Assembly: GCA_934177485.1 (NCBI GenBank) | Contig: CAKPPF010000001.1 | Span: 324,105 to 356,104 of the forward strand | DNA from: an uncultured Clostridia bacterium | Lineage (GTDB): Bacteria; Bacillota; Clostridia; TANB77; CAG-508 | Length of the DNA: 32,000 nucleotides | Direction of reading: 5' to 3' | In this document: positions 1 through 32,000 of the stretch, in pieces | Numbering within the stretch: position 1 is the first letter of the stretch | Layout of the letters: every line of letters begins with the position of its first letter | Notes under the pieces: generated by a model | What the model saw: the letters and a program-made list of their open reading frames with translations, nothing else | What the model was told of the DNA's origin: nothing | The model's database searches: none | Made by a program: the position numbers and the translations under genes

Positions 1-1161
1 GAAAGAGAAATAGAAGACAATAAACAAGCAGTTGAAGAAGCACAAAGAGGAAATATACTAAGCAATCTATTTAGTTTAAATAGAAACAAGAATGATAAAC
101 CAAGTGAACAAACTCATAGTAATATTGTGGAGGAAATGTACAAAGCAAGACATGAAGAAAACAGTACACTAGAAGAAACAAGAAGAATCAATGCAGATGA
201 AATTAAAAATCAAATACAACAAACAGAAAACAATATTGAAAAAAGTAATGGAGAAGGCTTAAAGAGTACAAATGATAATTCAACATCTATAGGTAATATT
301 TTAGTTGACTTAGCTAAAATGAAAGCTAATATACCAGAAGAAGTTAATATTGCTGATAAAGTAGATTTACAAGATAATATAGAGGTTAATAAAAAAATAA
401 ACGAATTAGATAATTTAAAAGTAGCAGAAAATTTTGATACTATGTATGAAAAAACTTTTGGAAAAATTCCAGCTTCAACAGAAGAAAAAATTGCACAAGA
501 TAAAAAAGAGATAGATGCATATGACATTATAAAAGATAATAATATTTCAGTATTTGAAGAAGTAGAAGAAATCAAACAAAAGCCAGATTATAAATTTATT
601 GGAATTGCATTTTCAACATATATAATAGTACAAATAAAAGATGAAATGTACATAATAGACCAACATGCAGCTCATGAAAGAATTCTATATGAAAAAATAA
701 AGAAAAATTATTATTCAAATGGAGAAAAAGAATCTCAATTATTATTACTTCCAGATGTTATAACATTAACTCATAAAGAAATGGACATAGCTAGAGATAA
801 CATGGATATATTCGAAAAAGCTGGATTTGATATTGAGGAGTTTGGGGAGAATACAATAAAATTAAATGGAGTTCCAACGGTTTGCTATGATTTAGATACA
901 AAAGAATTATTTTTGGAAACACTTGATGAAATAAATACAGTTGCAAGAACAGCAAGACAAGAAATTGAAGAAAGATTTATTGAAACAGTAGCTTGTAAGG
1001 CAGCAGTAAAGGCACATATGTCTTTAGACAAACAAGAAGTTGATGGACTAATGACAGAATTATTAAAATTACCAAATCCATTTACATGTCCTCATGGAAG
1101 ACCAACTGCAATTAAGATGGATAAGAAAGATATAGAAAAGAAGTTTGCTCGTAGAAAATAA
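1..1161 (+). CDS. mutL: DNA mismatch repair protein MutL, C-terminal part (5' end lies upstream of the window)
   Basis: Frame 1 is open from base 1 to the stop at 1159-1161. The C-terminal region has IDQHAAHERILYEK and FTCPHGRPT motifs typical of MutL. Confidence 0.93.
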   Translation, partial: EREIEDNKQAVEEAQRGNILSNLFSLNRNKNDKPSEQTHSNIVEEMYKARHEENSTLEETRRINADEIKNQIQQTENNIEKSNGEGLKSTNDNSTSIGNILVDLAKMKANIPEEVNIADKVDLQDNIEVNKKINELDNLKVAENFDTMYEKTFGKIPASTEEKIAQDKKEIDAYDIIKDNNISVFEEVEEIKQKPDYKFIGIAFSTYIIVQIKDEMYIIDQHAAHERILYEKIKKNYYSNGEKESQLLLLPDVITLTHKEMDIARDNMDIFEKAGFDIEEFGENTIKLNGVPTVCYDLDTKELFLETLDEINTVARTARQEIEERFIETVACKAAVKAHMSLDKQEVDGLMTELLKLPNPFTCPHGRPTAIKMDKKDIEKKFARRK

Positions 1162-1200
1162 AAGAGCTTTAAAGTAAATTGATATAGTGAGGAGAACTTT

Positions 1201-2127
1201 ATGAAGAAACCAATAGTTATTGTAATTTGTGGACCAACAGCGTCTGGAAAAACAGCATTATCAATTGAATTAGCAGAACGTATTAATGGAGAAATAGTGT
1301 CTGCAGATTCAATGCAAATATATAAAGATATGAATATTGGAAGTGCTAAAGTTACTCCTGAAGAAATGAAAGATATAAAACATTACCTTGTTGATTGCGT
1401 TTCACCAGACGAAAGATATAGTGTTGCAGATTATAAAAGAGATGCTAAAAATGCAATAGATGAAATAATAAAAAAAGGAAAAACTCCAATAGTGGTTGGT
1501 GGGACTGGTTTATATATTGATGCGTTAATTTATGAAATTGAATATAAAGACATACAGGTTAATGAAGAATATAGAGCAAAACTAAAAAAAATTAGTGAAG
1601 AGCAGGGGCTAGAAGTTTTATATAAAAAAGCTTTAGATATTGATCCAGAAGCAATGAAAAAAATTAGTCCTAATGATTATAAAAGAATTACTAGAATTCT
1701 CGAAATTTATGAAGCAACTGGAAAAAACAAAACAGAACAAGAAAAAGAATCAAGATTAAATGAAATACCATATGATTATAGAGTTTTTGCAATTAATTAT
1801 GACCGAGAAAAACTATATGAAAGAATTAATAAAAGAGTGGATATAATGCTAAATAATGGTTTAATTAATGAAGTCGAAAACTTACTAGCAAAATATAAAA
1901 ACTTTCCAACTTCAATGCAAGGCTTAGGATACAAAGAAGTTAAACAATACCTAGACGGAGAAATTTCAAAAAATGAAATGGTAGATAAAATAAAACAAGA
2001 ATCAAGAAGATATGCTAAAAGGCAATTTACATGGTTTAGAAAAAATAAACAAACTATATGGATAGATGGACAAGCTGATGTAGAAGAAAATATCAAGAAA
2101 ATTTTGGAGGAAATAAGTATTGAATAA
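1201..2127 (+). CDS. miaA: tRNA dimethylallyltransferase
   Basis: GAGGAG RBS. P-loop GPTASGKT, then SADSMQIYKDMNIGSAK and the usual MiaA length of 308 aa. Confidence 0.95.
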   Translation: MKKPIVIVICGPTASGKTALSIELAERINGEIVSADSMQIYKDMNIGSAKVTPEEMKDIKHYLVDCVSPDERYSVADYKRDAKNAIDEIIKKGKTPIVVGGTGLYIDALIYEIEYKDIQVNEEYRAKLKKISEEQGLEVLYKKALDIDPEAMKKISPNDYKRITRILEIYEATGKNKTEQEKESRLNEIPYDYRVFAINYDREKLYERINKRVDIMLNNGLINEVENLLAKYKNFPTSMQGLGYKEVKQYLDGEISKNEMVDKIKQESRRYAKRQFTWFRKNKQTIWIDGQADVEENIKKILEEISIE

Positions 2128-3367
2128 AAAGCAGCATCAAAAGAAAAAAGTGAAATTGAATATAAAATTAGTATTGGCAGCTATAATATTACTAATATTT
2201 GTTATTTGTTTTACATATAGCATAATATCTTTATTTATAAATCCTACAGATACATTTATGATTGATAATGGTGAAATTTCTTCATATGAAGAAGCAGTAG
2301 GCTATATAATAAGAGATGAAAAGCTATTTCAAGGAGAAAATTATAAAAATGGAATTTCACAAATAAAAACTGAAGGGCAACGTGTAGCAAAAGGGGATCC
2401 AATTTTTAGATATTTTACAAATAATGAGGAAAGTTTAAACAAAAAAATAGCAGAATTAGATGTACAAATCCAAGATGCAATAGCCCAAAATAGTAATATT
2501 TATTCAAGTGATATTGCATCAATAGACAAACAAATTGAAGAAAATTTAAGAAGCATTTCAACTGTAAATAAAAAAACAGATTTATTAGAACTTAAAAAAA
2601 GAGTAAATAATGCATTAACTAAAAAAGCCAAATTGACAGGTGAACAAAGTCCAGCAGGTTCATATATAAATGAACTGGTTACTCAAAGAAGTAAATATGA
2701 AGAAAAATTGAATTCAGGGTCTGAATATATAAATGCAACAGTAAGTGGAGTTGTATCATATAAAGTAGATGGATTAGAAGATAAACTAACAGTAAATAAC
2801 ATTGATAAATTAACAGAAGAATATTTATCAGGCTTAAAATTAAAAACAGGAGAAATGATTCCAAGTAGCAACGAAAGTGGAAAAATAGTTAATAACTATT
2901 ACTGCTATATTGCTACAATATTAAAATCAGATGAAGCAAAGAATGCTGAGGTAAATGATACTGTAAATATTCATTTAACAACAGGTGACGAAATAAAAAC
3001 TATTATAGAATATATATCTGAACAGGAAAATGGTAATAAACTTATCGTATTAAAAATAAAAGACTGTGTGGAAAAACTAATAAATTATAGAAAGATTTCA
3101 TTTGAAATTGTATGGTGGAGTGCCAAAGGACTAAGAGTTCCTAACTCATCAATTATAGAGGAAGATGGAAAAAAATCTATAGTTAGAAAAAGAATAGGGT
3201 ATACAGATAAAATATTGGTTAAGGTATTAAAAAGCACAGAAGACTATAGTATAATAGAAAATTATACAAGTATGGAACTTAAAGAGTTAGGGTACACAAA
3301 TAAAGAAATTGAAAATATGAAAAACATTAGTTTATATGACGAAATATTACTTAAACCGTCAAAATAA
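2120..3367 (+). CDS. Membrane-anchored coiled-coil protein, HlyD/membrane-fusion-like architecture (family assigned by eye only)
   Basis: TTG start 9 nt after GGAGG, overlapping the miaA stop by 8 nt. N-terminal TM helix (LVLAAIILLIFVICFTYSIISLF), lipoyl-like segment GISQIKTEGQRVAKGDPIF, a long coiled-coil stretch and a beta-rich C-terminus (ATVSGVVSY). Confidence 0.4.
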   Translation: MNKKQHQKKKVKLNIKLVLAAIILLIFVICFTYSIISLFINPTDTFMIDNGEISSYEEAVGYIIRDEKLFQGENYKNGISQIKTEGQRVAKGDPIFRYFTNNEESLNKKIAELDVQIQDAIAQNSNIYSSDIASIDKQIEENLRSISTVNKKTDLLELKKRVNNALTKKAKLTGEQSPAGSYINELVTQRSKYEEKLNSGSEYINATVSGVVSYKVDGLEDKLTVNNIDKLTEEYLSGLKLKTGEMIPSSNESGKIVNNYYCYIATILKSDEAKNAEVNDTVNIHLTTGDEIKTIIEYISEQENGNKLIVLKIKDCVEKLINYRKISFEIVWWSAKGLRVPNSSIIEEDGKKSIVRKRIGYTDKILVKVLKSTEDYSIIENYTSMELKELGYTNKEIENMKNISLYDEILLKPSK

Positions 3368-3493
3368 TATTACAATAGCATTACAACAATATTAAAAATA
3401 TATTACGTCTTTAAAAACTATTGACAACATAAATAAAAAGTAAGATACTATAAATGAAAAAAATACTGTGGAATATTTTTAGGAGGTTTTATA

Positions 3494-3967
3494 ATGGCAG
3501 GGGCATTATTTAATAAATTTTGTGAAGTGTTTGGAGTAAATCAAAGAGAAGAAGACGAAGATGAAGAATATATAGATGAAGAAGTTACTAGTGAAGATCC
3601 AGAAGAAGATGAAGTAGAAGATAAAAGATTCTTTAATATAAATAGAAAAAAAGTTGTGAATATGCCACAAACTCAACAAGTTAGAATGGTTATATCTCAA
3701 CCTACAACATTTGAACAAGCAGAAGAAATTTGTACATATTTAAAAAATAGAAAATCTGTAATAGTTAACTTAGAATATGTAAATAAAGATGTCGCAAGAA
3801 GAATAGTAGATGTTATGAGTGGAGCTGTTCATGCTTTAGATGGACATATACAAAAAATATCTAATTCTATATTCTTAATTGCACCAACATATTATGAGAT
3901 TTCTACAGAAATAGCAAGAGATGAAATAAAAAATAAACTTTCAGTTTCTTGGTTGAAAAATGGATAA
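3494..3967 (+). CDS. sepF: Cell division protein SepF
   Basis: AGGAGG RBS. Acidic N-terminal linker, then the conserved SepF core (VISQPTTFEQAEEICTYLKNRKSVIVNLEYV...IFLIAP). divIVA lies next to it. Confidence 0.85.
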   Translation: MAGALFNKFCEVFGVNQREEDEDEEYIDEEVTSEDPEEDEVEDKRFFNINRKKVVNMPQTQQVRMVISQPTTFEQAEEICTYLKNRKSVIVNLEYVNKDVARRIVDVMSGAVHALDGHIQKISNSIFLIAPTYYEISTEIARDEIKNKLSVSWLKNG

Positions 3968-3984
3968 TAATATTATATTATTTA

Positions 3985-4012
3985 TAGGGCGGACAAGATG
4001 CTGTTCGCCCTA
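3985..4012 (+). terminator. GC-rich hairpin between sepF and divIVA (partial terminator or processing site)
   Basis: TAGGGCGGACA-agatgc-TGTTCGCCCTA forms an 11-bp stem with one G.U pair, followed by TTGTTT. It stands out in AT-rich DNA. Confidence 0.4.
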
Positions 4013-4043
4013 TTGTTTAACAAACAGAAAGGATGAATTAATT

Positions 4044-4490
4044 ATGATTACACCTCTAGATATTGAAAATAAGAGATTTACAAAACAAATGAGAGGATAT
4101 AGTGTAGATGAAGTTGATGATTTTTTAGATGATTTAACTGTTGAATATGAAAAACTATACAAAGAAAATGCAGAATACAAAAGTGAAATATTAAAATTAA
4201 AAGAAGACATGCAACATTATAAAACAATAGAAGATACACTTCAAAATACTTTAGTTATGGCACAATCAACAGCAGAAGAAGTTAAAAATGTTGCTAAGAA
4301 CCAGGCAGAACAAATAGTGAATGAAGCTAAATTAAATGCTCAAAAAGAAGTAGATTGTTTAACAAATCAAATTTCTATAAAACAAAAAGAATTAGAAGAT
4401 ACACAAAAACAATTTGATGTATATAAAGCAAAAATGGAATCATTGTTAATTTCACAACTTGAATTATTAAAAGAAATAAATAAAGAGTAA
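4044..4490 (+). CDS. divIVA: Cell division initiation protein DivIVA
   Basis: Internal ATG at 4044 preferred over the track start at 3960, because MITPLDIENKRFTKQMRGYSVDEVDDFLDDL is the canonical DivIVA N-terminus and the upstream 28 codons cover the hairpin. The rest is coiled coil. Confidence 0.85.
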   Translation: MITPLDIENKRFTKQMRGYSVDEVDDFLDDLTVEYEKLYKENAEYKSEILKLKEDMQHYKTIEDTLQNTLVMAQSTAEEVKNVAKNQAEQIVNEAKLNAQKEVDCLTNQISIKQKELEDTQKQFDVYKAKMESLLISQLELLKEINKE

Positions 4491-4493
4491 AAG

Positions 4494-4516
4494 AAGACCT
4501 TTTAGGTCTTTTTTCT
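4494..4516 (+). terminator. Rho-independent terminator after divIVA
   Basis: AAGACCT-ttt-AGGTCTT followed by TTTTCTT. Confidence 0.7.
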
Positions 4517-4562
4517 TGCTTTTTATATAGTTAAATGCTAAAATTAAAATGAGGTGATACTA

Positions 4563-5030
4563 ATGAGAACAATGGGAAATTATTTAATAATAATGTTGTC
4601 AGTAATATTATTTATTTTTAGATTAATTGTTACAATAACAACAGTTCTAGGTGTTGATTTTATGATACAAACAATAAATACTAATTATGAAATAATACTG
4701 CTATTTATTACTATAATATCAATTATTTTAATGACTAAAAATAAATTAATAGGACCAATAATATTTACTGCTGCTTCATTAGCTTATTATGGACCAGATT
4801 TATTGTCTAGAGTTATGGTTTCAGGAGCTATAAGCGCAGAGAGTGCCACACAAATCGTATGTTCTGTATGTTGTTTGTTAATACCAATATTTTCGTTTTT
4901 CTTAACAGCAGCTGCAAAAGCTCAAGAGAAAAAACCTGTAGACAAGAAAACAGATTTTTATTACAAAACAGATAGATACGATAGAAAATATGATGAAAGA
5001 GCAGACAGAAATAACTATAGAACTTTATAA
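4563..5030 (+). CDS. Hypothetical integral membrane protein
   Basis: ATG 6 nt after GAGGTG. Four hydrophobic helices and a basic, Tyr/Asp-rich tail. I recognise no family. Confidence 0.55.
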   Translation: MRTMGNYLIIMLSVILFIFRLIVTITTVLGVDFMIQTINTNYEIILLFITIISIILMTKNKLIGPIIFTAASLAYYGPDLLSRVMVSGAISAESATQIVCSVCCLLIPIFSFFLTAAAKAQEKKPVDKKTDFYYKTDRYDRKYDERADRNNYRTL

Positions 5031-5040
5031 GAAATTAATT

Positions 5041-5118
5041 TACAAGAAAAGTGGCTTTGTCACACTTTTCTTCTCTCAGATTTGAGTTTCCGAATGAAAT
5101 GAGGAAATATCAAAGGCA
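5041..5118 (-). ncRNA. Candidate small RNA encoded inside repeat copy A
   Basis: On the minus strand, TGcTATAAT (5125-5133) is followed by the M2 hairpin and the M1 stem with a TTTTCTT tail. The ends are predicted, not measured. Confidence 0.3.
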
Positions 5119-5205
5119 ATAGCTATTATAGCATATTTTGTTGAATAGAAAAATCTTCGATTTTTCCTATTCAACAAAAAGGGGCCACTATTTATACAGT
5201 GACCC
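5046..5205 (+). repeat. Mosaic hairpin repeat, copy A (modules M1-M2-M3-M4')
   Basis: About 94 percent identical by eye to copy B over roughly 135 nt. Contains GAAAAGTG..CACTTTTC, GATTTGAG-TTTCC-GAATGAAATGA-GGAAA, and TTGAATAGAAAAATC-TTCG-GATTTTTCCTATTCAA. Confidence 0.9.
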
Positions 5206-5233
5206 TTTAAGTTGTAATGATAAAGGTGAATTT

Positions 5234-5767
5234 ATGAAAAGTAAAATTACGTATTTTGTACATGGAACAACTGAAGATAACCTAACTAACAAATGTTCTG
5301 GATGGAAGCAAGCTAAATTAACGGAACTTGGAATAAAACAAGCTGAGAATTTAGGAAGAGTCAATTCGGATATTAATTTTGATGTTATAATTACTTCTGA
5401 TTTGATAAGAGCTATAGAAACTGCTAATATTGCATTCCCAGATATTAATAAAATTCAAGACAGCAGATTAAGAGAATGCAATTATGGTGATTTAGATGGC
5501 GCAGATAAAGGTTTAATAAAGTATGAAGAACATATTGAAAATGAATTTCCTAATGGCGAATCATTAAAAGAAGTTGAATACAGAATTAATGAATTTATAG
5601 AAGATATAAAAGAAAAATATAAAGGAAAAAATATAGGAATAATAGCACATAGAGCTACGCAACTTGCTTTTGAAGTGATAACTAAAAATATTAGTTGGGA
5701 AGAGGCCATAGAAAAAGATTGGAGAAAAAAAGGGTTATGGGAGCCTGGGTGGATATACGAAATATAA
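5234..5767 (+). CDS. Histidine phosphatase (phosphoglycerate mutase-like) family protein
   Basis: ATG at 5234 after AAAGGTGAA. The track start at 5138 would read through the repeat. N-terminal ITYFVHGTTEDN resembles the RHG motif region but reads VHG, and a second His sits in IIAHRAT. Confidence 0.5.
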   Translation: MKSKITYFVHGTTEDNLTNKCSGWKQAKLTELGIKQAENLGRVNSDINFDVIITSDLIRAIETANIAFPDINKIQDSRLRECNYGDLDGADKGLIKYEEHIENEFPNGESLKEVEYRINEFIEDIKEKYKGKNIGIIAHRATQLAFEVITKNISWEEAIEKDWRKKGLWEPGWIYEI

Positions 5768-5845
5768 AAAATTAATAGATATAAAATATCAATAAAAGAA
5801 AAGAATTACTGTTGAAAAATGTTGAAATATAATTAGGAGAAAAAA

Positions 5846-6451
5846 ATGAAAAAAGTATTATTTGCAACTGAAAATGAAAGCAAGGTTAAGAGATTTAAAA
5901 ATGGACTTCTAGAAAAAAATATTGAAATAATTTCTTTAAATAATATAGATAAAAAAGTTGAAGTTATAGAAAATGGAAAAAATGCAATAGAAAATGCATT
6001 AATTAAAGCAAGAGCATATGCTAAAGTGTATGATTTACCGGTATTTGCTATGGATGATAATTTATATATTGATGGAATACCAGATGAAAAACAACCTGGT
6101 ATGTATGTAAGAAGAGTTAATGGAAAAAGATTAAATGATGATGAAATGATAGAATACTATTCTAATTTGGCTCATACATATGGAAAGAATGGAAGACTTA
6201 CTTGCAGATGGGTTTATGGAATTGCAGTTATAAACAAGGATAAAGAGTCAACTTATACTTGGAGCAAAGAAGATTTTTACATAGTAGATAAACCTACAAA
6301 TAAAATTAATCCAGGTTATCCATTAAACACAATATCTATAAATAAAAGATTAAATAAATATTTTACAGATATAACAGAAGAAGATAAAAAAGAAATTCAA
6401 GAAAATGAAAATGATGTTATAGAATTCCTTTGCGAAAAAATATTAAAATAA
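5846..6451 (+). CDS. Ham1/ITPase-like non-canonical purine NTP pyrophosphatase family protein
   Basis: AGGAG RBS. The pattern FATENESKVKRF ... ENALIKARAYAK ... PVFAMDDNLYIDG ... PGMYVRR follows the RdgB/Ham1 layout. Confidence 0.55.
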   Translation: MKKVLFATENESKVKRFKNGLLEKNIEIISLNNIDKKVEVIENGKNAIENALIKARAYAKVYDLPVFAMDDNLYIDGIPDEKQPGMYVRRVNGKRLNDDEMIEYYSNLAHTYGKNGRLTCRWVYGIAVINKDKESTYTWSKEDFYIVDKPTNKINPGYPLNTISINKRLNKYFTDITEEDKKEIQENENDVIEFLCEKILK

Positions 6452-6593
6452 TGTGGAATATATGAACGAAAACAGAACAAATATCAACTAGATAATGTAA
6501 AAATAAGAAAAACATTAAATACATATGAGTTATATTATTGATAAAAATAATATAAATATTAAATTTAAAAAATATTTAAAATTATTCACATAA

Positions 6594-7187
6594 ATGAAAG
6601 GAATAAATAAAGTGAATTTTGAAAATGAGATAACTGTAACTATTAATATGTCAAAAAAAGATCTAATAAGTTTTTTTGACATTAATAATTATAAAAAAGT
6701 TGATAATTATATCGTTGATGATATATATTATGTGCCAAATGATGTGGATTTAGATGTAAATCCGTTAGAGGTTTTAAAAAAATGCATTTTAGTTAGAAGT
6801 ATTGATGATAAGAAGCATTATCTTATGTATAAATATAAAGAATATGACGAGAATGAAAATATAATTAAGCAAGGAAAATCAAAAGTACAAGTTACTAGTA
6901 AAGATGATGCTAGTTCGTTTTTAAAAACAATAGATTATAAAGAGTTAATAAGAATAGTTGACCATGTGGAAGTTTATGAAAAAGATAGATTACAAATTTG
7001 TGTTGAAAATGTTAATGATAAATATTTATTCGTTGAAATTGAAGAAAATGAAAAGTATAATACTATCCCAAAAATGATTTATGCTCTAGATAGCACAAAA
7101 ATTAAGTATGATAAAAGCAATTATTTTGTAAAAAAAGCCAAAATTATTTTTGAAGAAAAATATAGAGAGAATGGAAAAAATAGTTAA
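6594..7187 (+). CDS. CYTH-like domain protein (putative)
   Basis: N-terminal FENEITV resembles the ExExK motif but ends in T, and C-terminal YLFVEIEEN is CYTH-like. The ATG at 6594 has no RBS. GTG at 6612 sits 9 nt after AAAGGA and may be the real start. Confidence 0.35.
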   Translation: MKGINKVNFENEITVTINMSKKDLISFFDINNYKKVDNYIVDDIYYVPNDVDLDVNPLEVLKKCILVRSIDDKKHYLMYKYKEYDENENIIKQGKSKVQVTSKDDASSFLKTIDYKELIRIVDHVEVYEKDRLQICVENVNDKYLFVEIEENEKYNTIPKMIYALDSTKIKYDKSNYFVKKAKIIFEEKYRENGKNS

Positions 7188-7207
7188 TTAATAAAGGAAG
7201 CGATTTT

Positions 7208-8110
7208 ATGAATAATGAAAATAAAACAAATATTAACTGGTATCCAGGTCATATGGCAAAAACAAAGAGACAAATAACTGAAGATTTAAAATTGATTGAT
7301 GTAGTAATTGAAGTTTTAGATGCACGTATTCCAGTTTCTAGCCAGAACCCAGATATGAAAGAATTAACAAAAAATAAAAAGAAAATATATATATTAAATA
7401 AAAGCGATTTAGCGGATGAAAAAGAAACTTTAAAATGGGAAAATAAGCTTAGAACAGAGAACTCTGTTGCGATTAGTTGTGATTCAAATTCAGGCAAAGG
7501 AATTAACAAAGTAGAGAAAACCATATTAAACTTAATGCAAGAAGTACAAGAAAAAAATAACCAAAAGGGAAGAACAGGCAAACCAATAAGAGTATTAGTT
7601 TTGGGAATTCCAAATGTTGGAAAATCTTCATTTATAAATAGAATTTCTAAGAAAACAACAATGGCAGTTGGAAATAAACCAGGTGTTACAAAGCAAAAAC
7701 AATGGATTAGATTATCAAATAATATTGAACTACTAGATACCCCAGGTGTTTTATGGCCTAAATTTGAAAACCAAAAAGTTGCTCTTAATTTATCTTTTAC
7801 AGGAACTATTAAAGATGAGATATTACCAAAAGTAGAAATAGCATATAGATTATTAAAGTTTCTAATTGAAAACTATAAGTCTAATGTTCTAGAAAGATAT
7901 AAATTAGATGAAAATGTAATTCAAGATATATTAAGCAGTGATAACCAAGAAAATATTAAGATCTATGATATAATGTGCTTAATTGGTAAAAAAAGAGGCT
8001 GTATTGTATCTGGTGGAAATATTGATGATGAAAAAGTATCAAATATAATATTAGATGATTATAGAACAGGAAAACTAGGAAATATAACATTAGAAAAGGT
8101 GGAAAAATAA
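7208..8110 (+). CDS. rbgA: Ribosome biogenesis GTPase A (YlqF/RbgA)
   Basis: NWYPGHMAKTKRQ start, circularly permuted GTPase motifs (NKSDL before GIPNVGKSS, then DTPG). Confidence 0.9.
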   Translation: MNNENKTNINWYPGHMAKTKRQITEDLKLIDVVIEVLDARIPVSSQNPDMKELTKNKKKIYILNKSDLADEKETLKWENKLRTENSVAISCDSNSGKGINKVEKTILNLMQEVQEKNNQKGRTGKPIRVLVLGIPNVGKSSFINRISKKTTMAVGNKPGVTKQKQWIRLSNNIELLDTPGVLWPKFENQKVALNLSFTGTIKDEILPKVEIAYRLLKFLIENYKSNVLERYKLDENVIQDILSSDNQENIKIYDIMCLIGKKRGCIVSGGNIDDEKVSNIILDDYRTGKLGNITLEKVEK

Positions 8111-8500
8111 ATGGAAGAAATAGATGTAAACCAAATGTCTCCACTTACATGGGCTTATATGGGAGATTGCATTTATGAAAAATATGTAAGAGAATATTTA
8201 GTAACAAGTACAAAATATAAACCACATAAATTACATATAGAAGCAACAAAACTTGTAAAAGCATCTGCGCAAGCACACATATTGCAAGAATTAGAGAATG
8301 AACTTTCAGATGATGAAAAAGAAATTGTAAGAAGAACAAGAAATACAGAAAATCATCATTTGCCTAAAAATGCCACAGTACAAGAGTATATGTATGCAAC
8401 AGCTTTTGAGGGATTAATAGGCTATTTGTACTTAACAAAACAAGAAGAAAGATTAACAGAGATATTGAAAAAAAGTATACAAATAATTAAAACTCATTAA
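8111..8500 (+). CDS. mrnC: Mini-ribonuclease 3
   Basis: Starts immediately after the rbgA stop. LTWAYMGDCIYEKYVREYL and ATAFEGLIGYLYL motifs, about 130 aa. Confidence 0.85.
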   Translation: MEEIDVNQMSPLTWAYMGDCIYEKYVREYLVTSTKYKPHKLHIEATKLVKASAQAHILQELENELSDDEKEIVRRTRNTENHHLPKNATVQEYMYATAFEGLIGYLYLTKQEERLTEILKKSIQIIKTH

Positions 8501-8515
8501 GTATGCGAAAAAAGG

Positions 8516-8545
8516 TTGACAATATGATATTTTTTGTGCTATAAT
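8516..8545 (+). promoter_or_regulatory. SigA-type promoter of the rplU-rpmA operon
   Basis: TTGACA (8516-8521), 18-nt spacer, TGcTATAAT extended -10 (TATAAT at 8540-8545). Confidence 0.7.
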
Positions 8546-8551
8546 TACAAA

Positions 8552-8640
8552 ATGTAACCGCATAATTCAAGGTAATAAAAGTCTAGTTAAGTTTAGATAC
8601 CTAAAGTTTAAGGTTAGCGAGTTTGCAAAGAGGGAGGTGC
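8552..8640 (+). promoter_or_regulatory. Probable ribosomal protein L21 leader (5' UTR of rplU)
   Basis: About 100 nt of untranslated leader between a strong promoter and rplU, at the position of the Firmicute L21 leader. I could not verify the structure by eye. Confidence 0.4.
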
Positions 8641-8646
8641 TTTTGT

Positions 8647-9003
8647 ATGTACGCAGTTATAGAAGCATGTGGAAAACAATACAAAGTAACTAAAGGAGAT
8701 GTAGTATTTTTCGAAAAATTAGACGTAGAAGAAGGTAAAAAAGTAACTTTCGACAAAGTTGTTTTACTATCTAATGATGGAAAAGTAGAAGTTGGAGCTC
8801 CTTATGTAAAAGGTATAAAAGTTGAAGGCAAAGTAGTTGCTCATGGTAAAGGTAAAAAAATAATTGTTTTCAAATATAAAGCTAAAAAGAATTATAAAAG
8901 AAAACAAGGACATAGACAACCTTATACTAAAGTTGAAATAACAGCTATAAAACTTCCAGCAGCTAAAAAAGAAGTAGCAGCTGAAGAAAAAGCAAATGCT
9001 TAA
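8647..9003 (+). CDS. rplU: 50S ribosomal protein L21
   Basis: ATG at 8647 after [20 protein letters not shown] start, [13 protein letters not shown]. Confidence 0.95.
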
Positions 9004-9061
9004 ATATTAAATAAATCAAAATAATAGAGAAACTTTTAAAGTGAAAGGAGTGACTTAAAGC

Positions 9062-9322
9062 ATGGCACATAAAAAAGGGCAAGGTAGTGTTAAGAACGGT
9101 AGAGATAGTGAGTCTAAACGTCTTGGTGTAAAAAGAGCAGACGGACAATTCGTTCTTGCAGGAAATATATTGTTCAGACAAAGAGGAACAAAAATGCATC
9201 CAGGTACAAATGTAGGTAAAGGTAGTGATGATACTTTATATGCATTAGTAGATGGTAAAGTTAAATTTGAAAGATTAGGTAAGGATAAAAAACAAATAAG
9301 TGTTTACCCAGTAGAAGAATAA
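9062..9322 (+). CDS. rpmA: 50S ribosomal protein L27 (no N-terminal propeptide)
   Basis: [34 protein letters not shown]. Confidence 0.95.
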
Positions 9323-9351
9323 AAAAAGACGACATTAAGTCGTCTTTTTTG
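9322..9351 (+). terminator. Rho-independent terminator after rpmA
   Basis: AAAAAGACGAC-atta-GTCGTCTTTTTT. Confidence 0.8.
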
Positions 9352-9361
9352 TGTATTATAT

Positions 9362-9440
9362 GGGTAAGAAAAGTGGCTTCGCCACACTTTTCTTCTCGCC
9401 GATTTGAGTTTCCGAATGAAATGAGGAAATCTCAAAGGCA
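9362..9440 (-). ncRNA. Candidate small RNA encoded inside repeat copy B
   Basis: On the minus strand, TGcTATAAT (9447-9455) is followed by the M2 hairpin and GAAAAGTGTGGC-gaa-GCCACTTTTCTT. The ends are predicted. Confidence 0.3.
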
Positions 9441-9523
9441 ATAGCGATTATAGCATATTTTGTTGAATAGAAAAATCTTCGATTTTTCCTATTCGACAAA
9501 AAAGGTAGGCACAAGACCTACCT
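9368..9523 (+). repeat. Mosaic hairpin repeat, copy B (M1-M2-M3-M4)
   Basis: Same module order as copy A. M4 is AGGTAGG-cacaaga-CCTACCT at 9503-9523. Confidence 0.9.
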
Positions 9524-9549
9524 CTACAAATTGCACGCAATGGGTAAAT

Positions 9550-9573
9550 AAAAGACAGATTACTCTGTCTTTT
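9550..9573 (-). terminator. Terminator hairpin downstream of ppaC
   Basis: AAAGACAG-attact-CTGTCTTT, with T-rich flanks on both strands. Confidence 0.6.
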
Positions 9574-9581
9574 ACATATAT

Positions 9582-10505
9582 TTAAGCATTTGCTTGCAAT
9601 AGTGGCAATATTTGTTTTTTTCTTGAAACAACTCCAGGAAGAAAAGTTCTATTATTTTCTAGTTTTAAATTATATGCTTTTTCAAATATATCTAGTTTGT
9701 TTCCAAGAACTATGGCTTCAGAGTTACTGTTTATTATATCTGTAATAGCAAACATAAATAAATCTAAATTTTCTTTTTCAATATCAGAATTTATTGCTTT
9801 TTCAATATCAGTTTGATTTGCTAATACTTCATTTATATCAGCGGTATTTACTTGAGCAATTTTTACTTTTTTTCCATTCATGTCAACAATTTTAGCATCT
9901 AAATTAATAAGTTCATTAGCTGAATAATCAGATAAATCTGTACCAGCTTTTAACATATCTAACCCATAAGAATTGACATCTATATCTGCAATTTTAGCTA
10001 AGGCTTCTAATGCCTCAATATCTTTTTGAGTAGTGGTTGGAGATTTCAAAAGCAATGTGTCAGATATTATTGCACTAGCCATTAATGTTGCTTCAAGTTT
10101 ATCTATCTGTATATTTGAGTCTTTAAACATTCCGTAAAGAATTGTAGAAGTACATCCATAAGGTCTTGCTGTGTAATATAGTGGCTCAGAAGTTTGAAAA
10201 TTACATATTCTGTGATGATCTATTACCCCTATAATTTTAGCATTCTCGATTCCATCAACACTTTGTGAAAATTCATTATGATCTACTAATATTACTTTTT
10301 GGCCAGCTTCAACATTAGATATTAACATTGGTGCCTCAATTTTTAAGTAATCTAAAACAAATTGAGTTTCTTTATTAATATTTCCAAGTCTTACAGGAAC
10401 AACTGTAATATTGTTTTTTTTCTTTTCTAAAATTGACTTAACTAAAGCTGAACATATTGTATCTGTATCTGGACTTTTATGCCCAAAAACTAAAATATTT
10501 TCCAT
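9582..10505 (-). CDS. ppaC: Manganese-dependent inorganic pyrophosphatase (family II, DHH)
   Basis: Start at the ATG preceded by GGAGGAA (MENILVFGHKSPDTDTICS). DHH motifs LVDHNE and VIDHHR, about 307 aa. Confidence 0.9.
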   Translation of the reverse strand: MENILVFGHKSPDTDTICSALVKSILEKKKNNITVVPVRLGNINKETQFVLDYLKIEAPMLISNVEAGQKVILVDHNEFSQSVDGIENAKIIGVIDHHRICNFQTSEPLYYTARPYGCTSTILYGMFKDSNIQIDKLEATLMASAIISDTLLLKSPTTTQKDIEALEALAKIADIDVNSYGLDMLKAGTDLSDYSANELINLDAKIVDMNGKKVKIAQVNTADINEVLANQTDIEKAINSDIEKENLDLFMFAITDIINSNSEAIVLGNKLDIFEKAYNLKLENNRTFLPGVVSRKKQILPLLQANA

Positions 10506-10656
10506 ATTTAATTCCTCCATTTCTTCTTTAAACAATAGATATATTATCATACGAGGCAATAATAATCAATAGTTTGAAAAGAATTTGTGAATGATGGTTT
10601 GTACTTGTTTTTTTATGCTAAATGTGTTAAAATTTTCATGTACATTGGAGGTAAAA

Positions 10657-12033
10657 ATGGAACAACTAGAAATAAAGAAGCAAAAAGAATTTATAAAAAA
10701 AGTAAAAGAAATTAATATAAATAAAGAACTAAAATATTATATATTAACAATGGGATGTAGTCTAAATGAAAACGATTCTGAAAAAATTTGTGGTATGCTA
10801 GAAGAAATGGGATACCAAAAAACAGGAAATCAGAATAATGCAGATATTATTATATTTAATACTTGCTGTATTAGAGAAAATGCTGAGGATAAGTTATTTG
10901 GAAAACTTGGTGAAGTTAAAAAAGTTCATGAGAATAGAGGAACAATAATTGCAATTGGTGGTTGCATGATGCAGGAAAAACATATATTAGAAAAACTTAA
11001 TAGGAGTTATCCATATGTAGATATAATATTTGGAACTCATACATTACATAAATTGCCAGAAGATATTTTTAACATATTAGAGCATAATACAAAAATTGAA
11101 GATATACTTGATATTGATGGGAAAATATATGAAAATATACCAATAAAAAGAACAGATTCTGTAAAAGCTCAAGTTACTATTATGTATGGATGCAATAATT
11201 TTTGTAGCTATTGTATTGTGCCATATGTAAGGGGAAGAGAAAGAAGCCGTAAACCAGAAGATATTTTAAACGAAATAAAAGATTTAGCTAAAAATGGTTA
11301 TAAAGAAATAATGTTATTAGGGCAGAATGTAAATTCATATAATGGTGGAGAAAATTATAATTTTGCAAATTTGCTAAAAGATATAAATGAAATAAATGGA
11401 ATTGAAATTATAAGGTTTATATCTCCACATCCTAAAGATTTTACAGATGATGTTATAGAGGCAATAGCTAATTCTACAAAAGTTTCAAAATGTATACATT
11501 TGCCATTACAATCTGGAAGTACTAATGTATTAAAAAGTATGAACAGAAAATATACAAAAGAGCAATATTTGGAATTAGTTGATAAAATGAAAAGAAAAAT
11601 TCCTGATTTGTCTTTAACAACAGATATAATTGTTGGATTTCCAGGAGAAACTGAAGAAGATTTTGAAGATACATTAGATGTGGTAAAAAAAGTAGGCTTT
11701 GAACAAGTATTTATGTTTATATATTCAAGAAGAAGAGGAACTGTAGCAGATCAAATGAAAAATCAAATTCCTGAAGACATAAAGCATAAAAGATTTGATA
11801 GATTAAAAGAATTAGTAGAAAAACAAATTGAAGAAAATAATGACAAATATGTTGGAACTATTCAAAAAATTCTTATTGATGGAAAAAGTAAAAATAATGA
11901 AAATAAACTAAGTGGAAGAACAACTAGTAATAAGGTTGTAATAATTGATGCTGATGAATCATACATAAATAAATCAATTAATGTTAAAATAGTAGAAAAT
12001 TGTAAATGGTATTTAAGAGGAGAAATAGCATAA
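10657..12033 (+). CDS. miaB: tRNA-2-methylthio-N6-dimethylallyladenosine synthase
   Basis: ATG at 10657 after GGAGGT. N-terminal MTTase domain, radical-SAM CNNFCSYC and a C-terminal TRAM-like end. Sits upstream of mutS as in many Firmicutes. Confidence 0.85.
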   Translation: MEQLEIKKQKEFIKKVKEININKELKYYILTMGCSLNENDSEKICGMLEEMGYQKTGNQNNADIIIFNTCCIRENAEDKLFGKLGEVKKVHENRGTIIAIGGCMMQEKHILEKLNRSYPYVDIIFGTHTLHKLPEDIFNILEHNTKIEDILDIDGKIYENIPIKRTDSVKAQVTIMYGCNNFCSYCIVPYVRGRERSRKPEDILNEIKDLAKNGYKEIMLLGQNVNSYNGGENYNFANLLKDINEINGIEIIRFISPHPKDFTDDVIEAIANSTKVSKCIHLPLQSGSTNVLKSMNRKYTKEQYLELVDKMKRKIPDLSLTTDIIVGFPGETEEDFEDTLDVVKKVGFEQVFMFIYSRRRGTVADQMKNQIPEDIKHKRFDRLKELVEKQIEENNDKYVGTIQKILIDGKSKNNENKLSGRTTSNKVVIIDADESYINKSINVKIVENCKWYLRGEIA

Positions 12034-12671
12034 TGAATGTGAATGGTTTAGAACAACATGAAAGAGTAGAACAAGCATATAAACTTATAATGCAAGAAGG
12101 TCTTTCTTTAAGAGCTGCATCAGAGCAGGTTGGAATTGAAAGAAAAAAATTAAAAACTTTAATAGAAAACACGCTAAATGAAGAAGAAATGGTAAAATTT
12201 CAGGATAGAGTTAGTAGCAAAAACAAAAAAGAAAAAAATACAGGAAGAGTTGGTAGAGATAAAAAGAAAAAAGCTCTAGAATCTGATGAGTATATAATTG
12301 CAATAGGAGAACTTGCTAAAAGAAAAATATTACCAGAGTGGATAGATGAAATCTATTTAAGATGTCAAGAAAAAAAGCAAACTAAGATTGCAAAAGATAC
12401 ATTAGCAATAAAACTTGTTGAGCTATTGGAATATTTTGACAAAAGAAACGATGAAATTCAAGAGGATTCTCCACAATATTTAACATCTGAGGATGTTGTT
12501 GACATGATTTTAAGATGTCCGAGATTAATAACAATGGGACTTGAAAAAAATATTATTGTAAAAATTGATGCAATAACCTCAAAAAATAACGGAAATATAA
12601 GAGAAGCAAACAATCAAATAAGAAATAACCCAAGTATTTTTACTAAAAGTTTAGAACAAATAACAAAGTAA
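12033..12671 (+). CDS. Hypothetical protein with N-terminal HTH-like segment
   Basis: Its ATG overlaps the miaB stop (TAATG). GLSLRAASEQVGIERKKLKTLIE looks like a helix-turn-helix, followed by a Lys-rich linker. The C-terminal half carries two P-x-(L/I)-(I/F)-T-x-(G/S)-L-E motifs. Confidence 0.5.
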   Translation: MNVNGLEQHERVEQAYKLIMQEGLSLRAASEQVGIERKKLKTLIENTLNEEEMVKFQDRVSSKNKKEKNTGRVGRDKKKKALESDEYIIAIGELAKRKILPEWIDEIYLRCQEKKQTKIAKDTLAIKLVELLEYFDKRNDEIQEDSPQYLTSEDVVDMILRCPRLITMGLEKNIIVKIDAITSKNNGNIREANNQIRNNPSIFTKSLEQITK

Positions 12672-12685
12672 AGAAGGAGAAAAAA

Positions 12686-15295
12686 ATGGCAGAATATTCA
12701 CCAATGATGCAACATTATATTGCAACAAAAGAACAATATAAAGATTGTATATTGTTTTATAGATTAGGAGATTTTTATGAGATGTTTTTCGATGATGCTA
12801 TAACAGCATCTAGAGAGCTAGAATTAACATTAACAGGTAAAGACTGTGGACAAGAAGAAAGAGCACCTATGTGTGGAATTCCATTTCATGCTGCAGAAAT
12901 ATATATATCAAGACTAATAGGAAAAGGATATAAGGTGGCAATATGTGAACAGTTAGAAGATCCTAAATTTGCAAAAGGAATAGTCAAAAGAGATGTTATA
13001 AGAGTTGTAACTCCAGGTACGGTTATAGAATCTAATATGCTAGATGAGAAAAAAAATAACTATATAATGTCTATATATAAAACAGGATTATTTTTTGGAA
13101 TGGCGGTATGTGATATATCTACCGGAGATTTTTTTGCTACACAAATTACTGAAACTAATAATTTTGCTAGACTATTAGATGAAATATCAAGATATTCTCC
13201 AGCTGAAATTGTAGTAAACGATATGATGTTTGCATCAACAGAAGAAAAAGAAAAAATAAGAGATAGGTTTGAATGCTATATTTCGCTTGAAAAAGATTTA
13301 AGTTATGAAAATGACTATGAAAATATATTAAAAGAATATAATGTATATAACGAAGGAAAAAAACTAAACGAAATAGAAAATAAGAACTTATCAATAATAG
13401 CTTCAAATGGATTGATTACATATTTAAATGAAACTCAAAAAATAAAATTAGAACATATAAATAGAATAAACTTATACAGTGTTTCAAAATATATGTCATT
13501 AGATTTAAATACAAGAAGAAATCTTGAATTGACAGAAAAGATGAGAGATAAATCAAAAAAAGGTACCTTACTTTGGGTATTAGACAAAACATCAACCTCA
13601 ATGGGAGGAAGAATGTTAAGACGCTGGATAAATGATCCGCTAATTGACGTAAATGAAATAAATAAAAGATTAGATTCAGTAAAAGAACTAAAAGATAGTC
13701 AAATGTTAAAAGGCGAAATTATAGATAGCCTAAAAAGAGTATATGATATAGAAAGACTAATAGGAAAAATATCTTACGGAAATGCAAATGGCAGAGATTT
13801 AATATCACTAAAAAATTCTTTAGGACAGTTACCAGACTTAAAACTAGTTTTAAGCAAATGTAATTCAAAATTATTAAAAGAACTTTATGAAGAACTAGAT
13901 GAATTAAAAGATGTCTATAAACTAATTGATGAATCAATAGTTGAAGAACCACCAATATCAGTAAAGGAAGGTGGATTAATAAAACTAGGATATAATGATG
14001 AAATAGATGAATATAAAACGGCAACAACAGATGGAAAAAAATGGATTATAGAATTAGAGGCTAAAGAAAAAGAAGCAACAGGAATAAAAAACTTAAAGGT
14101 TGGATATAATAAAGTTTTTGGATATTATTTTGAAGTAACTAAATCTTACTTAGCTCAAGTACCAGATAGGTATATTAGAAAACAAACTTTAACAGGAGCT
14201 GAAAGATATATAACAGAAGAACTTAAAGACTTAGAAGAAAAGACAATAGGTGCTCAAGAAAAACTAATTGATTTAGAATATAAAGTTTTTCAAGAAGTAA
14301 GAGCAAATATTTCATCACAGATACAAAGAATACAGAAAACAGCAAATGTGGTTGCAACACTTGATGTTATAGCATCATTTGCAACAGTAGCCTTGGATTT
14401 AAATTATTGCTTACCAATAGTAGATAATAGTGGAGAAATAAATATAAAAGAAGGTAGACATCCAGTAATAGAAAAAATGTTACCATCAGGAAGTTTTGTC
14501 GCAAATGACACATATTTAAATAAAGAAAGTGACAGATTATCAATAATAACAGGACCTAATATGGCGGGTAAATCTACATATATGAGACAAGTTGCATTAA
14601 TTACTTTAATGGCTCAAATTGGAAGTTTCGTTCCTGCAAGTTATGCAAAAATTGGTGTTGTAGATAAAATATTTACAAGAGTTGGAGCTTCAGACGATTT
14701 GAGTATGGGGCAAAGTACTTTTATGGTTGAAATGATGGAAGTGGCTAATATATTAAAAGATGCCACAAGTAATAGTTTTGTAATTCTAGATGAAATAGGA
14801 AGAGGAACGTCAACATATGATGGACTATCTATCGCTTGGGCGGTTGCAGAATATATTGCAAATAAAGAAAAATGCGGAGCAAAAACTTTATTTGCTACAC
14901 ATTATCATGAATTAACAGAACTTGAAAATAAATTAGAGGGCGTAAAAAATTACTCAATAGCTGTAAAGGAAAAAGGAGAAGATATAATCTTTTTAAGAAA
15001 AATCATTAAAGGAGGAACAGATGAAAGTTATGGTATACATGTAGCAAAACTCGCAGGTGTACCACAAGAAGTAGTTAAAAGTGCAAATGAAATACTAAAG
15101 GGACTAGAAAGAAAAAGTATATTAATTAATAAAGAAAAAACAAAAGAGGACAAAAAACAAGTAGTGGGACAATTAGATATGTATAATTATAAACTTGCAG
15201 ATATTGCTCATGAATTAGACAAAATTAATGTAAATGAACTTACTCCAATAGATGCGTTAAATATATTGGTAAAACTAAAAGATGTGGCATCATAA
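12686..15295 (+). CDS. mutS: DNA mismatch repair protein MutS
   Basis: SPMMQHY N-terminus, Walker A GPNMAGKSTYMRQ, DEIGRGTSTYDG, 869 aa. Confidence 0.97.
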   Translation: MAEYSPMMQHYIATKEQYKDCILFYRLGDFYEMFFDDAITASRELELTLTGKDCGQEERAPMCGIPFHAAEIYISRLIGKGYKVAICEQLEDPKFAKGIVKRDVIRVVTPGTVIESNMLDEKKNNYIMSIYKTGLFFGMAVCDISTGDFFATQITETNNFARLLDEISRYSPAEIVVNDMMFASTEEKEKIRDRFECYISLEKDLSYENDYENILKEYNVYNEGKKLNEIENKNLSIIASNGLITYLNETQKIKLEHINRINLYSVSKYMSLDLNTRRNLELTEKMRDKSKKGTLLWVLDKTSTSMGGRMLRRWINDPLIDVNEINKRLDSVKELKDSQMLKGEIIDSLKRVYDIERLIGKISYGNANGRDLISLKNSLGQLPDLKLVLSKCNSKLLKELYEELDELKDVYKLIDESIVEEPPISVKEGGLIKLGYNDEIDEYKTATTDGKKWIIELEAKEKEATGIKNLKVGYNKVFGYYFEVTKSYLAQVPDRYIRKQTLTGAERYITEELKDLEEKTIGAQEKLIDLEYKVFQEVRANISSQIQRIQKTANVVATLDVIASFATVALDLNYCLPIVDNSGEINIKEGRHPVIEKMLPSGSFVANDTYLNKESDRLSIITGPNMAGKSTYMRQVALITLMAQIGSFVPASYAKIGVVDKIFTRVGASDDLSMGQSTFMVEMMEVANILKDATSNSFVILDEIGRGTSTYDGLSIAWAVAEYIANKEKCGAKTLFATHYHELTELENKLEGVKNYSIAVKEKGEDIIFLRKIIKGGTDESYGIHVAKLAGVPQEVVKSANEILKGLERKSILINKEKTKEDKKQVVGQLDMYNYKLADIAHELDKINVNELTPIDALNILVKLKDVAS

Positions 15296-15309
15296 ATCAA
15301 GATAAAGAC

Positions 15310-15338
15310 TTTACATAAACAACAAAAAGTGATATACT
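15310..15338 (+). promoter_or_regulatory. Predicted promoter of the small Cys-rich ORF
   Basis: TTTACA (15310-15315), 17-nt spacer, TGaTATACT extended -10 (15333-15338). Confidence 0.5.
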
Positions 15339-15391
15339 ATGTATGCAGCTCTTGATAATAGAGTAAGTAACACGAAAGGTGAGAGTCTAGG

Positions 15392-15571
15392 ATGAGTAAT
15401 AACCAAAAATCATCACATATACAGTGCGACAACAATTGCGATCGCTGCTATATGTACGAGGACTGTCCTCATTTTGAGGATCACAAATCCGAACGTAACG
15501 GCTTGATTAAACGGTTAAAAAAACTGTTTAAAAAAAAGGATAAAGTTATAAGGACTTATCCTTTCAAGTAA
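15392..15571 (+). CDS. Small Cys-rich basic protein, 59 aa (below the ORF-track cut-off)
   Basis: AGGTGA 9 nt upstream. Translation is MSNNQKSSHIQCDNNCDRCYMYEDCPHFEDHKSERNGLIKRLKKLFKKKDKVIRTYPFK. It has its own promoter and terminator. G+C is visibly higher than in the neighbouring genes. Confidence 0.5.
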   Translation: MSNNQKSSHIQCDNNCDRCYMYEDCPHFEDHKSERNGLIKRLKKLFKKKDKVIRTYPFK

Positions 15572-15657
15572 GAGCTAATGCCTTTGACATTTCCTCATTT
15601 GATTCGGAAACCCAAATCGGCAAAAACAAAGGGTGACTTAGGTCACTCTTTGTTTTT
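15572..15657 (-). repeat. Mosaic hairpin repeat, copy C (M2-M1, reverse), which also acts as terminator of the small ORF
   Basis: GCCTTTGACATTTCCTCATTTGATTCGGAAACCCAAATCGGC, then AAAAACAAAGGGTGAC-ttag-GTCACTCTTTGTTTTT. Confidence 0.85.
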
Positions 15658-15684
15658 GTATATATGTCAATTGGTGCCAAATGG

Positions 15685-15760
15685 TTGTCAGTGGGGACGG
15701 AGTTTTTTGACAGAATTTTTCAAAATAAATTCTGTCAAAAAACTCCGTCCCCATTGACAA
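15685..15760. repeat. 34-bp inverted repeat (hairpin with 8-nt loop), probable bidirectional terminator at the asnB 3' end
   Basis: TTGTCAGTGGGGACGGAGTTTTTTGACAGAATTT (15685-15718) pairs with AAATTCTGTCAAAAAACTCCGTCCCCATTGACAA (15727-15760). The only imperfection is one G.T position. Confidence 0.85.
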
Positions 15761-15764
15761 TAAG

Positions 15765-17618
15765 TTACAAAATGATTTCAGGTTTATATGTTTCTAGCCA
15801 CATATTAACTTGGCATAGATAAGCCATAAGCTGAGGACCAGTCATGAGTTGACCAAACCATGGTCTAGAGAATGCACTACCATCTGTTTTTAATATATTT
15901 AATATATAATCTTTATTTAGTAAGCTATTTATTGGGGCATTTGGGTCTTGCATAATTTCTGTAAGCATGCTTTTTACAACTTTTAAATAGCTTGGATTAT
16001 GTGTTTTGGGATATGGACTTTTCTTTCTATTTACAATTTCGTCAGGTAATAAATCTTTTACAACGTGGCGCAATAAGCCTTTTTCTCTTCCGTTATATGC
16101 TTTCATTTCCCATGGTACATTCCACATATATTGAACTAACCTATAGTCACAAAATGGAACACGAAGTTCTAAGCCACTGTGCATACTCATTCTATCAGCT
16201 CTATCAATAAGAGTTTGCATAAACCAATTAATTGTTAAATAAGATATAATTCTTTTCTGTTTGGTATCTTCTGAATCGTTTGAAGCAAATTCAACATTTG
16301 AAATACTTTCATTATATCTAAAATTAATATAATCTTTCAAGTCTATCTTTTCTGATATATTTGTATTCAATAATTCTTGTCTTTCATCTAATGCTATAGA
16401 CCAAGGAAAAGTACCACTATTTAAAGCATCGTCCCTAAAAAACCATGGATATCCTGCAAAAATTTCATCAGAACATTCTCCGGATAAAGCAACTGTTGCA
16501 TAATTCTTTATATTTTTGCAAAACAAAAGCATTGATGAATCTACATCAGCCATACCAGGAAAATCTCTTGCAATCATTGCATCTTTTAAACAATTTGCAA
16601 GCTCTGGAGTATCTAGTACTATTGCATGATGATTAGTATTAAAAGCTTTTTGCATTATGTCTATATAATAATTATCGGAATTTGGTTGAAAATCACTTTT
16701 AACAAAATTCTTATCATTATCTACATAATCAACAGATAATGTTGTTAGTGGAGGCATATTCTTATATTTATAATATTTGCTAGCATAAGCAACAATTATG
16801 CTTGAATCTATACCACCAGAAAGCATTGCACATAAAGGTACATCAGATACTAATTGTCTTTTTATTGAATCATCTAATAAGTAATGTACTTTGTTACATG
16901 TTTCTTCAAAGCTGTCCTTATGTTCTTTTGTTTCCATTTTCCAATATCTAAAACTCTTAAAACCATCTTTATTATAAATTGCATAATGCGCAGGTTTTAT
17001 TTCGAAAATATCTTTAAATACACAAGTACCAGGCGTATGAGCAGGGCCTAATCCAAATAATTCACAGATTCCTTGTTTATCGATTTTAGTTTCAAAGCCA
17101 GGATAATTTAAAATAGCTTTAATTTCAGATGCAAATATTAGTGTGTTATTAAAAATAGTATAATATAAAGGTTTTATTCCAAAATGATCTCTTACAAGAA
17201 TTAGTTCTTGTTTATTTGAATTCCAAATAGCTAAACTAAATATACCATTAAACTCTTTAAAAATTTCAGGTCCATAATAAGCAAAAGCCTTTAAAATGAC
17301 TTCTGTGTCTGAGTAACCATTAAAGTCAAAACCAAGTGCAATCAAACTTTCTCTTAAATCATTTGCATTATATAATTGCCCATTATATACCATAGTGTAT
17401 GTAGTCTCATTATAAGTAAAACTCATTGGTTGTTTACCATTTTGAGCGTCTATAATAGTTAATCTTCTGTGTCCTAAGTTAATGTGTTTACTAGTGAAAA
17501 ATCCTTCTTCATCAGGACCTCGATGAGTAAGTGCTTTAGTTATTTTTTTTAATATAGCAATATTATTTTCATCTGATATATCATTATTTAAATTACAAAA
17601 ACCAGAATAACCACACAT
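15765..17618 (-). CDS. asnB: Asparagine synthase (glutamine-hydrolysing)
   Basis: GGAGG RBS. N-terminal MCG nucleophile, PP-loop LSGGIDSS, 617 aa. Confidence 0.9.
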   Translation of the reverse strand: MCGYSGFCNLNNDISDENNIAILKKITKALTHRGPDEEGFFTSKHINLGHRRLTIIDAQNGKQPMSFTYNETTYTMVYNGQLYNANDLRESLIALGFDFNGYSDTEVILKAFAYYGPEIFKEFNGIFSLAIWNSNKQELILVRDHFGIKPLYYTIFNNTLIFASEIKAILNYPGFETKIDKQGICELFGLGPAHTPGTCVFKDIFEIKPAHYAIYNKDGFKSFRYWKMETKEHKDSFEETCNKVHYLLDDSIKRQLVSDVPLCAMLSGGIDSSIIVAYASKYYKYKNMPPLTTLSVDYVDNDKNFVKSDFQPNSDNYYIDIMQKAFNTNHHAIVLDTPELANCLKDAMIARDFPGMADVDSSMLLFCKNIKNYATVALSGECSDEIFAGYPWFFRDDALNSGTFPWSIALDERQELLNTNISEKIDLKDYINFRYNESISNVEFASNDSEDTKQKRIISYLTINWFMQTLIDRADRMSMHSGLELRVPFCDYRLVQYMWNVPWEMKAYNGREKGLLRHVVKDLLPDEIVNRKKSPYPKTHNPSYLKVVKSMLTEIMQDPNAPINSLLNKDYILNILKTDGSAFSRPWFGQLMTGPQLMAYLCQVNMWLETYKPEIIL

Positions 17619-17731
17619 AAAAAACCTCCATAAATAAAAATTTACTATAATTAATATATGAAAAAATATTTAAAAACTTGACAAAAATAAAAAAAGAATG
17701 TTATTCTAAATTTATAAAGGAGTGATTAGAT

Positions 17732-18661
17732 ATGGATAATGAAGAATTTAAAAGTAAATATATATCATATGAAGCTAGAATAAGGGATATATATAGTAAA
17801 TATAAGGTAACAGATGTAATTGTGCATAAAAGTAACACCGGAAAAGATTTTGAAAAAATTATAGGTAAAAAGTATTATTTTGCAATATCAGACCAGCAAA
17901 AGTATGAAAAAGTATTTGAGGCAGCTGAAAAGGTACGAGAAGAACTAAAAAAAGAATCCAAAACCACTCTTCCGGAAACTGAGCTTATAACACCCAGTGA
18001 GTTATTTAAGCTTAAAAATTTATCATTATTAAATCCAAATGATCCATATGATGAATTATGTTCTAATTTTTTACCGCGTGAAGAAGATGAAAAAATACGT
18101 TCTGAATCTGAATCATGCGAAGAAGATAAAAAAAATAGAAACAAAAAAATTAACATTAAATCTAAGCCAAAAAAGTTTGATAAAATTAAGAAATATGTAG
18201 TAAGAGCTATAAAAATTGTAGCAGTTTCAACTGTAGTAGCGTGCTCTGTACTTTTGCCTGAAGCATATAAGCAAAAGGTTGCTATAGAATCTTTATCAAT
18301 ACTTAAAGATAATCTAAATGCTGCAACAGTATGGGACAATTCTACTTACTTAAGTTCAGGGTCTTACTTAACACGTGTTGAAATCAATGGAAATAATGGA
18401 AAAAAATATGTTTATGAAGAAGAAGGTGGTGATGGTTACTCTTGTGTACATAAAGATGCAATCAAAAACCAAAAAGTTGTTAATGCTGTAATATGTGTGG
18501 CACATGCTCAAGATGGAAATCTAATAGATGCAATTGAAGCTGATAAAATAACAAAAGAAATGGAAAAAAAACCTTATGAATATAAATATCCGGGAAATGA
18601 TGAAAATATATTAGAAAAAAATGAAAACAATTTAAATGAAAATAGTTATGATGAAAGATAA
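17732..18661 (+). CDS. Hypothetical single-pass membrane protein
   Basis: AAAGGAG RBS. Soluble N-domain, acidic/Lys-rich linker, TM helix (AIKIVAVSTVVACSVLL) and an extracytoplasmic domain of about 130 aa. Ends in SYDER. Confidence 0.6.
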   Translation: MDNEEFKSKYISYEARIRDIYSKYKVTDVIVHKSNTGKDFEKIIGKKYYFAISDQQKYEKVFEAAEKVREELKKESKTTLPETELITPSELFKLKNLSLLNPNDPYDELCSNFLPREEDEKIRSESESCEEDKKNRNKKINIKSKPKKFDKIKKYVVRAIKIVAVSTVVACSVLLPEAYKQKVAIESLSILKDNLNAATVWDNSTYLSSGSYLTRVEINGNNGKKYVYEEEGGDGYSCVHKDAIKNQKVVNAVICVAHAQDGNLIDAIEADKITKEMEKKPYEYKYPGNDENILEKNENNLNENSYDER

Positions 18662-18688
18662 AGGATTATAAATTGAACAGGAGAAAAT

Positions 18689-19432
18689 ATGAATATTTCT
18701 TTAGATAGTTTAGAAAATCTTATAAAAAGTGAAATTAATAAAGGATATATCATTCACGTTAATAAAAGCCAAGAAGAAAAAATAAACATTGAAGTAACAG
18801 GTGAAAAAGATATTACTGTTTATGTGCCAAAACAAATGGTTAAAGATACTATTAATTTAGTTCAAGATTGTTATAAAGAAGCTGTATCCAAAGGTACAAT
18901 TAAATTAAATACAAAACAAGGCGTAGAAAAACAAATTGAAACCATTTTTAATATGCGTGATATTAAAAAGCGTTTAAAACAAATTCCAGACATGAAACAG
19001 GAAAAATGTGACGAAAAAAATGAAGAAGCATATGAACATATAATGGAAATAATAAATATGCGTGATATGGATATGTACATAAAAAAATATGAAGATTACT
19101 TAGATAACATAAAAAGTGCAAGAACAATTAAAAAAAATAAAAGAATGAAAAGAAAAATAAAAAGTAGTGGTATGCTTTCAAAAGATGATATAATAAGTAT
19201 TTTAATTTCAATAAAGAATAAAAGCGGTACTTTTATAAATAATTTAAAAAAACATAAAAAAATAATTATAGCTGTAATTTTAGCATCTGTTGCAACAACT
19301 TGCGGTGTCAAAAGCATAGCTAGTAAAGAAATAAAAGATAATACCATGCCATCTATTACTGAAGAGTCTACAAAAGAAGAAAATGATTTTCAAGTAATAA
19401 ACACACCTACTAAAGATTATACTGAAAGATAA
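18689..19432 (+). CDS. Hypothetical single-pass membrane protein
   Basis: AGGAGA RBS 27 nt after the previous stop. Same architecture as its neighbour (N-domain, KKNKRMKRKIK linker, TM IIIAVILASVATTCGV). Ends in DYTER. Confidence 0.6.
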   Translation: MNISLDSLENLIKSEINKGYIIHVNKSQEEKINIEVTGEKDITVYVPKQMVKDTINLVQDCYKEAVSKGTIKLNTKQGVEKQIETIFNMRDIKKRLKQIPDMKQEKCDEKNEEAYEHIMEIINMRDMDMYIKKYEDYLDNIKSARTIKKNKRMKRKIKSSGMLSKDDIISILISIKNKSGTFINNLKKHKKIIIAVILASVATTCGVKSIASKEIKDNTMPSITEESTKEENDFQVINTPTKDYTER

Positions 19433-19450
19433 GAACAAATAAATTTTATG

Positions 19451-19564
19451 TTACTCTTTTTGTTATCGTCCGATTTAAATTTTTGACTGTAAAGAGAAAA
19501 TCCCAAAGGAAATGCATTTTGCTAAGTTTAATATAGTAGGAAATAAGAAATTTCTTACTATATT
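19451..19564 (+). repeat. Mosaic hairpin repeat, copy D (partial M1, variant M2, M5)
   Basis: CCGATTTAAATTTTTGACTGTAAAGAGAAAATCCCAAAGG matches the copy G variant. M5 is AATATAGTAGGAAAT-aagaa-ATTTCTTACTATATT. Confidence 0.75.
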
Positions 19565-19583
19565 AAAAATTTTGAAAAAAATG

Positions 19584-19612
19584 TTGCAATATAAAATATA
19601 AAATGGTATTAT
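19584..19612 (+). promoter_or_regulatory. Predicted promoter upstream of pyrG
   Basis: TTGCAA (19584-19589), 17-nt spacer, TGgTATTAT (TATTAT at 19607-19612). Confidence 0.45.
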
Positions 19613-19620
19613 AGTAATAT

Positions 19621-19671
19621 AGATTTAAAAAAAACCCCGTTTTTCGGAAAGTATTTTTTAAATCTATTTTT
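19621..19671 (+). terminator. Hairpin plus T-run just downstream of the predicted promoter (possible pyrG leader attenuator, or terminator of the upstream operon)
   Basis: AGATTTAAAAAA (19621-19632) pairs with TTTTTTAAATCT (19654-19665) around an inner CCG-ttttt-CGG, followed by ATTTTTT. Confidence 0.4.
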
Positions 19672-19871
19672 TATATAGTAGGAATTTTGGAGAAATTTCC
19701 TACTATATAAAATGCTATAATCGCTATTGCCTTTGAGATTTGCTCATTTCATTTGCAAACTCAAATCGGCGAGAACAAAGGGCGACTAAAGTCGCTTTGT
19801 TGTTATATAGCAAAATCGAAGATTTTCTAAAACATAATTTAGTATTGTAGGGGCAGGTCTTGTGCCTGCCC
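19672..19871 (-). repeat. Mosaic hairpin repeat, copy E (M5-M2-M1-degenerate M3-M4, reverse)
   Basis: The 102 nt at 19700-19801 match 21574-21675 with a single mismatch. M4 is GGGCAGG-tcttgtg-CCTGCCC at 19851-19871. Confidence 0.9.
19728..19804 (+). ncRNA. Candidate small RNA encoded inside repeat copy E
   Basis: TGcTATAAT (19713-19721), then hairpin GCCTTTGAG-ATTTGC-tcatttcattt-GCAAA-CTCAAA-tc-GGC, then ACAAAGGGCGAC-taaa-GTCGCTTTGTTGTT. The ends are predicted. Confidence 0.3.
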
Positions 19872-19918
19872 ACTAAAAGTGAAACGAAGTTTTATATTTA
19901 TTAGTTTAGGAGGAGTTT

Positions 19919-21520
19919 ATGAACACAAAATACATATTTATAACAGGTGGAGTAGTATCAGGACTTGGAAAAGGAATAACTGCTGCATCATTAGGAAGAT
20001 TATTAAAAAATAGAGGATATAAAGTAACAATCCAAAAGTTTGATCCATATATAAATGTTGACCCAGGAACAATGAGCCCATATGAACATGGCGAAGTTTT
20101 TGTTACAGATGATGGAGCAGAAACAGATTTAGACTTAGGACATTATGAAAGATTTATAGATGAAAGTTTAACTAGAAATTCTAGTATTACATCTGGAAGA
20201 ATTTATCAAAATGTTATAAATAAAGAAAGAAGAGGAGATTATTTAGGAAAAACTGTCCAAGTAATTCCACATATAACAAATGAGATAAAACAAAACATAT
20301 ATAGCTTTGAAGATGAAGATATAGATATTGTAATAACAGAACTAGGAGGAACAGTTGGAGATATAGAAAGTTTGGCATTTTTAGAGGCAATACGTCAAGT
20401 AGGAATAGAAAAAGATGCAGAAGATGTAATGTATATTCATGTAACACTTCTCCCATACATAACAGGCTCAAATGAAATAAAATCAAAACCAACTCAGCAC
20501 TCTGTAAAAGAGTTGCAATCTTTAGGAATAAAACCAGACATATTGGTATGTAGAAGTGATATGCCAATACCAGATGGAATAAAGGACAAACTATCATTAT
20601 TTTGCAATGTAAAAAAAGAAAGTGTTATTGCAAATTTGACTGCAGATAATTTATATGCAGTACCTTTAATGCTAGAAAAACAAGGGTTAGCATTGCAAGT
20701 TTGTAAACACTTGAAACTTGCTAATATTGAACCACATAATGAAAAATGGGACGAAATGATAGGAAATATTAGAAAAGTAAAAGACGGAGAAGTAACAATA
20801 GGAATAGTTGGAAAATATGTAAAACTTGAAGATTCATATTTGTCTGTAACCGAAAGCTTGCATCATGCTGGTTTTGCAAATAATGTAAAAGTAAATATTA
20901 AATATATAGACTGTGAAACTGTTACAAGAGAAAATGCAAAAAGAATTCTTGGAGAACTAGATGGAATAATAGTTCCAGGTGGTTTTGGAAATAGAGGAAT
21001 AGAAGGAAAAATAAATACAGTAGAATATGCAAGAACAAATAATGTACCATTTTTAGGAATATGTTTAGGAATGCAAATGGCAGTTGTTGAATTTGCAAGA
21101 AATGTATTAGGGCTTTCAGATGCAAACTCAGAAGAATTTGATGAAAATTCAAAAAATCAGGTAATACATATTATGGATGAACAAAAAAATGTAGACAAAA
21201 AAGGTGGAACAATGAGACTTGGAAAATATCCATGTATATTAAAAAAGGATAGTCTAGCATATAAAGTTTATGGTAAAAAGGAAATATCAGAAAGACATAG
21301 ACATAGATTTGAGTATAACAATGACTATAGGGAAAAATTAGAAAATGCAGGCTTAATTTGTTCTGGAACATCACCAGATGGAAAATTAGTTGAAATAGTA
21401 GAAATTCCATCATTAGATTATTTTATAGCAGGACAATTTCATCCAGAATTTAAATCTAGACCAGATAAACCATCACCATTATTTGTTGGATTGGTTAAAG
21501 CTGCAAAAGAAAAAGTTTAA
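19919..21520 (+). CDS. pyrG: CTP synthase
   Basis: [22 protein letters not shown]-terminus, glutamine amidotransferase GICLGMQ, 533 aa. Confidence 0.97.
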
Positions 21521-21546
21521 AAAAGCGACTTTGAGTCGCTTTTTTT
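21521..21546 (+). terminator. Rho-independent terminator after pyrG
   Basis: AAAAGCGAC-tttga-GTCGCTTTTTTT. Confidence 0.8.
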
Positions 21547-21705
21547 ATATAGTAGGAAATTTCTCCGAAATTCCTACTATATAAAATGCTATAATCGCTA
21601 TTGCCTTTGAGATTTGCTCATTTCATTCGCAAACTCAAATCGGCGAGAACAAAGGGCGACTAAAGTCGCTTTGTTCTATAGCAAAAATCTTCGATTTTTG
21701 CTATA
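21546..21705 (-). repeat. Mosaic hairpin repeat, copy F (M5-M2-M1-M3, reverse)
   Basis: Near-identical to copy E. M3 is the perfect hairpin TATAGCAAAAATC-TTCG-GATTTTTGCTATA. Confidence 0.9.
21602..21678 (+). ncRNA. Candidate small RNA encoded inside repeat copy F
   Basis: TGcTATAAT (21587-21595), then the M2 hairpin and GAACAAAGGGCGAC-taaa-GTCGCTTTGTTC. The ends are predicted. Confidence 0.3.
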
Positions 21706-21749
21706 GAAAAAAACACTCTTTCACCGTTCGGAAAAACGGTAAAAGAGTG
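21706..21749 (-). terminator. Strong rho-independent terminator on the minus strand
   Basis: Read on the minus strand: CACTCTTTTACCGTT-tttccg-AACGGTGAAAGAGTG followed by TTTTTTT. Confidence 0.75.
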
Positions 21750-21754
21750 AGAGG

Positions 21755-21910
21755 TTACTTTAAGATACACTTCGTATCTATGGTATGCCATAAGGCGAGT
21801 TTAACTGGTGGAGTATAGCACTCACTTCCTCTAAAGCCAAACCAGGTTGCAACAAATATTATTGCAACAAAAATATATATAATAGTAGCCTCCTCGGAGA
21901 ACCACCACAC
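21755..21910 (-). other. Orphan transcription unit: small hydrophobic peptide (type I toxin-like) or structured small RNA
   Basis: A frame is open from 21922 or 21910 to the TAA at 21755-21757. It encodes ..WWFSEEATIIYIFVAIIFVATWFGFRGSECYTPPVKLALWHTIDTKCILK. A GAGGAGG lies inside it, and no ATG, GTG or TTG follows the predicted transcription start. Confidence 0.4.
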
Positions 21911-21912
21911 AT

Positions 21913-21941
21913 ATATTAACATAAAGCAAAGGAAATGTCAA
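21913..21941 (-). promoter_or_regulatory. Strong SigA-type promoter on the minus strand
   Basis: On the minus strand: TTGACA (21941-21936), 17-nt spacer, TGtTAATAT (-10 at 21918-21913). Confidence 0.6.
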
Positions 21942-22052
21942 TATTTGGTTATACTTTTTATCTCATAGCTACTATTATTGTTCTAAATTTAATTTTTAAG
22001 AATATAATTATATATATAAATGTGAATAATATGTGAATTTAGAATAAAGATA

Positions 22053-22081
22053 TTGACATTTAATATAAAAGGGTATATTAT
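22053..22081 (+). promoter_or_regulatory. groESL promoter
   Basis: TTGACA (22053-22058), 17-nt spacer, TATTAT (22076-22081), immediately upstream of CIRCE. Confidence 0.7.
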
Positions 22082-22082
22082 T

Positions 22083-22416
<334 letters not shown>

Positions 22417-22432
22417 AAGCAGAGATTAATTA

Positions 22433-24086
<1,654 letters not shown>

Positions 24087-24126
24087 AATTTAAATTTTGT
24101 AAAAAATAATATAATAACCATAAATA

Positions 24127-24155
24127 TTGACATACGCAAAAACGTACGCTATAAT
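24127..24155 (+). promoter_or_regulatory. Promoter of the toxin-antitoxin operon with candidate operator
   Basis: TTGACA (24127-24132), 17-nt spacer, TATAAT (24150-24155). The spacer contains the palindrome CGTACG (24143-24148) and two TACGC repeats. Confidence 0.65.
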
Positions 24156-24176
24156 AAACATAGGAGGTGTTATATT

Positions 24177-24425
24177 ATGACAAACACAAATATTACAAAC
24201 TTTAGAAAAGATATATATGAAATGTTAGAACAAACAATAAAATATAATGAGCCTATAAATATATCAACCAAAAATGGAAATGCTGTTGTTTTATCAGAAG
24301 AAGACTATAATGGGCTAATAGAAACTGTTTATTTATCTAGTATTCCTAAAATGAGAGAAAAATTGATAAAAGGAAAAAATGTACCTTTAGAAGATTGCGT
24401 AGCAGAAGATGAGGTGGAGTGGTAA
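24177..24425 (+). CDS. Type II antitoxin, Phd/YefM family
   Basis: AGGAGG RBS, 82 aa. ITNFRKDIYEMLEQTIKYNEPINIS...AVVLSEEDYNGLIETVYL is the YefM fold pattern. Directly abuts the toxin gene. Confidence 0.85.
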   Translation: MTNTNITNFRKDIYEMLEQTIKYNEPINISTKNGNAVVLSEEDYNGLIETVYLSSIPKMREKLIKGKNVPLEDCVAEDEVEW

Positions 24426-24692
24426 ATGTACAAAATAGTATATACTAAAACTGCAGTAAAAGATATTCCACATTTAAAAGCCTCTAATTTAGATAAAAAA
24501 ACATTAGCATTAATTGAAATTTTAAAAGAGAATCCGTTTCAAAATCCACCACCATATAAAAAACTTGTTGGAGATTTACAGGACTTATATTCGAGAAGAA
24601 TTAATATAAAACACAGATTAGTATACCAAGTATATTCAACAGAAAAAACAGTAAAAATAGTTAGTGTGTGGACACATTACGAAAACATATAA
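24426..24692 (+). CDS. Type II toxin, YoeB/Txe family mRNA interferase
   Basis: 88 aa. YSRRINIKHRLVYQV...VKIVSVWTHYE is the YoeB C-terminal signature. Confidence 0.85.
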   Translation: MYKIVYTKTAVKDIPHLKASNLDKKTLALIEILKENPFQNPPPYKKLVGDLQDLYSRRINIKHRLVYQVYSTEKTVKIVSVWTHYENI

Positions 24693-24695
24693 ATA

Positions 24696-24775
24696 GAACA
24701 AAGCAACTTTATATCGCTCTTTGTTCTTGCCAGATTTGAGTTTTCAACTGTAAGGAGATAATCTCAAATGGCGTA
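24696..24775 (+). repeat. Mosaic hairpin repeat, copy G (M1, variant M2)
   Basis: GAACAAAG..CTTTGTTC, then CCAGATTTGAGTTTTCAACTGTAAGGAGATAATCTCAAATGG. Confidence 0.8.
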
Positions 24776-24779
24776 AAAG

Positions 24780-24816
24780 AAAGACTTGAAATAAAAAGCT
24801 TATTTCAAGTCTTTTT
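24780..24816 (+). terminator. Rho-independent terminator
   Basis: AAGACTTGAAATAA-aaagc-TTATTTCAAGTCTTTTTG. Confidence 0.7.
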
Positions 24817-24852
24817 GTAATACAAATGTAATATTAAAATAAAGCAAATTTA

Positions 24853-24881
24853 TTGACAAAAAAAATCACTTTTTATAAAAT
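24853..24881 (+). promoter_or_regulatory. Predicted promoter
   Basis: TTGACA (24853-24858), 17-nt spacer, TAAAAT (24876-24881). Confidence 0.5.
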
Positions 24882-24902
24882 ATAGTTGAAAATATATAAA
24901 AG

Positions 24903-25217
24903 CTAGATATTAAAGAAACTTTATCAATACCATCAACTATAGATGGATATAAAGTAAAAAAGCTTGGACTAGTTAATCCATATGATGAGTGTTCTGGTGT
25001 TTCCACGCTTACAATAGGAAAAGGATTAACAAGCGTAAAATTACCAAATGCAATTACTACTATAAGAGGAGGATATTCTTGGAAAGGTGCATTTAGTAAT
25101 TGTAAAAAACTAATTATTTACGGTAATGATGGACAAGTATCAAAACAATATGCAGAAGATAATAAAATTAAATTTGATTATATAGATAATTGGGATAAAA
25201 ATAGTACATTAAGTTAA
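24903..25217 (+). pseudogene. 3' remnant of a leucine-rich-repeat (BspA-like) surface protein gene
   Basis: 104-codon open frame with no start codon and a TAA immediately upstream. LSIPSTIDGYKVKKLG...LTIGKGLTSVKLPNAITTI...GAFSNCKKLIIYG...QYAEDNKIKF is the typical C-terminal repeat and end of clostridial LRR proteins. Confidence 0.6.
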
Positions 25218-25228
25218 GGTGGTTAAAT

Positions 25229-25609
25229 ATGAAAGAAAAAGATGATGCATTAGATTTTTTTATAGGATTAATATTATTAGGTGCTGGACTATTTATGCTA
25301 AGCAAAAGAGTAGTAGTACATAGCGGATGGTATGGATGGAGAATAGGCAATTTTGACTTGTCAACAGGAACTGTTACAATACCATTAATAATAGGAATAA
25401 TTTGGTATTTCTTTAATTCAAAATCAATAGTACCAAAGATTATAATAACTTTGGGTGTTATTTTTATAGTAGTAAGTATTATAATGAGTGTAAGAATAAA
25501 TTTTGTAGCTACATCCTTATTTGATTATATATTAATATTTGGAATGGCTGCAGCAGGATCTGGCTTACTACTAAGAGGTACTTTTAGAAAAAAAGAAGAG
25601 AAAAAATAA
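25229..25609 (+). CDS. Hypothetical integral membrane protein (about 4 TM)
   Basis: AAGGTGG RBS. Hydrophobic throughout, with a basic tail RKKEEKK. Confidence 0.6.
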   Translation: MKEKDDALDFFIGLILLGAGLFMLSKRVVVHSGWYGWRIGNFDLSTGTVTIPLIIGIIWYFFNSKSIVPKIIITLGVIFIVVSIIMSVRINFVATSLFDYILIFGMAAAGSGLLLRGTFRKKEEKK

Positions 25610-25659
25610 ACTTTAAATAGCTTTTGCTTTCGGCAATTGAATTTTGAAGTGATATAAAT

Positions 25660-25700
25660 AAAACAAATTTCCTCCGAAATAATCGGAGGAAATTTGTTTT
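25660..25700. terminator. Bidirectional terminator between convergent genes
   Basis: AAAACAAATTTCCTCCGA-aataa-TCGGAGGAAATTTGTTTT, an 18-bp perfect stem with A/T runs on both sides. Confidence 0.8.
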
Positions 25701-25753
25701 ATTATATACGTAAAAACTTGATTATGCGCATACAATAAGGTTATGTTTAAACA

Positions 25754-25879
25754 TTAGCAACCACAACCGTTGTTACCACATCCGCAGCAGCAGAAAAGTA
25801 TTATTATTAATATGATTATCCAGCAGCAATCTCCACCAAAACCGAAACCGCCACATCCGCATCCTCTGTTTTCTGGCAT
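25754..25879 (-). CDS. Tiny Cys/Gly-rich transmembrane protein, 41 aa (YjcZ/tiny_TM_bacill-like)
   Basis: AAAGGGGGGAA RBS. MPENRGCGCGGFGFGGDCCWIIILIIILFCCCGCGNNGCGC. Not in the ORF track because it is under 60 aa. Confidence 0.6.
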   Translation of the reverse strand: MPENRGCGCGGFGFGGDCCWIIILIIILFCCCGCGNNGCGC

Positions 25880-25924
25880 TATAATTCCCCCCTTTCAAAA
25901 TGTACACTTTTTTGTTTAGGACAA

Positions 25925-26029
25925 TTAGTTATTACAGCAACATCTATTGCCACATCCGCAACAGAAAAGTAGTATGAAGAGTATAATGAACCATAAAAAT
26001 TCACTATTACAACCACAACAATTTCCCAT
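25925..26029 (-). CDS. Tiny Cys-rich transmembrane protein, 34 aa (paralogue of the downstream gene)
   Basis: GGGAGG RBS. MGNCCGCNSEFLWFIILFILLFCCGCGNRCCCNN. Confidence 0.6.
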   Translation of the reverse strand: MGNCCGCNSEFLWFIILFILLFCCGCGNRCCCNN

Positions 26030-26264
26030 ATTAGCAGACCTCCCTATGTGAAATTTTTTAATTGTTTTTATCATTTGTATATGATATATTATTCTGATTT
26101 ATAAAAATTGGTTACAAAGAAAGTTAGAATTTCTTTGTCGAATTATGTATTACGATTTATGTTGATTTTTAAAACAAAAAATATTAAAATCTAATTAATA
26201 ATTTTTTCAATTTTAAATTTAATTCTAAAAAAATCCCAAAAAATAATTTTAAAAGGTGGTAAAA

Positions 26265-27804
26265 ATGTTATCAAAAATAAATAGTATGTCTCTACAAGGA
26301 TTAGAGGGATATCTTATTGAGGTACAAGTGGATGTTTCTAATGGAATGCCATGTTGTGAAATGGTCCGGCCTTCCGGACACTAGTGTTAAAGAAGCTAAA
26401 GAAAGAGTAAGAACAGCTATAAAAAATAGTGGATATGAGTTACTTAGTAAAAGGATAATTATAAATTTAGCGCCAGCAGATACAAAAAAAGAAGGCTCAA
26501 TATTTGATTTGCCAATTGCCATTGGTATTTTGGTAGATTTAGGAGAAATTAATAATATTAATTTTGAAAAGCTTGCTTTTGTTGGAGAACTTTCGTTAGA
26601 TGGAAAAATTAATAAAATAAATGGAATTCTTCCAATGTGTATAGAAGCACAAAAACTTGGAATAGAAAAAATAATTGTACCAATAGAAAATGCAAATGAA
26701 GCAGCTATTGTAAATAATATAGAAGTTATTGGTGCTAAAAATTTAAAACAGGTTGTAGACTACTTAAACAGTAAAATAAGTATAGAACCAAGTAGAGTAG
26801 ATTTGTCTAAAGTGTTTCATAATAGAAATAAATATATGCTCGATTTTTCAGAGGTAAAAGGGCAGGAAAATATAAAGCGTGCACTTGAAATAGCTGCTGC
26901 ACGGAGGACACAATTGTTTATTAATTCGGAAGTCCAGGTTCACGGTAAAACTATGATGGCAAGAAGGATTCCATCAATTTTACCAGATTTAAATTTTGAA
27001 GAAGCTCTTGAAATAACGAAAATACATAGCATTGCTGGTGAACTTCCTAAAAATATGCCAATTATAACTACTAGACCATTTAGATCTCCTCATCATACAG
27101 TATCTGGAACGTCTTTAGTTGGAGGAGGAAGAATACCTAAACCAGGAGAAATAAGTTTAGCACATTTTGGAGTGCTGTTTTTAGATGAATTACCAGAATT
27201 TAATAAAAATACTTTAGAAGTTATGCGAGGACCTCTAGAAGATGGTATTGTAACAATTAGTAGAGTAAATGCTACTTTAACATATCCATGCGATTTTATG
27301 TTTGTTGCTTCTATGAATCCGTGTCCTTGTGGCTATTATGGCTAAAAAGATAAAGAATGCACTTGCACGCCACAGATGATTTCAAAATATATGGGAAAAA
27401 TAAGTGGACCTTTGCTAGATAGAATAGATATACAAATTGAAGTAACACCCGTAAAATATAAAAAGTTGGATAGTGATGAAAAGGCAGAAAGTTCAGAAAC
27501 AATAAAAAATAGAGTGAATGCAGCAAGAAAAATCCAACTTGAAAGATATGCAAGTGAAAATATATACTCAAATTCTCAACTAACCCCTAAACTTATAGAA
27601 AGATATTGCAAAATAAATACAGAAAGTAAAAAAATTTTGCAGGCAGCATTTGAAAAATTAGGCTTAAGTGCAAGAGCACATGGAAGAATTTTAAAAGTTG
27701 CAAGAACTATTGCAGATTTAGCTGGAGAAAAAGAAATTCAAACAGAACATATTGCAGAAGCTATTTTGTATAGAAGTCTTGATAAAAAATACTGGAAAAA
27801 TTAA
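26265..27804 (+). pseudogene. comM: comM/yifB (Mg-chelatase-like competence ATPase), disrupted
   Basis: ATG at 26265 after AAAGGTGG. Extra C at 26366/26367 shifts the frame. Extra Cs at 26902, 26927 and 26943 scramble the Walker A motif but restore the frame. In-frame TAA at 27343-27345. Removing the four Cs gives [17 protein letters not shown] and [24 protein letters not shown]. Confidence 0.85.
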
Positions 27805-27819
27805 AAAGGATTTTAAAAT

Positions 27820-28689
27820 ATGAAAGTAAAAGAAATAACACAAGACGATTATGAATATCCTAAAAAATTACTACAAATAAAGGATAAACCAACAAAGTTA
27901 TATGCTTTGGGAAATATTGATTTATTAAATAAAACATCTATTGCAATAGTTGGCTCAAGAGATTGCACTGAATATGGGTATAAACAAGCTATTAGGTTTG
28001 CAAAAGAACTTTCACAAAAAAATATATGTGTAATAAGTGGAATGGCAAAAGGAATAGATACAGCAGCACATATAGGAGCAAAAATGTATTTAGGTGGAAC
28101 AGTTGCAGTTTTGGGAGGAGGATTTAATGATATATTCCCAAAAGAAAATGAGAGCTTATTTAAAGAAATATTAGAAGATGAGGGCTGTATAATTTCAGAA
28201 TATGCACCTAATATTATGCATGAAAGCATATACTTTCCTAGAAGGAATAGAATTGTTGCAGGGCTTAGTGATGCATTACTTGTAGTTGAAGCAAAATACA
28301 GAAGTGGAACAAGTATAACGGCTAAATATGCTGTAAAACAAAAGAAAACAGTTTATTGTATACCAAGTAGCTTAGAAAGTAAAAATGCATATGGAACAAG
28401 TAGACTAATACAAAATGGTGCCAAACTTGTAACATCTTCAAATGATATTTTAAAAGATTTTGGAATTAGTATGTTAAAAAAAGCTAAAGAAACAAAAAAA
28501 CATATAACTATAGACAAAAAGTATAAGGAAATATATGAAAAAATTTCACATATTCCAATTAGTATAAATGAGCTTCAGAAAATAACAAATAAAAACATTG
28601 TAGAAATAAATTCAGCCATAACAATGCTTGAATTACAAGGTGCCATAAAGCAAGTAGGAATTAATGAATATATACGAAATGAGGAATAA
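27820..28689 (+). CDS. dprA: DNA processing protein DprA
   Basis: IAIVGSRDCTEYG and SGMAKGIDTAAH motifs, with a C-terminal winged-helix-like tail. Confidence 0.9.
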   Translation: MKVKEITQDDYEYPKKLLQIKDKPTKLYALGNIDLLNKTSIAIVGSRDCTEYGYKQAIRFAKELSQKNICVISGMAKGIDTAAHIGAKMYLGGTVAVLGGGFNDIFPKENESLFKEILEDEGCIISEYAPNIMHESIYFPRRNRIVAGLSDALLVVEAKYRSGTSITAKYAVKQKKTVYCIPSSLESKNAYGTSRLIQNGAKLVTSSNDILKDFGISMLKKAKETKKHITIDKKYKEIYEKISHIPISINELQKITNKNIVEINSAITMLELQGAIKQVGINEYIRNEE

Positions 28690-28693
28690 AATT

Positions 28694-29074
28694 ATGTATC
28701 AAAGCCATGAAACAGGAAAAGATGGAGAAGAACTTGCTACTAAATATTTATTAGAAAAAGGATATAAAATTATAGACAGAAATTTTAGTTGTAAACAAGG
28801 TGAAATAGATATTATTGCATTAGATAAAGATTATTATGTTTTTGTAGAAGTTAAAACAAGAACAAATGAACATTATGGAAAGCCAAGAGAAGCTGTTGAT
28901 GAAAAAAAGAAAAAACATATATATTTTTCTGCACAGTACTATGTTAATTTAAAACATATTGAAAATAAGCCAATAAGAATAGATATAATTGAAGTATATA
29001 AAAGAAAAAATAAATATTATTTAAATCATATAAAAAATGCAATAATAGAGAAACCAAAAAAATATTTTTGTTGA
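28694..29074 (+). CDS. yraN: YraN family endonuclease (UPF0102)
   Basis: ATG at 28694, 7 nt after GAGGAA. GEELATKYLLEKGYKIIDRNF..GEIDIIA..VFVEVKTR. Confidence 0.8.
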   Translation: MYQSHETGKDGEELATKYLLEKGYKIIDRNFSCKQGEIDIIALDKDYYVFVEVKTRTNEHYGKPREAVDEKKKKHIYFSAQYYVNLKHIENKPIRIDIIEVYKRKNKYYLNHIKNAIIEKPKKYFC

Positions 29075-29140
29075 AATAATAATTATAAAGATATATAATA
29101 AGTTTGTAAAAACGAGGTAACTAAAATATAGGAGGCAAAT

Positions 29141-30379
29141 ATGCAGTCTTTAAAAGAATTCTATAAAATAGGTAATGGACCCTCAAGTTCGCATACAATG
29201 GGACCTAAAAGAGCGACATTATGGTTTAAGTCTAAAAATCCAGATGCAGATAGATTTGATATATTTCTATATGGCTCACTAGCATTTACTGGTAAGGGAC
29301 ATTTAACAGATAAAATAATTAAGGATACTTTAGAACCAATAGAAACTAATATAATATTTGATACTAAACAAATATGCGATAAACATCCAAATACTATGGA
29401 TTTAGTAGCATATAAAAATGGAGAAAAAATATCTAAAGCACGAGTATATTCTGTTGGTGGAGGTACAATAGAAATAGAAGGTCAAAAACAAGAAATACTT
29501 CCAGATATATATAAACTTGAAAGTTTTAATGATATTAAAAAATATTGTATAAATAATAATAAAGAAATATTTGACTATGTTGTAGAAACAGAGGGAGAAG
29601 ATATAATAGACTTTTTAAAAAACGTGTGGCATACAATGCAAAAATGTGTTGAATGTGGCATAAACAAAGAAGGCATTATACCAGGAAAACTCGGAATAGA
29701 AAGAAAGGCTAAGAAAATTTTTAACAATACAGAGGGAGACTCAGATCCAGTTTTAAAGAAAACAAGAATACTTACAAGTTATGCATATGCAGTAAGCGAA
29801 AACAATGCATCAGGAGATGTTATTGTTACAGCACCAACCTGTGGGGCTTCTGGAATTGTCCCTGCAGTACTTTGTTATTTACAAGAGGAATTTAATATAG
29901 ATGAAGAAAAAATAATAAAAGCATTAGCTGTTGCTGGAACAATTGGAAACTTAATAAAAACTAATGCATCAATAAGTGGAGCAGAATGTGGTTGTCAAGC
30001 TGAAATAGGAACAGCGTGTTCTATGGCAGCAGGTGCAACAGCATATTTAATGGGACTAAGCCTTGAGCAAATAGACAATGCAGCAGAAATTGCAATGGAA
30101 CACCATTTAGGTTTAACATGTGACCCAATTTATGGATATGTTCAAATCCCATGTATTGAAAGAAACGCAGTAGGAGCCTTAAGAGCAATAGATGCTGCTA
30201 ATATGGCTAAAATTGTAAATGGAAAAAGTTATATACCATTTGATTTAGTAGTAGAAACAATGTATGAAACAGGAAAAGACTTAAATTCTCATTATAGAGA
30301 AACTAGCAAGGGAGGACTTGCTAAAAAATATTGTAGGAATAAATATATTATGAATAAAAAAGATATAATAGACGAGTAA
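29141..30379 (+). CDS. sdaA: L-serine ammonia-lyase (iron-sulfur dependent, single-chain form)
   Basis: AGGAGG RBS. IGNGPSSSHTMGP N-terminus and a CGCQAEIG cluster region. Confidence 0.8.
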   Translation: MQSLKEFYKIGNGPSSSHTMGPKRATLWFKSKNPDADRFDIFLYGSLAFTGKGHLTDKIIKDTLEPIETNIIFDTKQICDKHPNTMDLVAYKNGEKISKARVYSVGGGTIEIEGQKQEILPDIYKLESFNDIKKYCINNNKEIFDYVVETEGEDIIDFLKNVWHTMQKCVECGINKEGIIPGKLGIERKAKKIFNNTEGDSDPVLKKTRILTSYAYAVSENNASGDVIVTAPTCGASGIVPAVLCYLQEEFNIDEEKIIKALAVAGTIGNLIKTNASISGAECGCQAEIGTACSMAAGATAYLMGLSLEQIDNAAEIAMEHHLGLTCDPIYGYVQIPCIERNAVGALRAIDAANMAKIVNGKSYIPFDLVVETMYETGKDLNSHYRETSKGGLAKKYCRNKYIMNKKDIIDE

Positions 30380-30412
30380 GAACAATCATAGATTCTTCTG
30401 AAACAAATTACA

Positions 30413-30451
30413 ATATTATGTGGGCAGATCTTTTGTCTGCCCACATAATAT
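30413..30451. terminator. Bidirectional terminator between sdaA and spoIVA
   Basis: ATATTATGTGGGCAGA-tcttttg-TCTGCCCACATAATAT, a 16-bp perfect stem. Confidence 0.8.
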
Positions 30452-30460
30452 AAAATTATT

Positions 30461-31939
30461 TTAAAGTATTATACAAATTAATCCTCCGCTACCTTCATTT
30501 ATTATTCTTTGTAAAGTTTCTTGAAGTTTCATTTGAGCATCTTCAGGCATTTTGGATAATTTATTTTGTAATCCTTCATTTACAAGTTCATGTAAATTTT
30601 TTCCAAATATATTTGATTCCCAAATTTTAAGTGGATCGTTTTCAAATTCAGAAAGTAAGTAATTTACTAATTCTTCAGACTGCTTTTCACTTCCAACTAT
30701 TGGAGATACTTCTGTTTCAATGTCTGCTCTTATCATATGTATTGATGGTGCACGTGCTTTTAATTTTACTCCAAATCTAGAACCCTGTTTTACTATTTCT
30801 GGCTCATCTAATATAAGTTCTTCAATTGATGGAGTAACAATTCCATATCCTTTTTGTTTTACTTCATTTAATGCATATGATATTTTATCATATTCTTTTT
30901 TTACAGAAGATAAATTTGAAATTGTTGTAAATAAATCACCTTCATTTGCTATGTTGATTCCAGATACTTCTGTTAAAACTTTATAAAATAAATCTTCTTT
31001 TAATGTAATTGTAATATTTACTTCGCCATTTCCTAAATTAATATCATCTGAGCTACATTTGTCTATCACTTCAGTATTTTGAAGAGTTGTTATTGCTTTG
31101 TCTATTTCTTTTAATTCAGATATATCACTAAATGCATTCATAATGTCTGCATAAAGAGATGTTTTTAGCCAATGAGTATTATCAAGAGCATCTATCCATT
31201 TTGGAAAATCTATATTAATTTGTTCAATTGGAAATTCATATAAAACTCTACTAAAGATATTATTTATGTCTGTTGTTTCTAAATTAGAGCAGTCTGCTGG
31301 AATAACTGGTGCATCATATTTTTCTTCTAATTCATCTGCCAAACCTCTAGTATATTCAGAATATGGAGAACTAGAGTTTAAAACAATTGCAAATGGTTTA
31401 TTTAATTCTTTTAGCTCTCTTACAACTCTTTCTTCTGCCTCAAGATAATCTTCTCTTGGAATGTCTGTAATGCTACCATCTGTTGTTACTAATAATCCTA
31501 TAGTAGAATGTTCTTTTATAACTTTTCTAGTACCAATTTCTGCTGCATCTTCAAAAGGAATTTCTTCATCTGACCATGGAGTTCTAACCATTCTTGGCAT
31601 ATCATCTTCTAAATATCCAATTGCATTATTAACTAAATAACCTACACAATCAACTAAACGAGTTTTTAATTTTAAGTTGTTGCCAATTGTAATATCAATT
31701 GCTTCGTTTGGAACAAACTTTGGTTCAGTAGTCATTATAGTTCTACCAGCTGCACTTTGTGGCAATTCATCTAAAGCTCTTTGTCTTTTGTATTCACCCT
31801 CAATATTAGGTATAACCATTAAATCCATGAATTTTTTTATAAATGTAGATTTACCAGTTCTTACAGGACCAACAACTCCGATATAAATATCACCATCTGT
31901 ACGAGTAGCTATATCTTGATATAAATTCAAATTATCCAT
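30461..31939 (-). CDS. spoIVA: Stage IV sporulation protein A
   Basis: AAGGAGG RBS. MDNLNLYQDIATRTDGDIYIGVVGPVRTGKSTFIKKF (Walker A), 492 aa. Confidence 0.95.
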   Translation of the reverse strand: MDNLNLYQDIATRTDGDIYIGVVGPVRTGKSTFIKKFMDLMVIPNIEGEYKRQRALDELPQSAAGRTIMTTEPKFVPNEAIDITIGNNLKLKTRLVDCVGYLVNNAIGYLEDDMPRMVRTPWSDEEIPFEDAAEIGTRKVIKEHSTIGLLVTTDGSITDIPREDYLEAEERVVRELKELNKPFAIVLNSSSPYSEYTRGLADELEEKYDAPVIPADCSNLETTDINNIFSRVLYEFPIEQINIDFPKWIDALDNTHWLKTSLYADIMNAFSDISELKEIDKAITTLQNTEVIDKCSSDDINLGNGEVNITITLKEDLFYKVLTEVSGINIANEGDLFTTISNLSSVKKEYDKISYALNEVKQKGYGIVTPSIEELILDEPEIVKQGSRFGVKLKARAPSIHMIRADIETEVSPIVGSEKQSEELVNYLLSEFENDPLKIWESNIFGKNLHELVNEGLQNKLSKMPEDAQMKLQETLQRIINEGSGGLICIIL

Positions 31940-32000
31940 TTAAAAATTAACCTCCTTAAAAATGTTTGTACAATAAACTTTATTAATTAATATTACAGTC

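What the first reader, a model, noticed from the sequence alone, without database searches (positions are those of the whole stretch)
5046..24816. Mosaic family of hairpin-module intergenic repeats: seven loci in 32 kb
Seven intergenic loci share a small vocabulary of hairpin modules, combined differently and present in both orientations. The loci are 5046-5205, 9368-9523, 15572-15657, 19451-19564, 19672-19871, 21546-21705 and 24696-24775. M1 is a terminator-like stem (GAAAAGTG..CACTTTTC or GAACAAAG..CTTTGTTC). M2 has the core GCCGATTTGAG-TTTCC-GAATGAAATGA-GGAAA-TCTCAAAGGC plus a tail AATAGCGATTATAGCAT. M3 is a long stem closed by a TTCG loop. M4 is a 7-bp GC-rich stem around the loop CACAAGA. 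M5 is TATATAGTAGGAA..TTCCTACTATATA. Copies differ by paired changes that keep the stems intact. The M2 inner stem is TTTCC/GGAAA in A, B and C but TTTGC/GCAAA in E and F. M4 is AGGTAGG/CCTACCT at 9503-9523 but GGGCAGG/CCTGCCC at 19851-19871, with the same loop. M3 is TTGAATAGAAAAATC/GATTTTTCCTATTCAA in A and B but TATAGCAAAAATC/GATTTTTGCTATA in F, with the same TTCG loop. M5 also occurs as two loop isomers: the centre of copy E is the reverse complement of the centre of copy F apart from one base. Every copy sits at a gene 3' end. No transposase or RAYT-like gene is present in the window. The layout recalls the BIME/REP mosaics of enterobacteria, but I do not recognise these sequences as a described family.
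Basis: seen in the sequence. Interest (0 to 1): 0.8.

Follow-up and report, generated by a model that had tools for sequence, protein, structure and literature searches.

The report
Terminator-hugging hairpin repeat family
The seven loci are real copies of an undescribed family of about 130-base, non-coding, hairpin-built repeats, found in many uncultured gut Clostridia, that come and go between related genomes and usually sit directly against an existing transcription terminator.

Summary

A pattern scan found the same core in 52 species-level MAGs of uncultured gut Clostridia with genomes of about 1.5-1.7 Mb. Rfam, phage and plasmid collections gave no match.

The usual unit is M1 hairpin, conserved M2 hairpin, a 13-17 nt conserved tail, then an AT-rich hairpin (M5 or M3). 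M2 shows real paired changes at three base pairs and a conserved tandem G·A.

Three filled/empty site pairs show that units of about 127-135 nt are gained or lost. There are no terminal inverted repeats and no clear target duplication. No transposase was seen in the window or in 716 neighbouring ORFs.

New finding: the M5 end abuts a resident intrinsic terminator at a fixed distance, and the element usually lies opposite to the locally dominant gene strand (66:10).

Best reading: a non-autonomous, REP/BOX-like mobile repeat that lodges just after terminators. The mobilising enzyme is unknown.

Main rivals: a small-RNA gene family, or a host 3'-end RNA element.

Interest is moderate.

The parts
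5046..5205 (+). Copy A. M1 5046-5070, M2 5076-5117, tail 5118-5134, M3 5140-5175, then a GC hairpin at 5181-5205 that reads as a minus-strand terminator.
   Evidence: Sequence. CM hit 5071-5140, 80.4 bits. Terminator-like site 5205-5182 (-).
9368..9523 (+). Copy B. M1 9368-9392, M2 9398-9439, tail 9440-9456, M3 9462-9497, M4 9503-9523. On the minus strand M4 is a hairpin followed by TTTTTTG.
   Evidence: Sequence. CM hit 9393-9462, 94.6 bits. 94% identical to A over 140 nt. M4.
15562..15657 (-). Copy C. M1 15623-15657, M2 core 15581-15618, decayed tail, no M5. It abuts the stop codon of a 59-codon ORF on the + strand.
   Evidence: Sequence. CM hit 15562-15626, 53.5 bits.
19433..19569 (+). Copy D, decayed. 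M1-like hairpin 19433-19464, M2 19470-19509 with three A·C mismatches, variant tail 19510-19526, M5 19527-19567. It starts directly after the stop codon of the 247-aa gene. It is absent from the same site in L118.
   Evidence: Sequence. CM hit 31.9 bits. Filled/empty comparison.
19669..19893 (-). Copy E plus add-ons. M5 19669-19712, tail 19713-19729, M2 core 19730-19767, M1 19772-19805, decayed M3 19806-19835, M4 19851-19871. The block 19674 to about 19893 is missing in L118. It is inserted between the pyrG leader hairpin with T-run and the pyrG ribosome-binding site.
   Evidence: Sequence. CM hit 19706-19775, 93.7 bits..
21543..21705 (-). Copy F. M5 21543-21586, tail 21587-21603, M2 core 21604-21641, M1 21647-21676, M3 21677-21705. 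M5 begins where the T-run of the pyrG terminator ends.
   Evidence: Sequence. CM hit 21580-21649, 96.6 bits. Folds.
24696..24772 (+). Copy G, decayed. M1 24696-24726, starting 3 nt after the yoeB stop codon. M2 24729-24772, with one extra A-T pair inserted on both sides. No tail or M5. It runs straight into a resident bidirectional terminator.
   Evidence: Sequence. CM hit 24725-24792, 41.1 bits.
21521..21547 (+). Resident pyrG terminator (AAAAAGCGACTTTGAGTCGCTTTTTTT), against which copy F is lodged.
19623..19673 (+). Resident pyrG-leader hairpin with T-run (TAGATTTAAAAAA...TTTTTTAAATCTA TTTTTT). It is conserved in L118, which has no element. Copy E is lodged against it.
24776..24821 (.). Resident bidirectional terminator next to copy G (A-run, AGACTTGAAATAA/TTATTTCAAGTCT stem, T-run).
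   Evidence: Sequence.

Best explanation
This is a family of non-autonomous, non-coding, modular DNA repeats, in the same broad class as REP/BIME, BOX and other intergenic repeats.

The unit. It is about 127-135 nt long. In the orientation of copy A it reads:
- M1, a terminator-like hairpin with several sequence types.
- A YGCC linker.
- M2, a conserved 17-layer hairpin: GCC, a GA bulge, UUUGAG, UUUSC, tandem G·A, a 2-bp stem and a triloop.
- A conserved tail, UAGCGAUURUAGC, followed by a T-run.
- An AT-rich perfect hairpin (M5, or its relative M3).
M3 and M4 are further small hairpin modules that can be added on either side.

What is shown:
- Units are gained or lost as blocks between related genomes.
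- They lie almost only between genes.
- Their M5 end is joined directly to the T-tract of a resident intrinsic terminator.
- Their orientation is mostly opposite to the locally dominant gene strand.

What is inferred:
- M2 plus tail is the part recognised by a trans-acting enzyme encoded elsewhere. That would explain why it stays conserved and covaries while the outer hairpins drift.
- The enzyme acts on folded single-stranded DNA next to terminator hairpins, in the manner of HUH/Y1 transposases or of group IIC intron homing.
- Once inserted after a terminator the element is nearly neutral, and it adds a cluster of hairpins to the 3' region.
For: - Seven copies in 32 kb, and 119 model hits in 699 kb of related MAG DNA.
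- 52 assemblies carry copies.
- The closest available pyrG relatives have none in 619 kb, so the distribution is patchy.
- Three filled/empty pairs: L049 vs L061, a 127-nt block with flanks 99% and 94% identical; and window D and window E vs L118.
- The shared boundaries run from GAACAAAG to the A-run after M5. The flanks are unique.
- There are no terminal inverted repeats.
- M2 covaries at three pairs. The covariation score is 0.186 against 0.076 in shuffles (0 of 500 reach it), and 97.9% of cells are paired.
- Only 2 of 113 copies lie inside a called ORF.
- A resident terminator pointing into the element lies beyond M5 in 43 of 97 copies, against 2 of 97 on the M1 side.
- In 40 of 54 of those, the terminator stem ends 56-69 nt from the M2 core, so its T-tract runs straight into M5.
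- Concrete cases: F after the pyrG terminator, E after the pyrG leader hairpin, and L079 after the 6S RNA terminator.
- Orientation is opposite to the local majority gene strand in 66 cases against 10. The three cases in which the flanking genes differ from the majority follow the majority.
- In the closed chromosome OZ006978.1 the orientation flips together with the gene strand between 0.3-0.6 Mb and 1.33 Mb.
- Two copies lie on contigs called viral.
Against: - No transposase, RAYT, reverse transcriptase or other candidate enzyme was found in the window or among 716 ORFs next to copies. Whole genomes could not be searched.
- No target-site duplication or exact junction rule could be read. All three junctions fall in repeats or A/T runs, and the L049/L061 case can equally be a deletion between two direct M1 copies.
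- In the window itself the orientation is mixed: 4 copies on the + strand and 3 on the - strand among mostly + genes.
- Copies within one genome are only slightly more alike than copies between genomes (78.7% vs 73.3%). The nearest neighbour is in the same genome for 28 of 71. This is not the picture of a recent burst.
- The strong conservation of M2 and the tail across 52 species would also fit a host function.
- The outer M2 stem was fixed by the search pattern, so its conservation is partly ascertainment.
Confidence: 0.55

Rival explanations
1. A multi-copy small-RNA gene read from the strand opposite to copy A. The tail, read in reverse, is GCTAYAAT, with TG in front of it in many copies, and would act as a -10 box. 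Transcription would start at the foot of the reversed M2 hairpin and stop at the reversed M1 hairpin, giving an RNA of about 80 nt.
For: - The reversed tail is TGCTATAAT in the window copies.
- The only variable hexamer position is the third one, TATAAT vs TACAAT.
- The hexamer lies 7-8 nt before the hairpin foot.
- M1 is the more stable hairpin on this strand in 82 of 101 copies, and there it is followed directly by UUUGUUCU.
- This strand is the one co-oriented with neighbouring genes.
- Copies usually sit after the previous gene's terminator, as independent genes do.
Against: - There is no -35 box.
- The TG is missing in the GCTAGC...TAGCTTTTT subfamily (about a third of copies) and in the AGCC subfamily.
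- Several subfamilies have no -10 at all, yet keep M2 intact: GGCTGCGTTTAGCC in L038, L053 and L083, and GATTTCAGCC in L011, L031 and L033.
- Conservation runs evenly over 13 nt, not only over the hexamer.
- M2 is less stable on this strand in 95 of 101 copies. The conserved G·A/G·A becomes U·C/U·C, and wobbles become A·C mismatches (21 U·G against about 5 A·C).
- Copy E sits inside the pyrG leader, where an efficient M1 terminator on this strand would cut off an essential gene.
- Copies such as L103 lack M1.
Confidence: 0.15
2. A host-kept 3'-end RNA element. The hairpin cluster would act in transcripts as a back-up terminator or insulator, as a barrier to 3' exonucleases, or as the binding site of an RNA-binding protein on the copy-A strand. 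Copies would spread mainly by recombination rather than by transposition.
For: - M2 and the tail are conserved across 52 species, with compensatory changes and a conserved tandem G·A in YGAR context on the copy-A strand.
- Both strands fold far better than shuffles, with z = -8.2 and -9.6.
- M1 is flagged as terminator-like in both directions.
- When co-oriented with the upstream gene, the element often starts at or just after the stop codon: D and G in the window, and distances down to 25-43 nt to the M2 start.
- Clusters of hairpins have been proposed to cause termination (abstract of PMC8355165).
- REP elements are known to stabilise upstream mRNA (my own knowledge).
Against: - In most genomes the copy-A strand is antisense to both neighbouring genes (54 against 11 in co-directional gaps) and lies after a proper terminator. 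It would seldom be transcribed.
- Close relatives do without the element at the same sites. 619 kb around pyrG in relatives has none.
- Decayed copies (D, G, and those) show that loss of pairing is tolerated.
- Paired changes in palindromes can also arise at DNA level by template switching. The loop inversion in M5 is a DNA-level event.
Confidence: 0.2
3. Nothing special: ordinary intrinsic terminators that look alike by chance in an AT-rich genome.
For: M1 and several neighbouring hairpins do look like terminators.
Against: - 140-nt matches at 94% identity.
- Model E-values down to 7e-19, with a clean gap to background.
- The same 70-nt core is found in 52 assemblies.
- M2, the tail and M5 are not followed by T-runs in a terminator-like way.
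Confidence: 0.01

Closest known systems
REP / BIME elements of enterobacteria (REPIN-RAYT systems)
   Same: They are intergenic, multi-copy, hairpin-forming and mosaic in arrangement. They occur in both orientations and lie near gene 3' ends. Stems are kept by paired changes. An RTAG motif (ATAG or GTAG) is conserved just 5' of a hairpin (the tail before M5).
   Different: The unit here is about 130 nt with three unlike hairpins and a conserved single-stranded tail, not a 20-40 nt palindrome. Inverted doublets are not the rule. No RAYT gene was found in the DNA I could see. The element is joined to resident terminators at a fixed distance.
BOX elements of Streptococcus pneumoniae (boxA-boxB-boxC), and the bcr repeats of the Bacillus cereus group
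   Same: They are modular repeats of 100-200 nt in Firmicutes, built from a few modules in variable number. They are non-coding, strongly folded and intergenic, and no transposase has been assigned to them. This comparison rests on my own knowledge.
   Different: No sequence relationship was tested or is evident. The conserved M2 and tail and the abutment to terminators are not features I know from BOX or bcr.
Group IIC introns
   Same: They are found immediately downstream of intrinsic terminator motifs (an inverted repeat followed by Ts) in a fixed orientation (abstracts of PMC1702495 and PMC4748821). That matches the placement seen here.
   Different: The element is about 130 nt long. It has no ribozyme domains, no reverse-transcriptase ORF and no Rfam intron match. 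The resemblance is in target choice only.
IS200/IS605-derived miniature elements (PATEs)
   Same: They have no terminal inverted repeats and no clear target duplication. They have hairpins near both ends. Their orientation is tied to one DNA strand over long stretches, which would fit single-strand transposition at the replication fork.
   Different: The two end hairpins (M1 and M5) are unlike each other. No conserved 4-5 nt target could be read. No TnpA was found. The window shows both orientations within 20 kb.

Membership tests
REP/BIME (REPIN-RAYT) | Unit is a 20-40 nt imperfect palindrome with a conserved GTAG at its 5' foot. | tested here: not met
   The unit is 127-135 nt with three different hairpins. 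An RTAG is conserved in the tail 6-7 nt before M5, but it is not at the hairpin foot.
REP/BIME (REPIN-RAYT) | Copies typically occur as inverted doublets or alternating clusters. | tested here: not met
   Most loci hold single copies. Of 16 multi-copy loci, 11 have all copies in the same orientation. An inverted arrangement is seen only in a few, such as L016.
REP/BIME (REPIN-RAYT) | A RAYT (Y1/HUH) gene in the genome, flanked by the repeats. | tested here: inconclusive
   None in the window. No recurrent candidate among 716 ORFs of 110 loci. Whole genomes could not be searched.
Classical MITE | Terminal inverted repeats. | tested here: not met
   The ends are GAACAAAG... and ...CCTACTATATAAAAA. 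They are not inverted repeats of each other.
Classical MITE | Target-site duplication. | tested here: inconclusive
   Three filled/empty pairs show no clear duplication. The junctions are ambiguous: an 18-nt repeat in L049, and A/T runs at D and E.
Classical MITE | Short, non-coding, multi-copy, with presence/absence between relatives. | tested here: met
IS200/IS605-derived PATE | No TIR or TSD, and subterminal hairpins at both ends. | tested here: met
   M1 at one end and M5 at the other.
IS200/IS605-derived PATE | Orientation fixed relative to the direction of replication. | tested here: inconclusive
   66:10 against the local majority gene strand, and a flip within OZ006978.1. Replichores were not mapped, and the window is mixed (4:3).
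IS200/IS605-derived PATE | Left and right hairpins alike, and a cognate TnpA present. | tested here: not met
   M1 and M5 are unrelated in sequence. No TnpA was seen, with the limits stated above.
Group IIC intron | Sits just downstream of an intrinsic terminator in a fixed orientation. | tested here: met
   43/97 against 2/97, and a fixed distance of 56-69 nt in 40 of 54.
Group IIC intron | Ribozyme domains I-VI, usually with an RT ORF. | tested here: not met
   No Rfam intron hit at any threshold. The element is about 130 nt and non-coding.
Any Rfam 15 family | Score at or above the family's gathering threshold. | tested here: not met
   0 matches at gathering. Only far sub-threshold hairpin or miRNA matches at E up to 5.
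Independent sRNA gene | Own promoter and own terminator conserved in all members. | tested here: inconclusive
   A -10-like GCTAYAAT is conserved in most copies but absent in several subfamilies. There is no -35. An M1 terminator is present in most copies but missing in some.
BOX elements (S. pneumoniae) | Sequence similarity to the boxA, boxB and boxC modules. | not tested
   No BOX reference sequence was at hand. The resemblance is architectural only.

The most novel reading that the evidence does not exclude
The element is a terminator-seeking mobile element of a new mechanistic type. It would be a roughly 130-nt unit without inverted ends or target duplication. Its conserved M2/tail module would be handled by a so far unidentified enzyme that recognises the folded terminator hairpin in single-stranded DNA. 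Alternatively, the enzyme would use the 3' end of terminated transcripts, since the element begins exactly where such transcripts end. Either way the element joins in one orientation at the end of the T-tract. That would make it a non-intron counterpart of group IIC intron homing.
Probability: 0.15. Interest if true: 0.75.

Novelty: new variant of a known kind. Interest (0 to 1): 0.5.

Why it matters
Small structured repeats such as REP, BOX and Correia elements shape transcription ends, mRNA stability and genome rearrangement. For several of them it is still unknown how they move.

This family offers three things:
- A widespread, well-conserved example in an uncultured, small-genome branch of gut Clostridia from human, rabbit and mouse samples.
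- A clear placement rule: joined to the T-tract of an existing terminator, in one orientation.
- A conserved hairpin that is an obvious handle for finding the partner protein.

For annotation it matters at once. These units mimic terminators, promoters (TGCTATAAT) and small-RNA genes, and they would mislead predictors in these MAGs.

Tried and rejected
1. Promoter reading. I first read the reversed tail (TGCTATAAT) as the key, that is promoter, then hairpin, then terminator. It is kept as a rival but demoted. Whole subfamilies lack the -10 or the TG, M2 folds worse on that strand, and E sits in the pyrG leader.

2. M1 sequence type does not decide orientation relative to genes.

3. M1 as a duplicated target terminator. 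This fits L049, L045 and F, but not most copies. Solo M1 hairpins are rare.

4. Long-range pairing between the tail and other parts. Consensus folding on either strand shows only three independent hairpins.

5. Thermodynamic choice of strand for the whole unit. There is no difference: -62.2 vs -63.1 kcal/mol, and 54 vs 47 copies.

6. The 247-aa neighbour protein as a probe for relatives. It gave only two near-identical hits, so that search was wasted.

7. A literal search of papers for the core sequences found only unrelated primers.

8. Phage and plasmid collections gave no match.

9. A hunt for a recurrent transposase-like ORF next to copies found only housekeeping orthologues.

10. DNA-uptake-sequence idea, prompted by comM and dprA in the window. 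No part of the element occurs on its own elsewhere in the window.

Full report

Yes. Self-comparison of the window gives two pairs of long direct repeats: 5044-5183 vs 9366-9505, and 19667-19801 vs 21541-21675, each 94% identical. Inverted matches of 62-90 nt tie A and B on the + strand to C, E and F on the - strand.

I read all seven loci and aligned them in one orientation. I then built a covariance model of the M2 hairpin plus tail from 74 non-identical copies (A3 and R1). The eighth hit has 12.7 bits and E = 1. M1, M3, M4 and M5 occur nowhere else in the window.

- M3 closes with a 3-nt loop.
- D and G are decayed. G lacks the tail and M5. C lacks M5.
- E is not at a gene 3' end. It lies in the pyrG leader.

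The window holds housekeeping genes: mutL, miaA, sepF, divIVA, rplU, rpmA, a MiaB-like enzyme, mutS, asnB, pyrG, groES/EL, yefM-yoeB, comM, dprA and spoIVA. There is no transposase.

**2. Where else is it?**

Six were chance hits in unrelated phyla. The rest come from 52 assemblies labelled as uncultured Clostridia or Clostridium sp. (for example CAG:452 and 26_21), from human, rabbit and mouse gut. The closed chromosomes are 1.55-1.70 Mb.

The model finds 119 copies in 699 kb of these loci, about 17 of them beyond the ones that brought the loci in.

By contrast, 80 loci around pyrG from the nearest relatives available in metagenomes (61-88% protein identity, 619 kb) hold none. So the distribution is patchy.

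Rfam 15 has nothing at gathering score. At permissive thresholds there are only irrelevant hairpin matches. Phage and plasmid collections have no match. Two contigs called viral carry true copies. A text search for the core sequences found nothing relevant.

**3. Anatomy**

Across genomes the usual unit, written in the orientation of copy A, has five parts.

- *M1.* A terminator-like hairpin in at least three unrelated sequence types, plus unique ones.
- *Linker.* YGCC(C).
- *M2.*
- *Tail.* UAGCGAUURUAGC followed by a T-run.
- *An AT-rich perfect hairpin flanked by a T-run and an A-run.* This is M5, or M3, which shares the core TAGGAAA/TTTCCTA, or other hairpins in some lineages.

Its apparent 11-nt loop is G-A, a 2-bp stem, a triloop, then G-A. 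The whole is a continuous 17-layer helix with a 5' GA bulge, one bulged U and a tandem G·A in YGAR context.

Three pairs carry changes on both sides:
- Columns 20/34: C-G 35, U-A 26, G-C 9.
- Columns 24/30: A-U 35, C-G 31, G-C 4.
- Columns 25/29: U-A 65, C-G 4.

Overall 97.9% of cells are paired. The covariation score is 0.186 against 0.076 in shuffles (0 of 500 reach it), and it collapses when partners are slid. The six outer pairs were fixed by my search pattern and say nothing. Diverged copies found by the model mostly show decay rather than compensation there.

Copy G has an A-T pair inserted on both sides of the outer stem. M4 is a separate small module: a GC stem, the loop CACAAGA, then TACAAT. 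It has four stem variants that all pair. Consensus folding shows three independent hairpins and no long-range pairing on either strand.

**4. Which strand?**

The whole unit folds equally well on both strands: -62.2 and -63.1 kcal/mol, with z = -8.2 and -9.6.

Module by module the picture differs:
- M2 is more stable on the copy-A strand in 95 of 101 copies, by a mean of 2.3 kcal/mol. The causes are the G·A pairs and the excess of U·G wobbles over A·C mismatches (about 21 against 5).
- M1 is more stable on the opposite strand in 82 of 101 copies. There the CC bulge becomes GG, which pairs with U.

Copies are related to one another, so these counts are not independent. I could not settle the strand.

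**5. It is gained and lost**

Three filled/empty comparisons were found.

- *(a) L049 vs L061.* The flanks are 99% and 94% identical. A 127-nt block (M1-M2-tail-M5) is present in one and absent in the other. The empty site keeps one perfect M1-like hairpin, and the junction is ambiguous over 18 nt. This could be an insertion or a deletion between two direct M1 copies.
- *(b) and (c) The window vs L118.* L118 has a pyrG 86% identical to the window's. It shares the pyrG leader block (window 19571-19673) almost base for base, but it lacks D on one side and the E block on the other.

An alignment of 20 copies with their flanks shows similarity starting at GAACAAAG and ending with the A-run after M5. 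The sequence outside is unique. The ends are not inverted repeats, and no target duplication can be read.

Copies within one assembly are only a little more alike than copies between assemblies (78.7% vs 73.3%). The nearest neighbour is in the same assembly for 28 of 71. The family is therefore old, with several subfamilies living side by side. It is not one recent burst.

L033 and L100 have flanks 72% identical and are both filled, so some sites are old.

**6. Placement rule (new)**

Copies are intergenic: 2 of 113 lie inside a called ORF. In gaps between co-directional genes the copy-A strand is antisense to the genes in 54 cases and sense in 11. There are 14 copies in convergent gaps and 4 in divergent gaps. 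M1 type does not matter.

The M5 end faces the 3' end of a gene. More precisely, it abuts that gene's terminator:
- A hairpin with at least 3 G-C pairs and a T-run, pointing into the element, is found beyond M5 in 43 of 97 copies. On the M1 side it is found in 2 of 97.
- The distance from the M2 core to that stem is 56-69 nt in 40 of 54 cases. So the terminator's T-tract is the run that flanks M5.

In the window:
- F follows the pyrG terminator.
- E follows the leader hairpin and T-run, which L118 has without any element.
- B follows M4, which on that strand is a hairpin plus T6, after the terminator of the DHH gene.
- G runs into a bidirectional terminator.
- A abuts a minus-strand terminator-like hairpin.

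In L079 a copy follows the terminator of 6S RNA.

Measured against the dominant gene strand of each 8-kb locus, orientation is 66 to 10. The three copies whose flanking genes run against the local majority follow the majority. In OZ006978.1 the orientation flips together with the gene strand.

This could mean a tie to replication direction, to the adjacent terminator, or to selection against polar effects. The sample is too small to decide, and the window itself is mixed.

**7. What it most likely is**

The features are block-wise gain and loss, a patchy taxonomic spread, a non-coding and intergenic position, hairpins at both ends, no inverted ends, no visible duplication, and a fixed junction to terminators. 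Together they fit a non-autonomous mobile repeat best.

I infer, but have not shown, that M2 and the tail are the handle for an enzyme encoded elsewhere, and that insertion happens next to terminator hairpins in single-stranded DNA.

The weak points are plain:
- No enzyme was found.
- The junctions are ambiguous.
- The high conservation of M2 and the tail across 52 species would suit a host function as well.

Two rivals remain open.
- *An sRNA gene on the opposite strand:* a -10 box in the tail, the reversed M2 as the body, and the reversed M1 as the terminator. The layout is attractive, but subfamilies without the -10 keep M2, M2 folds worse on that strand, and E sits in the leader of an essential gene.
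- *A host 3'-end RNA element.*

Chance resemblance of ordinary terminators is excluded.

**8. Comparison with known kinds**

In behaviour the family works like REP/BIME, BOX or bcr repeats: modular, folded and intergenic. Its choice of site is the one described for group IIC introns, which lie just after terminator motifs (abstracts of PMC1702495 and PMC4748821).

It fails the defining tests for REP/RAYT (unit size, doublets, RAYT not seen), for classical MITEs (no inverted ends) and for group II introns (no ribozyme). It only partly fits IS200/IS605 miniatures.

I therefore file it as a new variant of a known kind: an undescribed family of structured intergenic repeats with a terminator-abutting habit. 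It is of moderate interest. It would be of higher interest if the mobilising mechanism proves new.

Noticed in passing
window 21706-21941, minus strand: A likely unannotated non-coding RNA of about 190 nt. It has a TTGACA-17-TAATAT promoter-like site at 21941-21913, relatively GC-rich sequence, and a strong terminator at 21749-21714 (16-bp stem plus T7). There is no Rfam match even in a narrow, permissive search. Copy F starts right after its terminator.
   Followed up: partly
window 15392-15571 (+): A 59-codon ORF rich in Cys (MSNNQKSSHIQCDNNCDRCYMYEDCPHF...), downstream of mutS and richer in G+C than its surroundings. It has no Pfam match. L079 also has a small Cys-containing ORF (3860-4027) downstream of its mutS, but the two do not look alike. 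Copy C abuts its stop codon.
   Followed up: partly
window 15685-15760: A 34-nt inverted repeat, 97% complementary, with an 8-nt spacer (TTGTCAGTGGGGACGGAGTTTTTTGACAGAATTT / reverse), directly after the asnB stop codon. It is not part of the repeat family.
   Followed up: no
window 19623-19673 and L118 2280-2330: A conserved pyrG leader: a long AT-rich hairpin (TAGATTTAAAAAA...TTTTTTAAATCTA) around CCCCGTTTTTCGG, followed by T6. It looks like an attenuator and is nearly identical in a relative whose pyrG is 86% identical. The inner part also reads as a minus-strand terminator (TTCCGAAAAACGGGG plus T8).
   Followed up: partly
window 26317-27345 and 27376-27804: The comM-like Mg-chelatase gene is split into two ORFs: the ChlI and Mg_chelatase N-part, and the Mg_chelatase_C part. 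This could be a frameshift, a pseudogene or an assembly error.
   Followed up: no
window 22083-22109: A CIRCE-type inverted repeat (TTAGCAGTC-N9-GACTGCTAA) lies between a TTGACA-17-TATTAT promoter and groES. The same arrangement is seen in L103, where a copy of the repeat lies just upstream of the groES promoter.
   Followed up: no
L079 4336-4530 (+): 6S RNA (Rfam RF00013, 84.4 bits). Its terminator runs straight into an M3 hairpin and a copy of the repeat.
   Followed up: yes
L016 4600-5560: Three copies surround one 142-aa secreted or membrane protein gene: two in tandem upstream (one decayed, with different M1 types) and one inverted downstream. This shows that tandem and inverted arrangements exist.
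   Followed up: partly
L197 3668-3737 and L199 488-557 (IMG/VR contigs): True copies of the repeat (89.7 and 91.3 bits) lie on contigs classified as viral. L197 also has an M4-like GC hairpin nearby. I did not check whether these contigs are real prophages.
   Followed up: no
window 24177-24692: A yefM-yoeB type II toxin-antitoxin pair. Copy G starts 3 nt after the yoeB stop codon.
   Followed up: no

Follow-up and report, generated by a model that had tools for sequence, protein, structure and literature searches.

A modular intergenic repeat with a predicted promoter, 5' hairpin and bidirectional terminator in uncultured gut Clostridia

Introduction

The BOX repeats of Streptococcus pneumoniae follow the architecture boxA-(boxB)n-boxC; to our knowledge they have not been described with a built-in promoter followed by a terminator, and we know of no BOX feature comparable to placement flush with native terminators. 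They bear a likeness to the Clostridia element described here as interspersed intergenic repeats of a Firmicute that are modular, mosaic, rich in strong hairpins and present in many copies within a single lineage, and also in having no transposase of their own, a slow transposition and effects on co-transcribed genes (PMC3049150). BOX, RUP and SPRITE of S. pneumoniae were judged parasitic on grounds similar to those assembled below, BOX being seen as a parasite and not as a dedicated function of the host (PMC3049150). There is, however, no sequence similarity between BOX and the Clostridia element. Terminal inverted repeats of 26 bp, a TA target duplication, an IHF site and promoters at or across the ends characterise the Correia elements (CREE/NEMIS) of Neisseria. 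They resemble our element as promoter-carrying repeats of ~100-150 nt with terminator or processed hairpin roles that rewire their neighbours, and they are cited as promoter-bearing mobile elements (PMC3575422); however, the terminal inverted repeats, TA duplication, IHF site and end promoters are all absent from the Clostridia element, and the host phylum differs. Correia elements, ERIC, REPIN and the 'putative mobile promoters' (PMC3575422), together with BOX (PMC3049150), are among the small repeats known to bear promoters and terminators, and our element is predicted to work in a similar way. Putative mobile promoters were defined as similar non-coding DNA upstream of unrelated genes (Matus-Garcia, Nijveen and van Passel 2012; PMC3575422), and they share with our element an occurrence within and between genomes, sometimes an RNA structure, and the lack of an established mobilisation mechanism (PMC3575422). 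They are a descriptive class and not a family, whereas the Clostridia element also faces convergent genes and has a predicted terminator of its own.

Two further groups are relevant for comparison. REP, BIME and REPIN sequences and PATEs, which are non-autonomous IS200/IS605 derivatives, resemble the present element in being extragenic palindromes at the 3' ends of genes, frequent where genes lie in tandem or converge and rare where they diverge, without terminal inverted repeats or target duplications and with mosaic clusters. REPs differ from it as G+C-rich units of 20-40 nt that are tied to a RAYT gene and carry no promoter, and PATEs share their ends with a resident insertion sequence, while no such gene or parent was found for the Clostridia element in the loci analysed. 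Multicopy small RNAs such as the streptococcal csRNAs, Listeria LhrC and Vibrio Qrr have a similar layout of promoter, stem-loop and terminator within 80-100 nt and occur in several near-identical copies. These families comprise 2-7 copies, each with a regulator-dependent promoter, at stable loci; in contrast, the Clostridia element is present in high copy, is subject to gain, loss and decay, and appears to be used in part as an mRNA leader.

The window analysed here is the whole stretch of 32,000 nt from an uncultured Clostridia bacterium (GCA_934177485.1, CAKPPF010000001.1:324105-356104). A first-pass annotation had described four repeat copies in it as resembling complete small RNA genes, each with an extended -10 promoter, a hairpin and a terminator. 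All four are copies, intact or nearly so, of a hitherto undescribed repeat of ~125-140 nt, for which the distribution, structure and genomic placement are reported below.

Results

A repeat search and alignment of the window identified seven copies of the element, A to G, with cores at 5041-5121 (A, minus strand), 9363-9443 (B, minus), 15576-15658 (C, plus), 19430-19514 (D, minus), 19725-19805 (E, plus), 21599-21679 (F, plus) and 24693-24775 (G, minus). The modules of A, B, E and F follow one another in the same order, namely an AT-rich perfect palindrome (P0), an A-run, the box TGCTATAAT, a CGCTATT spacer, and the hairpins hp1 and hp2. P0 is of type a (TATATAGTAGGAAAT...) in E, F and D and of type b (GTTGAATAGGAAAAATCGAAGATTTTCCTATTCAAC) in A and B. 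The gene context is housekeeping throughout the window (L27, MutS, AsnB, CTP synthase, GroES/EL, YefM-YoeB).

Copy E, on the plus strand, starts with a P0a palindrome (TTTTATATAGTAGGAAT...ATTTCCTACTATATAAAA) at 19667..19712, directly 3' of a T-run. Its extended -10 box at 19713..19721 has no -35 element and a predicted start at ~19727-19729; hp1 (GCC-TTTGAG-A-TTTGC, an 11-nt loop and GCAAA-CTCAAA-TC-GGC) occupies 19729..19770, and a type a hp2 (GAACAAAGGGCGAC-TAAA-GTCGCTTTGTT), terminator-like on both strands, occupies 19773..19802 and ends 114 nt upstream of the pyrG start. Copy F has the same strand and layout, with P0a at 21541..21586 adjoining the T-run of the pyrG terminator (21519-21547) and inverted in its centre relative to E, the box at 21587..21595, hp1 at 21603..21644 and a type a hp2 at 21647..21676. 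It is followed by a 3' palindrome of P0b type (TATAGCAAAAATCTTCGATTTTTGCTATA) at 21677..21705, an optional module that also occurs at loci L025 and L085, and it lies 456 nt before groES, which has its own promoter and a CIRCE-like inverted repeat. On the minus strand, copy B comprises P0b (GTCGAATAGGAAAAATCGAAGATTTTTCTATTCAAC) at 9462..9497, 3' of a hairpin and T-run (T6), the box at 9447..9455 in a context (TATGCTATAAT) that matches the TRTG -16 motif, hp1 in a TTTCC/GGAAA version at 9398..9439, and a type b hp2 (AAGAAAAGTGTGGC-GAA-GCCACTTTTCTT) at 9366..9395, which is terminator-like on both strands and faces the 3' end of rpmA (L27). Copy A, also on the minus strand, has P0b at 5140..5175, the box at 5125..5133, a damaged hp1 at 5076..5117 that is no longer the minimum-energy fold, and a type b hp2 at 5044..5073 beginning ~14 nt past the stop codon of the convergent ORF 4554-5030. 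Neither A nor B has a gene for its box to drive.

The remaining copies are incomplete. Copy C (15576..15658, plus strand) consists of hp1 and hp2 without P0 or a -10 box and lies 5 nt past a small Cys-rich ORF. Copy D (19430..19568, minus strand) is degenerate, with P0a kept, no -10 box and both hairpins decayed, and it adjoins the stop codon of ORF 18689-19432. Copy G (24693..24775, minus strand), beside yefM/yoeB, is promoter-less and carries the CTCCTTACAGT loop variant. As the first-pass annotation had stated, C, D and G are all box-less and an ACTGTAA-type loop is found in D and G, where the shared variant reads CTC(C/T)TTACAGT.

The other positional claims about the box were likewise borne out: TGCTATAAT is exact in A, B, E and F, and the 7-nt spacer places it in a fixed register to the GCC of hp1. 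The motif class TGNTATAAT is not enriched in the window (9 observed vs 5.8 +/- 2.6 expected from shuffles), and the additional, fifth TGCTATAAT found at 8537 belongs to a perfect TTGACA-18-TATAAT promoter that has no relation to the element; the non-random feature is the fixed register of box to hairpin and not the motif by itself. Across the family, 43 of 71 independent sites carry the exact box, always 7 nt before the GCC of hp1, and ~57 carry a recognisable one, a conservation equal to that of hp1. At a spacing of 16-18 nt the -35 hexamer has only 0-2 of 6 matches, and a two-hexamer promoter scan skips the element boxes. Variants of the -10 hexamer fall at the tolerant third position in six of nine cases, a clustering that is suggestive only and may reflect shared descent of the variants. 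TGnTATAAT promoters can function without a -35 element in Firmicutes, and promoter activity of the box is plausible, with a start that would coincide, from the box spacing, with the first pair of hp1. An ftsW-like gene at locus L033 has no space for a promoter after the upstream terminator, which points to read-through expression being common in these compact genomes, and the lack of space for another promoter is therefore no proof that the box is used. Genes directly downstream of the element might thus be expressed by upstream read-through and not from the element box. The promoter is dispensable for persistence, as there is a promoter-less subfamily with intact hairpins (C, G, L052:1226 and L008).

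Two predicted hairpins were recovered in B, E and F (minimum free energy -26 to -29.5 kcal/mol, z -3.4 to -5.0). In copy A, for which the same structure had been proposed, hp1 is broken (GAT for GAG, CTGAG for CGGCG; z -1.4), so that only three of the four copies are intact; copy D is fully degenerate on folding. The second stem-loop described earlier exists as hp2, but its supposed T-rich tail is a 3' arm whose partner is an A-rich arm further upstream (GAACAAAG...CTTTGTTC in E and F, AAGAAAAGTG...CACTTTTCTT in A and B). With this pairing hp2 becomes an A/T-flanked hairpin of 12-13 bp, the full stem being GAACAAAG-GG-GCGAC/GTCGC-CTTTGTTC in E and F and, in A and B, AAGAAAAGTG-T-GGC/GCCACTTTTCTT. 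Only 5 G/C-rich pairs make up the short core of the stem, the T-tract is flush against the stem in the forward direction only, and a simple terminator scan scored hp2 of A, B, E and F as terminator-like on one or both strands. By its form, hp2 is a predicted bidirectional intrinsic terminator. At least four unrelated hp2 sequences exist in the family (types a and b and the forms at L048 and L013), each of them flanked by A-rich sequence 5' and T-rich sequence 3'. The 11-nt loop of hp1, UCAUUUCAUUC, is nearly invariant.

Compensatory changes in both stems had been taken to fit selection on RNA structure. Both the hp1 G/C swap and the differences across several pairs of hp2 were confirmed, but they do not single out selection on an RNA strand. 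Deviating pairs in hp1 comprise ~20 G-U vs ~24 A-C without strand bias, and since A-C is as frequent as G-U, the upkeep of hp1 favours neither RNA strand over the other, nor RNA over DNA. Pairing was assessed by pair counting, because RNAalifold on the model-derived alignment gave no structure and was uninformative: across the family 89.5% of cells are paired vs 83.5% in shuffles, and changes on both sides occur at 11 pairs, one of them the C-G to G-C swap in hp1.

A covariance model built on hp1 and hp2 detected 141 copies (67 + 74), comprising all seven window copies and 134 more from related MAGs and human-gut metagenomes, which group by their flanks into ~71 independent sites; the element is not a gene family of four copies. 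The exact core CTCATTTCATTNGNAAACTCAAATC was found at 51 places in ~12 MAGs or genomes of a one-genome-per-species bacterial set, with 13-14 matches in each of two draft MAGs, every host in this set being a MAG that carries the label uncultured Clostridia or Clostridium sp. CAG:452. On this distribution, an initial impression of Fusobacterium, prompted by the AT-rich sequence and groESL, was discarded. The core also occurs in 66 human-gut metagenome contigs. One of these metagenome contigs, L114, corresponds to window segment 19699-21597. At least 12 contigs end within ~100 nt of the core, as expected since the repeat breaks assemblies. No match was obtained in a core pattern search of viral contigs or by BLAST of plasmids and phages. 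The element is confined to one clade of gut Clostridia that are uncultured and low in G+C (Clostridium sp. CAG:452 with its relatives).

Comparison of the whole window with Rfam at gathering thresholds gave no matches. At E<=10 over 19400-22150 nothing of note overlaps hp1, and hp2 of E and F had only chance-level matches to U11 (16.3 bits, E 8.9) and psRNA14 (20.5 bits, E 3.4). A CRISPR repeat, tracrRNA, omega RNA, retron or T-box was considered and discarded, since an array, a cas, tnpB or RT gene nearby and any Rfam signal are all absent. A hidden peptide was also dismissed, ATG-CTA-TAA and ATG-AAA-TGA being the only reading frames present on either strand of the element.

All 71 sites lie outside ORFs. 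The upstream neighbour has the same orientation as the element at 54 sites and the opposite one at 13, and only two sites lie between divergent genes; the downstream neighbour is co-oriented at 41 and convergent at 26 of 67 sites; at 11 sites the element is antisense between tandem genes. P0 adjoins a native hairpin and T-run at 21 of 60 sites by a strict automatic rule and at ~35 of 60 by eye, and these native terminators are hairpins of unique sequence in the same orientation as the element. Where the next gene is convergent, its stop codon lies within 20 nt of the end of the element or hp2 in 19 of 26 cases, and hp2 there is, as predicted from its form, the terminator of the facing gene, with A and D as examples from the window. 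Six sites place hp2 at a distance of 11-28 nt from a start codon, namely that of purA, proS, glyQS, thyA, an ftsW/rodA-like gene or a radical-SAM gene, and its 3' arm extends into the ribosome-binding site (TTTGTTAGGAGG...ATG), so that hp2 cannot be an efficient forward stop at these sites. Separate REP-like GTAG hairpins were found in the same spacers as the element.

The modules are shuffled among copies: P0a can be combined with hp2b, and hp2 is sometimes followed by a further palindrome that resembles P0b. P0 palindromes lie 5' of a core in 66 of 73 cases, and those away from cores comprise a single solo P0, a copy with an internal deletion and a pair of 3' palindromes of P0b type. Orthologous copies differ by flips of the palindrome centre. 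Between genomes with flanks 87-98% identical, copies are gained, deleted, flipped and decaying. For instance, a 125-nt copy in L006 is replaced at the same position by a solo hp2-like hairpin in L009 and by a different native terminator in L033 (flanks 95-98% identical), L009 has a remnant with an internal deletion where L025 carries a full copy, and at one gene end the element has opposite orientations in L009 and L025. A second empty-site comparison (L039/L045) was dropped, as synteny ends there. The orthologous copies of L004 and L049 have decayed (element 81-82% identical, box 57%), whereas the purA-proximal copy is 98-99% identical between genomes with mostly coding flanks at 90-95%. Conservation of orthologous copies above that of coding flanks could reflect either selection for an RNA function or gene conversion.

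Turnover and decay combined with conservation at some loci are typical of small interspersed repeats. The many dispersed copies, together with presence/absence polymorphism at orthologous sites, are characteristic of a mobile repeat, although the presence/absence differences could also come from recombination between repeats. The element is not a classical MITE (a class that includes Correia and RUP) by its ends, as its 5' end (TATATAGTAGG... or GTTGAATAGG...) is unrelated to its 3' end (...GTCGCTTTGTTC) and terminal inverted repeats are lacking. Comparison of L006 with L009 and L033 revealed no target-site duplication, an 18-nt repeat there belonging to hp2 and not being a short duplicated target. 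In ~900 kb of loci we found neither a larger P0-bounded element or autonomous parent nor any tnpA, tnpB or RAYT gene, and in ~270 kb from four assemblies, searched for transposase-like paralogues, the only multi-copy ORFs encode ParE-like toxins and PBP5.

Discussion

The element is repeated, lineage-restricted, modular and placed by rule; it is gained, lost and decaying between genomes, and its hairpins are maintained. It is none of BOX, Correia, ERIC, REPIN or the mobile promoters; terminal inverted repeats, a target duplication, similarity in sequence to these families and an Rfam model are all lacking. We consider it probable that the element is an intergenic repeat of mosaic build, mobile now or in the past, with a putative -35-less extended -10 promoter, a 5'-terminal hairpin and a predicted bidirectional terminator. 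The last option of the first-pass annotation, a mobile element carrying its own promoter, is accordingly the best fit to the copy number, intergenic placement, turnover and reshuffling. Of the four complete small RNA genes, the anatomy stands (an extended -10 box, a hairpin and a terminator-like hairpin in a unit of ~75-80 nt) and a short transcript from the intact copies is plausible, because the unit is conserved well beyond the window; the evidence is at odds with their status as dedicated genes, as hp2 would double as the terminator of convergent genes and enters the ribosome-binding sites of housekeeping genes at six sites.

A dedicated multicopy family of trans-acting sRNAs, in which an RNA of ~78 nt would bind mRNAs or a protein through the loop UCAUUUCAUUC or the stem and copy number would provide dosage, could explain why 43-57 of 71 sites keep the box first, then a hairpin at the predicted +1 and then a terminator-like hairpin, why hp2 has been swapped for unrelated sequences while retaining its A-rich 5' and T-rich 3' form with the T-tract flush in the forward direction only, and why the hp1 loop is nearly invariant, some orthologous copies exceed the conservation of their coding flanks, and A and B stand without a gene to drive. 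However, 13-14 exact-core copies per draft MAG and seven per 32 kb are far above known sRNA families, the loci are unstable between close genomes (presence/absence, orientation flips, neutral-looking decay), and promoter-less copies persist. Some copies, moreover, probably act as mRNA leaders where hp2 runs into a ribosome-binding site, hp1 deviations carry no strand signal, and the C-G to G-C swap alters the sole CCUC-like motif; such a family is therefore regarded as unlikely. The strand-neutral hairpins would instead be expected of a purely DNA-level transposable element, in which P0, hp1 and hp2 are single-stranded DNA hairpins for a trans-acting HUH/Y1 transposase of IS200/IS605 or RAYT type, and TGCTATAAT with hp1 is the leftover transposase promoter and 5' UTR of a parent insertion sequence, the RNA being role-less. 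Subterminal hairpins without terminal inverted repeats or target duplication, orientation-specific insertion right after a T-run, the flipping of palindrome centres, the REP-like GTAG hairpins in the same spacers and the persistence of the promoter-less subfamily are all consistent with it. Yet ~900 kb of loci contain none of the transposase genes sought and no full-length parent, the box is kept as well as the hairpins, and the sequence variation of hp2 is unlike a transposase recognition end, which leaves such an element improbable as well.

A further interpretation is a host-selected cis-regulatory cassette for many housekeeping operons, that is, a terminator-insulated promoter and leader in which hp1 would bind a global regulator or RNA-binding protein that modulates attenuation at hp2. 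The co-orientation of the next gene at 41 of 67 sites, the six sites at most 28 nt from the start codons of purA, proS, glyQS, thyA, ftsW-like and radical-SAM genes, the high conservation of the purA copy, and the resemblance of the hp1-hp2 layout to a leader followed by an attenuator point in this direction. Against this, a convergent gene is faced at 26 of the 67 sites, the element lies antisense between genes in tandem at 11, the downstream genes have no common pathway, and many copies are decayed or deleted; we consider such a cassette highly improbable. It is also distinctly unlikely, in our view, that this is a selfish element yielding many near-identical, self-promoted hairpin RNAs of ~78 nt per genome and that the RNA is itself functional, either in terminator-targeted propagation (RNA-guided or reverse-transcribed) or, being abundant, in titration of a host protein in these Clostridia of reduced genome, even though propagation by RNA would explain both the kept promoter and the copies flush against co-oriented terminators; group IIC introns, for instance, sit flush against terminators.

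For the probable mobile repeat, the following scheme may be proposed. The element has been copied or has spread into gene 3' regions, typically just past the T-run of a native terminator and co-oriented with the terminated gene. If its promoter fires, then with nothing downstream, as in A and B, the promoter and hp2 would yield a hairpin RNA of ~75-80 nt, with hp1 at the very 5' end as a possible 5'-terminal stabiliser. Where hp2 lies beside a ribosome-binding site, as at the purA-type sites, the element would act as the promoter and structured 5' leader of an mRNA; this is possible for copy E at 114 nt before pyrG and less likely for copy F at 456 nt before groES. Opposite a convergent gene, hp2 would re-terminate that gene, and insertions would be nearly harmless. 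The closest mechanistic analogy is with non-autonomous elements of the IS200/IS605 type, and mobilisation by such a route, as a non-autonomous PATE-like element, is our guess, because the element lacks terminal inverted repeats and target duplications, has subterminal hairpins and is placed orientation-specifically 3' of a short T-rich target. Overall, the element is best seen as selfish or neutral DNA whose promoter and terminator have probably been co-opted frequently, and not as a trans-acting sRNA regulon.

Conclusions

The finding adds a compact, portable unit of predicted promoter, 5' hairpin and bidirectional terminator from a lineage that has never been cultured. The element marks assembly breaks in these gut genomes, where chimeric joins may arise, and a computational sRNA census of these organisms would be inflated by it. 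It probably supplies or reshapes expression signals of purA, proS, glyQS, thyA and possibly pyrG, among other housekeeping genes. If the short RNA were abundant and functional, its copy number would be unusually high for a family of bacterial RNAs. Should promoter and terminator function as predicted, the element would be a further case of regulatory signals spreading as selfish DNA, and would offer a ready-made expression part for low-G+C Firmicutes.

Rearrangement within, and possibly around, the main repeat

For the mosaic intergenic repeat that constitutes the main element, the 5' palindrome P0 has a non-palindromic centre that occurs in two orientations, TTTCTCA and TGAGAAA. It is inverted between two copies of the window (19669-19712 in copy E versus 21543-21586 in copy F) and even between orthologous copies from related loci (L029:~4000-4040 versus L038:~3510-3550), a pattern suggestive of flipping through a hairpin or cruciform, or else of a template switch at the palindrome. 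Deletion forms of the element were also identified (L023:6102-6182, L024:4455-4536, L036:5134-5215 and the L066/L067/L079 group), in which the loop of the first hairpin, hp1, is joined directly to the left half of the type a palindrome, P0a, and both the -10 box and hp1's 5' arm are missing. A motif that occurs both at the centre of P0a (TTTCTCATTTCC) and at the apex of hp1 (TTTCCTCATTTC) probably mediated this deletion, and hints that the P0a and hp1 hairpins are related. At a larger scale, the core (hp1 and hp2) together with the 5' end of purA has four distinct upstream flanks across different metagenome contigs (L054, L088, L107, L115). Either copies have recombined with one another, giving real rearrangements, or the contigs are chimeras assembled at the repeat.

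Native promoters and neighbouring genes

Unlike the main element, native promoters of this genome possess a -35 box, as in the canonical host promoters at 8516-8545 (+; TTGACA-18-TGCTATAAT, upstream of the ORF at 8623-9003) and at 22053-22112 (+; TTGACA-17-TATTAT), with the latter and, after it, a CIRCE-like inverted repeat (TTAGCAGTC-N9-GACTGCTAA) preceding groES. Between copy F and groES lies a candidate non-coding RNA of ~200 nt (21706-21941, -), with a predicted TTGACA-17-TAATAT promoter carrying a TG (21941-21913, -), a strong predicted terminator (16-bp stem and T7; 21749-21714, -) and a folding energy of -64 kcal/mol (z -5.3). No long ORF lies within it, no Rfam family matches it even with the cutoff relaxed to E<=10, and it is without a match among the other loci compared.

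Type II toxin-antitoxin genes adjoin copies of the main element in the window and in three related loci (L005, L010, L011). In the window, yefM/yoeB (24177-24692, +) lies beside copy G; in L005, a copy is flanked on either side by putative ParE-like toxin paralogues (2621-2936 and 3645-3960), assigned from sequence only and with no family scan. Copy C begins 5 nt downstream of a 59-codon ORF with an RBS (15392-15571, +), which encodes a Cys-rich peptide (MSNNQKSSHIQCDNNCDRCYMYEDCPHFEDHK...) and falls below the length limit of the window's ORF list.

A second repeat family

In addition to the main element, a short G+C-rich hairpin beginning with GTAG forms a second repeat family, of which the main element is a frequent neighbour. 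The two window copies, GTAGAGGTAGG-TCTTGTG-CCTACC (9504-9527, -) and GTAGGGGCAGG-TCTTGTG-CCTGCCC (19848-19872, +), differ by compensatory stem changes, and further copies were found in other loci (L014:1175-1203, L014:6617-6643, L025:6882-6908, L033:5094-5121, L056:5181-5223, L085:676-706 and L089:11268-11305). The GTAG hairpin is REP-like, and may point to a RAYT-type system in these genomes.

Follow-up and report, generated by a model that had tools for sequence, protein, structure and literature searches.

Genomic context and comparative material

The window analysed here is a stretch of 32,000 nucleotides from an uncultured bacterium of the Clostridia, and the unit of interest lies on its minus strand. 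It is flanked by the 3' end of pyrG (19919-21520) and by the groES-groEL operon (from 22135 onward), both of which are on the plus strand, so that it is divergent from groES and convergent with pyrG. Beyond its terminator the minus strand carries nothing but a repeat element and the pyrG end, and a same-strand gene 3' of the terminator is present in none of the allele types, the sister species included. The original prediction, made from this one sequence, had proposed that the unit encodes a hydrophobic peptide without a canonical start codon or, alternatively, a structured small RNA (sRNA).

Copies of the unit were taken from 24 contigs that carry an identical GroES, near-identical PyrG variants or GroES variants. 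They span the host species and a sister species and represent four allele types:

Lineage 1, within the species: the window, L081-83, L086, L087, L090, L111 and L113
Lineage 2, within the species: L084, L085, L088, L089, L098, L099 and L103
Lineage 3, within the species: L100-L102
Fourth allele type, the sister species: L104-L108

The pyrG DNA of L104 is 90.6% identical to that of the window; at third codon positions the two diverge by 22% in pyrG and by 16% in groES. The corresponding figure for pyrG, groES and groEL within the species is only 0.4-7%.

The surroundings of the unit hold several other features. The groES promoter (TTGACA-17-TATTAT, 22053-22081) is separated from the groES start by a CIRCE-like inverted repeat, TTAGCAGTC-N9-GACTGCTAA (22083-22109), which is kept in every relative inspected, so that groESL is presumably under HrcA control. 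Directly after groEL, at 24177-24692, there is a yefM/yoeB-type pair (PhdYeFM antitoxin and YoeB/ParE toxin), and its absence from two contigs of the same species (L086 and L088) makes it a presence/absence polymorphism. An intergenic repeat family of about 150 nt occurs in both orientations and in seven copies in the 32 kb (5044-5183, 9366-9505, 15569-15630, 19453-19507, 19667-19801, 21541-21713 and 24714-24768). Its three hairpin modules are AACAAAGnGAC..GTCnCCCTTTGTT, GCCGATTTGAGTTTcCGAATGAAATGAGgAAATCTCAAAGGC and one that is AT-rich, with GGAATTTCGGAGAAATTTCC at its core. In appearance the family resembles a mobile element of the REP or MITE kind, and Rfam gives no match to it at the gathering threshold. 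Lineages 2 and 3 lack the repeat copy that directly follows the terminator of the unit (21520-21705), and in another species (L021) a related copy is found downstream of pyrG. Elsewhere in the window, a 34-nt inverted repeat at 15685-15760 (97% complementary, 8-nt loop; TTGTCAGTGGGGACGGAGTTTTTTGACAGAATTT and its complement) sits just downstream of the minus-strand gene 15765-17618 and is unusually long for a terminator.

Promoter and terminator

The elements of the unit, in the direction of the putative transcript, are:

21936-21941, minus strand: -35 box TTGACA, invariant in the four allele types including the sister species
21913-21921, minus strand: extended -10 box TGtTAATAT, 17 nt after the -35 box, with TAATAT at 21918-21913
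21885-21905, minus strand: P1, 5'-terminal hairpin GUGGU(U)CUCC-GA-GGAGGCUAC, predicted in every allele
21846-21868, minus strand: P2, hairpin GUUGCAA-loop-UUGCAAC, with a compensatory change of U-A to C-G
21826-21845, minus strand: near-invariant, mostly single-stranded segment CCUGGUUUGGCUUUAGAGGAA, the same in the window and the sister-species allele
21808-21825, minus strand: P3, hairpin GUGAGU-GCUAU-ACUC(C)AC, whose sequence varies between alleles
21779-21792, minus strand: P4, hairpin UAUGG-CAUA-CCAUA, stem invariant
21764-21778, minus strand: P5, hairpin GAUAC-GAAGU-GUAUC, with U-A changed to U.G in lineage 2
21749-21756, minus strand: anti-Shine-Dalgarno-like segment AACCUCUC, just 5' of the terminator and invariant in all alleles
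21707-21749, minus strand: intrinsic terminator, a stem of 13-16 bp followed by U7

The near-consensus promoter that had been predicted is present, with TTGACA at 21941-21936 and a 17-nt spacer that ends in TGT before TAATAT. By itself the match is not above chance (30 promoter-like sites versus 33.5 expected), and the weight of the putative promoter lies in its conservation across alleles rather than in the match alone. None of the four allele types departs from the two hexamers, the TG or the 17-nt spacing. The spacer itself varies at five positions, and upstream of the promoter the alleles can barely be aligned. On the plus strand, a weak promoter-like site at 21916-21945 matches at 9 of 12 positions, and no plus-strand terminator was found within the unit.

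The strong terminator expected about 160 nt further downstream was confirmed; in the window it is a 16-pair stem (21749-21714) followed by T7. Terminator-like sites are enriched (8 versus 1.6 expected). Across alleles the terminator shows two double (compensatory) changes, U-A to C-G, and two one-sided changes that preserve pairing, and in lineage 2 it abuts the pyrG stop codon. Transcription would start at about 21907-21905, and the predicted transcript would be about 200 nt long in the window and about 187 nt in the other alleles.

Predicted structure of the RNA

With this start, the transcript would open directly with P1, in which all changes between alleles are one-sided (G.U to A-U, U.G to U-A) and keep the pairing. 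In P2, GUUGCAA/UUGCAAC is replaced by GUCGCAA/UUGCGAC, and lineages 2 and 3 have a loop of 4 nt instead of 9. What had been taken for a direct repeat, two copies of TTTGTTGCAA, turns out to be the two arms of P2, since TTGCAA is self-complementary. The segment that follows, CCUGGUUUGGCUUUAGAGGAA, has within the species a sole change, U to G at one position in lineage 3.

In the window P3 reads GUGAGU-GCUAU-ACUC(C)AC; lineage 3 has GUGUGG-GUUA-CCAC(C)AC and the sister species GUAAGC-GUUAU-GCUU(C)AC, and the bulged C is kept in all three forms. Three of its pairs were counted as carrying double changes, and a fourth (G-C in L100 versus U-A) is also double-changed but was hidden by a misalignment of one column. 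The two small hairpins noted earlier in the DNA, TATGG-cata-CCATA (21792-21779) and GATAC-gaagt-GTATC (21778-21764), do exist and correspond to P4 and P5. The P4 loop has a 1-nt deletion in two strains, a change that fits a hairpin and shifts the reading frame, and the P5 loop changes from GAAGU to UAAUU in the sister species with the stem kept. A third pairing proposed at that time, GGTGG with CCACC, is not kept across alleles; GUAG occurs in other alleles, and nothing compensates for it.

Two long-range helices are candidates. A CUGGU/ACCAG helix closing around P3 is predicted both by RNAalifold and in single-sequence folds, and an AGAGG/CCUCU helix bracketing P3-P5 is possible by prediction; both are invariant and so offer no covariation. 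For the second of these, AACCUCUC could pair with AGAGG at 21832-21828, again with no variation.

In the alignment used for testing (A3), paired cells account for 99.5%. Four pairs show double changes, a number that none of 500 shuffles reached, and slid controls gave 0-1 such pairs. Six double changes in all fall in P2, P3 and the terminator; in P1 and P5 only one side of a pair changes, and P4 and the long-range helices show no variation. Insertions and deletions fall in loops and linkers and have lengths that are not multiples of three. When the terminator is left out, the RNA body has modest folding z-scores (-1.7 to -2.5), and the case for a structured RNA is for that reason made by covariation and conservation and not by folding energy. 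P4, most of P5 and both candidate long-range helices never vary and are therefore predicted parts of the model.

Several readings of single elements were considered and dropped. A first RNAalifold result paired GUGAGU with ACUCGC, and was abandoned as lineage 3 and the sister species covary for the local P3 hairpin. P3 (GAGUGCUAU) is not the right arm of a CIRCE operator; it varies between alleles, and the CIRCE of this locus reads GACTGCTAA. Likenesses to a PyrR site (through AGAGG) and to an ANTAR dual hairpin failed on loop size and found no Rfam match.

The unit has sequence features expected of a gene for a stand-alone sRNA: a promoter and an intrinsic terminator of its own, both conserved, and a predicted structure that is supported by covariation in P2, P3 and the terminator. 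The structured-RNA half of the original prediction, which was to fall if relatives showed no conserved structure, is supported by the conserved promoter and terminator and by compensatory base-pair changes; across the alleles compared, the structure is kept.

Conservation between and within species

Of the 122 core columns, 15 distinguish the window from the sister species, four of them in compensatory pairs and six in the loops of P2, P3 and P5. The two sequences agree throughout columns 17-45 (29 nt) and 68-95 (28 nt), and the chance of each identical block is about 0.002 at the neutral (synonymous) divergence of about 20%. We infer that the structure and the promoter are under constraint, with purifying selection acting between the species. 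This conclusion draws on one between-species comparison, since among alleles of the species itself the core does not stand out from neutral sites in its conservation: it differs by 1-2%, versus 2-6% at synonymous sites of the flanking genes, which is neutral-like.

The periphery of the unit behaves differently from this core. Within the species the P1-P2 region differs by about 30% (a figure partly inflated by the alignment) and the terminator by about 22%, and in both regions the difference within the species equals or exceeds that between the species. The alleles are also mosaic, in that lineage 2 has the P1 of the sister species and lineage 1 has a P2 similar to the one found there. These patterns point to allele exchange or to accelerated change in what appear to be peripheral modules.

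A more specific proposal is that the sRNA is a recently acquired, modular one, whose 5' hairpins, P3 and terminator have been diversified or swapped between strains around a short frozen core. Modules that diverge by about 20-30% within a species whose flanking genes differ by 2-6% at synonymous sites would fit it, but we hold it as a speculative idea with a low probability. If it were true, the pattern would fit an RNA in genetic conflict, for example an antitoxin-like RNA or an anti-phage or decoy RNA with allele-specific recognition, and would suit an ordinary housekeeping regulator less well.

Family searches and distribution

A comparison with known RNA families matched none of them: the 4227 models of Rfam 15 gave no match in the whole window at gathering thresholds. 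Below those thresholds (E < 10), the RNA body was matched by SprC at 19 bits, versus a gathering threshold of 100, and fragments of SraG, sno_ncR3 and CncR1 reached in from the terminator at scores far below threshold; the other weak matches lie on the terminator or on the hairpin of the downstream repeat. ARAGORN found no tRNA or tmRNA.

Searches for homologues of the unit by blastn and nhmmer against 80 groES loci of relatives found none, and neither did inspection by eye and Smith-Waterman alignment of 13 syntenic pyrG-groES spacers. A covariance model of the RNA (R1), run over 89 sources, recovered only the window, a contig of the same species (L097) and the sister species (L104); its match to L011 was not significant (E = 0.54). 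For the two species, 24 contigs cover the spacer, and the same model finds the RNA in every one of them; in 86 loci of other relatives it gave no credible match. Exact patterns from the variable parts matched nothing among genome contigs, and two patterns from the invariant core, searched in 185,579 species-representative genomes, each matched only L104. Three pattern scans of viral contigs gave no match, nor did a blastn search in distant mode of phages and plasmids, and the scan of metagenome contigs matched only a contig of the same species. The literature search on sRNAs between pyrG and groES in Clostridia found nothing pertinent.

The next relatives (L091 and L092, with PyrG 92-94% identical) lack the RNA unit; their spacer is 221 nt long and contains an ordinary pyrG terminator. 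The unit is, as far as these comparisons reach, a lineage-restricted insertion in a variable slot, confined to two sister species, because it is absent from the next relatives and from the viral, phage and plasmid searches, and was met in metagenomes only in the same species.

In the wider clade the pyrG-groES spacer is a variable cargo slot (L091-L096, L114-L117, L037, L012, L020, L063 and L007). According to species it is empty (221 nt) or holds a gene for a 113-aa WG-repeat protein, a gene for a 182-aa protein with an RNA-polymerase alpha CTD domain, an 80-aa DUF2442 gene, genes for cysteine-rich small membrane proteins or other minus-strand open reading frames.

Such a distribution could also be produced by a neutral or selfish insertion, in which a chance or relic promoter happens to stand beside the hairpin that terminates the convergent pyrG, any transcript being a by-product. 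The occurrence in two sister species only, the short spacer with an ordinary pyrG terminator or unrelated cargo genes in the nearest relatives, the terminator that abuts the pyrG stop codon in lineage 2, the modest folding z-scores and a core that is within the species conserved no more than neutral sites are all in keeping with it. It does not explain, however, why P2 and P3, neither of which has a role in pyrG termination, show double compensatory changes, why the promoter elements are fixed inside an otherwise hypervariable spacer, or why the 29-nt and 28-nt blocks show no difference between species that are about 20% diverged at synonymous sites. We regard a neutral insertion as unlikely, although among the alternatives to a functional sRNA it is the one to be taken most seriously.

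Proposed function

The reading that we favour, with a probability of roughly 60%, is that the unit is a real, selected, non-coding sRNA that acts in trans. It has the anatomy of a stand-alone sRNA gene and, judged by the alleles compared, is not a conserved coding sequence. The RNA matches no described family, and is most likely an uncatalogued, lineage-restricted sRNA. Its length would be about 190-200 nt, and it would comprise five hairpins and a terminator.

In the mechanism that we propose, the housekeeping-type promoter with its extended -10 box would start transcription at about 21907-21905, and the transcript would run to the intrinsic terminator at 21749-21707. It would fold into P1, P2 and then a core that contains the sequence-variable P3 and the adjacent small hairpins P4 and P5. 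Its working surface would be the invariant, mostly unpaired segments CCUGGUUKGGCUUUAGAGGAA, CAG..CUCGCCU and AAAGAACCUCUC, through which it would act in trans, and the hairpins and the terminator would give it stability. The gene would be young or mobile, in the variable slot between pyrG and groES.

One option for the action of these segments is base-pairing with mRNAs, in which CCUCU and CUCC motifs could mask ribosome-binding sites. When the three conserved segments were scanned against the 31 translation-initiation regions of the 32-kb window, no target stood out, the best having -14.3 kcal/mol. The other option is protein binding through the invariant segments, and a protein role may be about equally compatible with the invariant P4-P5 stems.

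Taken as an alternative to a base-pairing regulator, this second option makes the transcript an RNA that binds or sequesters a protein, with the invariant junction and the tandem hairpins P4-P5 as the binding site. The stems of P4 and P5 do not vary, most alleles share one P4 loop, and the flanking linkers are nearly invariant, which suits joint recognition of sequence and shape, and no convincing mRNA partner was found in the window; the target screen, however, covered only 32 kb of the genome. Against it, no known protein-binding motif was recognised, no Rfam model matched, including those for PyrR sites, CsrB-like RNAs and 6S RNA, and the loops of P4 and P5 have 4 and 5 nt and are not the paired hexaloops of ANTAR substrates. 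We think it improbable that the RNA works in this way instead of by base-pairing, and rate it a little below the neutral insertion.

The trans-acting sRNA also has to be set against an orphan cis-regulatory leader, that is, a riboswitch or attenuator whose expression platform is the terminator and whose downstream gene has been lost. The layout of a promoter, about 150 nt of structured region and a terminator does resemble a Firmicute leader, but no allele, that of the sister species included, has a same-strand gene downstream, and there is no conserved antiterminator, the window segment that could pair with the terminator 5' arm not being complementary to the changed arm of lineages 2 and 3. 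Even at E < 10 Rfam gave no riboswitch or leader match, and a relic would not be expected to keep compensatory changes; we consider a leader very unlikely.

The open reading frame

The frame on which the peptide proposal was based does exist. It is open in the window allele for 55 codons, from the ATG at 21922 to 21755, with one hydrophobic stretch; the ATG lies inside the promoter spacer, and the GTG at 21910 is at or before the likely transcription start. A stop-free run of this length, which had been called unexpected, is not unusual here, as there are dozens of spurious antisense open reading frames of 30-130 aa within 6 kb. The candidate Shine-Dalgarno sequence GAGGAGG is located at 21895-21889, not at 21899-21893 as first given; there it forms the 3' arm of P1, and most alleles have AAGGAGA instead.

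Examination of the homologous loci, which had been named as a check, found the frame carrying both frameshifts and stops, as expected of a sequence that is not coding. Relative to the window, lineages 2 and 3 have insertions or deletions of 1, 7 and 1 nt, with a further 1 nt in two strains, and in both lineages the ATG is immediately followed by TAG. In these lineages and in the sister species the frame is shifted upstream of the hydrophobic stretch, so that it reads ..VVLQGDYFYIY.. and the transmembrane helix is lost. A deletion of 1 nt creates a stop in L084 and L089 (..LALWQP*), no canonical start lies inside the transcript in any allele, and no other frame is open across the alleles.

The 55-aa peptide had no word-sharing match among 5.8 billion proteins and belongs to no Pfam or NCBIfam family, the sole match being YoaJ (E = 0.13, 12 bits versus a cut-off of 54). 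The open reading frame is, on the comparison of alleles, an accident of one of them, and the proposal of a small hydrophobic membrane protein or type I toxin of 51-55 aa, started at ATT or ATA after GAGGAGG, can hardly be maintained: the 55 open codons and one hydrophobic stretch of the window speak for it, but frame, helix and start codon are lost in other alleles, the supposed ribosome-binding site belongs to P1, and neither a homologue nor a family was found.

Significance and comparison with known RNAs

If it is expressed, the unit would add an uncatalogued structured sRNA from an uncultured, low-GC lineage of human-gut Clostridia. It would also mean that an apparent membrane-peptide reading frame is really an RNA gene, which calls for caution in the annotation of small proteins from metagenomes. 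The spacer between two housekeeping loci, pyrG and groES, is moreover a slot for differing small cargo in close relatives.

With the terminator-type leaders and riboswitches of Firmicutes the unit shares a promoter, a structured domain and an intrinsic terminator, but it differs from them in being without a downstream gene, a conserved antiterminator or an Rfam match. It resembles the mRNAs of type I toxins such as Fst, TxpA and BsrG in that the predicted transcript is short and strongly structured and contains a hydrophobic open frame in one allele; unlike in those toxins, neither the frame nor the helix nor the start codon is conserved, and there is no family match.

The closest likeness to the proposed sRNA is offered by RoxS/RsaE and SR1, which are stand-alone, intrinsically terminated, trans-acting sRNAs of Bacillota. 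Although the unit differs from them in having no sequence or structure match in Rfam and in being limited to two sister species, it has in common with them an intergenic position, a housekeeping-type promoter of its own, a length in the range of about 100-200 nt, a 5' hairpin followed by further hairpins, a Rho-independent terminator, and C/U-rich unpaired motifs that could pair with Shine-Dalgarno sequences. An intrinsically terminated bacterial sRNA is in itself of a very common kind; what is mildly unusual here is the hypervariable periphery around a frozen core within one species, and the location in an intergenic cargo slot beside groESL.
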